IMG/VR virus record: IMGVR_UViG_2529293142_000033
Source: a virus
Lineage: Duplodnaviria; Heunggongvirae; Uroviricota; Caudoviricetes
Direction: 5' to 3' (one strand)
Length of the DNA stretch: 54,512 nt
Shown here: positions 1-54,512 of the stretch, one piece after another
Layout of the letters: each line of letters starts with the position of its first letter
Numbering within the stretch: the first letter of the stretch is position 1
Notes under the pieces: generated by a model
What the model was told of the DNA's origin: nothing
Seen by the model: the letters and a program-made list of their open reading frames with translations, nothing else
Databases searched by the model: none
Program-made: the position numbers and the translations under genes

Positions 1-708
1 ATGTGGGTCAATAAGTATATTGACGATTGCACTGATGAGGATTTAAACGATCGTGACTTTATTGCATCAGTTGTTGACCGGGCTATTTTTCATTTCGCGA
101 TTAATAGTATATGTAATCCTGGGGATAATAAAGATGCGACTCCCATTGAACAATGTACTTTTGATGTAGAAACTAAGAATGGCCTTCCCTCCACGGTTCA
201 GCTATTTTATGAGGAATCTAAGGATAATGAACCTTTAGCGAATATACATTTTCAAGCAATAGGTTCTGGTTTTTTAACGTTTGTTAATGCCTGCCAGGAA
301 CATGATGACAACAGCTTAAAATTATTTGCTTCGCTGTTAATTTCACTTTCATATTCTAGTGCCTACGCAGATTTATCAGAAACAGTGTATATTAATGAAA
401 ATAATGAGAGCTACCTGAAAGCTCAGTTTGAAAAATTATCTCAACGTGATATGAAGAAGTACCTGGGAGAGATGAAGCGTCTGGCTGATGGGGGAGAAAT
501 GAATTTTGATGGCTATCTGGATAAGATGTCACATCTGGTGAATGAAGGAACGCTCGATCCTGATATTTTAAGCAAAATGAGAGATGCTGCACCACAATTA
601 ATTAGCTTCGCGAAGTCGTTTGACCCAACCTCAAAGGAAGAGATTAAAATACTTACAGACACTTCTAAATTAATTTATGATTTGTTCGGGGTTAAATCGG
701 AGAAATAA
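1..708 (+). CDS. yjbM: uncharacterized host protein, YjbM-like (gene immediately upstream of dusA)
   Basis: 235-aa ORF beginning at window position 1; size and position upstream of dusA match the E. coli yjbL-yjbM-dusA neighbourhood (recalled synteny, not searched). Confidence 0.55.
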   Translation: MWVNKYIDDCTDEDLNDRDFIASVVDRAIFHFAINSICNPGDNKDATPIEQCTFDVETKNGLPSTVQLFYEESKDNEPLANIHFQAIGSGFLTFVNACQEHDDNSLKLFASLLISLSYSSAYADLSETVYINENNESYLKAQFEKLSQRDMKKYLGEMKRLADGGEMNFDGYLDKMSHLVNEGTLDPDILSKMRDAAPQLISFAKSFDPTSKEEIKILTDTSKLIYDLFGVKSEK

Positions 709-749
709 TATGTGAAGTTCTTCGATAGTATGGAAGGCATTATATAAAA

Positions 750-778
750 GGACCCAATATTTATTGGGTTCTTTTTTC
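750..778 (+). terminator. rho-independent terminator after yjbM-like gene
   Basis: hairpin acccaata..tattgggt followed by T-run. Confidence 0.5.
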
Positions 779-1070
779 TCTATCAATGCTATTAGCAGGG
801 AGATATATCACCAGAGTTTAATGTGTGATTTTTTATTTATCGTCGAACCTGGATTGTTTATCATTGGCCTTAACAAAGTTAACGGCTAATAAGATTATTT
901 CCATCACTTCGTGAGAGCTTCATGCCTTGAGAGGATCTCAATTTTCTTTTGCAATGAGACAGGCGCTTCCTGTTGTTATGGTATAGTACCCCGCTATTGA
1001 GCCTCCTGAATAGTGATGCTGAATAACATAACCCCATGATATATCGATAAAATAATCTCTACATTTGAAA

Positions 1071-1193
1071 ATGCACGGTAATTCTGAAATGCAAAAAATC
1101 AACCAAACCAGCGCAATGCCTGAAAAAACTGACGTTCACTGGAGTGGTCGGTTTAGCGTTGCACCAATGCTCGATAGGATGTACCGTTGTTGA
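1071..1193 (+). pseudogene. displaced original 5' end of dusA (attL side); first ~34 codons then unrelated sequence and stop
   Basis: translates MHGNSEMQKINQTSAMPEKTDVHWSGRFSVAPMLD then diverges; about 75-80 percent nt identity to the 5' end of the intact dusA at 53475; shared core atgctcga at 1167-1174. Confidence 0.8.
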
Positions 1194-1318
1194 AAAACAA
1201 GTAGTTATACACTCTGTGGGAGCCTATTGGGAACTCGGCGTTTTCATTTCAAGGTGTAATCCATACGCGGCTTAAGAATGAGATATAATGCGACTTTTAG
1301 TGTTCCGCTTGAGAGGCC

Positions 1319-1855
1319 ATGATGCTTACCCTGGACGAGATAGGTCAATCAGTACGTAACAATATCCAGTTGATTATTGATCATGTCGGCTTACCTCTTG
1401 CTGTTGGTCCGCTCAGTGATGATGATTACAAGATTCTGTGTGGTGGCTATGGTGAGCTTGAATGGGACTATGCGTTAAGTACCTATGGCAACTCCAGAGA
1501 AAAGTATGAGTTCTGCATAAAACTTGTTCAGCAAGGTCGGGTTCAGGGAATACCATCAGGAGCAGCAATTTGTGTTTATGGGGTTGAAGAAAACATCTTT
1601 CGTATCCATATGATCGAAAGGTTTTCTAGAGAAGATGAATCTCACCCATTGAAAGGGCGCATGGTTTTACTCACTCTTATGAGTGCTTTTATATTTTGTA
1701 AAGCTGTTGAATGTAAAGTTGTCCACATTGTAGAGCCAGTACCAGAACTGGTGCAGTATTACGAGTCTTTTGGTTTCCGCATGGAACAGTGCGGTTATGT
1801 GATGTCGGCAGTCATTGATGAGCTGCAGGATATCTTTCTTAAATTTGCTCAGTAG
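1319..1855 (+). CDS. hypothetical protein, possible GNAT-fold acetyltransferase-like (att-proximal cargo)
   Basis: 178-aa ORF; C-terminal segment (FRIHMIERF..VVHIVEP..LVQYYESFGF) resembles GNAT beta4-alpha3-beta5-alpha4 pattern without canonical QxxGxG; putative -10 tataat about 30 nt upstream. Confidence 0.5.
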   Translation: MMLTLDEIGQSVRNNIQLIIDHVGLPLAVGPLSDDDYKILCGGYGELEWDYALSTYGNSREKYEFCIKLVQQGRVQGIPSGAAICVYGVEENIFRIHMIERFSREDESHPLKGRMVLLTLMSAFIFCKAVECKVVHIVEPVPELVQYYESFGFRMEQCGYVMSAVIDELQDIFLKFAQ

Positions 1856-2051
1856 GTATAGACGAGAAGGGTCTACAAATTGTAGGATACCCGTCCAGAT
1901 TACCTTAAAGGTACATCTATGGCAGTCGTTTTGTGCTTAAACTACTAAGAAACGATGTCACCAATCGACATGATCGATTGGCATAAGTTAGCGAAACAAG
2001 CTAGCTTTAAAGAAAGGGTTAGAGACGCCTTTACTGTCTCGGGAGTTTTCT

Positions 2052-2225
2052 ATGAAAGATCAAAAAGCAACCAAGCCACAGGTTAAGTTCGACACAATGA
2101 AAGCATTCGCAGGTATGGGTGCTGCTGTTGAAGTTCTGATGAAGGCTGCTCCTAATGCGTTCACTCACGCTACTGTCTCTGGTAAAGAGCAGCAGGGTAA
2201 GCTTCGTCGTCGCAAAGCAGCATGA
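2052..2225 (+). CDS. small hypothetical protein (57 aa), Ala/Lys-rich
   Basis: ATG preceded by gggag RBS; followed immediately by strong terminator; below the 60-aa ORF-track cutoff. Confidence 0.4.
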   Translation: MKDQKATKPQVKFDTMKAFAGMGAAVEVLMKAAPNAFTHATVSGKEQQGKLRRRKAA

Positions 2226-2244
2226 TCATAGCTGGTGCTTTTTG

Positions 2245-2272
2245 AAAACCCGCCTTCAGGCGGGTTTTTTCT
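2245..2272. terminator. bidirectional rho-independent terminator
   Basis: aacccgcc ttca ggcgggtt hairpin with T-run on plus strand and partial U-run on minus strand; sits between convergent genes. Confidence 0.7.
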
Positions 2273-2581
2273 TTAGTGATGTTCTTTGCCCTTCTGTTTG
2301 ACTGTTCTGACCTGTTCCCACTCGATACGTCCTTCTTCTCGTCTTTTGTCTATGTATTCCGCAAGATCCTGAATATTGATGCAACGTTTTGCTTTTTGTG
2401 ATGTGCCGATGCGATATGTTGGAATGGGCAACTTACAAGCGTTTGCTTTTGCTTCTGCCGTGGCTGGACTCATACCAAAGTACTTTTGGCTAACTGCTGA
2501 GAGTTCAATGTTTGGGGTATTGAATTCAGCCATCAGTAAAAACAAGGTGTTCATAATTTTCTCCATCAAAACCGGCTGCAC
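2273..2581 (-). CDS. PrtN-like / excisionase-like small DNA-binding regulator
   Basis: 102-aa protein with KYFG..PATAE..LPIPTYRIG..IQDLAEYID pattern typical of pyocin-activator PrtN family. Confidence 0.65.
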   Translation of the reverse strand: MQPVLMEKIMNTLFLLMAEFNTPNIELSAVSQKYFGMSPATAEAKANACKLPIPTYRIGTSQKAKRCINIQDLAEYIDKRREEGRIEWEQVRTVKQKGKEHH

Positions 2582-2590
2582 CCGGGAAAA

Positions 2591-3163
2591 TCATAATTCT
2601 GTGCTGGTGGCAGGAATTAATTTCTGCCAGATAGCTGAAACATATTTGGCCTGATGACGAGCATCAGCCAGGGCGTTGTGCCGTTCGCCATCGAAAGGCA
2701 TGTCCATTTTTGGGTCGAATCCGATGGAACGCCCAAGCGTAACGATCGTGCGTACATCGTGATCATTCCAGTACGCCCATGGGCAGATTTGTCCTGCTCG
2801 TTCATAAGCTCCGCGTAAAATTACGTTGTCGAAGGTGGCCCCGTTACCCCAAACTTTTAAATATTTCGTATTGTCTGCGTGCCGATTAATGAAATGGCTC
2901 AGTTCAGAGAGTGCATCGCTGATCGACAAAGTATCATCAATACAGATTGCAGCTCGTGCTTCAGGGCTTTGTTTCAACCACCACAGGATGGTATCGCCGT
3001 CAGGTGTGGCCCCTTGCTCCATAGCACTGTCCAGGCTGACAACCGTATAGAATTCTTGTCCGATGTCTCCGGTTTCTGGAGTGAAGAACACCGCGCCAAT
3101 GGAAACGATCGGTGCATCCTTATTTTTCCCCATCGTCTCAAGGTCGATCATTAAGTTATTCAT
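2591..3163 (-). CDS. phage 3'-5' exonuclease (DnaQ-like fold)
   Basis: 190 aa; MIDLETMG..IVSIGAV N-terminal exo motif and conserved H/D residues downstream. Confidence 0.7.
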   Translation of the reverse strand: MNNLMIDLETMGKNKDAPIVSIGAVFFTPETGDIGQEFYTVVSLDSAMEQGATPDGDTILWWLKQSPEARAAICIDDTLSISDALSELSHFINRHADNTKYLKVWGNGATFDNVILRGAYERAGQICPWAYWNDHDVRTIVTLGRSIGFDPKMDMPFDGERHNALADARHQAKYVSAIWQKLIPATSTEL

Positions 3164-3474
3164 TACTTCACCTCCTGCGTTTCTTTGCTGCTGTGAATTC
3201 GCCAGTTACCGACGCCTTCCCATTCAAACTGGCGGTTACTAATTCGCGTCCAGCCCCTGCCGAAAAGCAAATCCAGATACCAGTATTTTAAAGTTCTGAT
3301 AATTGCTCTTACAGTTGGTTTGCATCCAGAAGTCTTTGATGCGCAAATAAAGCACCGAGTTATGCTCATGGCTTCTACAAAAGGCCAGATAAACCAAACC
3401 CAGATGCAAAGAGCCACGAACAACATGAGCGCGATGTTAGCCACTAAGCCAGACCAGTACAGATAATTGCTCAT
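3163..3474 (-). CDS. small membrane protein, hypothetical
   Basis: 103-aa ORF with two hydrophobic segments; start overlaps upstream gene stop. Confidence 0.45.
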   Translation of the reverse strand: MSNYLYWSGLVANIALMLFVALCIWVWFIWPFVEAMSITRCFICASKTSGCKPTVRAIIRTLKYWYLDLLFGRGWTRISNRQFEWEGVGNWRIHSSKETQEVK

Positions 3475-3857
3475 TGGTTGCCTCCACCTTGGCTCTGAAG
3501 CATGGCAGCGCGGCAGGCGTTCCAGCCATCAACATACCCAGCCATGATATATCGATTAAAACCCACCTCTTTCTGTGCGCGTGCCAGATTCATTTCCTCC
3601 GGCACGTGTACTGGCTGAGCTATATACAGCGGCTGAACATACCAACCCTTTGATAACCAACTGTCAGCAACGTTTTTACTCCGTGTTATTGCCGGAATAC
3701 CTAAGCCATTGTCTGAATGCAGCCATGCCACCGGCTCCTCTTCTAGCGATGCCAGAGCAATTTCATAAGCACGGCGCTCAATATCGTCTCGAACCTCTAG
3801 GCTGCTGATTCGTTCTTTGATTTCTTTAATCAGTTCTTTATTGGTAAATGTGGTCAT
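3471..3857 (-). CDS. hypothetical phage protein
   Basis: 128-aa ORF in operon context, coupled to neighbours. Confidence 0.5.
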   Translation of the reverse strand: MTTFTNKELIKEIKERISSLEVRDDIERRAYEIALASLEEEPVAWLHSDNGLGIPAITRSKNVADSWLSKGWYVQPLYIAQPVHVPEEMNLARAQKEVGFNRYIMAGYVDGWNACRAAMLQSQGGGNQ

Positions 3858-4219
3858 TATGCTCCAGCCTCCGGCGCTTTTGGCATTACTGCCCAGTGAG
3901 TGATATTGAAGTTTTCAAGGTCCCCGACCTGAAATGTCCACTGCCATTCTCCGGTTTCTTTTTGTCCCCAGGTGTACCAGAGAGAACGCCAGCCAATCAG
4001 CCAGCCTTCTCCGTTAGCATCAAATAACAGAACACTTTCATTTGCTGGTGGCAGTTCAGCTGACACTGGTATTATTTTGTTTTCCAGTGCCGCACATTTA
4101 GCTTCAAGCGCGTCGAATTTACGTACTAGGTACTCAGCATTTGTTTCGTTCACTTTCAGATCTCGCGGTACACATTTCCCGCGAAGAAACCCTTCCATTT
4201 CGAAAACATTCATGCGCAT
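3857..4219 (-). CDS. hypothetical phage protein (Trp-rich C-terminal domain, DUF551-like)
   Basis: 120-aa ORF, operon context. Confidence 0.5.
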   Translation of the reverse strand: MRMNVFEMEGFLRGKCVPRDLKVNETNAEYLVRKFDALEAKCAALENKIIPVSAELPPANESVLLFDANGEGWLIGWRSLWYTWGQKETGEWQWTFQVGDLENFNITHWAVMPKAPEAGA

Positions 4220-4746
4220 TTGCGTAACTCCGATAACTCGTTAAAACGTTCCATAAACATCCCGTAGGCATGGCTAGGTGCCAGTGGAATCACGTTGAAC
4301 ATCTCTGTTGCCGGGATGCCTTCCAGTACAGGCCAGAAAGAGCCATCATCAAGCCCGAGATCGCGGCGTTCGGTTGCCAGCATGATAAGATCGGCATATT
4401 TCACGGGCGTACTCATAACTGGGGGTAACCCGTATTTCTCACGGATTACGGCGTCAATTTTTTCTTCCATCCGTTTATAGTCAGGAAGAAGGCGTTTCAG
4501 TGGAGCGGGAATATCCTGGCAATACGCTTCTGTTGCATCATGCATTAACGCTTCAAAAGCAAATTCCTGCGGCACCAGCTGGCTGCAAAGCACCGCATGT
4601 TGGGCGACACTGTAGAAGTGAGAAAGATGACCGGCAAAGCGGCAGATATTTGAAAGGGAAACCGCGATATCGTTAATCACGATGTCGTCTTTATTTATCT
4701 TGTCATAATAAAAATGCTTCCCGGAAAAAGTTTTAATAAATGACAT
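4210..4746 (-). CDS. HD-domain phosphohydrolase (YfdR-like 5'-deoxynucleotidase)
   Basis: HD motif region (HFYSVAQHAV..EALMHDATEAY); start placed at ATG 4746 with ggagaa RBS rather than the longer ORF start at 4773. Confidence 0.7.
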   Translation of the reverse strand: MSFIKTFSGKHFYYDKINKDDIVINDIAVSLSNICRFAGHLSHFYSVAQHAVLCSQLVPQEFAFEALMHDATEAYCQDIPAPLKRLLPDYKRMEEKIDAVIREKYGLPPVMSTPVKYADLIMLATERRDLGLDDGSFWPVLEGIPATEMFNVIPLAPSHAYGMFMERFNELSELRKCA

Positions 4747-4873
4747 TTTGTTCTCCACGTATATGCGCTGCACCGCGCTGAGTTTGGGTAAAAGGAAGCC
4801 CTCACCATCCGGTGATTATTGAGTTAATTACGTTTCCATAAATGCCCCCGCAGGGGCATTTGCAGTAATGAAA

Positions 4874-5698
4874 TCAGGCGGTGAAAGTACCAATAAAGGT
4901 TTCTACGTTGCTGTCTTTGAATTTCTCAACAAGCAGATCACGAAATTCGTTAGCCATATCTTCCTGCACCGCTTCCAGCTGAATAATGCGCAGAACCAGT
5001 ACAGGACGATCGCCAGTGATAATGCTGAGGCGTAATTTAAACGGACGTTCTTTCAGACCTTCAAACGGAACGCATTTAAATTCAAATGCCACTGGCATAA
5101 TGTCTTTGGTCTTCGCTTCGACAGATTCCATCAGGGAGCGTTTGCCGCTGAAGTCATTATCTTCAAAATCAGCGGTCTGGTTTGCTTCAATCGTGATTTT
5201 ACGGACTGCCGCAGCCGCTTTTGTTGCCTGAATAGCGTCACCATTAGCATCAAAGCCCACAAGGTAGTCGGCCCAGTCTTCAATCCATTCTGCCAGTGAC
5301 TTCTGGGAGTTACGCTCGCCGTTAACAGACAACAGGGCAGAGAACGGTGCTGTCTTTTTCAGTTTGAGAGTGGCGGTGTTATCTGCGTGACCTGGTTCAT
5401 CAATAGTACCCAGGTTAAGTACACTGACGGCACGCATATTATCAGCATCGATAAAGCAGCGGGTGCCTTCATCTGCAAGATCTTTAGAATAACGGGTAAA
5501 GTCATCGATGCTGGCAGTGGAAAGCGCACCACGGAAACGGAAGCGATTTAAATTAAATTTTTCCAGATCATGAATGCGGAAATTCTCAGGCAATGCCACA
5601 GCATCGGCACCAATCTTACTGATAATTTCATTAACACCCTGAGCAGAAATAAGGGCATGGATTTGATTAATTGCGGTTGCGTCTAAGTTCTGAGACAT
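4874..5698 (-). CDS. DUF2303 (YfdQ-like) phage protein
   Basis: 274-aa ORF resembling the YfdQ family found in CPS-53-type prophages (recalled). Confidence 0.6.
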
Positions 5699-5763
5699 AA
5701 TAAGTCCTCACTATATAAAGATATTCAGTGATGAGATAAATAATCAGTTAATTAAGAACGATA

Positions 5764-6126
5764 TTAATGACCTGCTGCGCGTAGTTTTCCGTCAGGTTCA
5801 CCGGCAAGAGTCAGTAATTGTCCCTGGTCTTCCTGCAGAATAGTCAGGCGACCACCGCGATTGACATACATCGGCGTTTCGGTGGTGTCTTCTTCGGAAA
5901 TTTTCCCGCGGTTAGTCGGGCGAACATATGAGAGTTTGTGTTTGATTTTCACACGGTTCTCATCAAATGGTTCGATTTCCAGGTTGAGTGAGACCTTACC
6001 TTTGGTTTTCGTGTTCATCACACCTGAAGCGACTTCACTGAGAACTGCGCCGATTTTGGTTTCAAATACGCCGCCGTCCAGCTCCCCGATAAATGCCTGC
6101 ACATCAGTACTGCGTTCGCTAGCCAT
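5764..6126 (-). CDS. hypothetical phage protein (120 aa)
   Basis: start at ATG 6126 with gaggag RBS; the longer 182-aa ORF extension lacks an RBS. Confidence 0.55.
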   Translation of the reverse strand: MASERSTDVQAFIGELDGGVFETKIGAVLSEVASGVMNTKTKGKVSLNLEIEPFDENRVKIKHKLSYVRPTNRGKISEEDTTETPMYVNRGGRLTILQEDQGQLLTLAGEPDGKLRAAGH

Positions 6127-6989
6127 TTTGCTGCTCCTCATCATATCGACCCTGCAAGGTCGGTTGGTTTCTCCACAAAACAGAGAAGAACACCTGCGGT
6201 GGCAGCCGCCCGGATGGATTGGGTTATGAGCCCGTCGTCCGGTGATGCTCTTCTCTGTTTTGTAAAAAGAGCGGTACCAGCCGGAAGCAAGTGTACAAAC
6301 TGGTACCGCCAAAGCAGTGGCTGTTGTGGTGACCGGTGCTGATCTCCGGCTTGCGGTTATTTCAGACTCTCACGGGCGTTTAATTGCCCCGCCGAACAGC
6401 TCTTTTCCGCAATAGCTGCAATGTCTTTCGCGCATCAGCCTGCGCATTCACCACAACGCTGAGAGCACTTAGCCAGTTACGGCACCACACTTTGTCGCGG
6501 CTCCATAAATGCCCTCATCGTTGCCCCCTGGTCTCTTCCCAGGCGTCAAACCGAATCGCCACGCTGGTTAGGCGTCTTATCAGCATCATCATTGACTTGC
6601 ACATTCCGGCTACCTGGTTTGTTTGCCCGAGCAGGGAGTGGATAGTCCCCTTTAACGTCCCCAGACCGCTAACGACGCATGTGCCATACGCCGTGATACA
6701 ACAATATGTTCGGTATTAGTTACCAAAGAGACGATTACTCTTATGGTTGAATGTAATACCCATGTTGAATATTTTTCTTGCTTACTATTTGTTTTATCTA
6801 TGTGGTGAACTGGTTTTTGTTTACACAAGAAAAAGTTTTCTTAAGTAAGTTTACATTGTTTTGTCTTGCTATTTTTTTAAATTCAAGAACAATAAATTGC
6901 CGCTATCAGTAATTATTCTTTATGAAATTTTATAAATAACTCCCTGCTTTTGAGTTCTGTACGCAGTGTTTTTAGTTGTCGAGGACATA

Positions 6990-7199
6990 ATGGATAATCA
7001 AAATACACCTGTTTTTGATGTATGTGGTTGGTACTGTGTGCCCGTTAAAGATCATAATTCAGTTATAGTTCAACTGTCTTGTAAACAACCACCATTTGAA
7101 TCTGATAAAATTATCGAAAGTCCAATATATTCTTTTCCCATAAAAGAAATACCAAATCTCATAAATACATTACAAAACATTTATGAAGAAAATAATTGA
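6990..7199 (+). CDS. small hypothetical protein (69 aa) in AT-rich moron next to repressor
   Basis: ATG with gaggac RBS; preceded by about 270 bp very AT-rich DNA; followed by terminator. Confidence 0.45.
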   Translation: MDNQNTPVFDVCGWYCVPVKDHNSVIVQLSCKQPPFESDKIIESPIYSFPIKEIPNLINTLQNIYEENN

Positions 7200-7218
7200 T
7201 TATAAATCCAGTTCAAAA

Positions 7219-7248
7219 GTGAAGCGTCCATTTGGGCGCTTTTTTATT
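7219..7248 (+). terminator. rho-independent terminator
   Basis: gcgtcca ttt gggcgc hairpin plus T-run. Confidence 0.55.
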
Positions 7249-7394
7249 TACGAATCATTCCGGTCTTCGTATGCCCCGGACGGCTACTTCGTGGGCGTCC
7301 TGCCTGTTCGATATCTTATGTAGGTACATTATGTATCTGTAGGGTACATTGTCAAGTATAAAAAAACCTGCCGAAGCAGGTTCATAGACATTGA

Positions 7395-8068
7395 TCAGGC
7401 TTTAATTTTGTATCTTCTTGGTTTTCCTGAGAAAATAACTGTACCAATGATAGAGCAATTACCGTTTATCTTAATGTAAGGCTCAGGCCAGTTGGGGTTT
7501 AATGCTTTGAGATAACGCTGTGTCCCGTCTTCTATCAACCTTTTGAAGGTGGTTTCACCTGTATCGTGCATCAATGCAATAACGTCATCGCCGTGGCAGG
7601 CTGGTACTTCTGGATCGACAAAAATCATGTCTCCCGGACGGTACTCATCAATCATTGAATCACCAATCACCCTCAATATATAAGTCATTTCGCCACAGGG
7701 TACAGGGCAGGGATACGTTTCTGTTGTGCTCAAATCAACCTCAGAATAGCCAACTTCTTTCCATGCTCCGGCCTGTACCCATGATATGACAGGGACTAAC
7801 GTTATTTTTTATTAGTGATTGAAACATCAGGTTTTTTTGTGATGTTCGTTGTCTGGTGTTCTTGATCAAGCCATCCGACAGGCAGGTCGAAACATTTTTC
7901 GATGTGCCGTGCCATGCTGTCACCGATATTTTTAGTAGCGCCATCCCCCATAAACCTGCTGGTCTGGGTAGGCTCGCGATCAATCATGGTGGCAAAGGAT
8001 GAATTTCCGCCAACACCATCTCTCAGTTTTCTGGCGTTAGACCGCCGGATGTCATGGATTGTTTTCAT
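7395..8068 (-). pseudogene. CI-like repressor (N-terminal HTH plus C-terminal S24 LexA-type peptidase domain), reading frame broken by -1 shift at T6/A6 tract 7805-7810
   Basis: N-terminal ORF 7802-8068 (MKTIHDIRRSNARKL..) ends at the A-run; C-terminal frame from 7808 reads KITLVPVISWVQAGAWKE..GDSM (Ala-Gly autocleavage site and S24 motif); one extra A would fuse them. Confidence 0.75.
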
Positions 8069-8158
8069 AACGAAATTAAAACCTTTGTACCGATAAGGTA
8101 CAAGTATCTTGAAGGTTCATCTCAATCATGTAATATGTATACTGGAGGTACATGTTGT
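8069..8158. promoter_or_regulatory. divergent promoter/operator region between repressor and cro-like gene
   Basis: palindrome ctttgtacc-gataa-ggtacaag (8083-8103) and a further GGTACA half-site near the cro RBS. Confidence 0.55.
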
Positions 8159-8359
8159 ATGAAAGCGTATTGGGACTCTTTAACCAAAGAACAGCAGGGC
8201 GAGTTGGCCGGAAAAGTTGGCTCAACACCTGGCTACTTACGGCTGGTTTTCAATGGTTATAAAAAAGCCAGTTTTGTGCTGGCTAAAAAACTTGAGCAAT
8301 GCACGTCAGGTGCAATTACGAAATATGACTTAAGACCGGATATCTATCCGAAAGATTAA
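8159..8359 (+). CDS. Cro-like HTH regulator
   Basis: 66-aa protein starting at ATG 8159 with ggagg RBS; divergent from repressor. Confidence 0.65.
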   Translation: MKAYWDSLTKEQQGELAGKVGSTPGYLRLVFNGYKKASFVLAKKLEQCTSGAITKYDLRPDIYPKD

Positions 8360-8390
8360 CAGAACACCTTCAATTTTTAACCACAGAACG

Positions 8391-8954
8391 ATGAGGCTAA
8401 CCGTGGGTAAGCATCACTGGAAAGTAGAAAAACAGCCTGAGTGGTACGTGAAAGCTGTCAGAAAAACTATCGCGGCGTTGCCGGGAGGTTACGCTGAAGC
8501 TGCTGAGTGGCTGGATGTAACAGAGAACGCTTTATTCAACCGCCTTCGTGCAGATGGCGATCAGATTTTCCCGCTGGGATGGGCAATGATTTTACAGCGC
8601 GCGGCTGGCACTCACTACATTGCGGATGCTGTCGCACAGTCTGCTGGTGGGGTGTTTGTATCGCTTCCTGAACTTGAGGAAGTAGAGAACGCCGATATAA
8701 ACCAGCGCCTGCTGGAAGTCATCGAACAGATCGGGAGTTACTCAAAGCAGATTCGTTCGGCAATCGAAGATGGGGTAGTGGAGCCACACGAGCAGACAGC
8801 AATTAATGATGAGTTGTATCTGTCAATTTCGAAGCTCCAGGAGCATGCAGCACTGGTCTACAAAATCTTCTGCGCTCCAGAAAAGAGTGACGCCCGCGAG
8901 TGTGCAGCTCCGGGCGTCGTGGCGTTTTGTGTCTGTGGAGAAACTAACGCATGA
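8391..8954 (+). CDS. CII-like phage regulatory protein
   Basis: 187-aa ORF directly after cro-like gene; alternative GTG start at 8403. Confidence 0.55.
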   Translation: MRLTVGKHHWKVEKQPEWYVKAVRKTIAALPGGYAEAAEWLDVTENALFNRLRADGDQIFPLGWAMILQRAAGTHYIADAVAQSAGGVFVSLPELEEVENADINQRLLEVIEQIGSYSKQIRSAIEDGVVEPHEQTAINDELYLSISKLQEHAALVYKIFCAPEKSDARECAAPGVVAFCVCGETNA

Positions 8955-9099
8955 ACAGTTTAACGGCAAATAACCGTTTGTCGCAACAGCTGGTGGTCAG
9001 TGTCGCTGAACACCTGTTGTTACGGCATGAATGCAGATTACCAAATCACCTGGCTGTAAGTAACCACAGAGAACTTTACCTGACTGTGGGGGGCGAGTT

Positions 9100-9279
9100 G
9101 TGCAGGAACTTAACCGCTGGTTTCGTGACGGAAGAGGGCTTTATGTCCATGTTATTCGTTGGGAGCCAGAAACACAGCGCGTTATCTATCTTCGCAAAGA
9201 CTACCCGCATGAGTGCTTTAGTCCTTTGTGGAAATTCAGGCGTGATTTTGTTGAGTGTGAAGGACCACCAGCACATTGA
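9100..9279 (+). CDS. possible small protein (59 aa, Trp/Arg-rich)
   Basis: GTG start with gggggg SD 6-7 nt upstream; protein-like translation QELNRWFRDGRGLYVHVIRWEPETQRVIYLRKDYPHECFSPLWKFRRDFVECEGPPAH; frame differs from the listed 383-aa ORF. Confidence 0.35.
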   Translation: MQELNRWFRDGRGLYVHVIRWEPETQRVIYLRKDYPHECFSPLWKFRRDFVECEGPPAH

Positions 9280-9365
9280 TTCTGCCATTCCGGGACGTTA
9301 CACTGTTCAGGCACCTTATAAAACGGGTGCCGGGATTGGCGTCCTGAAATTGATTACTGAGCATA

Positions 9366-9390
9366 ACCGCGCTCATGCGGTTTTTTCGTG
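9366..9390 (+). terminator. rho-independent terminator (tR1-like) upstream of rha
   Basis: ccgcgctcatgcgg hairpin followed by tttttt. Confidence 0.65.
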
Positions 9391-18307: not shown

Positions 18308-18802
18308 TTACCGCAGGGCTTTTTCAATTAACGGAAGTGCTGCCGGAATGTTCATTACCCCCTGAGTCAGTAATTGCAGGGTCAAATGTTTTATGGCGTC
18401 TGACGGAAGCTCTCGAAGTTTTGAAATCAGTCCCTTCTTCTGATCTTCAGGAATATTGGCAATCCGGATTATGTCCTCTATAGCAGTCAGGGTGCTGTGA
18501 TGAAATTTTATGGTCTGAACTTTCAGTATGGCGCTCAGACCACCATCATTTCGCAGAAAATCAATGCCATTGATTGTGATTGCTGGCATCCAGACATGGC
18601 TGTATCCGCATGAGTCAAGTCGTAATCCACTGGTTATAAGACCATGACCTTCCAGATATAAAAGATTAGCAATCGCTGTTTTGTTGTCAGGGAATACCGA
18701 TAACAGGCGCTTTAACTGCTCATTGTTTCTTATTTTGTCGGGGAATATGTCGTTGAGAGACGATAAGAACTCGAGTTGCGTTTGACGATCGAACTTGTCC
18801 AT
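18308..18802 (-). CDS. hypothetical protein, reverse-oriented orphan gene
   Basis: 164-aa ORF on minus strand inside a plus-strand late region; no family recognised. Confidence 0.5.
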   Translation of the reverse strand: MDKFDRQTQLEFLSSLNDIFPDKIRNNEQLKRLLSVFPDNKTAIANLLYLEGHGLITSGLRLDSCGYSHVWMPAITINGIDFLRNDGGLSAILKVQTIKFHHSTLTAIEDIIRIANIPEDQKKGLISKLRELPSDAIKHLTLQLLTQGVMNIPAALPLIEKALR

Positions 18803-18940
18803 GATGAGCGCTTGCTTTTGATAGTGTTAATTCATGAAGTTTAACTCCGCCAAAGTTATTTATTCAACCGCCCTTCAGGGCGGGCAGAAGCCTTCACATC
18901 GACACTGAGGTCGCCATCCGGCGGCCTTTTTTGTACCCGA

Positions 18941-19513
18941 ATGAAAACCTTCATCTGTACTGCCAGCGGTCCTTCGCTGTCTGCTGAGGACTGCCGGTTT
19001 ATTGCGGACTGCGGTCTGCCTGTCATCGCCGTTAACAGCACCTGGAAACGGGTTCCTTTTGCCACGCACGTGTTTGCCTGTGACTTCTCCTGGTGGAAGG
19101 CCTGCGTCCGTCACATCACCATTCCGGCTCAGCGCTGGACTGACAGCCGGGCTGCTCACAAGCGCTTCGGCATTAACTTCTTTCCTGAAGAGCGCGGCTC
19201 TCCGGTTAACTCCGGCAGACGGGCCATTGAGTTTGCGCTCTGGCTGGGCGCGGAGCGGGTGATTCTGCTGGGATATGACTGCTCCGTCTCACGCGGAACA
19301 CACTGGCACGGTGACCATCCGGAGGGGCTTAAGAACCCGACGGAGAACAGCACGCGTCTGTGGCGGAGCGAATTTGAAAAACACGCGCCCGTACTGAATG
19401 CACGGGCGGAAATCATCAACTGTTCGGTGGAAACAGCCCTGACCTGCTTTCCCCGGAGACGGCTCAGGGAGGTTCTTGATGCCACTGTCAAAAAGTCGCC
19501 CCGTGTATGTTAA
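18941..19513 (+). CDS. hypothetical protein (190 aa), translationally coupled to downstream glycosyltransferase-like gene
   Basis: ORF overlaps next gene by 38 nt; contains a GAERVILLGYDCS Rossmann-like strand; no confident family. Confidence 0.5.
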   Translation: MKTFICTASGPSLSAEDCRFIADCGLPVIAVNSTWKRVPFATHVFACDFSWWKACVRHITIPAQRWTDSRAAHKRFGINFFPEERGSPVNSGRRAIEFALWLGAERVILLGYDCSVSRGTHWHGDHPEGLKNPTENSTRLWRSEFEKHAPVLNARAEIINCSVETALTCFPRRRLREVLDATVKKSPRVC

Positions 19514-20411
19514 GGGAATGCACGGGATTGGCGACAACATTAACCAGCGAATGTTCATTGATGCGCTTTCGCGTGCCGGATACAGGGTGGAGCTACAGAC
19601 ACCCCTGCCGCAGCTTTACGCGGACCTGCCGGGGGTGACCTTCATTCCCTCGGAGACCACCCTGCGTACCCAGCAGAAAAATGAGCAGCGGGCCTACAGG
19701 AGCCTGCCGTACATCGCCCGCCCCTCAGCGGATGCACAGCGTATCCGCATCATGCATGACCGGCAGACGAAGGGGCGGGGGGAAAGCGTCGTTATGACAA
19801 TGACACGACAGTTCGGGATTGCGCCAGCTCCGGCGTCTCTTCCGTCGTTCAGGCGTTCATCACTGGTGGTGACCGACAAACCGGTGGCGGTGATTCGTCC
19901 GACAACGGTGCGTAATGAGTGGAAGACCACCTCCCGTGGACCGCTGAATGAGTACATCGACATGGCCTCGCGGATGCTCGCTGCGCGCGGCTATCACTGT
20001 GTGAGTGTGGCAGACCTTAACGAGTCTGATGCCTGCGAAAAGCGTCGCGAATGGATTGACGGCATGGTGCCGTTTGCGCATCAGCGATTTCATCACGGTG
20101 AGCTGTCACTTGAAGAGCTGCTGTCACTGACTGAGAGCGCGGCTGTGGTGGTCTGCGGGGACTGTCTGCTGCTGCACGCAGCGATAGCGTACGGTACCCC
20201 GCTGCTGGCCATTCTTGGTGGCATGGGCGGTGCCTGTCGTCCTGAGATTATTGCTGACCCGTCCCACTATGACCTGTCGAAGGTGTGCTTCATTAAGCCG
20301 GACAATTTCTGTCTGTGTCATGAGATGACGCACGACTGCGACAAGCACATCAGCGGAGTGGAAGGCAAAATCGCGGCGTTTCTGGATGGCCCCGTATTCA
20401 GGGGAGGCTGA
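19476..20411 (+). CDS. putative GT-B glycosyltransferase, family 9 (heptosyltransferase)-like
   Basis: N-terminal RPVYVKGMHGIGDNI and C-terminal VVVCGDCLLLHAAIAYGTPLLAILGG resemble the two signature segments of ADP-heptose:LPS heptosyltransferases (by eye). Confidence 0.5.
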   Translation: MMPLSKSRPVYVKGMHGIGDNINQRMFIDALSRAGYRVELQTPLPQLYADLPGVTFIPSETTLRTQQKNEQRAYRSLPYIARPSADAQRIRIMHDRQTKGRGESVVMTMTRQFGIAPAPASLPSFRRSSLVVTDKPVAVIRPTTVRNEWKTTSRGPLNEYIDMASRMLAARGYHCVSVADLNESDACEKRREWIDGMVPFAHQRFHHGELSLEELLSLTESAAVVVCGDCLLLHAAIAYGTPLLAILGGMGGACRPEIIADPSHYDLSKVCFIKPDNFCLCHEMTHDCDKHISGVEGKIAAFLDGPVFRGG

Positions 20412-20412
20412 T

Positions 20413-20733
20413 ATGCCTGACAAATCACCGGGATTCTGGATGTCCCTGCTGGCCTGGTTCCGGGCGGAGCCGGATGTGTCTGTTGCTGCTGCAACCGGGC
20501 TGATGGCCCTGCTGCGTTCCTGTCAGCAGGGAAAGTCACTGAGGGCGATGTTGCTGGACTCATGCATCTGCGCCTTTCTGGCGTTTTATCTGCGTGATGC
20601 GCTGGGGCTGTGCGGTGTGGACCAGGACTGGGCCATGATTCTGGGCGTGGTGCTGGGGTATCTGGGGACAGAGTTCATCCGCACCCTGCTGATTCGCTGG
20701 GCGGAGCGTCGCGCCGGGATTACCCGACACTGA
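20413..20733 (+). CDS. holin
   Basis: 106-aa protein with two to three TM segments and charged C-terminus, ggggagg RBS, directly upstream of endolysin. Confidence 0.7.
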   Translation: MPDKSPGFWMSLLAWFRAEPDVSVAAATGLMALLRSCQQGKSLRAMLLDSCICAFLAFYLRDALGLCGVDQDWAMILGVVLGYLGTEFIRTLLIRWAERRAGITRH

Positions 20734-20746
20734 AGGAGTTCTCATT

Positions 20747-21214
20747 ATGAACAAAAATGTGAAGGCCTTTCTGGATGCGCTGGCGTGGACAGAAGGCACC
20801 AGTACCAGCCGTTACACGAAAAATGACGGTTACGACATCATCGTTGACGGCATCGACTCGCCGCACACCTTCACGGACTACAGCACACATCCGGCTGTTC
20901 TGGTCACGGTTAACCGTCGCGGGCTGAAATCCACGGCGGCAGGGCGTTACCAGCTGCTGTCCCGTTACTGGCCGCATTACCGCGACCTGCTGAAACTGCC
21001 GGACTTCTCGCCGGCCTCACAGGATGCGGTGGCCGTGCAGATGATAAAGGAGCAGGGGGCATATGCGGATGTGGTGGCGGGGCGTACTGAGATTGCCGTG
21101 CAGAAGTGCCGGAACATCTGGGCCAGCCTGCCGGGGGCCGGATACGGTCAGCGTGAGGTGACGATGGCGATGTTCGTGGCGCAGTACCGGCGCTGTGGCG
21201 GGGTGACGGCATGA
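20747..21214 (+). CDS. endolysin, lambda R-like lytic transglycosylase
   Basis: KAFLDALAWTEGT..GRYQLLSRYW..FSPASQDAVAVQMIKEQGA..IWASLPGAGYGQ aligns closely with lambda R as recalled. Confidence 0.9.
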   Translation: MNKNVKAFLDALAWTEGTSTSRYTKNDGYDIIVDGIDSPHTFTDYSTHPAVLVTVNRRGLKSTAAGRYQLLSRYWPHYRDLLKLPDFSPASQDAVAVQMIKEQGAYADVVAGRTEIAVQKCRNIWASLPGAGYGQREVTMAMFVAQYRRCGGVTA

Positions 21215-21447
21215 GTGTGATACCGCAATGGCGTTACTGGTGGCGTTTCTACTCGACGCATGCCCTGCTTATCGCCTCTGCCGTGCCGCTGGCGATGAAT
21301 GAGGCGGAATCATATCTCGGGCAGTCGCTGCCGTTCTGGCTGAAGCTGCTGGTTGCCCTGGTCATTCTGGTCAGTGGTGTGACTGGTCGTCTGATTGTGC
21401 AGGTGAAGGAGGGGGAGAATGTGGACACTGCTCAGCGCACTGATTAG
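21211..21447 (+). CDS. small two-TM membrane protein in lysis cassette (antiholin/LysA-like?)
   Basis: 78-aa ORF with ATGA overlap to endolysin stop; two hydrophobic segments. Confidence 0.5.
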   Translation: MSVIPQWRYWWRFYSTHALLIASAVPLAMNEAESYLGQSLPFWLKLLVALVILVSGVTGRLIVQVKEGENVDTAQRTD

Positions 21448-21700
21448 TGCCATTGCCGCCTTCTTCGGTGCCAGAAAGGCTGATACCGCACAGAGCGAAA
21501 AACAGCTCATCAACCGCACGTCCCGTACCGGGGCTGACATCACCCGAAAAACACAGAGGAAAACAGAACGTGAAATTCGTGAAGCGACTGATATCAGCGC
21601 TGCTGATTCCGGGCGCGTGCGTGCTTCTGGCAGCGTGTCAGAACGCACCGGAATCATTAACGACGCAATCCGACGGGTTAACGACGAAGGCCACCGTTAA
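21419..21700 (+). CDS. i-spanin (Rz-like)
   Basis: N-terminal TM (WTLLSALISAIAAFF) then charged coiled-coil region; ggaggggga RBS. Confidence 0.65.
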   Translation: MWTLLSALISAIAAFFGARKADTAQSEKQLINRTSRTGADITRKTQRKTEREIREATDISAADSGRVRASGSVSERTGIINDAIRRVNDEGHR

Positions 21701-21914
21701 CTGTGGTGAGGACACGCCTTTCCACACGCTGCCGTCTTATCCGGAGTGCAGTGAATGTGACCAGACTGACGACCCTGCTGTTCTGCGCGATTACATCGCT
21801 GCTCAGCAGGCGTGGGCCGTTGATGTCATCGGCGTCCACACCTGGAACAGCATATTACGCGACAACACCGCCGGATGTCTCAGACAACTGCGGGACAACG
21901 GCATCATCAACTGA
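21570..21914 (+). CDS. o-spanin (Rz1-like lipoprotein), overlapped architecture
   Basis: GTG start with agagga RBS inside Rz gene in another frame; lipobox LLAAC; extends beyond Rz stop. Confidence 0.55.
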   Translation: MKFVKRLISALLIPGACVLLAACQNAPESLTTQSDGLTTKATVNCGEDTPFHTLPSYPECSECDQTDDPAVLRDYIAAQQAWAVDVIGVHTWNSILRDNTAGCLRQLRDNGIIN

Positions 21915-21936
21915 ACCTGAATCAGAGGAAAAAAAC

Positions 21937-22287
21937 ATGAGTGTGTCACTGAGTACCCTGACAACGATTGTCTCCGGCGTGTCAGCGATAGCGTCGGGGG
22001 TGGTCAGTGTTTACGAAAACGGCGCGAAGCTGCTGGACATCATGAAGTCCGCCATTGTGAAGGTGGAAGAGGCTTACGAAGCGCTGAAGGCGTCAGGGGC
22101 CACCAAAAAGGCGCTGGTGCTTGCCACCCTGAAAGCGGCGGCAGAGTCGCTGGGGGAGGAATGGGACAACATCTGCGCCTATTTCTCGGCGCTGATTGAC
22201 TCGGTGGTGGACCTGTACAACACGGCGGTGGCGGCAATATCCGGTACGACGTATGAAGACGCCACCGGCGAAGAGGTTACCGCCTGA
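21937..22287 (+). CDS. hypothetical protein (116 aa) after lysis genes
   Basis: ATG 21937 with gaggaaaaaa RBS; followed by terminator. Confidence 0.5.
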   Translation: MSVSLSTLTTIVSGVSAIASGVVSVYENGAKLLDIMKSAIVKVEEAYEALKASGATKKALVLATLKAAAESLGEEWDNICAYFSALIDSVVDLYNTAVAAISGTTYEDATGEEVTA

Positions 22288-22290
22288 TAA

Positions 22291-22320
22291 CGCCCTTTCA
22301 TCCTGAAGGGGCTTTTTTTA
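22291..22320 (+). terminator. rho-independent terminator
   Basis: ccctt..aaggg hairpin plus T7. Confidence 0.55.
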
Positions 22321-22332
22321 CGAGGAGAAAAA

Positions 22333-22764
22333 ATGCCAAAAATCACATTAACGGTTGAAGACACCATCCGTATTGTACTGAACAACGATGATGTGCTTTC
22401 TCTGGTGAAGCAGAAATATCTGGAATCCACGCCGCCGGAATTTGACCTGAGCGAACTGGAGGCGCTGGTCAGTGACACGTCAGATGATGACGAACCAGAG
22501 GCTGACGAATCAGAGACTGATACGGACAGTCTGGCACTGTCTGAAACGACGGTCAGCGGAAAGGCGGGCGACACACTCACCGTTCAGGTCACCGCCGCAG
22601 GCGACAGCGACGTGCAGGTGAATACCTCAGACCTGAGCGTTGCGACAGCAGAATATGCGGACGGCGTGCTTACCATCACTCTGGTGGCAGAAGGCACGGC
22701 AACCATCGCGCTGACGAAAGGTGAGTCCTCTGCGGAGGTGGCAGTCACCGTGACGGCAGACTGA
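22333..22764 (+). CDS. acidic protein with probable bacterial Ig-like (Big_2-type) domain
   Basis: 143 aa; C-terminal 70 aa (TVSGKAGDTLTVQVTAAGDSDVQVNTSDLSVATAEYADGVLTITLVAEGTATIALT) looks like an Ig-like beta-sandwich. Confidence 0.55.
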   Translation: MPKITLTVEDTIRIVLNNDDVLSLVKQKYLESTPPEFDLSELEALVSDTSDDDEPEADESETDTDSLALSETTVSGKAGDTLTVQVTAAGDSDVQVNTSDLSVATAEYADGVLTITLVAEGTATIALTKGESSAEVAVTVTAD

Positions 22765-22773
22765 TAAAACAAA

Positions 22774-22806
22774 ACCCCGGCTGCGGGAACAGTCCGGGGT
22801 TTTTAG
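22774..22806 (+). terminator. rho-independent terminator
   Basis: ccccggctgcgggaacagtccgggg hairpin plus T-run. Confidence 0.7.
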
Positions 22807-22837
22807 TTTTCTGACCTTGGGTAAGGCAAGGGAGAAC

Positions 22838-23020
22838 ATGAGGAAGTATAAACGAATTCTGTTGAGGTTGACTATGAAAAACGGCCTTGAATTGAAAGCG
22901 CCTGTAACTGATGACATCAGCAGAGCGGTGGCTTTTGCCATTAAGTGGGTGGCGGTTGGCATAGCCGTGTCTCCGATGCTGTATGGGCTGGCAAAATTGA
23001 TTGTTGCTCTGAAATCGTGA
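22838..23020 (+). CDS. small membrane protein (60 aa)
   Basis: ATG 22838 after gggagaac RBS; one TM segment (VAFAIKWVAVGIAVSPMLYGLAKLIVAL). Confidence 0.45.
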   Translation: MRKYKRILLRLTMKNGLELKAPVTDDISRAVAFAIKWVAVGIAVSPMLYGLAKLIVALKS

Positions 23021-23378
23021 GTGGGGATGGGTGTTATGAGGAGCATGGCAACTGATGATAAAAGCAGAAACCACTCCGCAGGGTGAGACGGAGGGGTATC
23101 CGTCGGCGGTGACTGTCACGGGTAATACCCGTCTGGTTCAGACAGACACATCGGGGCGTACCTGGCGTGTCATGGGAGAAGACGGTACCAGTTTATAGCG
23201 GGGCGTGACATCGTCGCCGTGCCCCTGCATTAACGATGAACGCCGTGGTAGCGGGCGGGAGTGTGCAGGGGTAATCAGAAACGATGCAACACCAGGTGAG
23301 ATACAACCTTTCCGACCGGCTTTCCGGTGCCGGGGTGGGCGAAACCGGAATCTGTTTAACTCCTGATGGTGCGAAGCT

Positions 23379-23822
23379 ATGAATAACAAAGAAAACGTGA
23401 AATTTACCAGTGAGTTAATTTGCGGTGCAATGACTCATCAGATAGCAGGCATCACTGATCGCGTGAGAAGCCGGGCATTCTGGGAATGTCTCCTTCGTGA
23501 AGCGCCGGAAGAATTACTGCCTCTCCTGATTTCCCGGGCAATTATTCGCGGACGGGTATTTATGGCCGCCGGTGATATCCGGTTTCCTGTTGAACCTGAA
23601 CCGAAGGCAGACATGTTTGCTGATTTCAGGGAAGAGCTGGAAAAAGCAGAGAAGCGCGAACTGATGTGTATTGCCCTGAAGAGCCAGTTATCAGGAGAGG
23701 TGGATGAAGTCCGTATCACTGAGTTCTGGAAAGCATTCCTGAGACTGTCGTCCCGTGAGTTGCTGGCAGAGGTGCTGACTGAAGTGATTCATGAATGCAG
23801 CAAAAAGGTGAGATGTGGCTGA
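23379..23822 (+). CDS. hypothetical protein
   Basis: 147-aa ORF upstream of cos region. Confidence 0.5.
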   Translation: MNNKENVKFTSELICGAMTHQIAGITDRVRSRAFWECLLREAPEELLPLLISRAIIRGRVFMAAGDIRFPVEPEPKADMFADFREELEKAEKRELMCIALKSQLSGEVDEVRITEFWKAFLRLSSRELLAEVLTEVIHECSKKVRCG

Positions 23823-24480
23823 CCTTAACGACCTTCACAGACAGCTTCAGGGGATGCAGAAGCAGGTGCGTTTTGCCACTGCGCGCGCCATCACCTCAAC
23901 CGTGAGGAAAATTGAAGCGGCAGAGAAGGAAAACCTTCGCCGGAAGCTGGATAACCCGACGCCGTTCACTGTGAACTCGGTGCGCTCAAAAGGGGCCACA
24001 CGGGACAATCTGACCGGGCGGGTGTTCATCATGGATACCGCCGTGCCTTACCTTGAACCCTTTGAGGTGGGCGGGCTGCATTATCTCGGTGAGGGGCAGA
24101 AAGCTGTACTGAACCCGAAAAATATCCGGCTGAACAAATACGGCAACCTGCCAAAGGCAAAACTGCAACAGCTGAAGGCCAGACCGGATGTTTTCATCGG
24201 TAAGGTGATGAACAACGATGGTGAGGCCGTTGGTGGCGTCTGGCAGCGTAAGAAAGCGAAAAAAGTGGCAAAAACCAGGAAGCGGAGAAAACGCTCCCCC
24301 AATGGCACACGCGCTCCCCGCAAAAAAAACCGTCCACCAAAGCTGTTGATACGTTTTGGTGATGCACTGCCGGTCACGCCGGTACTGGGTTATCAGGAAC
24401 TGGCCCATGACATGGCATCGCGTCTCATGAAGACGGAGCTGAATGTGGCGCTTGAACAGGCTTTAAAGACGGCGAAGTGA
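23815..24480 (+). CDS. hypothetical protein with highly basic Lys/Arg-rich segment
   Basis: 221-aa ORF (GTG start); segment RKKAKKVAKTRKRRKRSPNGTRAPRKKNRPPK. Confidence 0.5.
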   Translation: MADLNDLHRQLQGMQKQVRFATARAITSTVRKIEAAEKENLRRKLDNPTPFTVNSVRSKGATRDNLTGRVFIMDTAVPYLEPFEVGGLHYLGEGQKAVLNPKNIRLNKYGNLPKAKLQQLKARPDVFIGKVMNNDGEAVGGVWQRKKAKKVAKTRKRRKRSPNGTRAPRKKNRPPKLLIRFGDALPVTPVLGYQELAHDMASRLMKTELNVALEQALKTAK

Positions 24481-24582
24481 TGCAGACAGTACAGCAGGTG
24501 GGTAACGGGTCCTTCCTGAGCGGGTTATTGCACGGGCATTGCGCGAGCGCGGTGTTTCGCCAGCTATAAATTTTCAATTTTG

Positions 24583-24765
24583 CGTCCCAATGTCCCATTG
24601 TTAATTTTTGTTTCATTCCTTGCTGTGTCTGGCTTAAGTGGTGTTTTGACCTGGGTTTTGTGTCCCAAAAAATGGGACATTTTGATGTCCCAATGTCCCA
24701 ATGTCCCAATGTCCCAATGTCCCATTTCATGTCCCATCAATGGGACATTCGTTTTCGATGTCCCG
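24583..24765. repeat. cos-region repeat cluster (candidate small-terminase binding sites)
   Basis: at least ten direct and inverted copies of the octamer ATGTCCCA / TGGGACAT, including four tandem copies at 24686-24717, immediately upstream of the small terminase start. Confidence 0.6.
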
Positions 24766-24783
24766 GTTTTCGGAGGTGATTCA

Positions 24784-25379
24784 GTGAGCTTAATGACAGT
24801 CGGGCAGTACGCCGAACATGCCGGGGTGAACCGGAAAACAATTTCACGATGGATCAAGGCCGGTACGTTTGTTGTCATGGACGGAAAAAAAATTGACGTG
24901 GAGGCGACAGATAAAAATCTGAAGCGTTTTCGTGACAGCGCCGATCCGCGTGCGGCAAACGGAAAAAAAACAGAGTCGCCAGAAAAGCTAGGGAATCGCA
25001 GTCCGGCACGGTGGAAGGGTTCGAGCAACGGGCAAGAGATGTGTTTGATTCGCTCACCTCCGGGGATGTTGTTATCCGTCCACTGGAAGAGTCCCGCGCA
25101 ATGAAAGAACACTTTTTTGCGGAGATGGCGCGTCTGGAATATGAGGATAAGGACGGAAAGCTGTTTCCGCTGAAACTCGTTACGGAACAGGTCGCTGCTG
25201 AATACACGCGAGTGAGGACGCGCCTTGTTGCCCTTGCGCCTGAGCATGGTCCCCGTCTGCGGGCGCTGGCGGGAATGACGGACGATCAGGGCTTCACGGC
25301 AGCGCTGCAGGAGTTGGTATACGAGGCACTGGATGAACTTGCATTTGAGAAAAGGGAAATCGAAGAAGACCCTTCTTAA
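24784..25379 (+). CDS. terminase small subunit (Nu1-like), with apparent -1 frameshift at A8 tract 24962-24969
   Basis: GTG start after ggagg; N-terminal HTH GQYAEHAGVNRKTISRWIKAG in one frame; protein-like C-terminal 120 aa continues in the -1 frame (ORF 25011-25379); one extra A restores a single ~198-aa ORF. Confidence 0.7.
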
Positions 25380-27312
25380 GAAAGCGCTGATCCAGTTGCA
25401 ACGACATCTTGCATCACCGCAGCCGATGTCCTTAAGCCAGTGGGCCAACACCTTCGCTGTACTGTCCCGTGAGACCAGTGCCCAGACGGGGAAATTCCGC
25501 TCCTATCCCTATCAGGACGGCATGATGGATGCCATCACAGACCCGTCGGTCACGTATGTGTCAGTGATGAAATCAGCCCGTGTGGGATACACGAAAATTC
25601 TTGACCATGTGGTGGGCTATTACCTGGCACATGATCCGTCCCCCATCCTGGTGGTTCAGCCGAGGGTGGAGGACGCCGAAGACTACAGTAAAACCGAAAT
25701 TGCCCCGATGCTGCGCGACACGCCGGTGCTGGCAGCCATCAGCGGCGACCCGAAGGCAAAAAACAGCAACCAGACCATTCTTCGCAAAACCTTTTCCAAC
25801 GGCGCAAACCTCACGCTGGTCGGGGCCAACTCCCCCGGCGGGTTTCGCCGTATCACATGCCGCATCATCCTTTTTGATGAGGTGGACGGGTATCCGGCAG
25901 GGGGCGCAGGATCCGAAGGGGATCAGATTGCGCTGGGAACAAAACGTTCCGAAACCTTCTGGAACCGCAAGATTGTACTCGGCTCCACGCCAACCGTGAA
26001 AGGCGTGAGCCGTATTGAAAAAGCCTGGCTGGAAAGCGATCAGCGCCGCTACTTCGTGCCCTGTCCTCACTGCGGTGAATATCAGGTGCTGGAGTGGGGC
26101 AGCAAAAGCACCCCTTACGGCATCAAATGGGAAAAGGACAGCGAAGGTAACGGGCTGCCGGAGACCGCTTACTACCTGTGCCGCCACCACGGCTGTGTGA
26201 TTGTGCACAGTGAACTGCCCGGGATGCTGGCAAAAGGCGAATGGCGCGCCGGTGCACCATTCAGGGGACATGCCGGTTTTCATATCTGGACGGGCTACAG
26301 CCCGCACTCAAATGCCTCCTGGCCGAATCTGGTCGCCGAGTGGCTGAGGGTGAAGGACGATCCGCTGATGCGCCAGACATTCATCAATACCACGCTGGGC
26401 GAGCCTTACGAGGATGCAGGCGAGTTTGCGATGAGTGAGCAGCGGCTGATTGCCCGCGTTGAGGTCTGGGGGGCGGAGGTGCCGGAGGGCGTGCTCCTGC
26501 TCACCGCCGGGGTGGATACACAGGATGACCGCTTTGAAATCACCGTTCTCGGCTGGGGCATGAACGAAGAGTGCTGGGTGATTGCGCATGACGTGATTTT
26601 TGGTGACCTGGAAACAGAAGAGCCGTGGGAGCGCCTTGACGCGTATCTGAAACAGGTCTGGCGGCGGGCTGACGGTTTCGGGCTGACGCTCTCGGCGGTC
26701 TGTCATGACTCGGGCGGTCATCACACCAACAAAGTGTACGAGTTCTCGAAGGCGCGTATCGGGCGTCGTATCTGGGCGACAAAAGGTGAGTCCGCCACTG
26801 GCGGCAAACGTAACCCTGTCTGGCCGACGCGTGTCGTTTCGTCCCGCAACCGGAAATCCTTCCGCCCCGTCATTCTGGGGGTGAACTCCGCGAAGGACGA
26901 CATCAGGCACCGGCTGCATATTGAGCCGGATCCGGCAGGCGCGCCGACCGCAGGCTGTATCCATTTTCCGTCGTTTCTGGATCTGCACTATTTCAGTCAG
27001 CTGCTCTCTGAGCGTCTGGTGCGTAAGGAGAGCGGCGGGCAGGTGTACCGTGTCTGGGAGTTGTCTTCCGGGCGGGCGAATGAGGCGCTGGACTGCATGG
27101 TGTACGGTTACGCGGCCCTGAAGGGGCTGCTGCATCACGGCCTGAAACTGAACCGTCTGGCTGAACGGACGGCGCAGGATCTGTCGTTTATGGCGCCGCC
27201 TCCCGCGCAGCCGGAAGAAAAAATCAGTTTAAGTATGCCGGGCGCAAAAGCACCGGAGACACCCCGTAAGAAAATACCGCTGCATATGAGGCTTGCAGGA
27301 GTGAGACGATGA
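25333..27312 (+). CDS. terminase large subunit (lambda gpA-like)
   Basis: VMKSARVGYTK, FINTTLGEPYE and NEALDCMVYGYAA segments match lambda gpA pattern; start may be an internal Met (for example 25426). Confidence 0.9.
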   Translation: MNLHLRKGKSKKTLLKKALIQLQRHLASPQPMSLSQWANTFAVLSRETSAQTGKFRSYPYQDGMMDAITDPSVTYVSVMKSARVGYTKILDHVVGYYLAHDPSPILVVQPRVEDAEDYSKTEIAPMLRDTPVLAAISGDPKAKNSNQTILRKTFSNGANLTLVGANSPGGFRRITCRIILFDEVDGYPAGGAGSEGDQIALGTKRSETFWNRKIVLGSTPTVKGVSRIEKAWLESDQRRYFVPCPHCGEYQVLEWGSKSTPYGIKWEKDSEGNGLPETAYYLCRHHGCVIVHSELPGMLAKGEWRAGAPFRGHAGFHIWTGYSPHSNASWPNLVAEWLRVKDDPLMRQTFINTTLGEPYEDAGEFAMSEQRLIARVEVWGAEVPEGVLLLTAGVDTQDDRFEITVLGWGMNEECWVIAHDVIFGDLETEEPWERLDAYLKQVWRRADGFGLTLSAVCHDSGGHHTNKVYEFSKARIGRRIWATKGESATGGKRNPVWPTRVVSSRNRKSFRPVILGVNSAKDDIRHRLHIEPDPAGAPTAGCIHFPSFLDLHYFSQLLSERLVRKESGGQVYRVWELSSGRANEALDCMVYGYAALKGLLHHGLKLNRLAERTAQDLSFMAPPPAQPEEKISLSMPGAKAPETPRKKIPLHMRLAGVRR

Positions 27313-27560
27313 TGAATACCCCCGGCGTGTTTGCCGGAATGTCAAAAGAACAACTGAAGGCGGCACTGAATGAAGCTCAGGCGGCCTATATTGAGCTGCT
27401 TTCAGGGCGGCGTGGCGTGAGTTTCTCCTATGCACAGGGGGACGGCACGCGCACCGTGACTTATTCACAGGCCAGCAGTGCGGATTTGCTGGCGCTGATC
27501 GCGACGCTCCAGCGGGCGCTGGGGATAAGGACGAGAAGGTCCCTGAGCGTGCGTTACTGA
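27309..27560 (+). CDS. head-tail joining protein (gpW-like)
   Basis: 83 aa, position between terminase and portal, resembles lambda W. Confidence 0.7.
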   Translation: MMNTPGVFAGMSKEQLKAALNEAQAAYIELLSGRRGVSFSYAQGDGTRTVTYSQASSADLLALIATLQRALGIRTRRSLSVRY

Positions 27561-27568
27561 GGTGAGCG

Positions 27569-29209
27569 ATGATAGTCGATAAAAATGGCAGACCTTTTCC
27601 GCAACAGACGGAAAAAAAACGCGCACTGAATGACAGCGGGCGGATCCCCTATGACTCTGCCGGTTTCTCGCACGGTTCAGTGGCGGGCTGGAACCCGGTA
27701 CTGTGGTCACCGGACAATGAAGTGAATATCTGGCGCAACCGTATGGTTGCCAGAATGCGCGACCTTGTCCGCAATGACGGCTGGGCGAATGGCAGTATCA
27801 CCCGCCTGCTGGACAATGCCATGGGGGTGGTTTTTCGCCCGAGGATGAAGCCTGACTACCGGATGCTGGCAGAGATGACCGGCAACCGGGCATTTGATGC
27901 AGACTGGGCGGATGAGTACGGGCGTTGTGTGGAAGCGCACTGGCGCAACTGGGCCGGTGATGCCGGGTGTTACTGCGACCTTGAGCGCAGACAGACCCTG
28001 CCACAGCTTTTCCGGCTGGCATTCCGCCACAAGATGGTCGACGGCGATGCGCTGGCGGTCATCCACTGGCGACCGGACAGAATAGCCCCCGGTCGCGGGC
28101 GCTACGGTACGGTGGTGCAGGTGATTGACCCTGACCGGCTGAGTAACCCGAACGATGCGTTTGACCAGCCGCATATCCGTGGCGGTGTGGAAATTGACGC
28201 GGACGGGGTGCCGGTGGCCTATCACATCCGGTCCGCACACATGGGGGACTGGTGGAGCGGCAGTGACACGATGCACTGGGAACGCGTGCCGCGTGAAACG
28301 TCGTGGGGAAGGCCGGTGGTGGTGCATGACTTTGATCATGACCGTGCTGGCCAGCACCGTGGTGTCGGAATTCTCAATCCCGTGGTTCAGCGTCTGAAAA
28401 TGCTCATCAAGTACGACCAGGTGGAGCTGGAAGCCGCCATCATCAATGCCATGTTCGGTTTTTTCATCACGTCGCCCTATGACCCGAAACTGACAGAAGA
28501 TCTGATGAGTGACGCGGAGGTGATTAATGGCTACCAGGATGCGCGCATGAAGTATCACGATACTAACCGGATTTCGATGTCGGGCGTGCGTATTCCCATC
28601 ACGTTCCCCGGCGAAGAGCCAAAAGCCGTGAGCGCCGCCCGTCCGGTCAGTAACTTCAAGGAGTTCGAGGGCACAGTGCTCAGGAATATTGCCGCTGCAC
28701 TGGGGCTGTCCACCCAGCAGGTGACACAGGACTGGTCGGACGTGAACTACAGCTCTGCCCGTGCGGCACTGCTTGAGGCGTGGAAAACACTGACCCGCCG
28801 TCGTGATGAGTTTGCGGTCGGCTTTGCCCAGCCGGTACTGACGGCCTTTCTGGAAGAGCTGCACGAAGAAGAGGATTTGCCGCTGCCTGCCAGTGCACCG
28901 GATTTTCTGGCGGCGCGGGCCGCTTACACCCGTGCCCAGTGGATGGGGCCGGGGCGCGGCTGGGTGGATCCGGTCGCGGAGAAAAAAGGGGCCATTCTGG
29001 CGATGGAGGCCGGCATGTCCACGCTGGAAATCGAAGTGGCCGAGAACGTGGGGGAAGATTTCGAGGATATTCTCGACCAGCGGGCGCGTGAAGAGCGGGC
29101 CTTTAAGGAAAGAGGCCTGACACCGCCTTCCTGGTTTCAGGCAGAGCAGTTTGCCCCCACACCGACGGGGAGCGCCCCGGCAGAGCCGAAGGAGCCTGAT
29201 GTTTCATGA
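27569..29209 (+). CDS. portal protein (lambda gpB-like)
   Basis: 546 aa; DLVRNDGWANG and other blocks parallel lambda B. Confidence 0.9.
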   Translation: MIVDKNGRPFPQQTEKKRALNDSGRIPYDSAGFSHGSVAGWNPVLWSPDNEVNIWRNRMVARMRDLVRNDGWANGSITRLLDNAMGVVFRPRMKPDYRMLAEMTGNRAFDADWADEYGRCVEAHWRNWAGDAGCYCDLERRQTLPQLFRLAFRHKMVDGDALAVIHWRPDRIAPGRGRYGTVVQVIDPDRLSNPNDAFDQPHIRGGVEIDADGVPVAYHIRSAHMGDWWSGSDTMHWERVPRETSWGRPVVVHDFDHDRAGQHRGVGILNPVVQRLKMLIKYDQVELEAAIINAMFGFFITSPYDPKLTEDLMSDAEVINGYQDARMKYHDTNRISMSGVRIPITFPGEEPKAVSAARPVSNFKEFEGTVLRNIAAALGLSTQQVTQDWSDVNYSSARAALLEAWKTLTRRRDEFAVGFAQPVLTAFLEELHEEEDLPLPASAPDFLAARAAYTRAQWMGPGRGWVDPVAEKKGAILAMEAGMSTLEIEVAENVGEDFEDILDQRAREERAFKERGLTPPSWFQAEQFAPTPTGSAPAEPKEPDVS

Positions 29210-30066
29210 ATCAACTTGCACTGTTAAGCCAGCGCCTGCTGAACACGCCGCTGGCCCTTCATCCGCGAAAAGCGGAAATCATTGTTACGGCACTGGCAGA
29301 ACGCCTCGGGATCACCCGGATAAAAACGGGGGCCTGGTATGACGATGATGAAGACGATTTCTGCCGTCCCGCCCGTGAAAGCGGGTACGACATTCTGGAG
29401 GGGATCGCCATCATTCCCGTGCACGGCACCCTGGTACAGAAACTGGGGACACTGCGGCCTTATTCCGGCATGACAGGGTATGACGGCATCCGGCGAAATT
29501 TTCTGACGGCGCTTAACGACCCTGATGTGAAGGGCATCTGTCTTGATATCGATTCACCCGGCGGAGAAGTGGCCGGGTGTTTTGATCTGGTGGACACGAT
29601 TTTTGCCTGTCGCGGGCAGAAACCGGTGCACGCCATTCTCTCGGAGTCGGCGTACTCGGCGGCCTATGCCCTTGCCAGCGCCGCCGACCGGATCCTGGTC
29701 CCCCGCACGGGTGGCGTGGGGTCCGTTGGTGTCATCTATGTGCACTGTGACATGTCGCGCCAGATGAAGGATGAAGGGCTGAACGTGACCATCATCACCT
29801 GTGGCAGCCGGAAGGCGGAGACCAGTCCGCTGCGTCCGCTGAGTGAGGCGGCACAGGCAGCACTTCAGGCGGACATTGACGCCGCAGGTACGCTTTTTAT
29901 CGAAACCGTTGCCCGCAACCGTGGCATCAGCGCGGATGCGGTGCGTGCACTTGAGGCCCGGACGTTACGGGCTGACGAAGGGGTGCAGGCAGGTCTTGCC
30001 GACGATGTGATGTCACCGGATGAGGCCTTTTCTTTTCTGTTAAAGGAGACAGCAAACAATGGGTAA
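29206..30066 (+). CDS. head maturation protease (S49 / ClpP-like, gpC-like)
   Basis: 286 aa with S49 peptidase core (ICLDIDSPGGEVAG..SAAYALASAADRI). Confidence 0.85.
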   Translation: MNQLALLSQRLLNTPLALHPRKAEIIVTALAERLGITRIKTGAWYDDDEDDFCRPARESGYDILEGIAIIPVHGTLVQKLGTLRPYSGMTGYDGIRRNFLTALNDPDVKGICLDIDSPGGEVAGCFDLVDTIFACRGQKPVHAILSESAYSAAYALASAADRILVPRTGGVGSVGVIYVHCDMSRQMKDEGLNVTIITCGSRKAETSPLRPLSEAAQAALQADIDAAGTLFIETVARNRGISADAVRALEARTLRADEGVQAGLADDVMSPDEAFSFLLKETANNG

Positions 30067-30640
30067 ATTTTCTTTCATGCACCTGGTAGGCATGGGCGGT
30101 CGTTCGCGAATGGATGACGATCCGGAGGACAAACGCGACGACGAGAATGCAGGGGATGATGAGGACCGTCGCGAAAGCCGTAAGGCGCGCTCCCGTGCGG
30201 ATGACGACGATAACGACGACGGGGAGAATGCGGGGGATGACGAGGAGCGCCGCGAAAGCCGTAAGGCGCGCTCCCGTGCGGATGATGACGATAACGACGA
30301 CGATGAAAACGCAGAAGACGACGATGACGAAGAAAAGATCCGCGCCAGTGAACGTCATCGCTGCGCAGCCATCTTCGCCACGCCGTATGCGGCAAAAAAT
30401 ACGGCCCTTGCCGCAGAGCTGGCCTTCAACACCCGCATGAGTGTGAAACAGGCCAGCGCCGTGATGAAAGCGGCGGTGGCGGTATCCTCAGGCCAGAAAG
30501 CCAGACTGGCGGAGCGGATGCAGCATGTGCCACAGCCGGGAACCGGACGTGATGTCCGCCCTGCACCGACGGAGGCGCACGCGATGGCACAGCACGCCAT
30601 GAAACTGTACAACGAGGCAATGGGAGGTAAAGCGCAATGA
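30059..30640 (+). CDS. scaffold-like protein with acidic tandem repeat
   Basis: 193 aa; position between protease and decoration/capsid genes; contains duplicated ~20-aa acidic unit. Confidence 0.6.
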   Translation: MGKFSFMHLVGMGGRSRMDDDPEDKRDDENAGDDEDRRESRKARSRADDDDNDDGENAGDDEERRESRKARSRADDDDNDDDENAEDDDDEEKIRASERHRCAAIFATPYAAKNTALAAELAFNTRMSVKQASAVMKAAVAVSSGQKARLAERMQHVPQPGTGRDVRPAPTEAHAMAQHAMKLYNEAMGGKAQ

Positions 30641-31038
30641 GCACATACGGAAACAACCCGTCGGTACCGGGTTACTGGTCGGACACATACCAACCGGACC
30701 AGCTGTTGTGCGGCCCGCTTCAGGTGGTCACGAAAACCGTGACCATCACCGGTGGTGAGGTATACCAGCGCGGTACGGTGCTGGGGCGCATCACGGAAAG
30801 CGGCGCGTACACCCTCTGCACTCAGGGGACGGGCGTGACGGACGGCAGCGAAACGCCGGTGGCGATTCTTGCCGACCTGGCGGATGCCTCGTCCGGTGAT
30901 GTGCTGGCCGGTGTCTACCTGATGGGTGAGTTCAACGCAAACCGGGTGATTTTTGATGAAAGCTGGGACATTGACGATCTGAGCGTGGCGCTGGAAAAAG
31001 AGAAAATCTTTCTGCGCAACCCGGTCACGGTGCCCTGA
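30637..31038 (+). CDS. head decoration protein (gpD-like)
   Basis: 133 aa, gggagg RBS, position immediately before major capsid gene. Confidence 0.7.
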   Translation: MSTYGNNPSVPGYWSDTYQPDQLLCGPLQVVTKTVTITGGEVYQRGTVLGRITESGAYTLCTQGTGVTDGSETPVAILADLADASSGDVLAGVYLMGEFNANRVIFDESWDIDDLSVALEKEKIFLRNPVTVP

Positions 31039-31056
31039 TCCCCACTGAGAGCCTGA

Positions 31057-31081
31057 CAGCCGCATGATGCGGCTTTTTTTA
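31057..31081 (+). terminator. hairpin plus T-run between decoration and capsid genes
   Basis: gccgcatgatgcggc followed by T7; probably attenuating. Confidence 0.5.
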
Positions 31082-31093
31082 TGGAATTTTTTC

Positions 31094-32149
31094 ATGAGCG
31101 AAAAAGACTTTAATCTGCTGTACGACACCGCGTTTCTGGCGCAGGTGGTGCCGAACCTGTTTGTGGCCCAGAACTGGCTGCTGGACAGTTTCTTCCCGAA
31201 TATCGTGCTGAGCGATACGGAGTCCGTGGCCATTGACGTGGAAGTGGGCGCACGCCGTATGTCGCCGTTCTGCTCCCCTCTGGTGGAAGGACCAATGGTT
31301 GAGGCCCTGCCGTATCAGACCAACATCTTCAAACCGGCCTACATCAAGGACAAGCGCGTTCCCGATTTGCTTCGTCCGGTGCGCCGTATGATCGGCGAAC
31401 GCCTGGGCGGGCGTGAGTACACGCCAGCAGAGCGTGCAATGCTGAACCTCCAGTACGAGATGGCCGACCAGATCAACATGCTGAACCGTCGTCTTGAATG
31501 GATGGCGGCACAGGCGCTCCAGTACGCGAAGGTGACGATAGCCGGTGAGGGCTACCCGACCACGGAAGTGGATTTTCGTCGTGACAGTGACCTGACGGTG
31601 ACGCTGAGCGGTGATGATGTCTGGCCTTCTGAGGAAAGCAGCACGATCCCGACCACCTGCCTGGAGGCGTGGGCGACGCTGATGCTGAAAAAATCCGGTG
31701 CGTACCCGACCGAGGTGATTTTCACGCCGTCGGCCTGGAAGGCGTTCATGAACGACAGCTTCATTCGTGAGAACGCCATCAACATGCCCGCCCTGAACCC
31801 GACCAGCAACGTGGTGAACCCGGGGACGCAGATCAACACCGGTGCGGTGTACAAGGGCAAATGGGGTAACTTCAACCTCTGGCTGTATAACGACTGGTTC
31901 ATCGATCCGGATGACGGAACCGAAAAACCGATGCTGGATGACGGCAACGTCATTCTGACCGGAGCAGCCCTGATGGGAACCCGCGCGTTCGCCTGCATCA
32001 TGGATCCGGCGTTTAATTACGGCCAGATGGCCTATGCCCCGAAAATGTGGGATCAGCAGGATCCGGCACAGCGTTTCCTGATGATGCAGTCGGCACCGAT
32101 TGTCATCCCATCCCGTGTCAATGCGTGCCTGTGCGCGTCGGTGGTGTGA
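31094..32149 (+). CDS. major capsid protein (lambda gpE-like)
   Basis: 352 aa; overall pattern and C-terminal FLMMQSAPIVIP match lambda E (FTMIQSAPLMLL). Confidence 0.85.
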   Translation: MSEKDFNLLYDTAFLAQVVPNLFVAQNWLLDSFFPNIVLSDTESVAIDVEVGARRMSPFCSPLVEGPMVEALPYQTNIFKPAYIKDKRVPDLLRPVRRMIGERLGGREYTPAERAMLNLQYEMADQINMLNRRLEWMAAQALQYAKVTIAGEGYPTTEVDFRRDSDLTVTLSGDDVWPSEESSTIPTTCLEAWATLMLKKSGAYPTEVIFTPSAWKAFMNDSFIRENAINMPALNPTSNVVNPGTQINTGAVYKGKWGNFNLWLYNDWFIDPDDGTEKPMLDDGNVILTGAALMGTRAFACIMDPAFNYGQMAYAPKMWDQQDPAQRFLMMQSAPIVIPSRVNACLCASVV

Positions 32150-32150
32150 G

Positions 32151-32336
32151 ATGGCGTCCGGCAAAAAGGGCGCGCCGGTTGACTATGTTGTGCTGCGCGG
32201 TTGTGTGCAGCACAACGGACAACGGGTGGCGCAGGGCCATGTGATTACCCTGAGCGAAAGTGAGGCGCAGCGTCTTCTGCGTCTGGGGGTGATTGTTTCA
32301 CTGGCGGAGATGAAGGGTGATGACCGGACCGGTTGA
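32151..32336 (+). CDS. small head-completion-region protein
   Basis: 62-aa ORF from ATG 32151 directly after capsid gene. Confidence 0.45.
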   Translation: MASGKKGAPVDYVVLRGCVQHNGQRVAQGHVITLSESEAQRLLRLGVIVSLAEMKGDDRTG

Positions 32337-32655
32337 CTGGGACAAAAACCTGCTCTCCCCGTTGTTCGGGGTGTTTGGTGAGGAATGCGAACACCGCCCG
32401 CGTGGCGGTGAGGCGTACCGGCTGACGGGGGTTTTTGACCGGGCGTACACGCAGCAGCTTGTCGGCGAGGACGGAGGCACGGAATCAAACTCCACGCTGC
32501 CCGTGCTGGGTGTGCGGGATGCGGAATGCCGCGTGAAGCCGAAACAGGGCGATATTTTTCTCATCGTGCGGACGGGGAAGCTGTATATCGTGCGGGATGT
32601 GCAGCCGGACAGTCACGGCGGCACGCGACTTGAACTGAACAGGGTGAAGGAATGA
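32317..32655 (+). CDS. head-tail connector / adaptor protein
   Basis: 112-aa ORF in head-tail joining region. Confidence 0.5.
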   Translation: MMTGPVDWDKNLLSPLFGVFGEECEHRPRGGEAYRLTGVFDRAYTQQLVGEDGGTESNSTLPVLGVRDAECRVKPKQGDIFLIVRTGKLYIVRDVQPDSHGGTRLELNRVKE

Positions 32656-33212
32656 ATACTGCAGAAGCCAGAAAAATTGTCACCCGGGCACTGAGTGATG
32701 CCACCGGGGCTGGCTGGAAAGTGTATTCCCCGCGCACCCTGCCGGTAATGCCCGATCAGTATCCGCTAGTCATTGTGTCCGTGCAGTCTGAACACAAGGT
32801 GTCACAGGGGCGGCATGTGCCGCAGTACACGACCACGACGACGTTGCGCATCGACGGTCGCGTACTGGCGTATGACAGCGGGGACGAAACGGAGAGCGCA
32901 GCCGGTGTTGCGTGGGAAGAGGCGGAGGCGATGAAGGAGGCGATAGAGCGGGCCGTCATCGGTAATCCGGCTGTCCGCATGAAGTTTCAGCAAATCGCTG
33001 ATATCCGGGCGCATATCGGTGTGGACTCCGACGGTGAAGCACACACCGGTATCGTGGTGCTGGAGCTGGATCTGGAGTATTACCAGGGGCCGGAGGATTT
33101 CTTCCCGTCTGAGATTGTGCCACTGCGAGAGGTGAACGTGCGCGGCGTGCATCCGTCATTCCGCCTTCATTTTGATTTACCTGCCGGTGATGAAACCGGC
33201 AGCGAAACCTGA
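32652..33212 (+). CDS. minor tail / tail completion protein
   Basis: 186-aa ORF between connector and sheath. Confidence 0.5.
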   Translation: MNTAEARKIVTRALSDATGAGWKVYSPRTLPVMPDQYPLVIVSVQSEHKVSQGRHVPQYTTTTTLRIDGRVLAYDSGDETESAAGVAWEEAEAMKEAIERAVIGNPAVRMKFQQIADIRAHIGVDSDGEAHTGIVVLELDLEYYQGPEDFFPSEIVPLREVNVRGVHPSFRLHFDLPAGDETGSET

Positions 33213-33225
33213 CAGGAGAAATTCC

Positions 33226-33450
33226 ATGTTTGTGAAACCTGTACCGGGGCGCAGGGTGCGCTACCCCGGCGACCCGTCACGCCTGCTGCCTGATGAGGGG
33301 GCGGAGGTGCCGGATCGTGATTTGTTCTGGCGACGCCGCCTGAAGCAGGGGGATGTGGTGCTGGCTGACAAAGCCACCACGGCAGCCAGCGGCAAAGTGA
33401 CCGTGTCCACGGCAGCAACAGGCAGCACGGCGAAAGGGGGTGATGCATGA
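33226..33450 (+). CDS. small structural-module protein
   Basis: 74-aa ORF with aggag RBS. Confidence 0.45.
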   Translation: MFVKPVPGRRVRYPGDPSRLLPDEGAEVPDRDLFWRRRLKQGDVVLADKATTAASGKVTVSTAATGSTAKGGDA

Positions 33451-34949
33451 CGGTCTCGTTCAGCAATATCCCGTCAAATCTTCGTGTGCCACTGTTCTAC
33501 GTCGAAGTGGACAACTCGATGGCGAACAGCGCTACGGAGACACAGCGCACACTGCTGATTGGTCAGATGACGGCAGAGGGGACCGCCACGGCAGGGACGG
33601 CATACCGCTGTTCGTCGGCCTCCACGGCAGCCGGACTGTGTGGTGAAGGCTCAATGCTGCATACCATGCTGACAGCCTACCTTAAAAACGACAGCTACGG
33701 AGAGACCTGGCTGCTGCCGCTGGCGGATGATGACAGCAGCATGACGACGGCCACGGGCAGCATATCTGTTGACAGTGTGCCGACGGCATCCGGCGTCATT
33801 TACCTGTACATCGCAGGGACCCGTGTTCGCCTGACGGTGAAGTCAACGTACACGCAGTCGGAGATAGCCAGTCTGCTGGCAGCCAGAATTAATGCAACCT
33901 CTGCGCTGCCGGTGATCGCATCGGTGGCCAGCGACGGCACGACCATTGAACTCACCGCCAGAAATGCCGGCGAGGTGGGGAACACCATTGACATCCGGCT
34001 GAATTATTCCGGGTCATCCGGCGGCGAGTCCACCCCGGACGGCCTGACGCTGACCATCACGGCGATGAGCGGTGGCGAAGGTGCGCCGGACCTTGCGGAT
34101 GCGCTCGCCAGTCTGGGTGACCGCACGTTTGATTTCATTGTCCTTGCTTATCCGGACACCACATCGCTCAACGATATGAAGGATTTTCTGTCGGATGACG
34201 AAGGGCGCTGGGCGTGGGACAAACAAATCTACGGTCATGCCTTCACGGCGGCGAGCGGCAGCTACGGCGAGCTGGCGGACAAGGGGGAAAGCCGCAACGA
34301 CCGGCACATGACCATCTGGGGCGTGTATGACGGTCCGAACACTTCGTATGATTATGCTGCCGCGATGGTGGGAGCGCTGGCGCAGTCGGTCCGTAACGAT
34401 CCGGCGAGACCTACGCAGACGCTGTCGGTGTCCGGTGTGCTGGCTCCACCGCTGGCAAGTCGTTTCACCCTGACGGAGCGGAACACGCTTTTGTACAGCG
34501 GCATCTCAACCTTCACGGTGTCAGACGACGATACGGTGACGCTTGAGAACACCATCACCACGTACCAGACCAACAGCTACGGTGCGGCGGACGACAGTTA
34601 CCTGCAGATCGAGACGATGTACACACTGATGTATGTGATGCGCTCCATGAAGACGCAGGTGACGTCGAAGATGGGGCGGATGAAGCTGGCGGACGATGGC
34701 GCGAATATTCCGGCAGGGAGTGCGATTGTCACCCCGTCGATCATCCGGGCCGAACTGATTGCTCAGTTCAACACGCTGGCGAACAACGGCTACGTACAGG
34801 ATGCGGATGCGTTTGCGGAGCAACTGGTGGTTGAGCGTGACAGTGACAACCCGAACCGCGTGAACGTGGTGTGGCCGGGCCGCCTGATGAACCAGTTACG
34901 CATCTTTGCGGTGCGGAACCAGTTCAGGCTGAACAGCAGCAGTGATTAA
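33447..34949 (+). CDS. contractile tail sheath protein (Mu gpL-like)
   Basis: 500 aa; size and position immediately before tube gene; overall pattern consistent with Mu-type sheath. Confidence 0.8.
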   Translation: MTVSFSNIPSNLRVPLFYVEVDNSMANSATETQRTLLIGQMTAEGTATAGTAYRCSSASTAAGLCGEGSMLHTMLTAYLKNDSYGETWLLPLADDDSSMTTATGSISVDSVPTASGVIYLYIAGTRVRLTVKSTYTQSEIASLLAARINATSALPVIASVASDGTTIELTARNAGEVGNTIDIRLNYSGSSGGESTPDGLTLTITAMSGGEGAPDLADALASLGDRTFDFIVLAYPDTTSLNDMKDFLSDDEGRWAWDKQIYGHAFTAASGSYGELADKGESRNDRHMTIWGVYDGPNTSYDYAAAMVGALAQSVRNDPARPTQTLSVSGVLAPPLASRFTLTERNTLLYSGISTFTVSDDDTVTLENTITTYQTNSYGAADDSYLQIETMYTLMYVMRSMKTQVTSKMGRMKLADDGANIPAGSAIVTPSIIRAELIAQFNTLANNGYVQDADAFAEQLVVERDSDNPNRVNVVWPGRLMNQLRIFAVRNQFRLNSSSD

Positions 34950-34954
34950 CCATG

Positions 34955-34980
34955 ATGCCGCCTGCGGGCGGCTTTTTTAC
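34955..34980 (+). terminator. hairpin plus T-run after sheath gene
   Basis: gccgcctgcgggcggc followed by T6. Confidence 0.5.
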
Positions 34981-34988
34981 GGGAGACG

Positions 34989-35354
34989 ATGATGAGTAAG
35001 AACGCGTTAGCGGGCACCTGTACCGTGACGATTGACGGCGTGTCGGTCAATGTGGCCGGGACGTTCAGATATTCCGTGGGTGAAATCGAGCGTGAAACGC
35101 TCACGGGAATGAGCGGCATACATGGCTTTAAGGAGTCGTACAAAGCGCCGTTTATCGAGATGACGGTACGTGATTCCGGCTCACTGTCACTGAAGGATTT
35201 TGCGGCATATACGGATGTGACGGTGGCGGCTTATCTGGTGAACGGCAAGACCATTCTCGGCCAGAACATGTGGCTGGTTGGCCGGATTGAGACAGACAAC
35301 AACGATGCAACCTTTACGGCCCGTTTTGAAGGGCAAACGGTGTCGGAGAGCTGA
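34989..35354 (+). CDS. tail tube protein (Mu gpM-like)
   Basis: 121 aa, gggag RBS, position after sheath. Confidence 0.75.
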   Translation: MMSKNALAGTCTVTIDGVSVNVAGTFRYSVGEIERETLTGMSGIHGFKESYKAPFIEMTVRDSGSLSLKDFAAYTDVTVAAYLVNGKTILGQNMWLVGRIETDNNDATFTARFEGQTVSES

Positions 35355-45487: not shown

Positions 45488-46027
45488 ATGATAAACATCA
45501 AAAATTTCACGCCATACATCCCGGAAAACCCGCCCGTGGCGTGGGCGTCATATCTCATCAGCGAGGATGGTCAGGACTGGTATGAATGCCAGACGCAGTT
45601 TGCAGAGGATACATACAAAGTTGCGTACGGCAGTGACGGTATCGTGCGCAGCATTTCGACCGATGTGTCGGCACTTTTTCCGCTCAACATGAGTGTTGCT
45701 GAGGTTGAGTCGCTGCCGGACGGTGCGGATATTGACGGCAACTGGGTATTAGACGGGGAGAGTGTGGTTGCGCGGACGCTGACGGCAGCGGAGTGGCAGG
45801 CAAAGGCGGAATCACAACGAAGCGCGCTGATATCGGATGCGAAGGCGACAATCAGCCTCTGGCAGTCAGAGCTTCTGCTGGGCATCATCAGTGATGACGA
45901 CAAAGAGAGTCTGACGGAATGGCTGTCTTACATAAAGGCGCTTCAGGGGCTGGATTTAAGTGGTGTGACAGATGAGGAGGGTTACAACGCGACAGTCTGG
46001 CCGGATGAACCGGGAGCCACAGCATAA
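45488..46027 (+). CDS. tail fibre assembly protein (Tfa)
   Basis: aaggagag RBS; about 180 aa; follows fibre gene as in P2/Mu. Confidence 0.65.
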   Translation: MINIKNFTPYIPENPPVAWASYLISEDGQDWYECQTQFAEDTYKVAYGSDGIVRSISTDVSALFPLNMSVAEVESLPDGADIDGNWVLDGESVVARTLTAAEWQAKAESQRSALISDAKATISLWQSELLLGIISDDDKESLTEWLSYIKALQGLDLSGVTDEEGYNATVWPDEPGATA

Positions 46028-46080
46028 AAGCCGCTGAGAAGCGGTTTTTTTAACAAAAAAAGCGGCACATAAAGTGCCGC
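46028..46080. terminator. pair of hairpins with T-runs (bidirectional terminator)
   Basis: aagccgctgagaagcgg+T8 on plus strand, then gcggcacataaagtgccgc whose complement is followed by T-run on minus strand. Confidence 0.65.
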
Positions 46081-46526
46081 AAACGCATTGTTTGTGAGTT
46101 TTAGGCCTTATACCTTTGACGCCTTTCATTCAACAGAAAAAGAATTTCTTTGTCAATTTTATATTATATGTTGTGTTGCTTTTTGTTGTTTTTTTGATTT
46201 TTATTTTTATATTATTGCACGTTTTTGATTAAAACTTTGCTGGATGTTTGTGCGCGTTATAGAAAGCTGAAGATGAATAAATGTTTTCTTTAAAAGAAAA
46301 ACCGGCACGGTTGATGCCGGTTATATCAAGGAGTGATATAAAATGGGATGAAAGGATTGGAAAAAAGAACTTAATCAAAAGGCATCGTAGGATCAAGCGA
46401 ATATGCAAATATCGTTGTTTTTTATTGAATTACTATATTTTTGTAACGATTGATGGTCCATGGTTCGAGAGTGCATTGTCCTTCGGTGAAAGAAAAATCC
46501 GAAACATTGATCCTACCCACGTAATG

Positions 46527-46709
46527 TGGACACGGCCCTAAGCGAGATTATGGTTTTCAAATTGTTCCGGGCTGAGACCGCCACAGGCACTGTGACGACG
46601 CCAGCGATTGTAATCACACTCGATATAATTAAACACCGTTGCCCGCATTATTTCCCGGCTGCTAAAGCGTTCCCCGTGGATACATTCCACCTTCAGCGAA
46701 TGAAAGAAG
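46527..46709 (-). pseudogene. IS3-family transposase orfB, 3' fragment
   Basis: minus-strand translation ..[58 protein letters not shown] is a typical IS3-family OrfB C-terminus. Confidence 0.8.
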
Positions 46710-46907
46710 CTTTCTGCGTATTTTCATGAAAGGAGATCACTCAATAACTTCCATCGAGATCGGGTAATAACATTTGAACAGATCGCTGAATAACATCGAT
46801 GGAGATCACTTTTGACTCATTTTGTTATTCAGTGATCTCCATCAATGTTATTGGAACTTCACAGGTGTGTTGATCTGTATCTTTTGCCATTCCGGTAAAG
46901 GATACCT

Positions 46908-48449
46908 ATGCCAACAGTTCCAATTTCTATGAGAAAACTTAAAGAAATTCTTAGGCTTAAATACGGTGTTGGACTCAGCCATCGACAAATTGGTCGTAGT
47001 CTTGCAATCTCCCCTTCCGTTGTATCCAGATATGCTAATCGGGCGGCTCAACTTGGCATAAAGCAGTGGCCCTTACCTACAGGATGGGATGATACAAAAC
47101 TAAAACATGCGTTCCTTCAGACCCAGGTTAAGATGAAGAAGCACTCTCTGCCTGACTGGGCTACAGTACACCGGGAACTGCGTAATAAATGCGTGACGCT
47201 GCAGCTACTCTGGGAAGAATACTGTGAGCGTAATCCAGGCGGTTTTTACAGCTATAACCATTACTGCCGGATGTACCGTGAATGGCTCAAAACCACTTCA
47301 CCATCAATGCGTCAGGTACATAAAGCTGGCGAAAAACTTTTCGTTGATTACTGTGGACCTACCGTTGGCGTTACCGACCCTGAGACCGGAGAAATAAGAA
47401 CTGCTCAGGTCATCGTAGCTGTTCTCGGGGCATCAAGTTACACATGGGCAGAGGCCACCTGGTCTCAGCAGCTTGAAGACTGGGTGATGAGTCATGTTCG
47501 CTGCTTCCAGTGGTTGGGTGGCGTTCCTGAACTTGTTGTTCCGGACAATCTGAAAAGCGCCACATCCAGGGCATGTAAGTATGATCCTGACGTTAACCCT
47601 ACCTACCAGCAGATGCTTGAGCATTATAATGTCGCAGTTTTGCCTGCGCGGCCACGTAAACCGAAAGATAAAGCCAAAGCTGAAGTTGGCGTTCAGGTTG
47701 TTGAACGCTGGATCATGGCCCGAATCAGGCATGAGATCTTCTACAGCCTTGCATCGCTTAATCAGCGCATTCGGGAGTTGCTGGAAAGACTGAATAACAA
47801 AATAATGCAGAAGTTGGGTTATTCACGTGCAGAACTCTTCATCCAGCTTGATAAACCCGCACTGAAGCCTCTTCCTGAAGCCAGTTACAGTTACACCCTG
47901 GTGAAGAAAGTCAGAGTTCATGCCGATTACCACGTGGAAATCGACAAACATTACTACTCGGTTCCATGTTCGCTGTTAGGCCAGCAACTGGAAGCATGGA
48001 TCTCCGGAGAACTGGTAAGACTCTTCAATCAGGGGCAGGAGGTTGCTGTGCACCCGCGCAAGCGTACTTATGGCTACAGTACCCGCAACGAGCACATGCC
48101 TGAAGCTCATCGACAGCATGCCACCTGGACGCCAGAGCGTCTTCTGGAATGGGCGGGGCACATAGGCAGTGAAACTCATAGTTATGTGCTTCATATACTG
48201 AACTCTCGTCCACATCCGGAACAAAGCTATCGCTTCTGCCTTGGACTCCTGAACCTTCATAAAAAATACAGTAAAGCCAGACTTAATGCAGCATGTGCAA
48301 GAGCTCTGAAAACAAAGGTATGGCGTCTGTCAGGTATTAAATCGATCCTGGAAAAAGGTCTGGATAAACAACCTGTTCAGGATCCAAAACCAGATCTGTT
48401 ATCCACGATGGAACACGAAAACGTACGCGGCAGTGAGTATTACCACTGA
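46908..48449 (+). CDS. istA: IS21-family transposase IstA
   Basis: 513 aa with N-terminal HTH and DDE integrase-like core; followed by istB. Confidence 0.85.
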   Translation: MPTVPISMRKLKEILRLKYGVGLSHRQIGRSLAISPSVVSRYANRAAQLGIKQWPLPTGWDDTKLKHAFLQTQVKMKKHSLPDWATVHRELRNKCVTLQLLWEEYCERNPGGFYSYNHYCRMYREWLKTTSPSMRQVHKAGEKLFVDYCGPTVGVTDPETGEIRTAQVIVAVLGASSYTWAEATWSQQLEDWVMSHVRCFQWLGGVPELVVPDNLKSATSRACKYDPDVNPTYQQMLEHYNVAVLPARPRKPKDKAKAEVGVQVVERWIMARIRHEIFYSLASLNQRIRELLERLNNKIMQKLGYSRAELFIQLDKPALKPLPEASYSYTLVKKVRVHADYHVEIDKHYYSVPCSLLGQQLEAWISGELVRLFNQGQEVAVHPRKRTYGYSTRNEHMPEAHRQHATWTPERLLEWAGHIGSETHSYVLHILNSRPHPEQSYRFCLGLLNLHKKYSKARLNAACARALKTKVWRLSGIKSILEKGLDKQPVQDPKPDLLSTMEHENVRGSEYYH

Positions 48450-48460
48450 TACGGGATCCA

Positions 48461-49210
48461 ATGATGAATCATCTTTACGAACAACTGACCGCACTTAAAC
48501 TCACCGGCTTCCGTGATGCGCTTAAAAAGCAACTTGCTCAGCCGGGCACATACCAGGAGCTGGGCTTCGAAGAACGCCTGTCATTACTGACAGCAGAAGA
48601 ACTAACCTGCCGTGAAAACAGGAAGGCAGAGCGTCTGATCAAACATGCACGGTTCAGACTTAATGCTGAGTTATCAAAGCTGGATTATCGTAACAATAGA
48701 GGGCTGGACAGGGCCCTCATCCGTTCACTCAGTCAGGGAAACTGGTTAACCCTGAAACAAAATATTTTACTGACCGGGGCCACCGGCAGCGGTAAAACGT
48801 TCCTGGCATGTGCACTTGGTCATAATGCCTGCCGACAGGGATACAAGGTCTACTATTATCGCCTTAAAGCGCTGATGGAACAGTGCTATCAGGGGCATGC
48901 TGATGGAAGATACAGCAAACTTTTGACCAGGCTGAATAATAGCGATCTGCTGCTTCTGGATGACTGGGGGCTGGAACCTCTCTCATCAGAACAGCGTAGC
49001 GACCTGCTGGAAATAGTGGATCTGATGTACCAACGAGGCTCAATCATCGTAGTGAGCCAGTTGCCGGTGGAAAACTGGTACAAAATGATCGGAGACTCCA
49101 CACATGCGGATGCCATCCTAGATCGACTGGTTCATGGCAGTATCAAGATCGAACTTAAAGGAGAATCAATGCGGAAAATACAATCTCCGTTGACCGAAGG
49201 AGATCAGTGA
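48461..49210 (+). CDS. istB: IS21-family ATP-binding helper IstB
   Basis: 249 aa with Walker A LLTGATGSGKTF and Walker B LLLLDDWG. Confidence 0.85.
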   Translation: MMNHLYEQLTALKLTGFRDALKKQLAQPGTYQELGFEERLSLLTAEELTCRENRKAERLIKHARFRLNAELSKLDYRNNRGLDRALIRSLSQGNWLTLKQNILLTGATGSGKTFLACALGHNACRQGYKVYYYRLKALMEQCYQGHADGRYSKLLTRLNNSDLLLLDDWGLEPLSSEQRSDLLEIVDLMYQRGSIIVVSQLPVENWYKMIGDSTHADAILDRLVHGSIKIELKGESMRKIQSPLTEGDQ

Positions 49211-49267
49211 AGGTAATTTAAAAACGGTTCTGTGAAAGTGACACGAACCGATCTCCATCGATGTTAC

Positions 49268-49978
49268 TCACCGATCTCCTTCACGGTAATACGCACTTTC
49301 CACACAGGCATTGTCATAACAGTAGCCTTTCGCACTCATACTGCCACGCAGGTTGTGTCGCTTCAGCAGCGCCTGATAATCCCCTGAACAGTATTGACCA
49401 CCACGGTCCGTATGAACAATGACGCTTTCCGGGCGTCTTCTCCGCCACAACGCCATTTGCAGTGCATCACAGGCCAGTTGTACTGTCATTCGCGGTGACA
49501 TCGACCAGCCAATGACGGCGCGTGACCACAGGTCGATGACTACTGCGAGATACAACCAGCCCTCATCGGTACGCAAGTATGTGATGTCACCCGCCCACTT
49601 CTGGTTCGGGCCACTGGCGCTGAAGTCCTGCTCCAGCAGATTCTCCAATACGGGCAGGCCATGTGCACGGTAGCTGACCGGGCTGAACTTCCGGCTGGCT
49701 TTCGCCTGCAGCCCCTGACGACGTAGGCTGGCGGCAATGGTTTTAATATTGAACTCCGGCAGTTCGTCAGCAAGGCGGGGAGCACCGTATCGCTGCTTTG
49801 CCTCAAAGAATGCCTTATGGACAGCGGCATCGCAGGTGAGCCGAAACTGTTGGCGCAGGCTCATCTGGTGACGACGCCTGAGCCAGACATACCAGCCGCT
49901 GCGGGCAACCCGAAGTACACGACACATCACTTTGATGCTGAACTCTGCCCGATGATTTTCGATGAAGACATACTTCAT
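49268..49978 (-). pseudogene. IS3-family transposase orfB, 5' part (truncated by IS21 insertion; last codons read into IS21 end)
   Basis: ..[46 protein letters not shown] then unrelated tail; matches IS3-family OrfB. Confidence 0.8.
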
Positions 49979-50199
49979 TTCAGGCGGACATTTTCAGCGG
50001 CCAGTTCGCTTTCGCGCTCTGACGAACTCATTTGTTGCTGCTGTTTACTGCGCCAGGTATAAAGCTGAGATTCATACAGGCTGAGTTCACGGGCTGCGGC
50101 GGCCACACCGATGCGTTCAGTGAGTTTCAGGGCTTCGTTACGAAATTCAGGCGTATGTTGTTTACGGGGCTTCTTGCTGATTGATACTGGTTTTGTCAT
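49975..50199 (-). CDS. IS3-family transposase orfA
   Basis: 74-aa HTH protein overlapping orfB start, typical orfA/orfB frameshift arrangement. Confidence 0.7.
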
Positions 50200-50299
50200 G
50201 AGTCACCTCTGGTTGAGAGTTTACTCACTTAGTCCTGTGTCCACTATTGGTGGGTAAGATCATTCTGATATCAGTCCAAAGCAAATGCATCAGTGTAAT

Positions 50300-51130
50300 T
50301 CAGAGAATGATTTTGGGATATGTAATGAAGTAATGCTTAAACTTTTTTGGAGTTATTCCAAAATATTCCCTAAATTTTTTTATGAAGTATGATGGACTCG
50401 ACATTCCTACTTCCGATGATATCTGAGATATCTGGAGATTGTTTTCGATTATAAGATCCATAGCTCTATTTAATCTTATTTGTAAAGCCATTCCGCTGAT
50501 GGTCAAATTTTCTTTTGCAAGTCGTTTTCTTACTGCAGACTCAGATAGGTGAAAATGCTTAGCTATATCCCGAACGCACCATTTTCTCTTTATGTTCATT
50601 TCAATAAATGCTCTTACCTTATCACTAAAGTGACTGACAGATGATGTAAGCAACGAACGAATGATGTAATCACGATCTTTGAATTTTGAGATAAAAAGTA
50701 GCGTCTTAATCAAAATTAGTTTTTCATCATTGGTAGTTGCAAGTTTTTTGAAAAAGAGTATAAGCTCATCTGTAGGCGTAAGTGTCAGTATTTTATCTCT
50801 TGATATTGCTGATTGATTAATTACCTGATGCCCTTTAAAGTAGATTTCTGCAATTACTCGTCGGAGTGTTTGTAGTTTATCCTCGTTGAATCTTATTGCC
50901 ACATATGGTTCTTTATGTTCATCATTCTTTTTCAGGTAGGCAGAAAAACAAGTTCCTTTATCAATGAAAATGAATTGGTTAAACCCGCATGTCAGTTTTT
51001 TATTTGATAGTGAGAAATTAATAGTGCAATTATTTGTATAAAGAATGATATATTTACTGGTTCTTATGTTAACGATCTTTAACTTTCTTTGTGAATGATG
51101 TTTGATGCTATTAATCATGTGTTTAGCCAT
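50300..51130 (-). CDS. AraC-family transcriptional regulator (AT-rich, horizontally acquired)
   Basis: 276 aa; C-terminal double-HTH (VRDIAKHFHLSESAVRKRLAKENLTISGMALQIRLNRAMDL..ISQISSEVGMSSPSYFIKKFREYFGITPKKF); markedly AT-rich gene. Confidence 0.8.
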   Translation of the reverse strand: MAKHMINSIKHHSQRKLKIVNIRTSKYIILYTNNCTINFSLSNKKLTCGFNQFIFIDKGTCFSAYLKKNDEHKEPYVAIRFNEDKLQTLRRVIAEIYFKGHQVINQSAISRDKILTLTPTDELILFFKKLATTNDEKLILIKTLLFISKFKDRDYIIRSLLTSSVSHFSDKVRAFIEMNIKRKWCVRDIAKHFHLSESAVRKRLAKENLTISGMALQIRLNRAMDLIIENNLQISQISSEVGMSSPSYFIKKFREYFGITPKKFKHYFITYPKIIL

Positions 51131-52026
51131 TTTTTTGGGGTGTGGTAATTATAACTATCAACTTCCTCAATGGAATATCTTGGCATTAAAAATAGGATGT
51201 TTTTATTAAATTTTGGCCGCTGTGGTTAAAGTAAAGGATGAGTTAATATCCAGTCCATCCTTAATGGGAGTGATTAGTTCACCATCAGATAAATCGTAAG
51301 TGGTGTTTTTGGGGGCTCGTCAAGCTCAAAAATGGCCGGGAGAAAATTGGATATAACTACAGGGTAGGACTTACGAAAGTGACAGAGTTGCTATAGGAAT
51401 ATAAAAACATTCATGGTGAACTGGGGTCTGAAAAGTCACATGCCCTCATTAGAAATGGTAGCATTTTAAGTGTGGGAATGAAAAACAGAAGAGCAAAAAT
51501 CATCCATAATATGTAGAATTAGATCATGTCAACCCATATTTAGTCCTTGTTCGATAGCAAGCCTCATTGACTTCGCCGTTATCACCAGATATGGCGAGTT
51601 CTTTGTAAGTGGGAGAGCTATTTTTAGATGTCGTGCAGCAGACATTTTTGCCGAGCGCTTCATCCGGAGCGATGAACCGTAGATTTTTCTGGTTGGAGCC
51701 GATCATATGTGATGCTATGGGGATATTTTTTCAGTAGGCTAGGTGGGAATTGTACCGTTAATATTATAGGCTTCTACCCAGTAAAAAGAGGCGAGGAAAC
51801 ATGCACGACAGGTGCTACACGTCATGCATAGATTGGGATTACTCATGACTAGCCACAGCTATAGGTCGTTAAGAGATTCGCAGCACGCTGTATGCAATAA
51901 CGTGCTGCGGCTGGCTGGTGAACTTTCGATAGTGCGAGTATTGAATGATTTCCAGCCGTTACCGATTTTACGTGTTTATTATTGAACAAACCACTCGTCA
52001 GCAGACTCCCTGGTATCTTTCAGAGT

Positions 52027-52227
52027 CTACTGAACAAATGTTTTTGCAGAATCCTTATCTGCGGTGCGTGTAACAGAAAGCTCATCATTGCTGGTGGCTT
52101 TTACGATCACTTCTACATCGTCATAACGCTTACTGATGCGCCGAGTTAATTCTTCCTTTAACGCATCCACAGCACTGTTTGGCATTTTAGTCATTTTCTC
52201 TTTGGCTATGCAGATATCAATACGCAT
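52027..52227 (-). CDS. DinI-like protein
   Basis: 66 aa, [26 protein letters not shown] resembles DinI. Confidence 0.6.
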
Positions 52228-52288
52228 AAAAATCCCTCCACGCTGTGTTTATATACAGTGTTATTTTTAACTGTGTAAATAAACAGTA

Positions 52289-53386
52289 TCAAGAGGTCTT
52301 GTTTCTGCTCCTTTGGAGTTCTTCAAAACGATTATGTAAAGATTTCGGATACAGTTCGGTATATACCTGCCATAGCACGTTTAATGAACGATGCCCTGTA
52401 ACCTGAGCGACTTCCTCAATACTAAAACCAGCCTCAAATAAGCGACTTGCCCCTTCCCTACGCAAATCATGGTATCGCAGATCTTTAATACCTAATTTGC
52501 TTCTTACCCTCTGAAATCCTGCGGTAACAGAAGTGCTGTTATATGGAAAAATGAATTCTGATTTTTGGGGTTGTTGCTGGACGATATCCCAGGCTTCCCC
52601 AAGCAAGGCAACTTTCATATGGTTGCCTTCCTTTTTACGTGGATCTTTCCTATCTCTTACTAGTATAGATTTTTGTTCCTGGTCGAGATCTTCCCATCGT
52701 AACCGGCATACTTCTCCAATTCGCATACAGGACCACACAGAAAATTTGAGGATATCAACGAACGGAATTTTTGAGCATTTATGAGTAGATCGTTGTTGAA
52801 GGCCTTCAATGAGCATGTCCAGTTCATCAGATGCTGGTCTACGATTACGACGGTTTGATTTACCAATCAAACCGAGTTTAAGTAGATATGGACGAGCGCT
52901 TTTCGCCGGGTTTGATGTGTAATTGATTCCGTATACAGGTTTTGCCGCATCCAGAACACTGCCAAGATAACTAACATCGTGGCTGACTGTTGCTGGGCCT
53001 GCACCAGCGTTGTTTCTTAGCCTGCAATGTTCAATTACGTCATTTTCTGTCAGTTCAGATAGTTTGATCGCGGAGATGTCGCTATCCATAAGCAGTTCCA
53101 GCACATATCTTTTAGTACGGCCTGCTTTACCTCCGGCATTTGGGTCATTTAAATATTTGTGTAGTAAGTCACGGACTGTAAGTCCGTCAACAGCATTTGA
53201 TGATGGAATGCCATATAGATCTAATTCCATCACTTTCTGTGCGCCCCATGTTTTGGCATGAGCATGTTTAGGGAATGTTTTGCTTTCCCTGTAAGTGATA
53301 ACACCTTTTTCTTTGATAATCACATTACAGCGATAGCGTGGTGTGCCATCGGATTTTAGTCGTTTCTCTATGTTATAGTACGCCAT
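52289..53386 (-). CDS. tyrosine-type site-specific integrase (dusA-associated)
   Basis: 365 aa, C-terminal catalytic region with conserved R..H..R..Y pattern (..DLRYHDLRREGASRLFEAGF..VAQVTGHRSLNVLWQVYTELYP); immediately adjacent and divergent to dusA. Confidence 0.9.
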   Translation of the reverse strand: MAYYNIEKRLKSDGTPRYRCNVIIKEKGVITYRESKTFPKHAHAKTWGAQKVMELDLYGIPSSNAVDGLTVRDLLHKYLNDPNAGGKAGRTKRYVLELLMDSDISAIKLSELTENDVIEHCRLRNNAGAGPATVSHDVSYLGSVLDAAKPVYGINYTSNPAKSARPYLLKLGLIGKSNRRNRRPASDELDMLIEGLQQRSTHKCSKIPFVDILKFSVWSCMRIGEVCRLRWEDLDQEQKSILVRDRKDPRKKEGNHMKVALLGEAWDIVQQQPQKSEFIFPYNSTSVTAGFQRVRSKLGIKDLRYHDLRREGASRLFEAGFSIEEVAQVTGHRSLNVLWQVYTELYPKSLHNRFEELQRSRNKTS

Positions 53387-53474
53387 TACACGACCTCGTT
53401 ATTTCGGGTTCCCATAAAACGTGGGAACCTATGCGGGAACCTAATGCGAGAAAAATAGCCTGAAATGTTCAAAA

Positions 53475-54512
53475 ATGCACGATAATCATGAAACACAAAA
53501 AATTAATCAAACCAGCGTGATGCCGGAAAAAACTGGTGTTTACTGGAATTCTCGGTTTAGCATTGCTCCTATGCTCGACTGGACGGACAGACATTGCCGC
53601 TATTTCTTGCGTCTGCTTTCCCGCAATACGTTGCTGTATACCGAAATGGTGACCACAGGGGCGATTATTCACGGTAAAGGTGATTATCTGGCGTACAGTG
53701 AAGAAGAACATCCGGTAGCGTTGCAACTGGGCGGTAGCGATCCGGCGGCGCTGGCGCAGTGTGCAAAGCTGGCAGAAGCGCGCGGATATGATGAGATCAA
53801 CCTGAATGTCGGCTGCCCGTCTGACCGGGTGCAGAACGGCATGTTTGGTGCGTGTCTGATGGGTAATGCGCAGCTGGTTGCCGACTGTGTGAAAGCGATG
53901 CGCGATGTGGTGTCGATTCCAGTGACGGTGAAAACGCGTATTGGCATCGATGACCAGGACAGCTATGAATTTCTCTGCGATTTCATCAACACTGTTTCCG
54001 GCAAAGGCGAGTGTGAGATGTTTATCATCCACGCACGTAAAGCCTGGCTTTCGGGGTTAAGCCCGAAAGAAAACCGTGAAATCCCGCCGCTCGATTATCC
54101 GCGTGTGTATCAACTGAAGCGTGACTTTCCGCATCTGACAATGTCGATTAACGGTGGTATCAAGTCGCTGGAAGAGGCCAAAGCACACCTGCAACATATG
54201 GATGGCGTGATGGTCGGGCGCGAGGCGTATCAGAATCCGGGTATTCTGGCGGCAGTAGACCGGGAGATCTTTGGTTCCTCGGATACCGATGCCGATCCGG
54301 TGGCGGTAGTGCGCGCCATGTATCCGTACATTGAGCGTGAACTCAGCCAGGGGACGTATCTCGGCCATATTACCCGGCATATGTTGGGCTTGTTCCAGGG
54401 TATTCCTGGCGCGCGGCAGTGGCGGCGTTATTTAAGTGAAAATGCCCATAAAGCGGGTGCAGACATTAATGTGCTGGAACACGCGCTCAAACTGGTGGCG
54501 GATAAGCGTTAA
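53475..54512 (+). CDS. dusA: tRNA-dihydrouridine synthase A, full length with diverged 5' end
   Basis: 345 aa; body matches DusA; first ~34 codons differ from the displaced host fragment at 1071-1174. Confidence 0.9.

Follow-up and report, generated by a model that had tools for sequence, protein, structure and literature searches.

How can a temperate phage enter a conserved gene without destroying it, and which of the two gene starts that flank the prophage belongs to the host? [quoted passage not shown] The reading favoured here, to which a probability of about 0.95 is given, is that a temperate phage inserted site-specifically in the 5' end of Escherichia coli dusA and brought a replacement gene start with it. 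Insertion into dusA with a surrogate 5' end is already known, and it was tested experimentally for the near-identical integrase of phage 1720a-02 (PMC6328086).

Two dusA starts and the origin of each

The 5' end of dusA occurs twice in the window, at 1071-1174 and 53475-53578. The two copies align without gaps from 3 nt before the ATG up to the core, with identity at 88 of 107 nt (local blastn, E 7e-26). They differ at 20 of 105 nt, affecting nine codons non-synonymously and six synonymously. Both are closed by the identical 8-mer ATGCTCGA, beyond which they diverge. The left copy translates as MHGNSEMQKINQTSAMPEKTDVHWSGRFSVAPMLD and continues in frame into foreign sequence, up to a stop codon read at 1203-1205. 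The right copy heads an intact dusA reading frame of 345 codons, with the integrase gene 88 nt away. The initial annotation had described these two flanking copies, the truncation of the left one after the shared core and the intact gene next to the integrase, and its positions and translations were reproduced. The attachment sites are GCACCAATGCTCGATAGGA (attL) and GCTCCTATGCTCGACTGGA (attR), which have an exact core of 8 bp in common; the reconstructed attB is GCACCAATGCTCGACTGGA and the predicted attP is GCTCCTATGCTCGATAGGA.

The same annotation had proposed, by reference to K-12 DusA, that the left copy is the host-derived one. A synthetic empty site, made by joining 700-1174 to 53579-54100, matched many E. 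coli chromosomes, e.g. O103:H2 12009, at 100% identity over 997 nt, and an uninterrupted dusA site was found in 3615 of 5426 complete genomes. Alignment to the empty site, the suggested way of mapping the crossover, placed the native allele on the left and the phage type on the right, with the exchange within ATGCTCGA. The 20 differences split cleanly: the left copy corresponds to the native allele, while the right copy and the adjoining intergenic region correspond to 1720a-02 at 190 of 193 positions. Moreover, in the free phage mEp460 the right-hand copy is followed by the core and by the sequence from window position 1175 onward in a single unbroken stretch (903/918, no gaps), which shows that the right copy came with the phage and that the exchange took place within ATGCTCGA.

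The reversed polarity, in which the right-hand copy would be the native dusA start and the left fragment would have come with the element, has in its favour only the formal symmetry of two diverged copies. An empty-site dusA in which the native upstream region leads into the right-hand copy was the arrangement looked for, and none of the 5426 complete genomes gave a full-length match above 95.3%. Set against the perfect empty-site match of the left copy, and with the right-hand copy adjoining int in the free phages mEp460 and 1720a-02, this reading is ruled out. These alignments assign the left copy to the host and the right copy to the phage.

Another idea considered was that the start of native E. 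coli dusA might itself descend from an earlier element. A weak DNA match (29/39) of positions 892-930, upstream of the native gene, to int coding sequence was rejected as chance, and a profile HMM of 36 integrases found no int remnant in the six-frame translation of 709-1070 (best E 0.19, at the wrong position).

Table 1. Features of the window, in order of position
Feature	Position	Strand	Evidence or remark
Host flank, yjbM-type DUF2713 gene	1-708	+	Pfam PF10897, E 1e-165; within the 100% empty-site match
Native dusA 5' fragment at attL	1071-1205	+	Codons 1-35 (1071-1174) host, remainder phage DNA; same as uninterrupted dusA of other E. coli
attL core ATGCTCGA, crossover region	1167-1174	+	Host-type bases to the left, phage-type bases to the right
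P' arm, direct repeats GGGAGCC (1218-1224) and GGGAACT (1229-1235)	1218-1235	+	Candidate arm-type Int sites; conserved in mEp460
orf178, GNAT-fold protein, first gene of a mobile two-gene moron	1319-1855	+	phrog_4350
orf57, small partner ORF of the moron	2052-2225	+	phrog_2741; always downstream of orf178 homologues
PrtN-family gene	2273-2581	-	Pfam PF11112, 82 bits; across attP from int
LexA/S24-type repressor gene with 1-nt deletion	7395-8068	-	674/675 identical to the intact NZ_CP027550 gene
isrK-like sRNA (9311-9387) and C4 antisense RNA (9412-9499)	9311-9499	+	Rfam, above gathering score
Phage tRNA cluster: Met/Ile2 (CAT), Arg (TCT), Thr (TGT), Gly (TCC)	16114-16423	+	ARAGORN, Rfam
Morphogenesis module	25333-46027	+	Collinear with annotated relative L001; Pfam for terminase
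Baseplate assembly gene with premature amber codon	39158-40246	+	TGG to TAG at 39470-39472
Nested IS: ISEc12 (IS21 family), ~46730-49281, abutting IS3-family remnant, 49268-50199 (-)	46730-50199		Pfam, NCBIfam, terminal inverted repeats
AraC-family regulator, cargo	50300-51130	-	Pfam HTH_18 and HTH_AraC; NCBIfam matches all below cut-offs
DinI-like gene downstream of int	52027-52227	-	Pfam PF06183; order as in mEp460 and 1720a-02
dusA-specific tyrosine integrase, 365 aa	52289-53386	-	PF00589, E 9e-21; divergent from the right copy, 88 nt from the dusA' ATG
P arm, inverted GGTTCCC (53407-53413), direct GGGAACC (53423-53429, 53435-53441)	53407-53441	+	int-dusA' intergenic; candidate sites
Phage-borne surrogate dusA 5' end, codons 1-35	53475-53578	+	In the mEp460 virion genome; same peptide in 1720a-02
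attR core ATGCTCGA	53571-53578	+	Exact 8-mer shared with attL
Chimeric dusA, 35 phage and 310 host codons	53475-54512	+	345-aa ORF

Integrase, attachment region and proposed integration

The integrase carries the RHRH tetrad and the nucleophilic tyrosine of tyrosine recombinases, and its residues R222, H306, R309, H332 and Y342 are conserved at 97% or more across 36 relatives. It is 98-99% identical to the integrases of mEp460 (98.4%), PhiR40_1 (99.2%) and 1720a-02 (360/365, 98.6%); the GenBank note on the mEp460 protein cites INT_Rci cd00796. About 33 of 52 relatives from other genera lie ~78-230 nt from a divergent dusA, and a 35-codon surrogate start was present in all 26 that were examined. 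In the window, the surrogate codons end in RFSIAPMLD and form an in-frame replacement 5' end that includes the beta-1 strand, and semi-conserved direct repeats (~21 bp) lie within dusA at both ends of the element, both being features by which the DAI family is defined. The fused DusA scored 581 bits against TIGR00742 (cut-off 397), with residues 27-342 matched and the junction spanned; judged by its sequence, the chimeric gene looks functional.

On the favoured reading, integration proceeded as follows. A temperate phage of 52,404 bp (1175-53578) entered E. coli dusA at codon 33-35 by site-specific recombination, the tyrosine integrase exchanging strands within the shared core ATGCTCGA. Its attP lies directly 3' of dusA codons 1-35 in the phage version, which have their own upstream region, and because of this position the native 5' end is left stranded at attL and the phage copy is fused in frame at attR. 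The lysogen thus retains an intact DusA with an altered N-terminus. A consensus scan found no sigma-70 promoter in the 88-nt spacer between int and dusA', so the proposal that the promoter of the fused gene would come from the phage is made by analogy with a Vibrio element.

Entry could also be imagined by general homologous recombination over the 104 nt of 82%-identical dusA homology, instead of by Int at a fixed core. A homeologous stretch of 100 nt is indeed present, and surrogates in other genera resemble local host alleles, e.g. MHGNLEM...HWSG in Kosakonia, Phytobacter and Salmonella, which suggests that host and phage copies occasionally exchange. Yet none of the 20 differences falls on the wrong side of the final 8 nt, placing the crossover at the extreme 3' end of the homology; the core sits within a palindromic recombinase site, identical junctions recur in hundreds of genomes and 1720a-02 crossed over at the identical point in Citrobacter rodentium (PMC6328086). 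Homologous recombination is accordingly a highly improbable route. The palindrome around the attP core reads TCCTAT-GCTCG-ATAGGA, and the attB of the window is identical to the published C. rodentium attB (PMC6328086) at 16 of 19 positions.

Returning to Int-mediated integration, the integrase is predicted to be lambda-Int-like, with three domains. In its AF2 model (pLDDT 85), residues 1-58 form a three-stranded sheet and a helix (pLDDT ~80-94), and Foldseek aligned the model to full-length lambda Int over 359-369 columns with E 1e-9, with a TM score of only ~0.4; sequence profiles gave no Pfam arm-domain match in the integrase. The P arm contributes three, and the P' arm two, of the lineage-specific repeats that the N-terminal domain would bind. 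Motifs of the form GGGARCY occur 18 times in the window, five of them in the two arms. Across genera (23 loci) the layout of the repeats is fixed and their sequence co-varies with the integrase lineage, and in SMHB1 and Kp4886-1 the local motif is present in both arms; the statistics are modest per locus, the observed value being reached by 0-5 of 100 shuffles at the best loci and by up to 48 of 100 at the weakest. A scan of viral contigs for diverse intact attP sites yielded only relatives at 98-99%, and the other lineages were drawn from GenBank phages. In a relative with different cargo, homology stops just past the second P' arm repeat. These co-varying repeats are candidate arm-type integrase sites.

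The promoters of int and of the fused dusA could both lie only in the stretch that holds the three P-arm repeats, 40-68 nt upstream of where the surrogate dusA starts. An unlikely but conceivable extension is that the repeats are also regulatory, with occupancy by Int or the PrtN-type factor linking fused-dusA expression to prophage state, and that repeat and N-domain pairs form a co-evolving specificity code. No description of either was found in the searchable literature.

Gene content and present state of the prophage

On the far side of attP from int, the PrtN-family gene is, by analogy with the Vibrio elements, the probable recombination directionality factor (RDF), equivalent to RdfN; excision would require this factor, which is encoded at the attL end. 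Between it and attL lies the orf178-orf57 cassette. Orf178 had no match in PADLOC, Pfam, NCBIfam or PDB sequence searches and appeared GNAT-like only in the fold search, where its AF2 model (pLDDT 93.6) matched GNAT acetyltransferases in Foldseek at ~E 1e-6. An intrinsic-terminator-like hairpin was found by a terminator scan at 2244-2269, 3' of orf57. A reading in which the stranded native dusA promoter drives both genes drew on the co-orientation of the cassette, the lack of a terminator before 2244 and the lack of a promoter in a scan of 1175-1318; against it stands a perfect TATAAT seen by eye upstream of orf178. It is no longer favoured, as the cassette sits elsewhere with its own upstream spacer: copies follow Q or lie inside tail modules in prophages of Citrobacter, Edwardsiella, Photorhabdus and Shewanella, each preceded by a spacer of 200-300 nt.

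The isrK-like and C4 RNAs are placed upstream of an anti-repressor/Rha-like ORF (PHROG matches of ORF 8951-10102). The morphogenesis module encodes a gpA-type terminase, portal, S49 protease, decoration and major capsid proteins, a contractile Mu/SfV-like tail, baseplate and tail fibres. Megablast found no match to it among 50,697 phage records, and the closest sheath is that of Citrobacter phage phiNP (60% aa). The IS region at 46730-50199, in which ISEc12 contributes istA (46908-48449) and istB (48461-49210), is missing from relatives.

The prophage carries inactivating lesions and is probably defective as a phage, though int and both att sites are intact. It may even be that the locus is by now a fixed, immobile remnant, an ordinary chromosomal island in which att and int are relics. 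We hold this as a tentative possibility, to which the repressor frameshift, the amber codon in the baseplate gene and the inserted ISEc12 and IS3 remnant all lend weight. The frameshift is a single gap in an A7 run relative to NZ_CP027550, and it could be a homopolymer sequencing error. Against immobility, Int is full length with its catalytic residues all retained, and viable phages have integrases 98-99% identical to it; neither core is damaged, nor is any of the five repeats, and the PrtN gene and the terminase, portal, capsid and sheath ORFs are intact. The question concerns the present state of the element, not its origin, and either answer is compatible with site-specific insertion.

Relation to known dusA elements and significance

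The annotation had likened the locus to the arrangement described for dusA-specific integrases, in which the incoming element supplies a surrogate 5' end, and the published systems bear this out (PMC4482086, PMC6328086, PMC8409611). The paper that defined the DAI family lists E. coli phage lysogens in its Table S1 (Farrugia et al. 2015, PMC4482086), and the family shares with the window a tyrosine integrase divergent from dusA, insertion at the 5' end, an imperfect direct repeat at each end and a new 5' end including the beta-1 strand; no essential difference appears. The reference for that family is the integrase of A. baumannii D1279779, and likeness to the window was judged by description; Acinetobacter phage integrases match that of the window at 22-31%. 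The present proposals of arm-type repeats and a three-domain build find no mention in the text consulted.

The closest experimental precedent is the Stx2dact phage 1720a-02 (KF030445), whose insertion point in C. rodentium lies 100 bp inside dusA, with a core of 7 bp, and whose attP was regenerated in vivo (Balasubramanian et al. 2019, PMC6328086). Its integrase (360/365), int-dusA' region (190/193 nt), surrogate DusA peptide (identical) and core are those of the window, but it is a 47-kb lambdoid Stx phage with another body, whereas the phage of the window has a Mu/SfV-like contractile tail and IS elements and lacks stx. Likewise, mEp460 (JQ182728) shares the whole attP region and the orf178-orf57-PrtN-exonuclease block, with orf178 identical and the surrogate dusA' different at ~10 of 104 nt. 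Its side tail fibres are lambda-like, so the int-att module is common to different morphogenesis modules.

The Vibrio elements, including IMEVchUSA3, have the same target, a 35-residue N-terminus and a PrtN-type RDF across attP from int; unlike the element in the window, they are SGI1-like mobilisable islands, not phages. Vibrio-group relatives of the window integrase are ~50-56% identical to it. Continued dusA expression was shown for these elements in E. coli K-12, where the element gives the promoter and the N-terminus, and excision needs the PrtN homologue, the RdfN role having been shown (Durand et al. 2021, PMC8409611). With lambda Int and other heterobivalent integrases the window integrase shares a predicted three-domain build, candidate arm-type repeats in both attP arms and an attP of ~235 bp; it differs in an N-domain without detectable sequence similarity and in an RDF that is PrtN-like, in contrast to lambda Xis.

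The locus is a textbook-style case of a conserved gene entered by a phage yet not destroyed. Among 5426 complete E. coli genomes the int junction was found in 727 and the attL junction in 335; the dusA site is heavily used, this integrase type being present there in at least 727 genomes and an uninterrupted site being absent from up to a third. The only additions to the literature may be the candidate arm-type repeats, with their fixed layout and co-varying sequence, and the int-att module common to very different phage bodies. For annotation, codons 1-35 of dusA and the region upstream of them are phage DNA in such strains, and the short dusA fragment at the far end of the prophage is where the native gene truly starts, not a separately derived pseudogene.

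The two dusA 5' ends and the native allele

The element occupies 52,404 bp (1175-53578) and is bordered by two diverged copies of the dusA 5' end, one at 1071-1174 on the attL side and one at 53475-53578 on the attR side, the latter heading the intact gene. The left dusA ORF is separated from the DUF2713 gene by a spacer of 362 nt, and the integrase gene (int) is divergent from intact dusA across a gap of 88 nt. In a local comparison the left and right 5' segments aligned without gaps, with 88 of 107 nt identical (E 7e-26). The segments differ at 20 of 105 positions, share the end ATGCTCGA and diverge beyond it. The coordinates and translations reported for both copies in the initial annotation are correct.

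Which copy is native was addressed with two empty-site constructs. The first ran from the left flank through the left copy straight into the dusA body (700-1174 followed by 53579-54100; 997 nt) and matched many E. coli chromosomes at 100% identity, the uninterrupted version of this site being present in 3615 of the 5426 complete genomes searched. In the opposite construct, the right copy was set behind the native upstream region; among the same 5426 genomes its best full-length match reached 95.3% and nothing higher, while most genomes stood at 94%, as expected for the native allele. The left copy is thus the native one, as had been proposed, and no empty-site dusA matching the right copy was recovered among these genomes.

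Two E. coli genomes with uninterrupted dusA (NZ_CP172819.1 and NZ_CP172818.1) carry a 5' end that, compared with the common allele, is about 4-5 nt nearer to the phage-type copy, matching the right-copy construct at 95.3% against 94.0%. This 5' end may have arisen when host and phage copies exchanged sequence. Separately, a profile search gave no support to an integrase remnant upstream of native dusA, and this idea was rejected.

Features of the dusA prophage and sequences of the four attachment sites
Feature	Position	Strand	Description
DUF2713 (yjbM-type) gene	1-708		opens the window
Left dusA ORF	starts at 1071		begins MHGNSEMQKINQTSAMPEKTDVHWSGRFSVAPMLD, then reads into unrelated sequence
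Putative P' arm repeats	1218-1235		GGGAGCC and GGGAACT
orf178	1319-1855		first gene of the moron beside attL
orf57	2052-2225		second gene of the moron
PrtN-family gene	2273-2581	minus	PF11112; attL end
LexA/S24-type repressor gene	7395-8068	minus
Early region			lambdoid
isrK-like and C4 antisense RNA pair	9311-9499		Rfam; inside long ORF 8951-10102
Four-tRNA cluster	16114-16423		after Q antiterminator gene
Glycosyltransferase family 9 gene	19476-20411		heptosyltransferase-like; just before holin
Morphogenesis module	25333-46027		lambda-like head, Mu/SfV-like contractile tail
Insertion region	46730-51130		ISEc12 (IS21 family) nested against truncated IS3-family element, then AraC-family regulator
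Tyrosine integrase gene	52289-53386	minus	365 codons; Pfam PF00589
Putative P arm repeats	53407-53441		GGGAACC, one inverted and two direct copies; inside the 88-nt spacer
Intact dusA	53475-54512		345 codons; far end of the window
attB			GCACCAATGCTCGACTGGA
attP			GCTCCTATGCTCGATAGGA
attL			GCACCAATGCTCGATAGGA
attR			GCTCCTATGCTCGACTGGA

Attachment sites and the dusA-specific integrase family

The integrase (Int) shares 98.4% identity with its counterpart in the free phage mEp460 and 99.2% with the PhiR40_1 enzyme. Against the mEp460 genome, the predicted attP (53387-53578 followed by 1175-1900) is collinear for 918 nt, 903 of them identical, with no gap and unbroken through CCTATGCTCGATAGGATG. 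It follows from this collinearity that the right dusA segment is phage-derived and that the crossover falls inside ATGCTCGA. The attP core falls in a palindrome whose 6-bp arms match perfectly and are separated by 5 nt (TCCTAT-GCTCG-ATAGGA), as would be expected of a recombinase core-site pair.

Comparable elements have been described. In Escherichia phage 1720a-02, the Int shares 360 of 365 residues with that of the window, the surrogate DusA peptide is identical, and the intergenic region with the phage-borne 5' end (dusA') matches at 190 of 193 nt. In experiments this phage inserted 100 bp inside Citrobacter rodentium dusA; the core was given as 7 bases, the dusA' brought in by the phage was in frame, and infected mice yielded attP junctions (PMC6328086). 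The study of Farrugia et al. defines a distinct integrase family adjoining dusA in more than 200 bacteria, semi-conserved att repeats of 21 bp and replacement of the beta-1 strand through a 5' end brought by the element; its Table S1 includes E. coli phage lysogens (PMC4482086). In E. coli K-12, Durand et al. found that the promoter and the 35-residue N-terminus come from the dusA-specific element, that dusA expression is somewhat lower after integration, and that the excision factor is a PrtN homologue across attP (PMC8409611). The initial annotation, which had proposed a dusA-specific integrase and a surrogate 5' end supplied by the element, therefore correctly recognised a known arrangement: it agrees with all three studies and with the continuity of right copy, core and downstream sequence in free mEp460. 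The observation is confirmed and its interpretation supported; the arrangement was already known, and this int-att module had been experimentally tested.

Residues R222, H306, R309, H332 and Y342 of Int are at least 97% conserved across 36 relatives. With each species represented by one genome, the scan recovered 52 related loci; dusA is divergent from int at a distance of about 78-230 nt in about 33 of these, whose hosts range from Escherichia, Kosakonia and Pluralibacter through Xenorhabdus, Proteus, Vibrio and Shewanella. The 26 surrogate starts that were examined all comprise 35 codons, with MH[EDGQ]N at the N-terminus (MNEN in one), RFS[VI]APML[DN] at the end and a hypervariable middle. 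Against the DusA model the fused protein reaches 581 bits (cut-off 397), and the match runs from residue 27 over the junction.

In the Xenorhabdus, Serratia and Pseudomonas lundensis loci L024-L033 and L046, integrases 58-64% identical to that of the window have no dusA within 3 kb, and are presumably retargeted elsewhere. At the left junction of the closest annotated relative (L001, NZ_CP027550.1, 790-880), which reads TTGCCCCGATGCTTGATAGG, the core has one mismatch. This junction directly follows zur, yjbM and the native dusA fragment both being absent from the annotation, a layout suggestive of a deletion, or of an earlier event, there.

Prophage body, cargo and decay

The closest relatives are dusA prophages in three E. 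coli genomes, at 97-98% identity. When 50,697 deposited phage genomes were searched by megablast, none matched the morphogenesis module; the closest tail sheath, that of Citrobacter phage phiNP, is 60% identical. The same int-att module is carried by the lambda-like siphoviruses mEp460 and 1720a-02, whereas the phage of the window has a Mu/SfV-like contractile tail. The antisense RNA region resembles control regions of the P1 immI or IsrK type; the ORF containing it is probably over-called, and its C-terminal part matches anti-repressor/Rha-like phage families. The glycosyltransferase gene is a possible LPS-modifying moron.

Beside attL, orf178 is confidently modelled with a GNAT fold (pLDDT 93.6); sequence-family searches returned no match, and its structural neighbours include the tRNA-acetylating toxins AtaT, KacT and TacT. 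It is always paired with a downstream ORF of 56-58 residues (1319-2269 in the window; loci L141-L147), and the orf178 copies of the window and mEp460 are 100% identical despite the differing adjacent att region. Integration-dependent expression of orf178 from the stranded dusA promoter was considered, but this idea is weakened because the orf178-orf57 pair is a free-standing moron, found at varying positions in prophages of several genera.

Three signs of decay are also present. The repressor gene lacks 1 nt of an A7 run (T run at about 7804-7810), a deletion that parts the HTH region from the peptidase domain, and is otherwise identical to an intact gene at 674 of 675 positions; the deletion may be genuine or may stem from a sequencing error. 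A 362-codon baseplate assembly gene is interrupted by an amber codon (W105*, TGG to TAG, 39470-39472); as no indel is involved, a homopolymer artefact is an unlikely cause. The third sign is the insertion region, with ISEc12 nested against the IS3-family remnant; it stands in place of the alpha/beta-hydrolase cargo of the closest relative. Since Int, the two cores, every repeat and the PrtN gene are intact, the element may still be excisable even if particles are no longer made.

Candidate arm-type repeats

Of the 18 GGGARCY motifs in 54.5 kb, five stand as repeats on the two sides of the att core. The layout of these repeats is constant in other genera (inverted at about -67, direct at about -52 and -40 from the dusA' ATG), and their sequences change jointly per lineage, for example to GGGGTGC, GGTGTAC or GGTGTCC (loci L004-L055 and L136-L139). 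In Salinivibrio phage SMHB1, GGGAGACT pairs lie on either side of an intact attP, and Klebsiella phage Kp4886-1 has pairs of the GGGGTGCT type at both record ends. In a relative with different attL cargo, homology to the window stops just past the second P' repeat. AlphaFold predicts for Int (pLDDT 85) a three-stranded sheet and helix at residues 1-58, together with a core-binding domain made of helices and a catalytic domain; in Foldseek the model aligns along full-length lambda Int. From repeats and model together, we infer that the five repeats are putative arm-type sites for a heterobivalent Int, in which case attP would span about 235 bp. No description of arm-type repeats at dusA integrases was found in the searchable literature. 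The co-varying candidate arm repeats represent a modest lead.

Follow-up and report, generated by a model that had tools for sequence, protein, structure and literature searches.

[quoted passage not shown] TacT loses its toxicity upon the Y140F change, which affects a conserved Tyr in the alpha4 YxxxGF motif, and requires positive patches to dock tRNA (PMC4942678); in addition, K44 of its partner TacA is acetylated by the toxin (PMC5449658). Further points of comparison are the dedicated protein N-terminal acetyltransferases NatD/Naa40, Naa20 and RimI, the TA pairs of the Panacea (PanA-type) and YafO kinds, and the morons (old/tin) of the P2 gpA-gpQ hotspot, which have a promoter at one end and a terminator at the other and are placed between conserved phage genes (Rousset et al., 2022, PMC9122126).

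The stretch of DNA analysed here (the window; 54,512 nt, IMG/VR record IMGVR_UViG_2529293142_000033) contains a dusA-integrated, mEp460-like prophage in which two genes, ORF178 (1319..1855) and ORF57 (2052..2225), both on the plus strand, lie about 150 nt inside attL. The initial annotation had placed a 178-aa and a 57-aa ORF directly inside the left prophage end; both are present where it had put them, and alignment of attL, attR and the mEp460 attP locates the crossover at ~1167-1175, ahead of the pair. A 5' remnant of the host dusA, a 34-codon ORF spanning attL (1089..1193, plus strand) that matches partial tRNA-dihydrouridine synthases among RefSeq relatives, is preceded by the native dusA promoter region. 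Since a sequence scan found no terminator-like site between 775 and 1672, transcription from host dusA across attL into ORF178 is possible. At the other side, a PrtN-family excisionase-like gene (xis; 2273..2581, minus strand; Pfam PF11112, E 2.6e-23; annotated as excisionase in mEp460) delimits the variable slot on the right and lies outside the cassette.

Signals for expression of the cassette were read from the sequence. A -10-like hexamer, TATAAT (1285..1290, plus strand), previously proposed near 1287, aligns with TACAAT or TAAACT ~30 nt 5' of the ATG in six cassettes homologous to this one, found in other genera and settings; a consensus scan found no matching -35 and called no full promoter there. 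It is followed by the ORF178 RBS, GAGAGG (1311..1316, plus strand), in which GAGG is invariant in the upstream alignment. The cassette ends at an intrinsic terminator (2244..2269, plus strand) with an 11-bp GC-rich stem followed by U6, and an equivalent terminator is found 3' of ORF57 homologues in other contexts. This hairpin also faces the convergent xis gene. On the minus strand the stem is followed by UUUUC only, meaning that the description of the terminator as bidirectional is only half true. An Rfam search produced sub-threshold matches only, on the terminator hairpin. With its predicted own promoter and terminator, its placement between conserved phage genes and its variability among close relatives, the cassette has the features of a phage moron, in agreement with the earlier proposal of accessory cargo with its own promoter and terminator.

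ORF178 corresponds to RefSeq WP_000956557.1, a protein of 177 aa that begins at the second ATG (1322). This is the likelier start, given its 5-nt distance from the RBS and the MLTL N-terminus of the homologues. The structure prediction that had been recommended at the outset (AF2 model; pLDDT 86.6, pTM 0.85) displays the order beta1-alpha1-alpha2-beta2-beta3-beta4-alpha3-beta5-alpha4-beta6, which is the GNAT topology, and the top structural matches were NatD, Naa20 and RimI. A GNAT-like fold had been attributed to the C-terminal half of the protein; the fold was confirmed and its restriction to one half was not, given that 146/178 residues align to NatD. The absence of a canonical acetyl-CoA loop, also noted before, is strictly correct: the beta4-alpha3 loop reads H109-P-L-K-G113-R-M115 (HPLKGRM, 109-115), where the central Gly alone fits Q/RxxGxG/A. 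The H, P, L, G and M of this loop are invariant in 28 homologues and the motif is looser in distant relatives. Tyr148, at the beginning of alpha4, does not vary in the wider family (alignments A1 and A6) and corresponds to Tyr115 in the YxxxGF motif of RimI; in agreement with the fold, hhalign paired LVQYYESFGF of ORF178 with AIALYESLGF of RimI, a match of low probability by itself. The protein is strongly acidic (pI 4.8, net charge ~ -10), as are 16 family members (pI 4.1-4.9, net charge -8 to -16).

ORF57 (RefSeq WP_000654815.1) is in contrast basic (pI 10.5; 9.6-10.8 in its family), so that the two proteins are complementary in charge. One helix is predicted (residues 15-32) and the remainder is disordered; the helix is the best-conserved part (FDT..aF..MGaAv.vL.KAAP..F), and neither Pfam nor the model revealed a DNA-binding domain or HTH. 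The C-terminal tail reads ...GKLRRRKAA and its final AA is kept down to 38% identity. Known ClpX degrons include ...LAA, ...VAA and RRKKAI (PMC8138137), which the conserved basic tail of ORF57 resembles, in likeness only. ORF57 is under purifying selection (dN/dS 0.11-0.24), which indicates that it is a genuine gene. It is separated from ORF178 by a spacer of 196 nt (1856..2051, plus strand) that ends with its Shine-Dalgarno sequence GGGAG (2041-2045) and contains conserved inverted repeats (1961-1981, 1985-2007, and 2022-2040). These could be 5'-UTR structures or operators; RNAalifold gave no covariation support for the repeats (covariation term +2.86), with compensatory changes in just 4 pairs. 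An additional reading frame, ORF43 (1955-2086), was considered as a third gene and rejected, as it occurs in near-identical loci only and the spacer shows non-triplet indels elsewhere.

Database searches assigned neither protein to a characterized family. Pfam and NCBIfam gave no match at E <= 1 for ORF178 and ORF57, nor did Pfam for ten distant ORF178 relatives; PDB searches with single sequences and profiles returned nothing meaningful for either protein, PADLOC-DB v2 HMMs had no match at E <= 1 to ORF178, ORF57 or ORF43, and PHROGs placed the two proteins in families of "unknown function" only (phrog_4350 for ORF178 and phrog_2741 for ORF57).

ORF178 and ORF57 are an obligate, co-inherited unit. 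An intact ORF57 homologue (53-61 aa) lies 93-197 nt downstream of the ORF178 homologue in 116/116 loci, which comprise ~30 sequence variants in at least four unrelated phage contexts. This includes the most diverged ORF178 loci (L023, L024, Shewanella, Edwardsiella, and phage Eeyore), and the two genes diverge together. Within Enterobacteriaceae, ORF57 is the better conserved partner at both the DNA and protein levels, remaining ~90% identical while ORF178 drifts to ~68%. The co-occurrence is one-way: among 5426 complete E. coli genomes ORF178 is present in 358 (~6.6%), ORF57 in 562 and both in 356, and ~204 genomes hold an intact ORF57 with its RBS and without ORF178, while ORF178 without ORF57 was seen neither in these genomes nor in the 116 loci. 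The sole disrupted pair seen, in one strain, has IS1203 inside ORF178 and an intact ORF57. In 357 E. coli genomes an intact ORF178 with at least 99% identity was found, evidencing no decay and equally no sign of toxicity.

The cassette is also mobile. Its carriers are E. coli, including many O157:H7, O111 and O145 strains, as well as Salmonella, Enterobacter, Photorhabdus and other Enterobacterales, and it travels between unrelated settings on phages, plasmids and ICEs, having been found in four or more distinct insertion contexts. In Edwardsiella the pair is precisely between gpA and the portal gene, that is, in the P2 gpA-gpQ defence hotspot, and other copies occupy the Q-to-lysis moron slot or lie inside tailocin-like tail clusters of Photorhabdus. 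Like the cargo of the P2 hotspot, ORF178-ORF57 is variably present in sister phages; none of the systems described there (PMC9122126) and no PADLOC model matches it. Plasmid and ICE relatives of ORF178 (~20-25% identity) adjoin a small ORF, basic in all cases (pI 9.3-10.9) with one exception (7.8), and once beside a RelE/ParE module. These ORFs are comparable to ORF57 in size, charge and adjacency only, and hhalign showed no homology between them (probability <1%).

In the prophage considered here, the attL-xis slot is a hotspot for exchangeable cargo. In dusA prophages that are near-identical elsewhere, this very position is taken by a Panacea antitoxin with its toxin, by a YafO toxin pair or by a CoiA-like nuclease, the nameable occupants being all TA pairs except for one extra CoiA-like gene. 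The Panacea-antitoxin and YafO pairs are likewise two-gene, same-strand cassettes, and downstream of some of them the same block of ORF57 and terminator recurs, whereas ORF178 has no Panacea or YafO domain and the proteins are unrelated. The 179-aa partner of YafO was considered as a relative of ORF178 and rejected, showing no similarity to it. Absence of the ORFs from closely related prophages with identical flanks had been named in advance as an objection to the initial annotation; such prophages without ORF178 do exist, but the objection was dismissed since swappable cargo is expected to behave in this way.

Compared with the systems mentioned above, ORF178 shares with the toxins of TacAT, AtaRT, KacAT and ItaRT the conserved Tyr in alpha4 YxxxGF and the organization as a two-gene module on mobile elements, and, like TacA in TacAT, its small partner may combine the roles of inhibitor and substrate. 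However, it is not a member of the TacT/AtaT family. Its sequence resembles neither these toxins nor any of the Pfam acetyltransferase models, its acetyl-CoA loop is non-canonical, and its family is strongly acidic, whereas TacT needs positive patches for tRNA docking, the charge of the whole protein being used as a proxy for the docking surface. No RHH/DUF1778 antitoxin is encoded upstream as in TacAT, AtaRT and KacAT, attL having no ORF in that place; instead the partner is downstream, 93-197 nt away, without a DNA-binding fold, supporting the earlier statement that the gene order is not antitoxin-then-toxin. As for NatD/Naa40, Naa20 and RimI, ORF178 has ~10% identity to them, lacks the Q/RxxGxG/A loop, is carried by phages, plasmids and ICEs, never without its private 57-aa partner, and has no evident housekeeping role.

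Based on this evidence, the reading that we favour, with a confidence that falls somewhat short of even, is that the cassette is a reverse-order, TA-like or abortive-infection module in which an acidic GNAT effector is neutralised by a labile partner. The two genes would constitute a self-contained, horizontally mobile moron with its own -10 and its own terminator, in which ORF178, a divergent and strongly acidic GNAT-fold acyltransferase, would be the effector. ORF57 may bind ORF178 through its conserved helix and hold it inactive, and may be short-lived, as suggested by the likeness of its basic ...KAA tail to ClpX degrons. In the lysogen, transcription of the pair would start at the cassette promoter, probably supplemented by dusA read-through across attL. 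Once ORF57 was no longer supplied, for example because the element had been lost or an infecting phage had shut off its production, unbound ORF178 would halt growth by acylating a basic protein of the cell or the phage, resulting in retention of the element or in abortive infection/exclusion. The non-canonical pyrophosphate loop makes the use of acetyl-CoA as the acyl donor uncertain, and aminoacyl-tRNA is an unlikely target considering the net charge of ORF178. A TA or defence-type role is the best-supported reading; the initial annotation had mentioned TA toxins alongside anti-defence enzymes, and the overall interpretation given there is only partly supported. What is generally expected of TA modules was found, that is, adjacent co-oriented genes on mobile elements, the putative effector never alone and the lone partner tolerated. 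Other observations count against this reading: type II TA pairs seldom have a spacer of 93-197 nt or the effector gene first, the usual autoregulation is left unexplained by an ORF57 without a DNA-binding domain, the conservation of ORF57 over ORF178 fits a constraint on ORF57 beyond ORF178, the asymmetry by which the enzyme is never alone fits an enzyme with a dedicated substrate equally well, and no PADLOC model matches.

The same conservation and orphan copies lead to a different explanation, possible though rather unlikely in our opinion, according to which ORF57 is the functional small protein, with a conserved target in the host or a phage and a part in lysogenic conversion or superinfection exclusion, and ORF178 is a dedicated acetyltransferase (N-alpha or N-epsilon) that is not toxic and modifies ORF57 to tune the activity or stability of the latter. 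RimI, RimJ, RimL or NatD, each serving one basic substrate, would be the model. This agrees with the structural matches to dedicated N-terminal acetyltransferases, with the acidic enzyme facing a basic, disordered, Lys-rich partner, with the intact ORF57 of ~204 genomes and its far better conservation within Enterobacteriaceae, and with the acetylation of TacA by TacT (PMC5449658). Conversely, ORF57 has no invariant lysine (the "GK" site is GR in Shewanella and GP in L024), its N-termini vary (MK.., MSK.., and MKH..), its conservation peaks in the helix and not in the modifiable tail, and the TA pairs that alternate in the slot, bar the CoiA-like gene, point elsewhere. Orphan copies also bear on an exchange of roles of the type VII kind, in which ORF57, small and basic, would be toxic and the GNAT ORF178 would serve as its enzymatic antitoxin. 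The model would be the E. coli pair TopAI (YjhX)/YjhQ, whose GNAT member acts as antitoxin; a small basic protein can be a toxin, a GNAT would neutralise positive charge, and ORF178 never occurs unpaired. This exchange is nevertheless quite improbable, since an unprotected toxin should not persist as the lone ORF57 does, with its RBS in ~204 E. coli genomes and beside the IS1203-disrupted ORF178, which suggests that ORF57 alone is harmless.

An anti-defence function, with ORF178 acetylating and inactivating a host immune protein and ORF57 as accessory or regulatory factor, seems improbable. The GNAT anti-CRISPR AcrVA5 reportedly acetylates and inactivates Cas12a. ORF178 is likewise phage-borne and GNAT-fold, in a Yersinia ruckeri ICE an ArdA-type antirestriction gene follows ~3.8 kb downstream of a distant relative, and copies in the Q-to-lysis slot would be expressed during lytic growth. 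The att-proximal site by a silent xis and the cassette's own promoter and terminator suggest instead expression in the lysogen; tailocin-like tail clusters and small plasmids, where anti-defence is less expected, also carry the pair, ORF57 lacks the HTH of anti-CRISPR-associated regulators, and the slot neighbours are TA modules and not anti-defence genes. That the two genes are chance neighbours, or ORF57 no gene, could be argued from the 196 nt between them and from an ORF57 that is short and without database domain. This idea is extremely improbable and effectively refuted by the 116/116 pairing across genera and insertion contexts and by the purifying selection on ORF57, to which its ~30 intact variants and the joint divergence of the two genes can be added.

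Returning to the TA-like or abortive-infection reading, a more specific version of it, which we consider doubtful as a whole, is that of an undescribed family in which the acidic GNAT-fold effector would acylate a basic protein, not aminoacyl-tRNA, and would be restrained by a downstream-encoded, disordered and basic 57-aa protein with a ClpXP-type C-terminal degron, ORF57 and the terminator forming a block (2040-2270) that may be an exchangeable module common to unrelated Panacea-type toxin cassettes. If a TA or exclusion module, the cassette would represent a new class of GNAT effector whose partner, gene order and probably target differ from those of TacT/AtaT, and, if true, the attL-xis slot of dusA-integrating lambdoid phages would be a mineable TA/defence hotspot. 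Searches of the literature by accession, phage name and topic retrieved nothing on the ORF178 or ORF57 proteins. Both are annotated as "hypothetical" in spite of their frequency in complete E. coli genomes, a few UniRef relatives of ORF178 being named "N-acetyltransferase domain-containing".

ORF178, which encodes an acidic GNAT-fold protein (1319/1322-1855, plus strand), and ORF57, its small basic partner (2052-2225, plus strand), were both confirmed in the sequence and in RefSeq, as the initial annotation had claimed, and they form a conserved, mobile and uncharacterised two-gene module, most plausibly of toxin-antitoxin (TA)-like type. No literature on either protein was found.

The window is an Escherichia coli chromosome segment holding a lambdoid prophage. 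A DUF2713 gene (1-708) opens the segment, followed by the initial 29 codons of the host dusA (1089-1174); the far end of the prophage holds a dusA-type tyrosine integrase gene (52289-53386, minus strand), beyond which dusA is intact (53475-54512), its 5' end being of phage origin. Alignment of attL, attR and the mEp460 attP region places the att crossover at ~1167-1175, and therefore the pair lies within the prophage, ~150 nt from its left end, in agreement with the position first assigned to it. In the circular phage this interval is found between int/attP and a PrtN-family excisionase-like gene (xis; 2273-2581, minus strand; Pfam PF11112, E 2.6e-23), and gp23 and gp24 of phage mEp460 are the same two genes (99.4% identity). 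The exchange of the dusA 5' end for the phage version leaves a 34-codon remnant ORF at attL (1089-1193). As a consequence of this replacement, the native dusA promoter faces the cargo cassette; a terminator scan of the window detected no terminator-like site from the host dusA promoter region to ORF178, and read-through into this gene is possible in the lysogen.

Pairing was evaluated in loci from GTDB genomes (18), IMG/VR (80) and annotated E. coli, Salmonella and Enterobacter sequences, and the count was limited to those in which an ORF178 homologue is followed by sufficient sequence. An intact ORF57 homologue was present on the same strand, 93-197 nt downstream, in 116 of 116 loci. The most diverged loci (L023, L024, Shewanella and Edwardsiella) also carry ORF57 when read by eye, and in phage Eeyore (L136, PP925821) an unannotated homologue (MEMKKERLFDT...QGRRRVREAA, at about 3880-4040) lies ~330 nt downstream of the ORF178 homologue; the Eeyore record annotates several 30-38-aa ORFs in its place. 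Judging from the percent identities to the window (ORF178/ORF57: 72/89, 66/79, 59/56, 55/38 and 40/38), the two proteins diverge together. Among 5426 complete E. coli genomes, ORF178 occurs in 358 (all copies at least 99% identical), the ORF57 block in 562 and both together in 356, so that ORF57 is found without ORF178 in ~204 genomes; ORF178 without ORF57 was not seen in this set. The sole disrupted copy noticed, in E. coli O111:H8 08-4455 (L135), has IS1203 inside ORF178, at the equivalent of ~1460, with ORF57, xis and the flanks intact.

ORF178 (WP_000956557.1, "hypothetical protein") likely starts at the second ATG (1322), since the ribosome-binding site GAGAGG (1311-1316, plus strand) is placed 5 nt upstream and the homologues begin with MLTL. 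The protein corresponds to phrog_4350, of unknown function in PHROGs, and had no sequence match in Pfam, NCBIfam, PADLOC or PDB; ten distant relatives likewise had no Pfam matches, and only 94 relatives were retrieved when a profile was run against 1.84 billion representative proteins. At the structural level, the matches (score in brackets) comprised NatD/Naa40 (12.2), Naa20 (11.4), the tRNA-acetylating toxin TacT3 (11.4), RimI (11.2) and 7byy, a "bacterial toxin" acetyltransferase (11.0). Every one of the 60 structural matches listed has the GNAT fold, and a search of a viral structure library was concordant. The GNAT-like character originally assigned to the C-terminal half was thus recovered, but the fold covers the whole protein, with 146 of the 178 residues aligned to NatD. 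Also as proposed, the canonical acetyl-CoA loop is lacking: the beta4-alpha3 loop is HPLKGRM, in which the close family keeps H, P, L, G and M without exception; it does not fit Q/RxxGxG/A, and ORF178 matches no curated sequence model. Tyr148, within YYESFGF, is invariant even in relatives of ~20% identity; it was paired by hhalign with Tyr115 of RimI, and its counterpart in TacT is Tyr140, mutation of which (Y140F) abolishes toxicity (PMC4942678). By its fold and catalytic-type Tyr, ORF178 belongs to the GNAT superfamily, and it is probably an atypical acyltransferase that is nonetheless capable of catalysis.

ORF57 (WP_000654815.1, "hypothetical protein") belongs to phrog_2741, of unknown function in PHROGs, and had no other family match in Pfam, NCBIfam, PADLOC or PDB sequence searches. 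It is a real gene: ~30 distinct intact variants (53-61 aa) exist, dN/dS is 0.11-0.24 against Enterobacteriaceae homologues and a good Shine-Dalgarno sequence (GGGAG, 2041-2045, plus strand) precedes it. The AF2 model, of low confidence (pLDDT 60), consists of one helix (residues 15-32) and disordered basic tails. The conserved pattern reads FDT..aF..MGaAv.vL.KAAP..F, followed by a variable linker, (Q/H)G, basic residues and a ...KAA-COOH end, of which the terminal AA is kept down to 38% identity. This C-terminus resembles the ClpX degrons ...LAA (ssrA), ...VAA (RseA) and RRKKAI (MuA) (PMC8138137), and by analogy could possibly lead to protease lability. The two families are charge-complementary throughout, with pI 9.6-10.8 for ORF57 against 4.1-4.9 for ORF178, and net charges of +5 to +9 and -8 to -16, respectively.

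With respect to expression signals, the putative -10 noted near 1287 stands as a TATAAT hexamer (1285-1290, plus strand) that is conserved in homologous cassettes; no -35 was found by consensus scan and hence no promoter was called there. In five other genera it aligns with TACAAT or TAAACT ~30 nt 5' of the start codon, while the sequence further 5' is unrelated, and this alignment is better evidence for a putative promoter than a consensus match. A box, CTTTTAC(A/C)AA, is conserved ~65-70 nt 5' of the ORF178-homologue start codon in the homologous loci L009-L012, L016 and L037 and is degenerate in the window (CATTTCAAGG, 1245-1254); at ~33 nt 5' of the -10 it is too distant to be a -35 and may be an activator or alternative-sigma site. 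In the spacer between the genes (1856-2051), inverted repeats are maintained across genera (CCAATCGA/TCGATTGG, 1961-1981; 1985-2007; and GAGAC/GTCTC, 2022-2040, directly before the ORF57 Shine-Dalgarno); with weak covariation support, they could be DNA operators or 5'-UTR structure. At the terminator (2244-2269), the 11-bp stem runs into U6 when read on the plus strand but only into UUUUC on the minus strand, so that the bidirectionality first described holds only in part. A comparable terminator is found 3' of ORF57 homologues in every context read. With its conserved -10 and its terminator, the cassette is att-proximal cargo as initially described and qualifies as a phage moron.

In lambdoid prophages integrated at dusA, the interval from attL to xis (1175-2272 in the window) is a cargo hotspot: sister prophages that share its flanks have different cargo there. 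In phage Lys8385Vzw and strain AR_0085 the slot holds a Panacea-domain antitoxin, a 128-139-aa protein and the same ORF57; one slot has these three plus a CoiA-like nuclease, some contain other Panacea pairs without ORF57, and another a 179-aa protein with a YafO-family toxin. Three different Panacea-antitoxin pairs occur among the alternative slot contents (L003, L005, L006, L007, L041, L042 and L043). The pair is present in roughly half of the 741 E. coli genomes matching an ORF57-xis query. Compared with the Panacea cassette, shared DNA resumes at 2039, 13 nt before the ORF57 start codon, and the ORF57-plus-terminator block is all that both have in common. Across Enterobacteriaceae loci this block (~2040-2270) is 85-96% identical in DNA, with ORF178 only 55-78% and the spacers 40-60% identical; at synonymous sites ORF178 is saturated, against a dS of 0.33-0.54 for ORF57. 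The block may either have recombined independently of ORF178, which would fit the junction at 2039, or be constrained at the nucleotide level.

The dusA-prophage xis context accounts for only 77 of the 116 pair loci. The pair was also found in lambdoid prophages and phage Eeyore, where it separates the late-regulator (Q-like) region from the methylase-holin-lysozyme cassette; in Pseudescherichia, at the margin of a prophage or tailocin-like element; in Shewanella, again at a prophage edge; and in Edwardsiella, in a P2-like prophage where gpA and the portal gene flank it, a locus at which Rousset et al. (PMC9122126) place an anti-phage hotspot with old and tin. In Photorhabdus (L026/L027, 8001-8807) it lies mid contractile-tail cluster, with a Pam3_gp18-like gene on one side and baseplate genes on the other; head genes were not visible in the 16 kb read, and the element may be a tailocin. 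Relatives of ORF178 with ~20-27% identity are encoded in a Yersinia ruckeri ICE, an Enterobacter kobei plasmid and a Citrobacter conjugative plasmid (the latter adjoining a RelE/ParE module), each with a 57-67-aa basic ORF just downstream. In small Rop-type plasmids (L132-L134) the order is reversed, a 54-aa basic ORF preceding a 186-aa GNAT relative with a terminator right after. Homology of these small ORFs to ORF57 was not demonstrable, so the extension of the pair to distant relatives is suggestive only.

An effector/neutraliser system is proposed because the cassette resembles TA or abortive-infection modules in several respects: its two small genes share one orientation, are patchily distributed and occur on phages, plasmids and ICEs only; the effector is never found alone, and the partner, which is small, disordered and possibly protease-labile, is tolerated alone; and the slots it occupies otherwise hold TA pairs or defence genes. 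ORF178 would be a toxic effector bound and neutralised by a labile ORF57, and would be released on loss of the element or when an infecting phage shuts off host expression. Its predicted target, acylated from a presumed donor, would more likely be a basic protein than aminoacyl-tRNA, since ORF178 is strongly acidic and TacT docks tRNA through positive patches (PMC4942678). ORF178 would work like the TacT/AtaT/KacT family but is not a member, differing in its lack of sequence similarity, of an RHH antitoxin and of an upstream partner, and in its opposite net charge.

Against the TA-like model stand the length and structure of the spacer and the placing of the effector first, an order already recognised as non-classical in the initial annotation, both being unusual in type II TA pairs; the model is further weakened by the absence of a DNA-binding domain in ORF57 and by the ~90% conservation of ORF57 where ORF178 reaches only ~68%. 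That ORF57 occurs without ORF178 but not the reverse is explained equally well by the main rival, in which ORF57 would be the functional small protein, with ORF178 as a dedicated enzyme that modifies it and is not toxic; the NatD/RimI-like fold favours such a relationship, but the absence of an invariant lysine or N-terminus from ORF57 weakens it. Reversed roles, with ORF57 as the toxin, are disfavoured by the existence of orphan ORF57 copies. The initial interpretation was borne out in part. Of the TA or anti-defence functions first suggested, the features of the cassette support the former, whereas the latter is possible, with weak hints from context only.

Identical ORF178 copies are also present on NZ_CP126947.1 and, in E. 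coli, on three "plasmid" records in the 37-44 kb range (H136-H139). The plasmid-classed records with this gene measure 37-44 kb and 205 kb, and the smaller, phage-sized ones may be assemblies of excised or episomal prophages.

What the first reader, a model, noticed from the sequence alone, without database searches (positions are those of the whole stretch)
6720..7250. AT-rich moron beside the repressor (rex-equivalent position)
About 270 bp of very AT-rich DNA followed by a 69-aa ORF (6990-7199) with its own RBS and terminator is inserted between the leftward early operon and the repressor gene. The local composition contrasts sharply with flanking phage DNA. In lambda this position holds rexAB, so it is a typical slot for exclusion or defence cargo.
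Basis: partly seen in the sequence, partly recalled or inferred. Interest (0 to 1): 0.5.

Follow-up and report, generated by a model that had tools for sequence, protein, structure and literature searches.

The report
BssS-like moron facing prophage PL
The AT-rich block is a real 540-bp accessory gene cassette in an SfV-like prophage; its 69-aa product is a distant, shortened relative of the bacterial biofilm regulator BssS, it sits just beyond the leftward early promoter and so not in the lambda rex slot, and nothing ties it to phage defence.

Summary
Window 6711-7249 is 29.5% GC, against 43-51% in the flanks. It carries a 69-aa ORF (6990-7199) with a GAGGA ribosome-binding site and an intrinsic terminator. 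It is an indel: phages cdtI and Ayreon join 6710 to 7298 with 6 nt between. The ORF is a real gene (dN/dS 0.08-0.13 against plasmid homologues).

The rex analogy fails. The repressor's terminator is followed at once by a near-consensus leftward promoter with an operator palindrome (PL/OL, 7328-7355). The cassette lies beyond that promoter and faces it.

The protein matched nothing in Pfam, PHROGs, PADLOC or NCBIfam, but profile methods place it as a divergent, C-terminally short member of the BssS family (PF13991): hhalign 96.7%, E 4.6e-10. An independent family HMM picks it as the only hit in the window.

Canonical BssS-family genes occupy the same slot beside cI-type repressors in Salmonella phage F1055 and in 22 of 22 related viral contigs, and in a similar position in one Pseudomonas phage. 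These loci span at least six repressor types.

Best reading: a lysogen-expressed moron that modulates host physiology in a BssS-like way. That function is inferred, not shown. It is a new member of a known kind, of modest interest.

The parts
6711..7249 (.). The AT-rich accessory cassette (moron) as a whole, 539 bp, 29.5% GC
   Evidence: It is an indel relative to cdtI and Ayreon (6710 joined to 7298) and is replaced by other cargo in SfV, e14 and L033. Composition. It is present in 30 of 5426 complete E. coli genomes, in 16 plasmids and in 0 phage records.
6711..6989 (+). Non-coding AT-rich upstream region, taken to hold the gene's promoter and 5' UTR. Candidates only: TTGAAT-17-TATTTT at 6747-6775 and TTGCTA-16-AACAAT at 6866-6893.
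   Evidence: No conserved ORF: the small ORFs are broken by indels in relatives, and 6711-6850 is only 89-92% identical to close relatives against 96-98% for the ORF. The last ~150 nt (about 6850-6989) are weakly conserved with the IncF homologues. The strict promoter scan found none on the + strand; a relaxed scan gave the two candidates.
6981..6985 (+). Shine-Dalgarno sequence GAGGA, 4 nt before the ATG
   Evidence: Read from the sequence. It is conserved as GGAGG in the IncF homologues, whose nucleotide similarity starts at window 6978.
6990..7199 (+). 69-aa gene for a small acidic protein (pI 4.4, net charge -5.4), a divergent and C-terminally short BssS-family member
7221..7250 (+). Intrinsic terminator of the 69-aa gene. 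Read on the minus strand it gives a weaker hairpin plus CACUUUUG.
   Evidence: Terminator scan. It is conserved, with a different loop, 80-81% identical, after the IncF homologues.
7250..7310 (-). Segment D, the conserved leader of the leftward transcript. It is nut-like: an invariant 30 nt followed by a covarying 5-bp stem-loop with a GAAGA-containing loop. Its left edge (7250/7251) is the shared junction for the alternative cargos.
   Evidence: 83-90% identical across phages with different repressors. All 5 pairs of the 5-bp stem show compensatory changes in at least one sequence, in 10 sequences. It is shared with SfV and e14 but not cdtI.
7328..7355 (-). Probable PL with OL: TTGACA-16-CATAAT (11 of 12), with the operator palindrome TGTATC-N5-GGTACA at 7332-7348 in the spacer
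   Evidence: Promoter scan. The palindrome TGTACC-N5-GGTACA occurs at 7332, 8086 and 8136; 6 hits in the window against 1.23 expected. The Ayreon record annotates a promoter at the homologous place.
7364..7383 (-). Terminator of the repressor gene
   Evidence: Terminator scan. The SfV and Ayreon records annotate a terminator at this place.
7395..8068 (-). SfV/e14-type (ymfK/cohE) LexA-like repressor gene, split here by a 1-nt deletion into ORFs 7802-8068 and 7395-7733
   Evidence: Pfam Peptidase_S24, E 8e-24, on the C-terminal ORF. 673 of 674 nt identical to the intact ymfK of L001. All 16 relatives carry the extra base.

Best explanation
Window 6711-7249 is a horizontally acquired accessory cassette (a 'moron') in an SfV/e14-immunity lambdoid prophage.

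It lies immediately downstream of the leftward early promoter/operator (PL/OL, 7328-7355) and its conserved leader (7250-7310), but it points the other way. An AT-rich promoter/5'-UTR region (6711-6989) is followed by a ribosome-binding site, a 69-aa gene (6990-7199) and an intrinsic terminator (7221-7250).

The product is a small acidic cytoplasmic protein with a four-strand sheet and a C-terminal helix. It is a divergent member of the BssS family (PF13991; E. coli BssS/YceP) that lacks the last ~15 residues.

Inferred mechanism:
- In the lysogen PL is repressed, so the convergent gene is free to be transcribed from its own promoter. That transcription is possibly damped by H-NS on the AT-rich DNA.
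- The protein then acts as BssS does, through protein-protein contacts, to shift host signalling, biofilm or stress physiology. This would be a lysogenic-conversion function.
- On induction, PL transcription runs head-on into the gene and would shut it off.

Shown: the anatomy, the indel status, purifying selection, family membership, and the recurrent slot. Inferred: the promoter, expression in lysogens, H-NS silencing, and the physiological effect.
For: - Anatomy and composition.
- Indel among phages with the same immunity and the same left block.
- Purifying selection, with nucleotide homology on IncF plasmids confined to RBS + ORF + terminator.
- PL/OL assignment.
- BssS-family membership:
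  - An exhaustive profile search finds P0007 (E 7e-6) and P0010 (E 3.4e-4).
  - P0007 scores 31.6 bits on PF13991, above the cut-off of 27.
  - hhalign of the window family alone against phage and chromosomal BssS proteins gives Prob 96.7%, E 4.6e-10 over 62 columns.
  - An HMM built without window-family sequences scores the ORF 23.3 bits.
  - An HMM built also without P0007 and P0010 picks the ORF as the only significant hit among 724 stop-to-stop segments of the window: E 7e-5, next best 1.5.
  - Strand and helix positions of two separately computed AF2 models coincide in the hhalign register.
- Same slot elsewhere:
  - F1055 gp37 (61.9 bits on PF13991) lies convergent to a cI-type S24 repressor in the same early-region layout.
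  - PseuP_224 has a BssS-family gene (66.5 bits) just upstream of cI.
  - P0007's contig has the gene beside a cI/Cro pair.
  - 22 of 22 IMG/VR loci have a cI-type repressor 0.2-2 kb downstream (19 of 22 within 0.85 kb), 20 of them convergent, of at least 6 repressor types, including the window's ymfK type at 86-87% identity.
- BssS phenotypes: the yceP mutant has more biofilm and lower intracellular indole (PMC1899176, which cites Domka 2006, PMC1448992). bssS contributes to colonisation resistance in the mouse gut and is stress-induced (PMC3646849).
Against: - The Pfam BssS model itself does not detect the window ORF, even at E up to 10.
- BLASTP against E. coli BssS finds nothing.
- hhalign against chromosomal BssS orthologues alone is not significant (E 0.26). 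Membership therefore rests on phage-borne intermediates.
- The protein lacks the conserved C-terminal tail, including the terminal His.
- No sigma-70 promoter passes the strict scan.
- There are no expression data.
- The molecular mechanism of BssS itself is unknown, so 'works like BssS' is a phenotype-level statement.
- Conserved adjacency to cI could instead mean a role in the phage's own regulation.
Confidence: 0.55

Rival explanations
1. Superinfection-exclusion or anti-phage defence cargo. The small protein, made in the lysogen, would block infection by other phages.
For: - It is a lysogen-side, self-contained cassette next to the immunity region, with a patchy distribution (30 of 5426 genomes).
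- Single small prophage proteins can exclude phages (established knowledge).
Against: - No PADLOC hit at E up to 10.
- It is not in the rex slot and is not co-transcribed with the repressor.
- It has no membrane segment and no enzymatic motif.
- Its homologues are BssS-family proteins, whose chromosomal member has biofilm and signalling phenotypes, not phage phenotypes.
- The same gene also sits on IncF plasmids beside adhesin genes, outside any phage context.
Confidence: 0.15
2. A phage regulatory accessory. The BssS-like protein would act on the lysis-lysogeny circuit itself, for example by modulating repressor stability or cleavage, or a host factor needed for induction. That would explain why the family stays next to cI.
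For: - BssS-family genes lie within ~2 kb of cI-type repressors (mostly within 0.85 kb) in F1055, PseuP_224, L012 and 22 of 22 viral loci, across at least 6 repressor types and two host genera.
- The convergent arrangement with PL would couple its expression inversely to induction.
- Chromosomal bssS lies beside the SOS gene dinI.
Against: - Many phages with identical immunity (SfV, cdtI, Ayreon, e14, Stx2c phages) lack any BssS-like gene, so it is dispensable for the switch.
- There is no LexA box in the cassette.
- The conserved junction at segment D can explain the co-location by recombination alone.
- The IncF copies have no repressor nearby.
Confidence: 0.15
3. Non-functional passenger DNA. 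The AT-rich block would be a decaying remnant or merely spacer/regulatory DNA, with a fortuitous ORF.
For: - A 69-aa ORF appears in 3.5% of shuffles of the cassette.
- There was no family hit in four curated libraries.
- The gene is rare: 4 protein clusters in 5.8 billion, and it is absent from 185,579 species-representative genomes.
Against: - dN/dS is 0.08-0.13 with a third-position bias, and the frame is intact in every copy except one truncated fragment.
- RBS, ORF and terminator are conserved as a unit in unrelated plasmid contexts.
- Profile similarity to a real protein family is significant.
Confidence: 0.05

Closest known systems
BssS / YceP of E. coli (Pfam PF13991, NCBIfam NF008958)
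   Same: - A small (69 vs 84 aa) acidic protein (pI 4.4 vs 4.8).
- Shared G-W motif, the hydrophobic 'A-h-h-h-K/R-h' strand, and the C-terminal helix motif (NLIxxLQ vs QFISILE).
- Same order and register of strands and helix in the AF2 models.
- Significant profile-level similarity through phage intermediates.
   Different: - About 13% pairwise identity.
- Not detected by the Pfam or NCBIfam models, nor by BLASTP.
- Lacks the ~15-residue C-terminal tail ending in the conserved His.
- Has three Cys that are absent from BssS.
- 29% GC, prophage- or plasmid-borne and rare, whereas bssS is a core chromosomal gene beside dinI.
BssS-family gene gp37 of Salmonella phage F1055 and its relatives in IMG/VR prophages
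   Same: - Same genomic slot: + strand, between the conserved yfdP-side non-coding block and segment D/PL, convergent with a cI-type repressor.
- Same early-region layout: cro, ymfL-like, Rha-like.
- In L028 and L033 the neighbouring repressor is the window's own type, 86-87% identical.
   Different: - These are full-length (83 aa), clear Pfam members (62 bits), with GC like the phage (44-50%).
- The window gene is about 17% identical to gp37, shorter and AT-rich, and has a long AT-rich upstream region.
Lambda rexA-rexB
   Same: Accessory cargo at the left side of the immunity region, presumably expressed in the lysogen.
   Different: rexAB lie between cI and PL/OL, on the cI strand, and are co-transcribed with cI (established knowledge). 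This cassette lies beyond PL/OL, on the opposite strand, with its own signals. There is no sequence or defence-model similarity.
Classical phage morons (as in HK97/HK022; also the low-GC Q-lysis moron described for SfIV, PMC3851460)
   Same: - Presence/absence polymorphism between close relatives.
- Deviant low GC.
- Own terminator and a presumed own promoter.
- Placed between two phage transcription units.
   Different: The promoter is not identified, and expression from the prophage is not shown. The location, facing PL, is unusual compared with the late-region morons usually described.
SfV orf33, e14 ymfJ/ymfI and SfIV orf35/36 (alternative occupants of the slot)
   Same: They abut the same junction at the left edge of segment D (window 7250/7251) in phages with the same repressor.
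   Different: orf33 and ymfJ are on the minus strand, as first genes of the PL transcript. No DNA similarity to the cassette was found; their proteins were not compared with the 69-aa product.

Membership tests
BssS protein family (PF13991) | Match to the curated Pfam model at or above the gathering score (27 bits) | tested here: not met
   There is no hit for the window ORF or its IncF homologue P0002, even at E up to 10. NCBIfam also gives none.
BssS protein family (PF13991) | Statistically significant profile similarity to proteins that do pass the Pfam cut-off | tested here: met
   - P0007 (31.6 bits), F1055 gp37 (61.9 bits) and the PseuP_224 protein (66.5 bits) all pass the cut-off.
- The window-family profile finds P0007 at E 7e-6 in 1.84 billion proteins.
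- hhalign A2 vs A8: Prob 96.7%, E 4.6e-10.
- HMMs built without window-family sequences: 23.3 bits, and E 7e-5 as the only hit in the window.
- Against chromosomal BssS orthologues alone the match is not significant: E 0.26.
BssS protein family (PF13991) | Full-length architecture: about 80-85 aa, with a C-terminal tail after the helix that ends in a conserved His | tested here: not met
   The protein is 69 aa and ends inside or just after the helix (YEENN). The IncF homologues stop at the same place, and the terminator follows 22 nt later, so there is no tail remnant.
BssS protein family (PF13991) | Shared fold (strands, then a long C-terminal helix) in the same register | tested here: inconclusive
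   ORF model: E12-19, E24-32, E41-43, E47-50, H51-68 (pLDDT 67). BssS model: E7-13, E16-23, E26-33, E45-53, H54-72 (pLDDT 63). These are congruent with the +2/+3 offset of the hhalign alignment. However, both models are of moderate confidence, no solved BssS structure exists, and no pairwise structure superposition was possible.
BssS protein family (PF13991) | Biofilm or signalling phenotype | not testable with these tools
   Phenotypes are known only for E. coli yceP/bssS (PMC1899176, PMC3646849).
Phage moron | Present in some and absent from other closely related phages, at a precise junction | tested here: met
   cdtI and Ayreon join 6710 to 7298. SfV, e14 and L033 carry other DNA between about 6312-6356 and 7250.
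Phage moron | Base composition different from the surrounding phage genome | tested here: met
   29.5% GC against 52.5% for the window. It is one of the three lowest-GC islands in the window.
Phage moron | Own terminator | tested here: met
   9-bp stem at 7221-7242 plus a T-run. It is conserved after the plasmid homologues.
Phage moron | Own promoter, and transcription in the lysogen | tested here: inconclusive
   There is no + strand gene upstream that could supply read-through. The strict scan found no promoter, and only weak candidates exist at 6747-6775 and 6866-6893. Expression cannot be tested here.
Lambda rex-type slot / exclusion operon | Located between the repressor gene and PL/OL, and co-transcribed with the repressor | tested here: not met
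   The repressor's stop (7395), its terminator (7383-7364) and PL/OL (7355-7328) are contiguous. The cassette is beyond PL and on the other strand.
Known anti-phage defence systems (PADLOC-DB 2.0) | Match to any defence-protein model | tested here: not met
   0 families at E up to 10.

The most novel reading that the evidence does not exclude
BssS-family proteins would be, at root, accessory factors of temperate-phage immunity regions. Their conserved placement facing PL, next to cI-type repressors of many specificities in Escherichia, Salmonella and Pseudomonas phages, would reflect a function tied to lysogeny: coupling the host's stress or signalling state to prophage maintenance, or excluding rivals. 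The chromosomal 'biofilm regulator' bssS, which lies beside dinI, would be a domesticated copy whose biofilm phenotypes are secondary. The AT-rich 69-aa form would be a minimal version that shows which part of the protein is essential.
Probability: 0.15. Interest if true: 0.6.

Novelty: new member of a known kind. Interest (0 to 1): 0.3.

Why it matters
As it stands, this is a rare accessory gene with no demonstrated function, so its direct importance is small.

Two things give it some value.

- It assigns a 'hypothetical protein' that four curated libraries miss (WP_021559686-type, on prophages and on Salmonella and E. coli plasmids) to the BssS family. It also defines a minimal 69-residue core of that family.
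- The comparison showed that BssS-family genes recurrently sit beside cI-type repressors and mostly face PL. I found no paper describing this placement. BssS has been called a biofilm regulator since 2006 without a molecular mechanism, so a phage context offers testable partners and conditions: lysogen against induced state, transcriptional interference from PL.

The case also corrects a tempting positional analogy. 'Next to cI' is not the same as 'rex slot'.

Tried and rejected
- Curated libraries. Pfam, PHROGs, PADLOC and NCBIfam gave nothing usable for the 69-aa protein; the best was phrog_10846 at E 0.31. Rfam gave nothing credible over 5900-8400.
- Word-indexed search. The search of 5.8 billion proteins found only 4 near-identical clusters. 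The same search seeded with P0007 found only P0007 itself.
- Direct comparison with E. coli BssS. BLASTP found nothing. Profile against chromosomal orthologues alone gave E 0.26. Only phage-borne intermediates bridge the gap.
- Structure searches.
  - Foldseek on BFVD: best E 0.017. A 67-aa 'BssS protein family protein' appeared only at rank 18, E 0.2.
  - The afdb50 library was unavailable.
  - No PDB entry exists for the BssS family.
- Hidden small genes. Small hydrophobic ORFs in the AT-rich upstream DNA (33 and 44 aa) were considered as a hidden toxin or membrane peptide. They were rejected because frame-breaking indels occur among close relatives.
- SOS control. A LexA box in the cassette was looked for and not found.
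- DinI linkage. A DinI homologue near phage BssS-like genes was looked for. The only one lies 45 kb away in the window.
- Leader structure. Folding the whole leader 7215-7322 as one RNA was not better than shuffles (z = -0.94). Only the comparative analysis of segment D showed a covarying stem.
- Collection scans. The alignment A8 was too divergent for the pattern-based locus finder. P0007 gave no viral-contig relatives. The window family gave no hit in the species-representative genomes.
- Literature. 'BssS' with 'prophage' returned only irrelevant hits (for example the enzyme Nb.BssSI). 'PF13991' returned none.
Full report
**1. The observation.**

GC falls from 54-56% (6200-6699) to 27-29% (6700-6999) and 28.5% (7000-7199), and recovers to 41-48% over the repressor gene. 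The cassette as later delimited (6711-7249) is 29.5% GC, against 52.5% for the whole window.

An ORF runs from the ATG at 6990 to the stop codon ending at 7199 (69 aa). GAGGA lies at 6981-6985. A 9-bp hairpin at 7221-7242 followed by TTTTTTATTT scores as an intrinsic terminator.

A 69-codon ORF in such DNA is only mildly improbable: 3.5% of shuffles reach it. The case for a gene therefore rests on comparison.

**2. It is a real gene.**

The cassette occurs in 30 of 5426 complete E. coli genomes at 93.7-95.2% identity. It occurs in no deposited phage genome. It occurs on 16 Salmonella and E. coli plasmids, within prophage remnants next to artAB.

A diverged copy (77-78% nt) lies on IncF plasmids beside hmwA/hmwC adhesin genes. 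There the similarity covers only window 6978-7203 plus the terminator, that is, RBS, ORF and terminator as a unit.

Against those copies dN/dS is 0.08-0.13, and 27 of 45-50 differences are at third positions. Against the chromosomal relative L001, all 4 differences are synonymous.

The upstream AT-rich DNA contains no conserved ORF: indels break the small ORFs among close relatives. It diverges faster (89-92% identity for 6711-6850) than the ORF (96-98%). Its last ~150 nt are weakly conserved even with the IncF copies, as expected of a promoter and 5' UTR.

**3. Where it sits.**

The surrounding genes are those of an SfV/CPS-53-like lambdoid prophage.
- Leftward lie yfdP, yfdQ and yfdR homologues (5764-6126 and beyond).
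- Rightward lie a ymfK/cohE-type LexA-like repressor on the minus strand, then cro (ymfT), ymfL and a Rha-family gene.

The repressor region is 94% identical to that of SfV, SfIV, cdtI, Ayreon, 2H10, Stx2c phages and e14. It occurs in 2060 of 5426 E. coli genomes.

The repressor gene ends at 7395 and its terminator is at 7383-7364. Directly after it comes a minus-strand promoter, TTGACA-16-CATAAT (7355-7328, 11 of 12). Its spacer holds the palindrome TGTATC-N5-GGTACA. The same palindrome type occurs twice between the repressor and cro (8086-8102 perfect, 8136-8152). There are 6 matches in the window against 1.23 expected, and no shuffle reached 6. The Ayreon record annotates a promoter at the homologous position. 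I therefore read 7328-7355 as PL/OL.

The cassette lies beyond this promoter and on the opposite strand. It is not in the rex position, which in lambda is between cI and PL/OL and on the cI transcript. It occupies the first position downstream of PL and faces it.

**4. Indel test.**
- cdtI and Ayreon match the window up to about 6702-6710 and again from 7298, with 6 nt between in cdtI. The window therefore carries 587 extra bases.
- SfV and e14 share 7250-7297 with the window, and to the left of it carry orf33 or ymfJ/ymfI instead.
- The SfIV paper notes two unique ORFs (35 and 36) just before cI, and states that these phages lack N, cII and cIII (PMC3851460).
- In all comparisons the right-hand junction is at 7250/7251, the left edge of a 60-nt segment (D, 7250-7310). 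This segment is 83-90% identical even among phages with unrelated repressors.

The slot is thus a genuine cargo hot spot, and the cassette proper is 6711-7249.

**5. What the protein is.**

Pfam, PHROGs, PADLOC and NCBIfam gave nothing. The word-indexed search of 5.8 billion proteins found only four near-identical clusters.

An exhaustive hmmsearch of 1.84 billion cluster representatives, using a profile of the window protein and its two IncF homologues, added two 84-85-aa proteins: P0007 (E 7e-6) and P0010 (E 3.4e-4). P0007 passes the Pfam gathering score for PF13991, the BssS family (31.6 against 27 bits).

tblastn with P0007 then found gp37 of Salmonella phage F1055 and a protein of Pseudomonas phage PseuP_224. 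Both are clear BssS-family members, at 61.9 and 66.5 bits.

Direct tests gave the following:
- BLASTP of the ORF against E. coli BssS: nothing.
- hhalign of the window family against chromosomal BssS orthologues alone: E 0.26, though in the right register.
- hhalign of the window family alone against an alignment of phage and chromosomal BssS proteins: Prob 96.7%, E 4.6e-10 over 62 columns.
- An HMM of about 125 family members without any window-family sequence: 23.3 bits for the ORF and 28-35 bits for its IncF homologues.
- An HMM that also excludes P0007 and P0010: the ORF is the only significant hit among all 724 stop-to-stop segments of the window (E 7e-5; next best 1.5).

Two AlphaFold models were built separately, and their alignments shared no sequences. 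The ORF model came from its own three-sequence alignment and the BssS model from BssS sequences plus P0007. Both are of moderate confidence (pLDDT 67 and 63). They show the same strand-strand-strand-helix order at positions that coincide in the hhalign register.

The alignment shows the shared G-W motif, the following hydrophobic strands, the P-P/T-P turn and the helix motif (NLIxxLQ against QFISILE). It also shows that the window protein stops about 15 residues short of the family's C-terminus.

I conclude that it is a divergent, shortened BssS-family protein. By the curated model's own threshold it is not a member, and I record that.

**6. The slot recurs.**

In F1055 the BssS-family gene lies on the + strand between the conserved yfdP-side block and segment D. 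It is convergent with a small minus-strand gene and an S24-type cI, followed by cro, a ymfL-like gene and a 1158-nt gene in the Rha position. This is the same layout as the window.

P0007's contig has the gene next to a cI/Cro pair. In PseuP_224 the gene is just upstream of cI.

A scan of IMG/VR with gp37 gave 22 loci (59-100% identity).
- All 22 have a cI-type repressor 0.2-2 kb downstream; 19 lie within about 0.85 kb.
- In 20 loci the repressor is on the opposite strand.
- The repressors fall into at least six types, including the window's ymfK type at 86-87% (L028, L033).

These loci are related phages, so they are not 22 independent events. The diversity of the adjoining repressors nevertheless shows that the gene persists through immunity-module exchange.

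The canonical phage copies have phage-like GC (44-50%). The window copy and its IncF relatives are AT-rich (29% and 33-36%).

**7. How it most likely works.**

Shown:
- a self-contained + strand unit (RBS, gene, terminator) under purifying selection;
- its position facing PL;
- BssS-family ancestry;
- an acidic, soluble protein (pI 4.4, net charge -5.4) with no membrane segment.

Inferred:
- A promoter lies in 6711-6989. Only weak sigma-70 candidates were found, at 6747-6775 and 6866-6893.
- The gene is expressed in the lysogen, when PL is repressed.
- H-NS damps expression on the 29%-GC DNA (general knowledge of xenogeneic silencing).
- Head-on transcription from PL shuts the gene off on induction.
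- The protein acts in a BssS-like way on the host.

For E. coli BssS the literature gives phenotypes only. The yceP mutant makes more biofilm and has less intracellular indole (PMC1899176, citing Domka et al. 2006). bssS is stress-induced and contributes to colonisation resistance in mice (PMC3646849).

I put 0.55 on the lysogenic-conversion reading, 0.15 on exclusion or defence, 0.15 on a role in the phage's own switch, and 0.05 on junk.

**8. Novelty and score.**

It is a moron (a known kind) encoding a remote member of a known but mechanistically obscure family. I file it as a new member of a known kind.

The wider pattern, BssS-family genes beside cI-type repressors and mostly facing PL, was not found in the searchable literature, although databases already label some phage proteins 'BssS family'. 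It deserves a systematic census.

Interest is 0.3.

**9. Side observations.**

Segment D on the minus strand has a 30-nt invariant stretch and a 5-bp stem-loop in which all five pairs show compensatory changes in at least one of the 10 phages compared. The loop contains GAAGA, as in lambda boxB. This looks like a nut-like site in phages reported to lack N.

On the same strand, a terminator hairpin (6312-6270) with swapped stems, followed by a long, covarying 24-bp hairpin (6268-6166), precedes yfdP. Neither element has an Rfam match.

The window's repressor gene carries a 1-nt deletion that all 16 relatives lack, including a 99.8%-identical prophage.

A dinI homologue at 51985-52227 has two SOS boxes upstream. 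A strong SOS box lies at 13043-13062.

Noticed in passing
window 7250-7310, minus strand: A conserved leader right after the putative PL. It has a 30-nt invariant stretch (CGAACAGGCAGGACGCCCACGAAGUAGCC) followed by a 5-bp stem-loop with compensatory changes in all 5 pairs across 10 phages of different immunity types. The loop, GGCRUAYGAAGA, contains the GAAGA of lambda boxB. This is a nut-like element in a phage group reported to lack N (PMC3851460). There is no Rfam hit. Its left edge (7250/7251) is the common junction for alternative cargo.
   Followed up: partly
window 6166-6312, minus strand: A terminator-like hairpin (6312-6270, followed by UUUUUAC) whose stem is replaced by different complementary sequences in F1055, L031 and L036. 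It is followed by a highly conserved ~100-nt hairpin (24-bp stem, several compensatory pairs) just upstream of yfdP. The element is annotated as ORFs (ymfH, mEp460_036, cdtI orf40) in various records, and there is no Rfam hit.
   Followed up: partly
window ~7803 (repressor gene 7395-8068, minus strand): The ymfK/cohE-type repressor is split into an 88-aa HTH ORF (7802-8068) and a 112-aa S24 ORF (7395-7733) by a single-base deletion. All 16 relatives compared, including a 99.8%-identical IMG/VR prophage, carry the extra base. It is either a sequencing error or a genuinely inactivated or non-inducible repressor.
   Followed up: partly
window 51985-52286: A DinI homologue (41% identical to E. coli DinI) on the minus strand at 51985-52227, with two perfect CTGT-N8-ACAG LexA-type boxes just upstream (52243-52258 and 52271-52286).
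   Followed up: no
window 13043-13062: A strong SOS box, TACTGTATTTATGAACAGTA (3 mismatches to the 20-nt consensus, none expected by chance), in the rightward early region near the KilA-N/DUF968 genes. It may mark a LexA-controlled antirepressor-type module.
   Followed up: no
window 46150-51130: Two further ~29-30% GC islands. One (50300-51130, minus strand) encodes a 276-aa ORF whose C-terminus looks like an AraC-family regulator by eye; it was not scanned. Next to these lie ORFs that look like IS21-type istA/istB (46908-49210) and IS3-type transposase fragments (49268-50199), also not scanned.
   Followed up: no
L004 and L005 (IncF plasmids AP026448, NZ_CP059839), around 5010-5222: The 77-78% homologue of the 69-aa gene sits downstream of hmwA/hmwC-type adhesin and glycosyltransferase genes, a DUF2919 gene and an HTH regulator. 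The short BssS-like form therefore also travels with plasmid adhesin loci.
   Followed up: partly
L011 (E. coli K-12) 11158-11944: Chromosomal bssS lies directly beside the SOS gene dinI. Both are small genes whose homologues also occur in prophages, which raises the possibility that the pair is of prophage origin. No dinI homologue was found within 3 kb of the phage BssS-like genes examined.
   Followed up: partly

Follow-up and report, generated by a model that had tools for sequence, protein, structure and literature searches.

A split ymfK repressor gene in a prophage of STEC strain 031 most likely reflects a 454 homopolymer undercall

Is the repressor gene of this prophage broken in the cell, or only in its assembly? 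In the 54,512-nucleotide stretch of DNA analysed here (the window; AFDY02000024.1 of GCA_000225185.3, from STEC strain 031), the repressor gene ymfK is interrupted at a run of six A's on its coding strand. Comparison with intact alleles makes it likely that the missing A is a homopolymer undercall of a seven-base run by 454 sequencing and that the gene is intact, encoding 224 amino acids, in the cell; the lesion would then most likely be absent from the organism. We infer the wrong base call from what the sequence itself, homology, the state of the tract in relatives and the sequencing platform show.

The 88-aa open reading frame (ORF) at the 5′ end of the gene (Table 1) finishes with AAT AAA AAA TAA, its stop standing straight after the A6 run, while the frame shifted by one base (7808-7395) encodes ...ITLVPVISWVQAGAWKEV...VIGDSM...TFKRL.... 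Inserting one A into the run yields a continuous protein of 224 aa, in which Peptidase_S24 (PF00717, E = 1.3e-26) matches residues 93-212 over the whole of its profile (1-116/116). A preliminary description of this DNA had placed the HTH and S24 portions in different frames overlapping at T6 (7805-7810), with a VQAG cleavage site and a GDSM motif in the S24 frame, and had proposed that one extra base would restore a single CI/LexA-type repressor. All of its coordinates hold, both motifs were located (residues 98-101 and 135-138, respectively), and the full-length S24 match of the 224-aa protein bears out the proposed repair. A further GDSM at residues 49-52, in the N-terminal domain, is coincidental, the catalytic one being that at 135-138. 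Both pieces are 100% identical to halves of intact YmfK from strain 2015C-4136CT1 (hereafter H1), the 88-aa ORF to residues 1-88 and the S24-frame piece to residues 88-224, so the split is not a chance arrangement of frames. The repaired protein is identical to one found on 776 contigs; the exact 88-aa product occurs on a single contig. As assembled, the two domains do not share one polypeptide (TAA at 7804-7802, S24 frame offset by one base). Each of the 1,325 genome records and of the 159 loci of viral or metagenome origin that were examined has them joined; the exception in the window is probably a base-calling artefact.

To judge from sequence and gene order, the gene is ymfK, a LexA/lambda-CI-type repressor of e14-immunity prophages. 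Megablast of positions 7300-8400 against 5,426 complete E. coli genomes returned 1,329 records at 90-99.6% identity, with matches annotated as ymfK/ymfT in 1,327 records at 95-99.6% identity over 1,101 nt. The matching loci carry the annotations ymfK (LexA family protein) and ymfT (YdaS-family HTH), with ymfL downstream, and it is this combination of high identity and ymfK-ymfT-ymfL synteny that places the gene in the orthologue group of e14 ymfK. Residues 1-75 align to the DNA-binding domain of the SPC32H repressor (5d50, E = 4.6e-4), and the N-terminal part matches phrog_12107, a 'transcriptional repressor' (E = 8.6e-14), and phrog_5736 (E = 2.3e-11); Pfam HTH models gave no match to YmfK at E <= 0.01. 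The repaired protein matches phrog_4, a family of phage proteins labelled 'transcriptional repressor' (E = 1.3e-49), and its C-terminal half aligns with the C-terminal domain of lambda CI (1f39/2ho0, E about 2e-9). An N-terminal DNA-binding domain, a Ser/Lys dyad and an Ala-Gly bond in the linker, the features that mark LexA/lambda-CI (S24) repressors, are thus all found.

How would such a protein work? By analogy with lambda CI, the N-terminal domain (residues 1-75) would bind operators of the form TGTACC-N5-GGTACA to either side of the gene, and dimerisation and cooperativity would come from the S24 domain. Upon DNA damage, RecA would stimulate self-cleavage at Ala100-Gly101 by Ser138 and Lys176, the domains would separate, and the lytic promoters would be derepressed. 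This mechanism, both the RecA-stimulated cleavage and the operator-dependent repression, we infer from homology. The likeness to lambda CI extends to the two-domain layout, the linker Ala-Gly, the conserved Ser and Lys of the C-terminal domain, the divergent orientation relative to a cro-like gene and the operator-like palindromes flanking both sides. In contrast, the YmfK N-terminal domain is not lambda-like in sequence but of the SPC32H type, and the operator sequences differ.

Table 1. Features of the ymfK region and of the cargo region, by position in the window
Feature	Position	Strand	Remarks
Leftward sigma-70-like promoter, strong	7328..7355	-	TTGACA-16-CATAAT, 11/12; inferred PL/OL
Intrinsic-terminator-like hairpin with T-run	7364..7383	-	Directly after the ymfK stop
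ymfK 3′ part	7395..7808	-	Frame shifted by one base; remaining linker, Ala-Gly cleavage site and S24 peptidase/dimerisation domain; stop TGA 7397-7395
Lys176 codon	7542..7544	-	Predicted general base, by alignment (FKRL vs lambda CI FKKL)
Ser138 codon	7656..7658	-	Predicted nucleophile, by alignment (GDSM vs lambda CI GNSM)
Ala100-Gly101 codons	7767..7772	-	Predicted autocleavage bond (VQAG), read from sequence
ymfK 5′ part as assembled	7802..8068	-	88-aa ORF, ATG at 8068; DNA-binding domain (residues 1-75) and most of the linker; stop TAA 7804-7802
Homopolymer	7805..7810		T6 on the plus strand, A6 on the coding minus strand
Another A/T run of seven bases within ymfK	7832..7838		Full length in the window
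ymfK-ymfT intergenic control region	8086..8152		Inferred OR/PRM/PR
ymfT	8159..8359	+	Cro-like YdaS-family HTH protein; divergent from ymfK
ymfL	8391..8954	+	CII-like regulator (Phage_CP76); start annotated in relatives at 8403
IS21-family element, ISEc12-like	46908-49210		Cargo region; istA 46908-48449, istB 48461-49210
IS3-family transposase fragment	49268-49978		Cargo region
AraC-family regulator	50300-51130		Cargo region

What is the state of the tract elsewhere? H1, the closest relative, reads AAT AAA AAA ATA at this site (A7, Asn-Lys-Lys-Ile) and shows no other difference from the window in 702 aligned bases, while more distant relatives read AAT AAA CAA ATA (Lys-Gln). Read together, these alleles indicate that a C-to-A change made the A7 run of a minority allele, from which the window differs by lacking one A. 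The preliminary description had missed both the derived, minority status of the A-run and the reported essentiality of YmfK in K-12. It had suggested a comparison of tract length in related prophages, and that comparison went against a shared A6 state: the 1,325 complete-genome records held no exact match to A6 and four exact 91-mer matches to A7, with AAACAAA confirmed in at least two of the records (H10 and H33); the 159 viral or metagenome loci, recovered with a window-derived anchor beside the tract, held AAACAAA in 151 cases, A7 in five, another 7-nt sequence in three and A6 in none. In these records and loci the tract is seven nucleotides long instead. A 25-mer containing A6 likewise had no match in the genome_contigs, viral_contigs and metagenome_contigs collections, and all relatives encode one in-frame protein at the tract site.

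Two sets of candidate A6 cases were rejected. At two loci (L005 and L006) a 112-aa S24 fragment is called separately, but the tract is AAACAAA or A7, and one-base losses lie in other A-runs, as is typical of noisy assemblies. Contigs with a 97-aa S24 fragment are broken elsewhere, never at the tract, being disrupted at the other A7 run, at a C-run or by multiple indels. The second seven-base run inside ymfK (Table 1) lacks one base in three other assemblies that are drafts or noisy.

The window comes from an assembly of a kind prone to such losses. AFDY00000000 is the LEE-negative STEC strain 031 (O174:H21, stx2b and stx2c; 'H.I.8' in the appendix table) and was made with the Celera assembler from 454 Titanium FLX paired-end reads only (PMC3491183). 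Deletion errors of 454 Titanium concentrate in homopolymers, and the position-specific error can exceed 50% of reads (PMC3116506). The sole other contig with A6, Logan SRR057628_386 (11,153 nt), is 100% identical to window positions 3708-14860; as strain and 454 run are shared with the window, its A6 is no platform-independent confirmation. Since Celera (the NCBI record) and the Logan pipeline both give A6, the shorter run is probably the majority read call and not an assembler quirk. A census of homopolymers, made against three related prophages, found 116 of 120 runs of at least five bases to be as long as in H1, and comparison of the 66 annotated proteins of the related H1 prophage with the window revealed no frameshift in any window gene other than ymfK, which together indicate a low local consensus error rate. 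The census is compatible either with a low rate of 454 consensus error or with real polymorphism. The only other long homopolymer at which the window is a short outlier is the intergenic run at 16707-16713, T7 in the window and T8 in all three related prophages compared, which is compatible with 454 undercalling or with real polymorphism.

The prophage itself, about 50 kb long, is flanked by a DUF2713 gene to the left and by dusA to the right, with a tyrosine integrase (52289-53386) adjoining dusA. Measured against H1, it has full-length genes for replication, antitermination, lysis, head and tail, many of them 99-100% identical; antiterminator, holin and endolysin are intact and each 100% identical to relatives. 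Besides ymfK, one gene is broken, that for a Mu GpP/gp44-type baseplate hub (39158-40246; 362 aa in relatives), in which a G to A change at 39471 converts codon 39470-39472 from TGG to TAG (W105*) and leaves ORFs of 104 aa and 254 aa. Being a substitution, this amber codon is not a homopolymer artefact and probably represents real damage that disables tail assembly; the two hub fragments are on record only from strain 031 (the NCBI record and the Logan assembly). The cargo region, with its IS elements, lies between the tail-fibre assembly gene and the integrase, where related prophages carry an alpha/beta hydrolase gene instead.

The ymfK split resembles the spurious frameshifts of 454-only drafts: the data are pyrosequencing (Titanium) only, one base is affected in a long, seven-base run, the change is unique to the assembly, and the flanks do not differ from those of the intact allele. 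It differs from them in that most other long runs here agree with relatives. An artefact is favoured because the lesion is of exactly the 454 error type (one base lost from a seven-base run) in 454-only data, because none of the other isolates and metagenomes searched has A6, and because the downstream 414 nt, which would no longer be under selection, show no substitution relative to the intact allele. In the same direction point the second long run that is one base short (T7 vs T8 at 16707) and the other noisy assemblies that lose one base in other A-runs of ymfK. Biology adds a further argument. In K-12, ymfK is essential according to the Keio collection and two transposon studies, and is the one below-threshold gene so classed (PMC10350078); the region downstream of ymfK encodes an SOS-inducible division inhibitor (PMC6206680). 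Given this essentiality and the intact lysis cassette of the present prophage, a true repressor null should be poorly tolerated. The split that the preliminary description reported thus stands as a structure. The consequence that it named, on condition that the lesion is real, was a non-inducible or unstable prophage; a homopolymer miscall is more likely than a biological lesion, with a 454-only source and no relatives with A6.

Several observations count against an artefact: A6 emerges from two assemblers, most runs are as in relatives, no other frameshift is present, the prophage carries real damage (the amber codon and the IS insertions), and A7 is a natural slippage hotspot. The same observations speak for the main alternative, which we regard as possible though rather unlikely: a real and recent loss of one A by replication slippage in the derived A7 run of a decaying prophage. 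The repressor would then be cut to an 88-aa fragment with its DNA-binding domain complete but the cleavage site, the dimerisation/cooperativity domain and the catalytic dyad gone, the equivalent of the N-terminal fragment that RecA-stimulated cleavage releases from lambda CI. That lambda CI fragment binds operators weakly. For the lysogen to survive, the shortened YmfK would have to provide residual, weak and SOS-blind repression, or a homoimmune repressor from another prophage would have to act in trans, or recoding would have to leak. A repressor in trans is plausible, as twelve Stx2c-converting phages share the cI/cro region at about 95.4% identity, strain 031 is stx2c-positive, and some E. 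coli genomes hold up to three copies of the immunity region.

Set against a real mutation are the 454-only data, for which this lesion is the textbook error; the complete absence of A6 from other isolates and metagenomes (1,325 records, 159 loci and three collection scans); the essentiality of ymfK in K-12 (PMC10350078) beside a lysis cassette that is intact here; and the zero substitutions downstream, which demand that a real event be very recent. As our own rough estimate of the priors, consensus errors affect a few per cent of runs of at least seven bases in 454-only drafts, and tolerated real slippage on so short a branch is expected at well under one per cent; on this basis we hold the artefact to be the likely explanation and assign real mutation a clearly minor, if appreciable, share. 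A bolder version of the latter, in which A6 is real, a prophage with intact lysis genes is held by an 88-aa 'pre-cleaved' and SOS-blind repressor, perhaps topped up by -1 slippage, and A7 serves as a mutational on/off switch for inducibility, seems to us highly improbable.

Less probable still is that A6 followed by UAA constitutes a recoding site, at which a -1 slip by a minority of ribosomes (P-site tRNA-Lys, AAA to AAA), or an A added by RNA polymerase, would yield the 88-aa DNA-binding fragment plus some full-length 224-aa repressor. On AAA AAA UAA, tRNA-Lys could re-pair perfectly after a -1 step beside a slowly decoded stop, the -1 frame runs open to the normal stop, and leakage of this kind could help to explain viability if A6 were real. 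Stop codons beside slippery runs raise frameshifting, whereas six A's are short for efficient transcriptional slippage. However, the slippery run is not conserved, with 151 of 159 loci reading AAACAAA and all relatives having a single in-frame ORF, and A6 occurs in one assembly only. Folding of 7830-7700 gave no sign of an RNA structure that might stimulate slippage (z = 0.13, with 100 of 200 shuffled sequences folding as well or better), and nothing resembling a Shine-Dalgarno element can be seen upstream of A6. Programmed -1 frameshifting and transcriptional slippage were therefore rejected, neither the run nor the two-frame layout being conserved and no stimulatory element accompanying them. 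An independently translated S24 fragment, starting at TTG 7733 or at the ATG of MTYILRV, was dismissed as well, with no convincing ribosome-binding site visible; such a product would be without the DNA-binding domain and the cleavage site.

What follows for users of this sequence? If the split is an artefact, AFDY02, a 454-only assembly, should be used to call pseudogenes of prophages at homopolymers only where reads back the call, and the annotation of the 'split repressor' should mark it as a frameshift that probably arose in sequencing. A real split would be an ordinary, recent pseudogenising slippage in a decaying prophage that affects a well-known repressor, and the modest interest would lie in a lysogen that tolerates loss of the C-terminal domain of a repressor reported essential in K-12. 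Either way, the split matters little biologically.

Relative to e14 of K-12, the order and orientation of ymfK, ymfT (cro-like) and ymfL (CII-like) are the same, and YmfK is 224 aa once repaired. The differences are that ymfK here is split by one missing base in the assembly, that it carries the minority Lys-Lys (A7) allele in place of Lys-Gln (AAACAAA), and that its host element is a dusA-integrated prophage of about 50 kb with a Mu-type baseplate and contractile-tail genes. The e14 remnant measures 15 kb. The cI/cro regions of SfIV, cdtI, Ayreon and Stx2c-converting phages are 95.2-95.5% identical to positions 7300-8400 over 99-100% of the length; their repressors are all in frame and sit in different phage backbones, a sign of mosaicism. 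From this identity, these phages are probably homoimmune, or nearly so, with the present prophage.

The layout around ymfK appears lambda-like, with operator-like palindromes, promoter and terminator. A palindrome with one mismatch (7332-7348) overlaps the leftward promoter (7355-7328), and the motif TGTACC-N5-GGTACA occurs in perfect form at 8086-8102 and with two mismatches at 8136-8152, within the ymfK-ymfT intergenic region. At the protein level, ymfT and ymfL are 98.5% and 98.4% identical to their H1 counterparts. Beyond the inferred PL, the segment 6312-7251 is without counterpart in H1, the closest related prophage; it holds, on the opposite strand, a 77-aa ORF (6966-7199) with its own terminator (7221-7242), whose exact protein occurs on 167 contigs and had no match in Pfam. 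The segment looks like a moron inserted where lambda has rex-type genes.

Further genes with possible regulatory roles lie along the prophage. Directly after ymfL, a 383-aa protein of Phage_ASH + Rha fusion type is encoded at 8951-10102 (+); in H1 this place is taken by a 193-aa protein of the Ash family. The window further encodes a second Rha/ORF11CD3 protein (17502-18089) and one of KilA-N type (13053-13964), and all three belong to families often annotated as antirepressor-like. At 12279-12605 (+), a 108-aa protein consists of a LexA DNA-binding domain only (PF01726, E = 2.9e-19) and is without S24; it is 100% identical to its H1 homologue and annotated in other related prophages. To go by its domain content, it would be a non-cleavable LexA look-alike among the early genes, and it might interfere with or mimic SOS-box binding. 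A 66-aa ORF at 52027-52227 (-) adjoins the integrase, where related loci have a 66-aa gene with a Pfam match to DinI. DinI proteins modulate RecA co-protease activity, and a DinI at this place, assigned by position, would bear on the induction of a prophage with an S24 repressor.

Four tRNA genes (16114-16423) form a cluster that lies downstream of the antiterminator gene and is kept in related prophages; it comprises a tRNA with CAT anticodon (Met according to ARAGORN; tRNA-Ile in relatives), Arg-TCT, Thr-TGT and Gly-TCC. Finally, the closest complete genome (L007, NZ_CP027550.1) has a frameshifted terminase large subunit: at positions aligned to 25832 and 26468 it reads C4 and G5 versus C5 and G6 in the window, where the 659-aa ORF (25333-27312) is unbroken. 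The comparison genomes, too, thus contain errors or mutations in homopolymer length.

What the first reader, a model, noticed from the sequence alone, without database searches (positions are those of the whole stretch)
18941..20411. Phage-borne heptosyltransferase-like (GT9-like) enzyme with a coupled partner gene
The 311-aa protein has N-terminal RPVYVKGMHGIGDNI and C-terminal VVVCGDCLLLHAAIAYGTPLLAILGG, resembling the two conserved segments of GT-B family-9 heptosyltransferases. It is translationally coupled (38-nt overlap) to an upstream 190-aa protein of unknown family. A heptosyltransferase-like enzyme immediately before the holin is unusual and could modify LPS core or glycosylate a protein substrate; the motif call is by eye only.
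Basis: inference. Interest (0 to 1): 0.7.

Follow-up and report, generated by a model that had tools for sequence, protein, structure and literature searches.

The report
Late-expressed phage two-enzyme glycosylation cassette
Two overlapping prophage genes just before the lysis genes encode a sialyltransferase/Maf-like enzyme and a heptosyltransferase-like enzyme; they are a cut-down copy of a widespread but unstudied phage sugar-adding cassette whose target, possibly the virus particle itself, is unknown.

Summary
ORF1 (18941-19513, 190 aa) and ORF2 (19479-20411, 310 aa; 311 aa from TTG 19476) are real, overlap by 35-38 nt, and end 1 nt before a lambda-type holin.

ORF2 is a divergent GT9-like GT-B glycosyltransferase. 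It passes Pfam only marginally, but its AF2 model (pLDDT 95) matches WaaF, TibC and WaaC best. It also carries an invariant C-terminal CxCx4HxC metal motif.

The pair is a reduced form of a three-gene cassette: ST-like, GT9-like and a SAM methyltransferase. That cassette occurs in at least 556 viral contigs and about 900 protein clusters, including Pseudomonas phages D3 and PAJU2. It always sits in late or structural operons, and in-frame ST-GT, GT-MT and multi-GT fusions exist.

Its position before the holin is the usual one, not an oddity.

Most likely the two enzymes build a short glycan late in infection, possibly from CMP-Kdo and ADP-heptose, on a cytoplasmic acceptor. Virion proteins are the best guess. 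Neither the target nor the donors are shown. No paper on the cassette was found.

The parts
14975..15727 (+). Q-like late antiterminator (context: it drives the transcript that carries the cassette)
   Evidence: PHROG 127 'anti-termination protein Q-like', E 2.4e-108; PGAP 'antitermination protein Q' in E. coli EC12
18907..18928 (+). Intrinsic-terminator-like hairpin plus T-run, 12 nt upstream of the ORF1 ATG. It leaves no room for a promoter, so ORF1 and ORF2 should be read only by Q-modified polymerase
   Evidence: Terminator scan and sequence; near-identical hairpins at 17379-17400 and 18088-18109
18941..19513 (+). ORF1: 190-aa minimal Maf/DUF115/GT42 sialyltransferase-like enzyme, homologue of P1 PmgO
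18962..18979 (+). ORF1 motif A8-S-G-P-S-L13 (invariant S9, G10, S12), which aligns with GNGPSL of Cst-II
   Evidence: Alignment A2; profile alignment to Cst-II
19301..19318 (+). ORF1 invariant H121-W-H-G-D-H126 motif (candidate catalytic or phosphate-binding histidines; role inferred)
   Evidence: Alignment A2
19467..19472 (+). Shine-Dalgarno GGGAGG for ORF2, inside the 3' end of ORF1
   Evidence: Sequence
19479..20411 (+). ORF2: 310-aa divergent GT9-like GT-B glycosyltransferase (311 aa if started at TTG 19476)
   Evidence: Pfam PF01075, 23.4 bits; PHROG 6804, E 2.1e-71; AF2 pLDDT 95.2; Foldseek best matches WaaF, TibC, GT9 3tov and WaaC; PGAP 'glycosyltransferase family 9 protein'
19524..19535 (+). 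ORF2 invariant G17-x-G19-D20, the position of the catalytic Asp in GT9 enzymes (HepI D13, TibC D110); equivalence inferred from motif position
   Evidence: Alignment A1; TibC paper
20310..20339 (+). ORF2 invariant C279-x-C281-x4-H286-x-C288, a putative Zn/Fe-binding knuckle before the last helix
   Evidence: Invariant in 48 and 45 sequences; metal binding not tested
20413..20733 (+). Lambda-family holin directly downstream, 1 nt after the ORF2 stop (context)
   Evidence: Pfam PF05106, E 4.5e-20; PGAP start

Best explanation
ORF1 and ORF2 form a two-enzyme glycosylation module that is transcribed only late, as the first genes of the Q-antiterminated late transcript and just ahead of the lysis genes.

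ORF1 is a stripped-down Maf/sialyltransferase-type enzyme. Enzymes of this type use CMP-activated keto-sugar acids, and in E. coli the only generally available one is CMP-Kdo.

ORF2 is a divergent GT9-type inverting GT-B transferase with an N-terminal GxGD catalytic aspartate and a C-terminal Cys3His metal knuckle. ADP-heptose is its most obvious donor, but this is not established.

Together they build a short glycan on a cytoplasmic acceptor. In most relatives a third enzyme, a SAM O-methyltransferase missing here, caps that glycan.

The most likely acceptor is a protein of the assembling virion. The precedents are Maf on flagellin, TibC on autotransporters, and the glycosyltransferase/methyltransferase genes of actinobacteriophages that glycosylate capsid and tail.

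Shown: the folds, the conserved motifs, the gene coupling and fusions, the late or structural genomic context, and the wide distribution. Inferred: the donors, the order of action and the acceptor.
For: Folds:
- ORF2 model pLDDT 95.2. Its best PDB matches are WaaF (E 3.5e-10), the protein heptosyltransferase TibC (about 1e-9), GT9 3tov and WaaC.
- The ORF1 family profile aligns GPSL, N, SG..A..LG and L.G.D with Cst-II.

Maf precedent:
- Maf enzymes transfer Kdo from endogenous CMP-Kdo onto Ser/Thr in E. coli BL21, and they need an acidic residue, a Ser and an Asp.
- ORF1 has invariant D48, S91 and D113, with matching Ser-to-Asp spacing.

Functional unit:
- The order ST-GT-MT is found in about 76 of 83 loci.
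- The ST stop lies within -11 to +48 nt of the GT's GxGD motif in all 78 loci measured.
- Fusion proteins exist: in-frame ST-GT (8 of 150 representatives), GT-MT, MT-GT, LicD-GT, and ST-GT-GT-GT polyproteins.

Late or virion context:
- A terminator lies 12 nt before ORF1 and the holin ribosome site lies inside ORF2.
- The cassette sits next to lysis genes in 69 of 83 loci.
- It lies between the major capsid gene (PF05065) and the gp6-like connector in 8 of 9 non-enteric prophages checked, and directly after the capsid gene in L087.
- It lies among head-tail connector genes in PAJU2 and next to gp13-15 in a T4-like cyanophage.
- The P1 homologue PmgO lies in late operon LPpmgL.

Other points:
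- Neither protein has a membrane-spanning segment.
- A glycosyltransferase plus methyltransferase is taken as a sign of virion glycosylation in actinobacteriophages.
- Depositors of PAJU2 labelled the ORF1 homologue 'structural protein'.
Against: - No acceptor has been identified. The carriers have unrelated virions: lambda gpE/gpD-type head plus contractile tail here, HK97-type capsids, T4-like phages and jumbo phages. A virion acceptor would therefore need loose recognition.
- ORF1 lacks the flanking domains through which Maf is thought to bind flagellin.
- The GT9 sugar-binding Asp (D229 here) is not conserved across the family, and the NCBIfam heptosyltransferase models fall far below their cut-offs, so heptose is uncertain.
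- GT+MT versions without ST occur in MAGs labelled Acidimicrobiia and Dehalococcoidia. If that binning is right, those hosts lack ADP-heptose and CMP-Kdo.
- One lytic phage carries the cassette between ribonucleotide-reductase genes rather than structural genes.
- P1 pmgO, pmgP and pmgQ are dispensable for plaque formation.
- The few differences between E. coli copies of ORF2 (5-8 synonymous against 7-9 non-synonymous) do not demonstrate purifying selection.
Confidence: 0.4

Rival explanations
1. Modification of the LPS inner core. ORF2 adds a heptose, and ORF1 a Kdo-like sugar, to Kdo2-lipid A/core at the inner face of the membrane. This alters a phage receptor, either to exclude other phages or to stop progeny from sticking to debris.
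For: The nearest solved relatives of ORF2 include the LPS heptosyltransferases WaaF and WaaC. Both putative donors are LPS-core precursors. All named hosts are LPS-bearing Proteobacteria, plus one cyanobacterium. An LPS target common to all these hosts would explain how the cassette works in phages with unrelated virions.
Against: There is no independent promoter: a terminator abuts ORF1 and the genes are embedded in late operons or between capsid and connector genes, so expression in lysogens is not expected. LPS made in the last minutes before lysis cannot replace the existing outer leaflet. ORF1 resembles protein- or glycan-directed Maf and Cst enzymes, not the Kdo transferase WaaA. The family profile does not reach canonical GT9 in 1.84 billion representatives (924 hits only).
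Confidence: 0.17
2. Glycosylation or hypermodification of phage DNA before packaging, as an anti-restriction function like T4 glucosyltransferases or the recently described Kdo- and heptose-adding phage GT-B enzymes.
For: Late expression fits modification before packaging. DNA is a target common to all carriers. Phage GT-B enzymes that add Kdo or heptose-like sugars to 5hmC are reported. ORF2 has many invariant arginines and a metal knuckle. One relative lies among nucleotide-metabolism genes, 7 kb from a 5-hmU DNA kinase-like gene.
Against: Known DNA glycosylation needs a pre-existing hydroxyl (5hmC, 5hmU or 5hoC) made by dedicated enzymes. None was found in the cassette or in the parts of the window searched, where the only DNA-modifying enzyme seen is a Dam methyltransferase; not every ORF of the window was scanned. 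The cassette methyltransferase is Methyltransf_23, closest (weakly) to the O-methyltransferase UbiG, not a DNA methyltransferase. ORF1's best structural match is a protein glycosyltransferase.
Confidence: 0.1
3. The acceptor is a host protein or a small molecule (for example flagellin or pilin, a defence or translation factor, or a soluble glycoconjugate), not the virion.
For: A conserved host target would explain portability between unrelated phages. Maf acts on flagellin and TibC on a bacterial adhesin. The genes are non-essential in P1, which suits an accessory host-directed function.
Against: Host take-over and anti-defence functions are normally early, whereas this cassette is late and usually inside structural modules. 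There is no match in PADLOC. No candidate has been identified.
Confidence: 0.18
4. ORF1 is not a glycosyltransferase but an MptE/thiamin-pyrophosphokinase-like pyrophosphokinase that activates a hydroxyl group for a later transfer step.
Confidence: 0.1

Closest known systems
Phage P1 PmgO (P7 HdmB), 'putative morphogenetic function'
   Same: 40% identity over 98% of ORF1. It has the same DUF115 motifs, sits in a late operon (LPpmgL), and is accompanied by a second DUF115-like protein (PmgP) and a gene RefSeq calls a glycosyltransferase (PmgQ, which has no Pfam match).
   Different: P1 has no GT9-like partner (no P1 hit). The function of PmgO is unknown, and it is non-essential for lytic growth.
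Maf flagellin nonulosonic-acid glycosyltransferases (DUF115/PF01973; PDB 5mu5)
   Different: ORF1 is only the 190-aa catalytic core; Maf is about 630 aa with flanking domains. The Pfam score is below the gathering cut-off (21.8 against 34.6). There is no flagellin context.
Campylobacter Cst-I/Cst-II sialyltransferases (CAZy GT42)
   Different: The sequence match is not significant (E 0.055). The lid region is absent, and the equivalent of the catalytic His188 is uncertain.
LPS heptosyltransferases WaaC/WaaF (CAZy GT9, PF01075)
   Same: GT-B fold and best Foldseek matches. The N-terminal GxGD and the C-terminal R-x-P, G-E-L and (in the window's clade) D...H motifs align.
   Different: Only the C-terminal half scores in Pfam, and only just above the cut-off. 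The equivalog models fail (31.5 bits against 134.6). The sugar-binding Asp is not conserved in the family. ORF2 has an extra Cys3His knuckle and a phage late-gene context.
TibC/Aah bacterial autotransporter heptosyltransferases (BAHT)
   Same: Second-best structural match. It is a cytoplasmic protein O-glycosyltransferase of GT9 type, with a metal finger inserted near the C-terminus that serves substrate recognition and oligomerisation.
   Different: ORF2 has no N-terminal beta-barrel. TibC uses four cysteines (C339, C342, C358, C370) spread over 32 residues, whereas ORF2 has CxCx4HxC within 10 residues. The sequence match is insignificant (E 1.6). There is no autotransporter substrate nearby.
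Virion glycosylation genes of actinobacteriophages (glycosyltransferase plus methyltransferase)
   Same: Phage-encoded glycosyltransferase(s) and an O-methyltransferase, held to glycosylate capsid and tail proteins (citing Freeman et al. 2023).
   Different: From my own knowledge, not tested here: the enzyme families and the hosts differ. The window copy lacks the methyltransferase. Virion glycosylation has not been demonstrated for any carrier of this cassette.

Membership tests
CAZy GT9 / Pfam PF01075 (heptosyltransferases) | GT-B fold: two Rossmann-like domains | tested here: met
   AF2 pLDDT 95.2, pTM 0.93. The top Foldseek hits are all GT9 structures, E 3.5e-10 to 1e-6.
CAZy GT9 / Pfam PF01075 (heptosyltransferases) | Score above the family's curated sequence thresholds | tested here: inconclusive
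   Pfam gives 23.4 bits against a cut-off of 22, for residues 134-248 only. NCBIfam heptosyltransferase II gives 31.5 against 134.6, and models I, III and RfaQ score far lower. The family profile recovers 924 clusters and no canonical GT9.
CAZy GT9 / Pfam PF01075 (heptosyltransferases) | N-terminal catalytic Asp (HepI D13, TibC D110) | tested here: inconclusive
   D20 in GxGD is invariant and lies at the expected N-terminal position. No residue-level structural superposition was available.
CAZy GT9 / Pfam PF01075 (heptosyltransferases) | C-terminal D(S/T)G..H sugar-nucleotide motif | tested here: inconclusive
   The window protein has G-D229-C-L-L-L-H234, which aligns with N-D-S-G-L-M-H of WaaF. 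Elsewhere in the family the Asp is replaced by P, V or H and the His by L or P.
CAZy GT9 / Pfam PF01075 (heptosyltransferases) | Uses ADP-heptose as donor | not testable with these tools
   Needs an enzyme assay.
BAHT (TibC/Aah) | N-terminal beta-barrel domain and beta-hairpin thumb | tested here: not met
   The ORF2 secondary structure starts directly with the Rossmann strand at residue 10, and the protein is 311 aa against 406.
BAHT (TibC/Aah) | Four-cysteine iron finger | tested here: not met
   ORF2 has a CxCx4HxC motif (Cys3His within 10 residues), not C-x2-C...C...C. It may be an analogous feature.
Maf / DUF115 (PF01973) | Fold of the central catalytic domain | tested here: met
Maf / DUF115 (PF01973) | Pfam gathering score | tested here: not met
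   21.8 bits against 34.6 for the window protein, although many homologues carry a precomputed PF01973 hit.
Maf / DUF115 (PF01973) | Flanking N- and C-terminal domains, and a flagellin substrate | tested here: not met
   ORF1 is 190 aa with no extra domains, and there are no flagellar genes nearby.
Maf / DUF115 (PF01973) | Catalytic acidic residue, Ser and Asp shown to be needed in Maf | tested here: inconclusive
   D48, S91 and D113 are invariant, with a Ser-to-Asp spacing of 22 against 23 in CbMaf. The equivalence rests on motif position only.
CAZy GT42 (Cst-I/II) | Significant sequence similarity and a catalytic His | tested here: inconclusive
ST-like / GT9-like / methyltransferase phage cassette (this work; PHROGs 4603, 6804, 6564) | Adjacent same-strand ST-like and GT9-like genes with overlapping or abutting ends | tested here: met
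   Window: 35-38 nt overlap. The pattern holds in all 78 loci measured.
ST-like / GT9-like / methyltransferase phage cassette (this work; PHROGs 4603, 6804, 6564) | Third gene: Methyltransf_23 SAM methyltransferase | tested here: not met
   tblastn with three cassette methyltransferases finds nothing in the window. It is also absent from the 97%-identical loci L004 and L005.

The most novel reading that the evidence does not exclude
Phages of Gram-negative bacteria, including classics such as D3 and relatives of P1, carry a widespread late-gene system that uses the host's own LPS-core precursors (CMP-Kdo, ADP-heptose) to O-glycosylate their virions, in most versions with a methyl cap. To my knowledge this would be the first virion-glycosylation system described outside actinobacteriophages and giant viruses. 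Its initiating enzyme would be a new metal-knuckle GT9-like protein glycosyltransferase.
Probability: 0.25. Interest if true: 0.8.

Novelty: new variant of a known kind. Interest (0 to 1): 0.55.

Why it matters
Surface sugars on virions affect antibody recognition, clearance, stability and adhesion, all of which bear on phage therapy against E. coli, Klebsiella, Enterobacter and Pseudomonas. If this cassette decorates virions, it has gone unnoticed in hundreds of phage genomes.

Whatever the target, the work delimits two uncharacterised enzyme families:
- a minimal 190-aa Maf/sialyltransferase core;
- a GT9-like enzyme with a Cys3His knuckle, comprising about 900 clusters at 50% identity.

It also gives a functional lead for the long-unassigned P1 genes pmgO and pmgP. 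The question is readily testable in laboratory phages (D3, PAJU2, P1). For this window alone the finding is modest: a reduced, rare copy that standard pipelines already label 'GT9 family protein'.

Tried and rejected
- **Ser-rich 'SSASPA' motif as a candidate acceptor.** It appeared in small ORFs between the capsid gene and the ST gene in several prophages. I rejected it: it is the +1-frame reading of the DNA that encodes the ST motif CIASGPSL, and it also turns up as 12-19-codon out-of-frame ORFs at the same spot in other loci.
- **Near-identical DNA.** There is none in the phage collection. In E. coli genomes no 'empty site' comparison was possible, because the whole GC-rich lysis and late region occurs only in the same 3 genomes.
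- **PADLOC** gave no defence-system match.
- **Literature.** The D3 genome paper, the PAJU2 paper and Freeman et al. 2023 are not held.
- **Methyltransferase elsewhere in the window:** not found.
- **DNA hydroxymethylation or TET-type genes** among ten genes of the window's early region and left arm: not found, only Dam.
- **First methyltransferase HMM.** It was contaminated by a scripting slip, which produced false 'mt' labels on GT genes. It was rebuilt.
- **Synonymous against non-synonymous counts** between E. coli copies: too few differences to be informative.
Full report
**1. What is in the sequence**

The two ORFs exist as described: 18941-19513 (190 aa, ATG) and 19476-20411 (311 aa from TTG).

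The better start for ORF2 is ATG 19479. It lies 6 nt after GGGAGG and is the start PGAP uses in E. coli EC12. That gives 310 aa and a 35-nt overlap, against 38 nt from the TTG.

ORF2 stops at 20411. The lambda-family holin most probably starts at 20413, and its ribosome-binding site lies inside the end of ORF2.

Twelve nucleotides upstream of the ORF1 ATG there is a hairpin followed by a T-run (18907-18928). It is one of three near-identical terminator-like elements between the Q antiterminator gene (14975-15727) and the lysis genes. No space is left for a promoter of the cassette's own. ORF1 and ORF2 should therefore be transcribed only by Q-modified RNA polymerase, that is, late (inference from the layout).

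The window is a mosaic prophage:
- an E. coli-like early region (GC 0.45-0.49);
- a GC-rich (about 0.6) late region that begins at ORF1;
- a lambda-type head (portal, protease, gpD-like decoration protein, gpE-like capsid protein) and a contractile tail.

The two-gene region is present in only 3 of 5426 complete E. coli genomes. The ORF1 protein, however, occurs with identical sequence on 233 public contigs.

**2. ORF2**

By sequence the protein is only marginally a GT9 member:
- Pfam PF01075 gives 23.4 bits against a cut-off of 22, covering residues 134-248 only.
- The NCBIfam heptosyltransferase models fail by a wide margin.
- PHROGs files it in an unannotated family, 6804.

The structure is clearer. 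With 48 homologues the AlphaFold2 model is very confident (pLDDT 95.2). Its best solved neighbours are WaaF, the protein heptosyltransferase TibC, a Veillonella GT9 and WaaC.

Invariant residues in the family are G17, G19, D20, R25, R64, T65, R141, P142, R146, E148, R154, G208, G248 and G249, plus a C-terminal C279-x-C281-x4-H286-x-C288. D20 sits where GT9 enzymes have their catalytic aspartate (HepI D13, TibC D110), but I could not superpose residues. The Cys3His cluster looks like a metal knuckle. TibC also carries a metal finger near its C-terminus, used for substrate binding and oligomerisation, but with a different motif.

However, its Asp and His are not conserved in the rest of the family, so heptose specificity cannot be assumed.

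A profile of the family finds 924 clusters (50% identity) in 1.84 billion representatives and does not reach canonical GT9. It is a distinct, sizeable family.

**3. ORF1**

ORF1 is not of unknown family.
- PHROG 4603 ('alpha-2,3-sialyltransferase') matches at E 8.7e-53.
- Pfam MptE-like/DUF115 matches below threshold.
- The family profile's best PDB sequence match is Cst-II, aligning GPSL, N, SG..A..LG and L.G.D.

Invariant residues are S9, G10, S12, N32, D48, W52, G111, D113, H121, W122, H123, H126, N160 and F170. S91, the Ser of the NSG motif, is conserved in at least 90% of the sequences. Maf enzymes need an acidic residue, a Ser and an Asp, and they can transfer Kdo from the host's CMP-Kdo onto Ser/Thr in E. 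coli. D48, S91 and D113 fit that pattern by position.

ORF1 is also 40% identical, over 98% of its length, to phage P1 PmgO (P7 HdmB). In P1, pmgO lies in the late operon LPpmgL. Next to it is pmgP, which I find to be a second, divergent DUF115-like protein, and downstream is pmgQ, which RefSeq calls a glycosyltransferase but which has no Pfam match. All three are dispensable for plaque formation and have no assigned function.

**4. The pair is part of a conserved cassette**

tblastn finds ORF2 relatives in Pseudomonas phages D3, PAJU2 and PMG1, in the jumbo phages Eowyn and KpGz_1, in Enterobacter phage Mulvp2 and in a T4-like Synechococcus phage. IMG/VR holds at least 556 contigs with a relative.

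In about 76 of 83 loci the order is ST-like, GT9-like, then a roughly 200-aa Methyltransf_23 SAM methyltransferase. The window and its 97%-identical relatives L004 and L005 lack the methyltransferase, and no copy exists elsewhere in the window.

The ST stop lies within -11 to +48 nt of the GT's GxGD motif in all 78 loci measured. Tight juxtaposition or overlap is therefore the rule.

Fusion proteins tie the enzymes together:
- ST-GT in frame (8 of the top 150 representatives);
- GT-MT and MT-GT;
- LicD-GT;
- a canonical GT9 fused to a family-GT domain;
- polyproteins with one ST and three GT9-like domains.

Variants without ST keep GT+MT, sometimes with a second type of GT9-like enzyme. These are the cyanophage, L056/L061, L070, L087, L088 and the Gemmatimonadota, Acidimicrobiia and Dehalococcoidia MAG contigs. 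GT plus MT is thus the core and the second transferase is exchangeable. I take this to mean (inference) that the GT9-like enzyme probably initiates on the acceptor and the ST-like enzyme extends.

**5. Genomic context**

The position before the holin is not unusual. The cassette is followed within five genes by lysis genes in 38 of 83 loci (30 of these with a recognised Q gene upstream). It is preceded by lysis genes in 31 loci, of which 19 have terminase downstream.

Outside lambdoid phages it sits inside virion modules:
- between head-closure and tail-completion genes in PAJU2;
- after gp13-gp15 in the cyanophage;
- next to baseplate genes in L026;
- directly downstream of the HK97-type major capsid gene and upstream of the gp6-like connector in 8 of 9 prophages checked, from Cellvibrio, Methylophaga, Alcanivorax, Bordetella, Burkholderiaceae, Phenylobacterium, a betaproteobacterium and a Gemmatimonadota MAG, and also in L087.

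One lytic phage has it between ribonucleotide-reductase genes.

Named hosts are almost all Proteobacteria. Neither protein has a membrane-spanning segment.

**6. Mechanism**

The best-supported reading is a late-expressed, cytoplasmic, two-step glycosylation: a GT9-like inverting transferase plus a Maf/sialyltransferase-like transferase, capped by O-methylation in most relatives.

CMP-Kdo and ADP-heptose are attractive donors. They are made by essentially all the proteobacterial hosts, and the ST gene is absent from the non-proteobacterial versions. This is inference only.

The acceptor is unknown. I favour virion proteins (about 0.4) for three reasons:
- the constant late or structural context;
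- the protein-directed nearest structural relatives (Maf, TibC);
- the actinobacteriophage precedent of glycosyltransferase plus methyltransferase.

A weak lead is the 'structural protein' label that the PAJU2 depositors gave the ORF1 homologue. The same label in Eowyn may simply be copied from it.

Against this view, the carriers have unrelated capsids and tails, so recognition would have to be loose.

The rivals are as follows:
- **LPS core modification.** It is disfavoured by late-only expression.
- **DNA glycosylation.** It is disfavoured because no route to a hydroxylated base was found, and known systems require one.
- **A host protein or small-molecule target.**
- **ORF1 as a pyrophosphokinase.**

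**7. Novelty and verdict**

Annotation pipelines already call ORF2 'glycosyltransferase family 9 protein' and the ORF1 family 'alpha-2,3-sialyltransferase'. The fold calls are therefore not new.

What I could not find described, in any of the ten full-text searches I was allowed, is:
- the cassette as a unit;
- its breadth;
- its fusions;
- its invariant metal knuckle;
- its link to P1 PmgO and PmgP.

I class it as a new variant of a known kind: phage-encoded glycosylation modules. The window copy is a rare, methyltransferase-less version. Interest is moderate (0.55): it is ordinary as an annotation, but it opens a testable question about virion glycosylation in phages of Gram-negative bacteria.

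Noticed in passing
window 17379-17400, 18088-18109, 18907-18928: Three near-identical terminator-like hairpins (GAGGTC...GGCCTTTTTT) each close a small gene module between Q and the lysis genes. They look like moron boundaries, or terminators that Q-modified polymerase reads through.
   Followed up: partly
window 16114-16423: A cluster of four tRNA genes (CAT anticodon called Met by ARAGORN and Ile by PGAP, then Arg-TCT, Thr-TGT, Gly-TCC) lies just downstream of Q, as in Stx phages.
   Followed up: no
window about 19000 (boundary), 19000-45000: GC content jumps from 0.45-0.49 to about 0.6 exactly where ORF1 begins. The GC-rich lysis region next to the cassette occurs in only 3 of 5426 complete E. 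coli genomes, which suggests a mosaic with a late module from a phage of a host with higher GC content.
   Followed up: partly
window 22333-22764: A 143-aa Ig-like (PHROG 215, 'structural protein with Ig domain') protein with an acidic Ser/Thr-rich linker lies between the lysis genes and terminase. It could be a decoration protein. No link to the cassette was established.
   Followed up: no
L119 (phage P1) 5944-8502: P1 PmgO is a 40%-identical homologue of ORF1. PmgP is a second, divergent DUF115-like protein. ppp and PmgQ (which RefSeq calls a glycosyltransferase but which has no Pfam match) follow in the same late operon. All are non-essential in CRISPRi and deletion screens.
   Followed up: partly
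L085 (PAJU2 AP009624.1) 1781-2350; Eowyn LR881104.1 2327-2860: Depositors labelled the ORF1 homologues 'structural protein'. For PAJU2 this may rest on virion protein analysis in a paper I could not read. The Eowyn label may be copied from PAJU2.
   Followed up: partly
protein P0305 (1032 aa, metagenomic): A canonical GT9 heptosyltransferase interrupted by an intein with a LAGLIDADG domain is fused to a domain of the ORF2 family.
   Followed up: partly
L007-L010, L013, L020, L024, just downstream of the cassette: A ParB-like gene and a 288-aa gene of unknown family repeatedly follow the cassette, ahead of the terminase genes.
   Followed up: no
L102, L106, L110 (Alcanivorax, Bordetella, betaproteobacterial prophages): The longest ST-GT ORF lacks the N-terminal ASGPSL segment. 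In L102 and L110 that segment was seen encoded in another frame just upstream. Possible explanations are frameshifted ST genes, assembly errors or recoding.
   Followed up: no
window 11596-12282: A Dam-type N6-adenine DNA methyltransferase lies in the early region. It is the only DNA-modifying enzyme found in the window.
   Followed up: partly

Follow-up and report, generated by a model that had tools for sequence, protein, structure and literature searches.

What is a dense cluster of short repeats doing directly in front of a phage small terminase gene? The window, the whole 54,512-base stretch of DNA analyzed here, is a segment of an Escherichia chromosome with a prophage at dusA; the integrase gene (52289-53386, minus strand) lies beside dusA itself (53475-54512), and the left end of the window (1-3500) matches E. 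coli DNA in which a tRNA-dihydrouridine synthase fragment and a PrtN-family activator are annotated. Upstream of terS, the prophage carries many copies of a single octamer. Comparisons with lambda and with related prophages lead us to read this array, with a probability of about 80%, as the cosB subsite of a lambda-type cos in the dusA-integrated prophage.

The octamer array and the terminase genes

The original prediction described a dense octamer array upstream of the small terminase gene, and counting the motif against background bears this out. Exact copies of ATGTCCCA or its complement TGGGACAT occur 10 times in the window, and 9 of these fall within 24590-24748, leaving just one further exact copy in the rest of the 54.5 kb. 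In shuffles that preserve dinucleotide composition, 2.0 exact copies are expected per 54.5 kb; the maximum is 7, and none of 100 shuffles reaches 10. When single mismatches are allowed, the 200-bp bin that holds the array contains 10 matches and every other bin contains one at most. The core hexamer TGTCCC is found 11 times in the 300 bp upstream of terS, compared with 0.13 expected. In total, the array has 12 sites in 184 bp (24582-24765): the 9 exact copies and three copies with one mismatch, namely GTGTCCCA at 24660, ATGTCCCG at 24758, and the degenerate copy GCGTCCCA at 24582, which differs by one base from the 7-bp word TGTCCCA.

The sites are arranged in distinct groups that span bp 47-230 from the predicted left end of the packaged DNA, with the orientation +++-++++++-+. 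Closest to that end is a proximal pair of direct sites, GCGTCCCA ATGTCCCA, on the plus strand at 24582-24597 (bp 47-62), the position equivalent to R3 in lambda. An A+T-rich spacer (24598-24659) separates this pair from the distal sites; its length is kept in most loci of the same class as the window (class A, defined below). The distal sites begin with an inverted pair, GTGTCCCA-aaaaa-TGGGACAT, at 24660-24680, where most class A loci also have a '+ -' pair. It is followed by a block of perfect tandem copies of ATGTCCCA on the plus strand, the number of which varies among relatives. Four such copies had been reported at 24686-24717; Tandem Repeats Finder instead gives five, at 24685-24724 (period 8, 5.0 copies, 100% match). 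A second inverted pair, ATGTCCCAT-ca-ATGGGACAT, lies at 24729-24748 and is present in all close Escherichia relatives, so that the two inverted pairs flank the tandem block. The last site, the one-mismatch copy at 24758-24765 (plus strand), adjoins the terS ribosome-binding site. Two longer tandem repeats occur elsewhere in the window: an 81-bp unit with 2.4 copies at 30132-30328, coding for Asp/Glu-rich sequence after a protease gene, and a 51-bp unit with 4.6 copies at 43332-43564 within a late structural ORF.

The inverted pairs could form RNA hairpins in the late transcript upstream of terS, acting as terminators, attenuators, or mRNA-stability elements; indeed, terminator-like hairpins with T-rich tails are found at both pairs, 24660-24680 and 24729-24748. 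But the predicted fold of 24575-24790 is unremarkable (z = -1.6; 12 of 200 shuffles fold at least as well) and has no Rfam match, the T-run is not conserved in relatives, and some of them have the pair in the opposite polarity. Hairpins would also leave unexplained both the direct copies and the co-variation of the sites with the TerS domain described below. We consider an RNA function for the pairs very unlikely.

The gene that follows, terS, runs from 24784 to 25379 on the plus strand. It starts with a GTG at 24784, preceded by GGAGG at 24772-24776 (7 nt before the GTG), and has an in-frame ATG at 24793. The array was thought to end about 20 nt before this gene; this is accurate for the GTG, which lies 18 nt beyond the last site, but not for the ATG, which is 27 nt away. 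[quoted passage not shown] Both halves match the phrog_57 profile ('terminase small subunit'): residues encoded by 24784-25104 at profile positions 10-76 and those encoded by 25011-25379 at positions 82-178. The intact homologue in the E. coli prophage L001 matches the same profile with E = 3e-24 (positions 13-178 of 199). With a single A added to the run, the gene encodes 198 aa that are identical to the database protein P0001 (56 member sequences). The frameshift is either a sequencing error or a real mutation, inactivating or subject to slippage; with terS frameshifted, the packaging system of this particular prophage may be inactive.

The surrounding genes are those of a lambda-type packaging region. 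The large terminase gene, terL (25333-27312, plus strand), encodes a protein of the lambda gpA type (Pfam GpA_ATPase, E = 1.6e-76; GpA_nuclease, E = 4.8e-82) that is the enzyme expected to nick cosN. After terL, aligned relatives annotate a gpW family head-tail joining protein, a portal protein, and an S49 family peptidase. On the other side lies a 221-aa gene at 23815-24480 (phrog_1924, 'minor tail protein'); in relatives, this gene always directly precedes cos. The conserved place of the same gene before terS was also pointed out in the paper on Serratia phage BZS1 (PMC7556043).

The open reading frame at 24580-25104 runs across the array, and so the repeats might encode an N-terminal extension of the small terminase, including the MSQCPNVPMSQCP region. 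The frame is open from 24580 in the window, and the difference between the five tandem copies found here and the two copies found in some relatives is 24 nt, a multiple of three. The relatives, however, argue against coding: in 19 related loci, the open stretch in frame with terS ends 21-168 nt upstream of the gene, with stops at unrelated positions. The GGAGG, a Shine-Dalgarno sequence, stands just before the GTG at 24784, and phrog_57 and all homologues begin at the HTH. We rejected a coding extension on the basis of the in-frame stops in the relatives and regard it as barely credible; the earlier view that this part of the ORF is non-coding is supported.

Predicted cosQ and cosN upstream of the array

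If the array belongs to a lambda-type cos, cosQ and cosN would be expected upstream of it, in the order cosQ, cosN, cosB, terS, terL that the window shares with lambda. A cosQ-like element, GGGTCCTTCC, lies at 24507-24516 on the plus strand and covers the positions 29 to 20 bp before the predicted nick. It opens with eight bases, GGGTCCTT, that also open the lambda element GGGTCCTTTCC and stand there at the same distance from the nick; the element is unchanged in all aligned relatives.

For cosN, we relied on homology to a mapped end. Searching deposited phages with tblastn, we found that the closest TerS proteins are those of Serratia phage vB_SspM_BZS1 (MT843275) and Citrobacter phage phiNP, with 38-40% identity. 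In the BZS1 record, a left cohesive end of 12 nt, GCATTGCGCGCC, is annotated at the very start, and terS follows at bp 75. The overhang of these 5' cohesive ends was predicted by PhageTerm and confirmed by comparing virion DNA end sequences with a PCR product from the lysogen (PMC7556043). In the window, GCATTGCGCGAG at 24536-24547 (plus strand) matches the BZS1 end at 10 of 12 positions in the same conserved context, and we predict that it is a lambda-type 12-nt 5' cohesive end. The segment that follows, CGCGGTGTTTCGCCAGCTATAAATTTTCAATTTT (24548-24581, plus strand), aligns with lambda bp 13-46 and is conserved across both of the major TerS classes, A and B; here the lambda segment after the cohesive end, CGCGGGTTTTCGCTATTTATGAAAATTTT, is homologous to CGCGGTGTTTCGCCAGCTATAAATTTTCAA in the window.

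We then aligned joined ends from lambda (J02459), BZS1, the window, and three relatives. The sequence ACGGG at the nick is common to lambda, BZS1, the window, and the relatives, and lambda R3 falls on the first two octamers of the array: the first TerS site lies at bp ~47-62 in the window and at bp 53-70 in lambda. R3 occupies approximately bp 53-70, and bp 56 and 59 are critical (PMC4669245). The alignments to lambda and BZS1, by placing the first sites at R3, show that the array stands exactly where cosB should be.

The last two positions of the predicted cohesive end, 11 and 12 (24546-24547), vary among relatives, reading AG, CT, CG, or CC across the window and the loci L001, L074-75, L080-87, and L004-L013. 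The right half of cosN varies likewise in lambda-like phages, as described by Feiss and colleagues (PMC4669245). Recombination between relatives that differ at these positions would give mismatched cohesive ends.

Co-variation of the repeated word with the TerS N-terminal domain

A megablast search with 24400-25400 found no match among deposited phages, and we assembled related loci from several sources: 65 with one genome per species, 80 from IMG/VR, 12 contigs encoding P0001 or P0002, and 3 E. coli RefSeq prophages. The closest complete E. coli relative of the cos region is L001 (E. coli strain numer 3, from a pigeon). Between its holin and endolysin genes (L001:550-1695), this prophage has genes annotated as 'enterotoxin A family protein' and 'Heat-labile enterotoxin IIA, B chain'; in a literature search, we found no paper on LT-II prophages that also mentions terminase. 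The TerS proteins of the relatives have a conserved C-terminal domain and fall into classes set by the N-terminal helix-turn-helix.

In a set of 156 loci, the type of recognition helix predicts the most frequent 7-mer upstream of terS. Class A, to which the window belongs, has the helix (N/D)RKT(I/V)(S/T/G)RW and the word TGTCCCA; the 300 bp upstream of terS contain 3-11 copies, with about 0.1 TGTCCC expected. Class B has the helix SRKT(V/I)TxWK(A/S)RG and the word GGTAACA, with 1-9 copies per 300 bp. The helix TRQTIYDWAKH goes with GTGTCAA / TTGACAC (3-4 copies per 300 bp), and the helix SRTAFYNWESKD, of the SRTAFYNW type, goes with GTGTAAA, as (A)AAGTGTAAA (4 copies per 300 bp); these last two classes have only 1-3 loci each. 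The word lies about 230-330 bp upstream of terS in the TRQTIYDW locus L014 and within 200 bp upstream in the SRTAFYNW locus L068. In the first set of loci, at least three TGTCCC are found in 17 of 17 class A loci and at most one in 39 of 39 class B loci (Fisher p = 1e-14, an overstatement in that related loci are counted as independent). Because the word and the TerS N-domain lie less than 300 bp apart, part of this association is co-inheritance.

Do the sites also keep their arrangement? We compared 37 distinct class A loci from nine genera: Escherichia, Morganella, Arsenophonus, Xenorhabdus, Photorhabdus, Yersinia, Hafnia, Rahnella, and Ewingella. In every one of them, the first site begins at bp 47 or 48, counted from the cohesive end. 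A spacer of 63-66 bp precedes the distal cluster in 29 loci, even though its sequence is unalignable between genera. All but one of the loci have 5-13 sites; the exception has 3, along with decayed sites. The commonest orientation pattern is +++-+++++, and 132 sites give the consensus R-TGTCCCA-y with random flanks. In two Arsenophonus loci (L013 and L061), the sites show partial decay (TGTCCCC, TGCCCCA, TGTCACA, TGTCTCA), which fits prophages that are degenerating in the genomes of endosymbionts. This decay implies that selection maintains the sites elsewhere.

Class B loci have their own word in the same register: TGTCCCATGTCCCA in class A and GGTAACAGGTAACA in class B both start at bp 47-48. 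In class B, GGTAACA is found at bp 48-61 after cosN and then in many copies inside the terS linker, where it codes for Gly-Asn repeats (L002:4820-5090, L003:4180-4545, L069:47-305, L070:2484-2735); the length of the TerS linker varies between strains. The putative binding sites of class B are thus written into the coding sequence of the protein that probably binds them.

The clearest case of co-variation comes from a natural pair of prophages. Between the window and the E. coli prophage L003, which belongs to class B, identity is 96% in 23816-24574 and again in 25101-28000; no homology is detectable in 24575-25100, the stretch that comprises the array, the TerS N-domain, and the linker. More generally, homology between class A and class B prophages breaks off at 24574-24585, and the upstream 221-aa gene is 96% identical between the two classes. 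Given flanks this similar, neither the product of that gene nor TerL can be the specificity partner of the word; the sole protein segment that switches with the word between the window and L003 is the TerS N-domain. The constant anatomy, the shared register of classes A and B, and this natural swap together indicate that the link between word and domain is functional, beyond mere co-inheritance. Together, the word and the TerS N-domain would make up an exchangeable cassette for packaging specificity, like the one that distinguishes lambda from phage 21.

To what kind of domain does the word correspond? We modeled P0001 with AlphaFold2 from a 38-sequence alignment (mean pLDDT 78; 83-88 for the first 50 residues). 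In the model, residues 1 to ~55 adopt a winged helix-turn-helix fold of the MerR/Xis type, with the HTH at the extreme N-terminus, followed by a disordered linker and a helical C-terminal half. The best fold matches of the N-domain are solved small-terminase DNA-binding domains, followed by excisionases, BldC, and MerR-family regulators. A Foldseek search with the entire P0001 model returns the same set of matches plus lambda gpNu1 (1J9I, TM 0.55), with weak E-values (0.18-0.9) because a two-domain model of 198 residues is being compared with domains of about 55. With hhalign, TerS residues 4-34 pair with lambda Nu1 residues 3-33 at a marginal probability of 53%. Sequence comparison places the class-specific TerS residues on the predicted recognition helix, at positions equivalent to lambda Q20 and E24.

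At the level of sequence family, the two proteins part ways. Pfam Phage_Nu1 (PF07471) has no match to P0001 at E up to 1, nor to the two halves of the window TerS, L001, or L002 at E up to 0.1; searched in the same way, lambda Nu1 reaches 333 bits. A search of PDB sequences with the TerS family profile returned nothing relevant, Nu1 included. TerS is Nu1-like in its fold and position and is outside the Phage_Nu1 sequence family. The proposal of a cosB-type array for a Nu1-like HTH is thus supported by the upstream cosQ and cosN, the R3 position, the co-variation of word and HTH, and the cassette swap, but has to be amended with respect to the family to which the protein belongs.

The tandem block itself differs between nearly identical Escherichia relatives. 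L001, L074, L080-85, and L087 carry 2 copies and L075 carries 4; the 5 copies of the window are also found in L086, which was assembled independently. The last site, single in some close relatives, is doubled in L074, L075, and L086. Many short-read contigs (L076-L079, Logan) end 37-97 bp upstream of terS, inside the array. One might therefore suppose that the repeats are a neutral microsatellite generated by replication slippage and have no function: such close relatives differ in the 8-bp block (2-5 copies) and in the last site (1-2 copies), and short-read assemblies break at this place. Slippage cannot, however, make dispersed and inverted copies, nor can it keep the word, the position of the first site, and the spacer length across nine genera whose spacers are unalignable; the decay of sites in the degenerating Arsenophonus prophages likewise implies selection elsewhere. 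We judge a neutral origin of the entire array to be improbable. The variation in copy number among near-identical relatives means that the extra tandem copies are best read as slippage, which probably explains only these copies. The five-copy block is most likely an expansion of a two-copy core that is tolerated or mildly useful. The conserved core is best read as the proximal pair, the spacer, an inverted pair, at least two direct copies, the second inverted pair, and the last site.

The array might instead be an operator that governs terS and the head operon, with either TerS (autoregulation) or a different phage regulator bound to it, and with a packaging role that is partial or absent. In the window the last site abuts the ribosome-binding site, and in other genera it overlaps the probable start codon (TGTCCCATG); 24646-24673 weakly resembles a sigma-70 promoter, and the MerR, Xis, and BldC regulators have the N-domain fold as well. 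But promoter-like matches are at chance level, with 2 found compared to 1.0 expected in shuffles. In 37 of 37 loci the first site keeps its distance from the cohesive end (bp 47/48), and it aligns with lambda R3; such a position is expected of a packaging site, and an operator does not explain it. Class B relatives carry most of their sites inside the terS coding region, and only the TerS N-domain switches with the word. We therefore consider an operator in place of a packaging site unlikely; TerS autoregulation may be a secondary role.

Proposed mechanism and comparison with known cos sites

How might the array work as cosB? By analogy with lambda, the twelve copies of R-TGTCCCA-y would be bound by the N-terminal winged helix-turn-helix of the phage's own TerS. 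TerS at the proximal pair (bp 47-62) would anchor the gpA-type large terminase through the conserved TerS C-terminal domain, and the anchored terminase would nick cosN about 45 bp upstream, at 24536-24547. The distal cluster, with its two inverted pairs, tandem block, and last site, would hold further TerS subunits and cooperate with the proximal pair over the fixed spacer of ~64 bp by bending or looping the DNA; this cooperation would make the complex stable and specific. For this phage, we infer the binding, the nick position, the looping, and any role of IHF from the lambda system. The 8-bp-period sites are probably not all occupied at once by a wHTH, given its footprint of ~10-12 bp; with a footprint wider than the period of the repeat, part of the tandem block may be redundant.

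In lambda, a gpNu1 dimer bridges two 16-bp sites across a hairpin induced by IHF, at site I1 between R3 and R2. We looked for a counterpart in the window, where the spacer has no recognizable IHF site: the best match to the IHF consensus WATCAANNNNTTR differs at 2 positions, and 195 of 500 shuffles contain one at least as good. The spacers of most other loci likewise scan no better than shuffles. With IHF matches at shuffle level, we do not claim an I1 site. A weak motif, WTTCAnnnnGTTA, is confined to the loci of Morganella, Arsenophonus, and Xenorhabdus, where its position is constant.

Other differences from lambda concern the sites and the protein that would read them. The recognition word in the window is 7-9 bp, compared to ~16 bp in lambda; there are 12 sites, including the five-copy tandem block, compared to three (R3, R2, R1); the cohesive end is GCATTGCGCGAG instead of GGGCGGCGACCT; and lambda gpNu1 belongs to Pfam Phage_Nu1, whereas the window TerS does not. 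Besides the gene order and the cosQ and post-cosN sequences, the two systems share at least one inverted site, a gpA-type TerL, and a wHTH at the extreme N-terminus of TerS (for lambda, PMC4669245).

The cassette organization recalls the lambda, 21, and N15 modules studied by the Feiss laboratory, in which specificity lies in cosB and the TerS N-terminal recognition helix while cosQ, cosN, and TerL are shared (PMC4669245). The window and L003 would be a natural E. coli prophage pair that differs only in such a specificity unit, on 96% identical flanks. In the family of the window, the specificities are deduced from sequence, and at least four words occur within one TerS family. Phage N15 has a 'simple' cosB with an accessory inverted site, rR2, inside the terS gene (PMC4669245). 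Similarly, the class B relatives (BZS1, phiNP, L002, L003) have sites inside terS, ~150-250 bp from the proximal sites. In contrast, all of the sites in the window (class A) are intergenic, and class B has many intragenic copies that double as Gly-Asn codons. BZS1 and phiNP share the cosQ and cosN sequences and the first-site position with the window; unlike the window, they have a class B TerS and the word GGTAACA. The BZS1 paper (PMC7556043) maps cos but describes neither cosB nor repeats.

A further parallel is found outside packaging. BldC, lambda-type Xis, and RacA, which have the MerR/Xis fold, bind head-to-tail to short direct repeats in arrays. They are among the fold matches of the TerS N-domain model, yet they are transcription or recombination factors and not packaging proteins. 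A more speculative idea, one that we think has the odds against it, is that this TerS family reads DNA unlike gpNu1, with many wHTH domains loading onto dense 7-bp words (direct copies at 7-9-bp periods plus inverted pairs) and polymerizing or wrapping the DNA without IHF. The number of tandem copies (2-5) would then tune packaging efficiency, and the helices would follow a simple, swappable code ('one helix, one 7-mer') whose natural specificities number at least four (TGTCCCA, GGTAACA, GTGTCAA, and GTGTAAA).

The array falls within a known kind of system and is distinct in several respects: its TerS family lies outside Phage_Nu1; the word is 7-9 bp; most class A loci have 5-13 sites with a variable tandem block; and the sequences point to at least four natural specificity cassettes on a shared background of lambda-type cosQ, cosN, and gpA. 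In the searchable literature, none of ATGTCCCA, TGTCCCA, GGTAACA, or GGGTAACA appears in a phage paper, and we came across no account of this cosB. To our knowledge, genetic work has resolved how a small terminase recognizes cos for only a few specificities (lambda, 21, N15), all of them in the Nu1 family. Here a second TerS family goes with lambda-type cosQ, cosN, and gpA, and each of its putative specificities comes with an obvious 7-bp word. With natural prophage pairs that differ only in the cassette, the wHTH recognition code, the number and spacing of sites, and the need for IHF are all open to study by swaps. In practical terms, these findings yield a rule by which cos can be found, and genome ends predicted, in many Enterobacterales prophages of a widespread group; they also explain why short-read assemblies end at this place, since the tandem block breaks k-mer assemblies. 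Finally, they bear on the question of which helper could package which satellites or related prophages.

Follow-up and report, generated by a model that had tools for sequence, protein, structure and literature searches.

The small terminase gene (terS) in the stretch of DNA analysed here, a prophage-bearing window of 54,512 nucleotides, is one gene that is split between two reading frames at a run of eight A residues; near-identical genes elsewhere carry nine A residues at this position and have an intact frame. The missing A is most likely, at moderate confidence, a homopolymer under-call in an indel-prone read set, the real gene being intact. The lesion is either such a sequencing under-call or a private slippage mutation, and is in each case an event of an ordinary, known kind.

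The window holds a prophage that sits at dusA in a chromosome of the E. coli group. The flanks (1-3200 and 51680-54512) correspond to the dusA region of E. coli, with an identity of at least 99% to many genomes of this species; at the far end an integrase lies next to dusA. By comparison with a collinear annotated prophage, the window has lambda-type head genes together with a Mu/P2-like contractile-tail module. The head genes stand in the order terS, an overlapping large terminase gene, gpW, and a lambda-type portal, and this order is the same in relatives; Pfam PF05876 and PF20454 were matched on the identical large terminase product in relatives. Four tRNA genes (Met-CAT, Arg-TCT, Thr-TGT, and Gly-TCC) are found at 16114-16423, downstream of the antitermination gene; the Met-CAT tRNA is annotated as Ile in a relative and is possibly of the lysidine-modified type. 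The features of the terS region are as follows.

24575-24765, both orientations: array of (A)TGTCCC(A) octamers, found as repeat families, directly upstream of terS
24772-24776, plus strand: terS ribosome-binding site GGAGG, read directly, 7 nt upstream of GTG 24784
24784-24970, plus strand: N-terminal segment of terS (predicted winged helix-turn-helix and start of the linker), ending in the A run; alternative start ATG 24793
24885-24892, plus strand: first A8 run, in frame, encoding G-K-K-I; A7 in the Logan assemblies of SRR057628 and ERR499274
24963-24970, plus strand: the lesion, an A8 run that is A9 in intact near-identical genes (L010 compared with window 24738-28379)
24971-25104, plus strand: out-of-frame tail of the N-terminal ORF, 43 non-homologous codons, with the stop at 25102-25104
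24971-25379, plus strand: remainder of the terS linker and conserved helical C-terminal domain, in the -1 frame, with stop TAA at 25377-25379
25333-27312, plus strand: intact large terminase gene (gpA ATPase and nuclease, 659 aa), overlapping the end of terS by 47 nt

The GGAGG sequence is followed by two candidate start codons, GTG 24784 and ATG 24793; in relatives the gene callers choose this GTG, and the corresponding intact protein (P0001) begins MSLMTVGQ. The N-terminal frame encodes MTVGQYAEHAGVNRKTISRWIKAG... (the helix-turn-helix) and passes through GGA AAA AAA ACA; its product, as read from the start, is MTVGQYAEHAGVNRKTISRWIKAGTFVVMDGKKIDVEATDKNLKRFRDSADPRAANGKK. The 43 codons of the out-of-frame tail gave no profile match in Pfam or PHROG. 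The -1 frame is open from 24936 (after TGA 24933-24935), has its first start codon at GTG 25011, and encodes a protein-like tail of 122 aa or more; any single-base insertion within 24936-25101 suffices to join the two frames. An uninterrupted frame across both domains is thus absent from the window, where the frames differ by -1 at 24963-24970, and present in the A9 relatives. An earlier note on this DNA had described the helix-turn-helix and the C-terminal part as lying in frames that differ by -1, and this split is real in the sequence, both from the frames as read and from the profile matches given below; the A8 tract that the note placed at 24962-24969 is also present, but one base further on, at 24963-24970.

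The two pieces belong to one protein family. The N-terminal piece matches PHROG 57, "terminase small subunit", at positions 13-76 (E=7.6e-11), the C-terminal piece matches positions 82-178 (E=2.7e-12), and the joined protein matches positions 13-178 of 199 (E=7.4e-26); because the pieces match adjoining parts of a single profile, they are not a chance pair of ORFs. The restored protein has 70 homologues at E<=1e-5 and is 90% identical to annotated E. coli proteins. In an alignment of 32 homologues, from E. coli, Salmonella, Arsenophonus, Xenorhabdus, Enterobacter, Yokenella, and Trabulsiella, the helix-turn-helix and C-terminal domains are fused in one ORF in every case; the linker between them is variable and K/N/G-rich, and the C-terminal part carries the family-invariant motif APEHGPRLR. 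The gene is likewise in a single frame in 45 of 48 full-length loci of other species (one genome per species), the three exceptions being those of Serratia symbiotica and Erwinia tracheiphila and one copy on a Rouxiella plasmid.

These data bear directly on the idea that the locus consists of two separate genes, one for a small helix-turn-helix protein and the other for an independent protein of 122 aa beginning at GTG 25011. Gene callers do call the 122-aa ORF from this GTG in two assemblies with A8; however, 25011 lacks a ribosome-binding site in front of it, the last 43 codons of the N-terminal ORF are free of homology, and the adjoining profile matches and the single ORF of the homologues and of the loci from other species all argue for one gene, so that two genes are scarcely conceivable here. 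An independently translated downstream gene, the alternative against which the earlier note had set its reading, is excluded by the fusion of both domains in 32 of 32 homologues.

The intact allele of terS is found in near-identical relatives. P0001, a protein of 198 aa that is 99% identical to the restored protein and reads ...ANGKKNRVARKARES..., is present in at least 24 public contigs, and the DNA at the run is A9 followed by CAGAGTC in all nine of the loci that were fetched (L006-L013 and L014). One of these loci (L010, from SRR6061347, with the same contig in eight samples) has no mismatch with the window over 24738-28379, and the single gap in the comparison is the missing A. In the A9 allele, GGA AAA AAA AAC is read as G60-K61-K62-N63. 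The earlier note had claimed that one extra A gives a protein of about 198 aa, and P0001 is that protein; the comparison with homologous terminase genes that the note had proposed accordingly comes out in favor of an original A9, near-identical relatives having A9 and an intact frame. Among other collections, IMG/VR contained one matching contig, which reads A9; the phage GenBank collection gave no match, distant mode included, and scanning one genome per species for the exact pattern gave no match either. The only close match in a complete E. coli genome is that of E. coli 'numer 3' (89.7% identity), which has an intact gene of 195 aa with A8 followed by CCGGAG. This sequence had suggested that the lost base might be a C or G just 3' of the run, a candidate that is refuted by A9 followed by CAGAG in the 99-100% identical relatives.

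The small terminase gene is an ordinary single ORF. A conserved helical C-terminal domain follows the predicted winged helix-turn-helix in its product, the two being joined by a lysine-rich, floppy linker. The natural linker run is nine A residues (GGA AAA AAA AAC), and the recording of eight in the data of this strain puts the C-terminal domain in the -1 frame.

The A8 allele has a far narrower distribution. Only two contigs on record, one from SRR057628 and one from ERR499274, carry the 122-aa C-terminal ORF; both have A8 at 24963 and A7 at 24885-24892, a run that is A8 in the window and in all other relatives. The exact N-terminal products of the window (103 or 106 aa, according to the start) are absent among 153 billion gene positions. 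The SRR057628 contigs, of 11,153 and 5,461 bases (16.6 kb), have no mismatch with the window, the sole difference being A7 versus A8 at 24885, and a truncated 88-aa fragment of the immunity repressor is on record in SRR057628 only. Given the zero mismatches and the shared rare frameshift in the repressor gene, SRR057628 is evidently the window's strain; since two assemblies of this strain disagree at 24885, homopolymer length is not reproducible there. ERR499274 additionally lacks a T at 25709, a non-homopolymer site in the large terminase gene, and this stray deletion marks the data set as indel-prone. No mention of either accession was found in searchable papers.

The repressor gene is the second one in the window that appears to be broken by the shortage of a single base.

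7395-8068, minus strand: ymfK-like immunity repressor of the LexA family (S24 peptidase), in two pieces of 88 aa and 112 aa

The window has T6 at 7805-7810 (plus strand; A6 in the coding sequence) versus seven in the intact, 99.8%-identical gene of E. coli 2015C-4136CT1, which agrees with the remark in the earlier note that the repressor requires one extra base in an A/T run. Two other samples with the 112-aa repressor fragment (L018 and L019) have different lesions and are uninformative on the window's strain.

Further runs point the same way. The window is one base short at 24604 (24604-24609; T5 versus T6 in four relatives), at 16706 (16706-16713; T7 versus T8 in close relatives), and at 15785 (T3 versus T4 in close relatives), each of these runs being non-coding or of ambiguous coding status. 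All differences in A/T runs between the window and close relatives are contractions in the window, none of its runs being longer, and this pattern fits a bias of the window's assembly. Under-calling is not general, since relatives share the A8 runs at 24322, 24885, and 27612; the last of these (27612-27619) is the in-frame A8 of the portal gene (ORF 27569-29209) to which the earlier note had drawn attention, and relatives have A8 there as well. In-silico addition or removal of one base at every homopolymer recovered both the repressor and terS, and was otherwise too noisy at gene junctions. The comparison with E. coli 2015C-4136CT1 (49 kb) is partly informative, as this genome has homopolymer frameshifts of its own in the large terminase gene. 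The large terminase of its collinear prophage (L020, 26821-28606) is annotated as 'frameshifted' and has one-base contractions in a C5 and a G6 run, which correspond to window positions 25832 and 26468.

In the preferred reading, an under-call, the read chemistry was presumably flow-based or otherwise homopolymer-prone, hence the A8 would not be in the DNA of the cell and the packaging module of the prophage would be functional. A9 is the wild type, sequence-identical prophages elsewhere are intact, and A8 is confined to the data of one strain; assemblies of that strain disagree at another A run, the contraction bias is uniform, and the other data set with A8 (ERR499274) is indel-prone. A prophage that is otherwise intact but has a truly broken CI-type repressor is, from what is understood of phage biology, not stably maintained, and the implausibility of such a repressor in a maintained prophage makes the companion lesion, and hence the read set, suspect. 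What an under-call explains less readily is the agreement of two read sets from different archives, both of which have A7 at 24885 together with A8 at 24963, and both of which read A8 at 27612 correctly; the recurrence of the A7/A8 pair points to a site-specific systematic error or to real shared mutations, and not to random error. The agreement of three other A8 runs with relatives also counts against under-calling, as does the speed of slippage between A8 and A9, a real mutation that could plausibly outrun substitutions over 3.6 kb.

Genuine inactivation, in which replication slippage shortened A9 to A8 in the prophage of this lineage, is a possible but more tentative explanation. It would leave a helix-turn-helix fragment of 103-106 aa with a junk tail and without the C-terminal domain; the terminase could not assemble on cos, and the prophage would not package DNA. 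E. coli genes avoid long A runs, which are hot spots for replication and transcription slippage (PMC4066793; PMC1088944). The A8 call is identical in three assemblies that represent at least two sequencing runs, and broken copies of this family occur in pseudogene-rich genomes, such as those of Serratia symbiotica and Erwinia tracheiphila. Moreover, the alleles at 24885/24963 are nested, many samples having A8/A9, the window A8/A8, and the two Logan assemblies A7/A8, and this series, together with the deletion in the large terminase gene of ERR499274, has the look of a module that decays step by step once selection on it has ceased. Full-length protein could still be restored to a small percentage by RNA-polymerase slippage or by a -1 ribosomal slip on A_AAA_AAA, which in the zero frame permits perfect re-pairing of tRNA-Lys in the -1 frame; the heptamer and the A8 run could allow incidental rescue of a few percent, which would be a leak and not a design. 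Weighing against a real mutation are the limitation of the allele to the data of one strain, with identical prophages intact in at least eight other samples, the disagreement of same-strain assemblies at another A run, the restriction of homopolymer differences to contractions, and a repressor frameshift that, if real, would be hard for a lysogen to survive. Under-calling and genuine inactivation, the two explanations offered in the earlier note, are those that survive; the comparisons of homologues and assemblies narrow the choice to them.

A third explanation for the A run, which lies where the helix-turn-helix meets the linker, is that it serves programmed recoding or a contingency switch, by -1 ribosomal frameshifting, transcriptional slippage, or reversible DNA slippage. 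Such a device would adjust how much DNA-binding-only fragment is made relative to full-length small terminase, or would turn packaging on or off. The run has the form of a slippery heptamer (X_XXY_YYZ), with GG A_AAA_AAA CA in the zero frame, and a run of A7-A8 occurs at the equivalent (E/G)KK position in 20 of 44 intact loci from other species. A second one-A contraction at the equivalent run is found in Rouxiella badensis, in which several copies of terS (L063, L064, and L071) are present on one plasmid record, pSP2 (CP114059.1, 116 kb); the copies are identical except at the equivalent EKK run, which is A7 in the frameshifted L071 and A8 in its paralogues. Their presence in several copies hints that the long-read assembly is concatemeric.

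Recoding is nevertheless very unlikely, as the run is in frame with the C-terminal domain in every intact homologue, a conserved two-frame architecture is lacking, and close relatives exist without the run (GQKT or GRKT). The preference for AAA over AAG is not significantly stronger in the linker than elsewhere in the gene (73% versus 67%; Fisher p=0.09), and the run results from ordinary codon use for the conserved EKK/GKK motif. Over the 90 nt that follow the run, the minimum free energy (-19.1 kcal/mol) is less favorable than the mean of shuffled sequences (-24.2 kcal/mol, z=+1.71), and 195 of 200 shuffles fold at least as well; the upstream sequence, GCGTGCGGCAAACGG, has no GGAGG or other Shine-Dalgarno-like stimulator, and the run region has no match in Rfam. 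The single-ORF homologues and the lack of a stimulatory RNA structure thus indicate that the site is not one of programmed recoding. For genes that depend on transcriptional slippage, the criterion is a run of at least 9 A/T (8 in some organisms), an indel that is required for the product, and conservation across relatives (PMC1088944); here the run is 8 in the window, and the runs of relatives are in frame and need no slippage. There is just as slight a chance that the A7-A9 run is a tolerated or exploited slippage site, at which A8/A9 changes or RNA slippage toggle or tune the full-length product; were this true, packaging by the prophage would be phase-variable.

An AF2 model built on the 32 homologues has a confident winged helix-turn-helix with a strand pair at residues 1-51 (block pLDDT 82-87), a low-confidence linker at about 52-80 (block pLDDT 51-55), and then a helical C-terminal domain; the A run codes for G60-K61-K62, inside the low-confidence linker. 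Pfam matches to the small terminase are weak, those to HTH_17 (E=0.0014) and MerR_1 (E=0.035) being below the curated cut-offs, and DUF1441 is also matched weakly. Phage_Nu1 (PF07471) gave no Pfam match at E<=1, and a family-profile search of PDB did not match the solved Nu1 domain, 1J9I, and returned only RacA (E=0.55). The top Foldseek matches of the model are Xis, BldC, the terminase DNA-binding domains 7lwr/7lw0, and Nu1 1j9i, none of them at E<=0.001. The description of the domain as "Nu1-like" in the earlier note therefore stands as a fold class, that of the MerR/excisionase-type winged helix, and fails as a family, for which neither PF07471 nor the sequence of 1J9I gave a match; the term is a fair functional analogy, with family membership not demonstrated. 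In public annotation, that of the NCBI pipeline included, members of the PHROG 57 type are called "RNA polymerase subunit sigma-70" (P0002, P0009, P0012, and others) and one is called "cytochrome P450"; given the PHROG 57 match and the gene position, these names look like propagated misnomers.

For annotation, the locus should not be entered as a pair of hypothetical ORFs; it is either a single small terminase gene, to be flagged for a suspected homopolymer error, or a frameshifted pseudogene. A8 alone is insufficient for the prophage to be scored as packaging-defective. The assembly may carry one-base contractions of A/T runs throughout, and because the immunity repressor shows such a contraction, any further gene of this genome that looks like a pseudogene should be viewed with equal caution. 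A real lesion would merely identify one E. coli-group strain with a freshly disabled prophage, which is commonplace.

The DNA directly upstream of terS is organized as a repeat array, in which 10 of the window's 13 ATGTCCC sites fall within 175 bp (24590-24764) and five octamers stand in perfect 8-bp tandem. Near-identical relatives differ in the number of tandem copies (4 or 2, against 5 in the window), an additional GTCCCGGT unit is present in relatives at 24758, and Logan contigs break at the array. By analogy with cosB, the array is probably a recognition region for the small terminase.

Several known systems resemble the terS locus in part. RNA polymerase can add or drop an A in runs of 8-9 A residues and thereby partly restore the frame (PMC1088944; PMC4256274), and the homopolymer frameshifts with leaky rescue in apoB (A8), tssM of Citrobacter rodentium, and the A9/T9 runs of IS elements (PMC1088944; PMC4256274) involve the same one-base indel in a run of 8-9 A. 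Those cases have experimental evidence or a conserved out-of-frame organization, whereas the out-of-frame state of terS is private to the data of one strain and perhaps absent from the DNA. The programmed -1 ribosomal frameshift sites of dnaX and of the IS type share the zero-frame A_AAA_AAA heptamer with the window; in contrast to them, the window has neither a hairpin or pseudoknot after the heptamer nor a Shine-Dalgarno-like element before it, and the shift is not conserved.

The closest likeness is to the PHROG 57 family in prophages of E. coli, Salmonella, Xenorhabdus, Photorhabdus, Arsenophonus, and Serratia, which have the same profile match and the same place before a gpA-type large terminase gene; the window differs from these family members solely in the frame that is broken by one missing A. 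The resemblance to lambda gpNu1 is one of layout and presumed role: an N-terminal winged helix-turn-helix, predicted in the case of terS, is followed by a part for oligomerization and binding of the large terminase, and the gene sits directly between a cluster of repeated DNA elements on its upstream side (compare the R sites of cosB) and a gpA homologue on its downstream side. In structure, gpNu1 (1j9i) ranks 34th in Foldseek, among winged helices of the MerR/Xis type, with a TM of 0.54 on the target, but with E=0.86 the match is not significant; and the repeats upstream of terS, unlike the R sites, are 8-bp (A)TGTCCC(A) units.

Follow-up and report, generated by a model that had tools for sequence, protein, structure and literature searches.

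Prophages and genomic islands that carry dusA-specific integrases have been described previously (Farrugia et al. 2015, PMC4482086). The DNA analyzed here (the window, a stretch of 54,512 nucleotides) shares with them a tyrosine integrase located directly upstream of the dusA 5' end and in the opposite orientation, and in both the DNA beside the integrase end is variable cargo. Elsewhere in the window the dusA 5' region is not repeated, as it would be at a second attachment site, and deposited phages with the same fibre module gave only short matches, covering at most 5% of the query. In phage Mu, gin lies beside the fibre genes. The likeness of the window to the Mu G segment with Gin, and to the P1 Cin system, is restricted to the Mu-like baseplate and tail genes upstream; unlike those systems, neither the window nor its IS-free relatives have a serine recombinase, inverted crossover sites or alternative fibre C-termini. 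In the IS21 family, IstA is the transposase and the ATPase IstB delivers the target DNA. In the literature we found ISEc12 and ISEc16, the two elements discussed below, only as annotations in genome papers.

The window contains a 2581-bp IS21-family element nested in an IS3-family element that spans 46508-50262 (Table 1). The original prediction had placed the IS21-family insertion within orfB, flanked by a 5-bp CTTTC duplication, and the positions and sequence features it gave for the nesting were correct throughout. Its description of the surroundings as AT-rich also holds: GC is 0.33 in both flanks, versus 0.59 in the tail genes. The family label of the host element stands as well, but the element is ISEc16 rather than canonical IS3. 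We consider it very probable (about 0.93) that the structure arose through three steps of ordinary IS activity in the cargo slot of a dusA-integrated E. coli prophage. Both elements are known, the kind of event is known, and such nesting is routine in E. coli.

Table 1. Features of the nested insertion and the surrounding prophage end (positions in the window).
Feature	Position	Strand	Support
tfa, tail fibre assembly, last phage structural gene, intact	45482-46027	+	Pfam Caudo_TAP, E 1.2e-23
AT-rich distal cargo module, read as 3' region of the rns-like gene	46052-46507	-	GC 0.327; plasmid homology
ISEc16 right end: terminal inverted repeat and last 57 orfB codons	46508-46714	-	99% identity to intact ISEc16; joins 49301 onward without a break when ISEc12 is taken out
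CTTTC target-site duplication, left copy	46710-46714		letters read directly; single copy in empty-site alleles
ISEc12, intact, 2581 bp	46715-49295	+	100% identity to the annotated pSTEC313 copy
istA, IS21-family DDE transposase, 513 aa	46908-48449	+	NCBIfam transpos_IS21; Pfam rve and Mu-transpos_C_2
istB, AAA+ helper ATPase	48461-49210	+	NCBIfam IS21_help_AAA; Pfam IstB_IS21, E 2e-67
CTTTC target-site duplication, right copy	49296-49300		coding strand GAAAG, codons Glu227-Ser228 of OrfB
ISEc16 left part: first 228 orfB codons, truncated orfA, left terminal repeat	49296-50262	-	alignment to intact ISEc16
orfA, truncated, 74 aa	49975-50199	-	lies in the ISEc16 left part
75-bp deletion junction, between AGGCG repeats	49981-49982		alignment to intact ISEc16
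Rns/CsvR-family AraC-type regulator gene, 276 aa	50300-51130	-	CsvR/Rns matches; Pfam HTH_18 and HTH_AraC
AT-rich region upstream of the regulator; slot end	51131-51560		from 51561 on, again homologous to the IS-free relative L002
Tyrosine integrase	52289-53386	-	Pfam Phage_integrase; adjoins dusA 5' end; same order in L002 and related loci
dusA	53475-54512	+	5' end beside the integrase; marks the prophage end

The inserted element is ISEc12, identical at 2581 of 2581 bp to a copy on plasmid pSTEC313 that RefSeq annotates and does not treat as a pseudogene. Its ends, TGCGTATT...AATACGCA, form imperfect terminal inverted repeats of the type 5'-TG...CA-3'. Motifs of about 23 bp are repeated inside both ends (TRF period 23), and GGAGATC-containing repeats occupy 46725-46852 and 49250-49282. 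The profile scores for istA (310.5 bits against the NCBIfam cutoff of 160) and istB (270 bits, cutoff 200) are well above threshold; the istA-istB pair, the ends and a target duplication within the range of 4-8 bp all agree with the IS21 family. Duplications of 5 bp also flank ISEc12 copies at two other sites (L015 and L016). The pSTEC313 copy has the same sequence, gene layout, TG/CA ends and repeated end motifs as the window copy but occupies a different site, upstream of orfA in a canonical IS3, with a 7-bp duplication (CTCTGAC). From what is known of the family, ISEc12 is likely still active. A preference of ISEc12 for landing in IS3-family elements may be considered as a weaker alternative, given two independent cases; however, the top combined matches (H1, H19 and H20) turned out to be neighbouring rather than nested elements, and the sole true IS3::ISEc12, that of pSTEC313, uses a different site, which is too little to claim a preference.

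The host element is 99% identical to intact, annotated 1244-bp copies of ISEc16. Canonical IS3 of E. coli belongs to the same family and has very similar terminal repeats (TGATCCTACCCAC...), but at 81-87% nucleotide identity it is ruled out as the host. The window copy shares with intact ISEc16 the orfA/orfB layout, the rve catalytic domain and the terminal inverted repeats; its ends read TGATCCTACCCAC / GTGGGTAAGATCA, and the repeats (TG...CA, TGATCCTACCCAC / TGATCTTACCCAC) are identical to those of the reference. OrfB as reconstructed has the DDE catalytic domain expected of the family (Pfam rve, E 1.4e-28) and reaches 320.8 bits with NCBIfam transpos_IS3, for which the cutoff is 160. The window copy differs from the intact ones in being split by ISEc12, in having no flanking duplication and in missing 75 bp. 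This deletion took the last 25 orfA codons together with the AAAAG frameshift site. Intact ISEc16 has this site, and its coding sequence is annotated with a programmed frameshift. The programmed -1 frameshift that joins orfA to orfB has thus lost its site in the window copy, which is a defective member of the IS3 family and not a non-member. The deletion is older than the ISEc12 insertion, because every empty-site allele has it; judging from the family, the ISEc16 copy was probably already dead, and immobile, when ISEc12 arrived.

No target duplication of the 3-4 bp typical of IS3-family elements flanks ISEc16; its left flank reads CAT and its right flank TTC. ISEc16 may therefore not have reached this exact point by simple insertion. 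The missing duplication says little either way, since a duplication flanks just one of the four distinct intact ISEc16 sites that were sampled and is missing from the other three. ISEc16 may have come in together with the neighbouring regulator, or a later rearrangement may have altered one of its sides.

The limits of the variable cargo slot, which lies between tfa and the DinI-integrase-dusA end, are given by comparison with L002, a relative that also sits at dusA but has no IS: homology extends past tfa to 46051 and resumes at 51561. E. coli complete genomes yielded no match beyond 46051. The slot contains a regulator gene whose stop codon is 37 bp from the end of ISEc16, with ISEc16 on its downstream side. 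Residues 14-268 of the predicted protein match CsvR (9gfp, its residues 9-264; E 7e-51) and Rns (6xiu; E 9e-50), and this similarity extends over the full length, including the N-terminal domain and not just the HTH, which places the protein in the Rns/CsvR/CfaD subfamily, a group known for activating pilus or virulence promoters. It is 64% identical in amino acid sequence to a plasmid-borne paralogue. The cargo module has 33% GC (0.335 for 50263-51560), and both ISEc16 flanks are homologous to a single plasmid-borne rns-like module. On the distal side, 46049-46326 matches DNA that accompanies the paralogous regulator on a plasmid (L017, 3109-3377) at 73.5% identity, and a terminator scan placed two terminator-like hairpins, at 46322-46300 and 46080-46062, on the minus strand. 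In the plasmid collection and the complete E. coli genomes, the only match is this paralogous module, at 74% identity. The regulator is the real cargo of the slot, and neither IS interrupts its coding sequence or any phage structural gene. The 17 loci compared yielded no ISEc16-free allele of the regulator module, and a shallow literature search returned no description of the prophage regulator. In the moron slot of the dusA prophage, the regulator takes the place that an alpha/beta hydrolase has in relatives. The IS debris around it, including ISEc16, resembles that around the paralogue on virulence-type plasmids.

Once ISEc12 and one CTTTC are taken out, the ISEc16 sequence is uninterrupted in alignment with the intact element (GAAGCTTTCCACACAGG), and the reference has the sequences of 46714 and 49301 next to each other, so that the two parts of orfB are contiguous. 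The 17 loci were taken from the contigs of two look-ups, 24 per look-up. In thirteen independent E. coli draft assemblies the same locus is present, but ISEc12 is absent and CTTTC occurs only once; the flanks in these assemblies are 99.3-99.9% identical. This indicates that the insertion took place recently and in place, and the recent origin that the original prediction had read from the exact duplication is borne out by these siblings, which still carry the empty site. Three independent E. coli assemblies (L011, L012 and L029) have the ISEc12/ISEc16 junction at contig ends; their contigs break inside the element and show only its right junction. Taken together, the empty and occupied sites go beyond what chance would give. 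IS elements often break or misjoin short-read assemblies, and locus L008 may be an example, but a misjoining of repeated IS copies in the window can practically be dismissed given the exact 5-bp duplication, the exactly continuous host sequence and the recurrence of the same right junction in these three assemblies. It is also very improbable that the nested ISEc16::ISEc12 formed elsewhere and arrived as a unit, through transposition by another ISEc16 or homologous replacement of the resident. Both terminal repeats of ISEc16 are intact, which makes mobilization by another copy conceivable, and L008 shows an exchange with plasmid DNA mediated by ISEc16. However, the resident ISEc16 in alleles with the empty site shares both its flanks and the 75-bp deletion with the occupied copy (the deletion and the regulator-side flank are common to all 16 loci that cover the deletion, 13 empty and three occupied), and a second nested copy is found neither elsewhere in the window nor among 5426 complete genomes of E. 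coli. Given its absence from these complete genomes, the nested structure is lineage-specific.

The original prediction had also noted the lack of a Gin/Cin-type invertase and proposed that the IS insertions disrupted or replaced the invertase and an invertible fibre segment once present downstream of tfa. The lack is real: with a Hin probe, which Pfam validated as Resolvase plus HTH_7, no match better than an E-value of about 1 for a serine recombinase was obtained among 724 six-frame segments (phmmer at maximum sensitivity and tblastn). The proposed loss is unsupported and highly improbable, being already largely refuted. In its favor one can cite the Mu-like baseplate and tail genes (Pfam Phage_Mu_Gp48, with Gp45, GP46 and Baseplate_J in related loci) and the missing ISEc16 duplication, which would allow for a deletion next to the element; as proof of such a deletion the latter is weakened by the three of four intact sites that also have no duplication. 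On the other side, the window contains neither second or inverted copies of the fibre gene or tfa (tblastn) nor inverted repeats that bracket the fibre genes or resemble crossover sites, and the Hin probe found nothing in the IS-free L002 and L003 either. An invertase follows tfa in none of the five IS-free relatives of the tail-fibre/tfa module, of which one lies at dusA, another at ssrA and the remaining three next to a truncated ompW gene; four of them have an opposite-strand alpha/beta-hydrolase gene there, and in the one at ssrA tfa directly reaches the prophage end. Since both ISEc16 flanks match one rns-like module, ISEc16 interrupted regulator cargo and not fibre-switching DNA.

Under the preferred reading of three successive IS-related steps, ISEc16 would first have come to lie downstream of the Rns/CsvR-type regulator gene, parting that gene from its AT-rich 3' region. 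Deletion of the 75 bp between the AGGCG microhomologies then eliminated the frameshift site along with the orfA end, so that the OrfAB transposase could no longer be made by this copy. Finally, intact ISEc12 inserted into orfB in one sub-lineage, where a staggered cut would have duplicated CTTTC on the Glu-Ser codons of the VESFF motif. The analysis itself shows what the elements are, where they end, the duplication, the empty site and the order of events; the transposition chemistry assumed here is that known for the families.

The nested insertion matters little in itself, as it interrupts only an element that was already dead. Its junction with ISEc12 is nevertheless a clean lineage marker, occupied versus empty among loci that are otherwise 99.3-99.9% identical, and a false lead is removed in that no invertase was lost. 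The neighbouring prophage-borne regulator of the Rns family is more worth following than the nested IS. ISEc16 could be what remains of an event in which the phage captured a virulence regulator from a plasmid through IS activity, a reading that we regard as rather unlikely; if true, a virulence-type regulator would have become phage-transmissible. The junction in L008, which may alternatively be a mis-assembly, suggests that ISEc16 still mediates exchange between prophage and plasmid.

An IS21-family element lies inside an IS3-family element downstream of the tail fibre assembly gene tfa, as the original prediction had proposed. Direct reading of both of its junctions, where GAAGCTTTC meets TGCGTATTTTCATG on the left (46714/46715) and GGTAATACGCA meets CTTTCCACAC on the right (49295/49296), confirmed its coordinates and the CTTTC target duplication. 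Its proteins IstA (513 aa) and IstB (249 aa) were searched against Pfam and NCBIfam and match the NCBIfam models transpos_IS21 (310 bits; cutoff 160) and IS21_help_AAA (270 bits; cutoff 200), respectively, and repeated motifs occur in both ends, as is typical for the family. Over its full length the element is 100% identical to a copy annotated as ISEc12 on plasmid pSTEC313. This ISEc12 probably remains active, given that copies identical to it are annotated as intact. In line with what is established for the family, it would have entered through strand transfer catalysed by IstA, while IstB brought in the target DNA, and a 5-bp stagger would have given rise to the CTTTC duplication; the target duplications of other ISEc12 copies measure 5 bp in two cases and 7 bp in one. 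Plasmid pSTEC313 provides a second case, besides the window, of ISEc12 within an IS3-family element: there an identical copy has inserted independently into canonical IS3, a short distance upstream of orfA, and is flanked by the duplication CTCTGAC, 7 bp rather than 5 bp (L001, 4203-4209 and 6791-6797).

Features of the nested elements and the slot that holds them
Feature	Position	Strand	Description
ISEc12, IS21 family	46715-49295		2581 bp; TG/CA ends; direct CTTTC repeat on both sides
Host element, IS3 family	46508-50262		begins TGATCCTACCCAC at 46508, finishes GTGGGTAAGATCA at 50262
AT-rich stretches of the slot	46052-46507 and 50263-51560		33% GC each
Regulator gene	50300-51130	-	276 aa; Rns/CsvR-family AraC type; within slot 46052-51560, right stretch

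The coordinates and family first assigned to the host element hold, but it does not represent IS3 proper. Canonical IS3 is only 81-87% identical and was rejected, whereas many intact 1244-bp copies annotated as ISEc16 match at 99%, which by alignment identifies the host as ISEc16. When 46508-46714 is joined to 49301-50262, the alignment to intact ISEc16 runs uninterrupted across the junction (GAAGCTTTCCACACAGG); the two orfB parts are thus contiguous in the intact element, and ISEc12 does lie inside orfB. Read on the coding strand, the duplicated 5 bp are GAAAG and correspond to codons Glu227-Ser228 within OrfB's NACVESFF motif; this glutamate is presumably that of the DDE triad. The window contains no further copies of ISEc12 or ISEc16 besides the nested pair.

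Alignment to intact ISEc16 also reveals a 75-bp gap in the window copy (junction after 49981, AGGCG at both edges). It takes away the last 25 codons of orfA (RQLAEQAEELAILQKAATYFAKRLK), including the AAAAG slippery site on which the annotated "programmed frameshift" of intact copies is based. Because the deletion removed both, this ISEc16 would have been unable to make the OrfAB transposase already before ISEc12 arrived. Judging from the family, the remaining shell would be immobile by itself and, since both terminal repeats are kept, could in principle be mobilised by another copy. The window copy has no flanking duplication (left CAT, right TTC), to which we give little weight because only one of the four distinct chromosomal sites sampled among intact copies (L004, L005, L030-L035) has a 3-bp duplication. 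Two different intact sites have a common right flank starting CGG-GGG, and L033 and L035 share their left flank and differ in the right one. These patterns hint at frequent recombination between copies or at a structured target.

Numerous draft assemblies of E. coli at NCBI encode the AraC-type regulator with identical protein sequence. The 13 fetched loci L006-L010 and L021-L028 have the order dusA-integrase-DinI-regulator-ISEc16 as in the window, carry the 75-bp deletion and a single CTTTC, and lack ISEc12; three others (L011, L012, L029) stop within ISEc12, with the same right junction as the window. The flanks of the related loci are 99.3-99.9% identical to the window. These empty and occupied sites show that ISEc16 came before the 75-bp deletion and that ISEc12 inserted last, in place, within a sub-lineage. 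The ISEc12 insertion is recent, as had been suspected from its exact duplication. Among 5426 complete E. coli genomes the nested structure does not occur. Nested insertion as such is already known: both elements are named and widespread, and the event is a familiar one. In L006 (GCA_002486035.1), one of the 13 loci, some 25 kb corresponding to window 18058-43478 are missing, a segment that covers the morphogenesis genes and extends to the fibre genes (L006 around 13063-13069, compared with window 18057 and 43479). The genes for tfa, the regulator and the integrase are still there, as is ISEc16, so this decayed prophage has retained the regulator.

E. coli 2015C-4136CT1 (L002) is a close relative that shares the dusA site and is IS-free. 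Its identity to the window is 97% as far as 46051, a little past the tfa terminator, and 96% where the match resumes at 51561. Between these limits L002 has a 1.5-kb segment whose alpha/beta-hydrolase gene lies on the opposite strand; the window has 5.5 kb, consisting of the nested elements and, on either side, the AT-rich surroundings originally described. Over its full length the regulator in the right stretch can be aligned with both CsvR (E 7e-51) and Rns (E 9e-50). Both stretches have approximately 74%-identical counterparts on a plasmid of strain 2015C-4136CT1, where they are collinear with a few hundred bp between them and the regulator is 64% identical in amino acids. Because of these close collinear counterparts the left stretch, which has a terminator-like hairpin on the minus strand (46322-46300), is most plausibly interpreted as the regulator gene's 3' region. 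ISEc16 sits between this region and the regulator's stop codon, 37 bp away, and breaks no coding sequence of phage or cargo. The full-length regulator fills the slot where related prophages have an alpha/beta-hydrolase gene, and the assemblies with the identical protein have it at dusA every time.

What lies downstream of tfa is a slot for cargo (moron) genes rather than a region for fibre switching. The original prediction suggested that the insertions had disrupted or replaced a Gin/Cin-type invertase or an invertible fibre segment, a fair question for a tail module of Mu-like type (Gp48 in the window; Gp45, GP46 and Baseplate_J in related loci). It was right that neither is present: a Hin probe, validated beforehand as Resolvase + HTH_7, gave no match to any of the window's 724 six-frame segments or to the loci L002 and L003, and the window has no second fibre or tfa gene copies on either strand and no inverted repeats bracketing the fibre genes. 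The evidence is against their loss to the insertions, however, as in five IS-free relatives of the fibre/tfa module (one at dusA, one at ssrA, three beside a truncated ompW gene) tfa is followed by a hydrolase gene in four and directly by the prophage end in the one at ssrA.

In L008 (8869-14179, compared with 1-2770 of L017, a plasmid with a paralogous regulator module), the prophage ISEc16, which has the 75-bp deletion, is fused at its distal end to precisely the sequence that flanks an ISEc16 copy on a plasmid; beyond the junction lie another gene of AraC type (258 aa), a transposase of the IS4 family and an ORF resembling type IV pilin. This junction reflects either ISEc16-mediated recombination between prophage and plasmid or an assembly chimera. 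Capture of the phage-borne Rns-family regulator from IS-rich plasmid DNA is an origin that we consider rather unlikely.

At 43332-43564 a 51-bp unit is present in 4.6 tandem copies, encoding the 17-aa repeat TQEPLVINxxMLQSGYx. The repeats lie at the C-terminal end of the Gp48-like tail protein (42407-43597) and overlap the start of the next fibre ORF; the corresponding position in relatives is occupied by a 4.3-kb leucine-rich-repeat protein or by other variants. A small ORF (window 51812-51985; L002 11052-11192), annotated as "capsid protein" and 46 aa long in relatives, is located in the conserved prophage end, where the cargo slot is on one side of it and the DinI-like gene on the other; it is probably a gene fragment.
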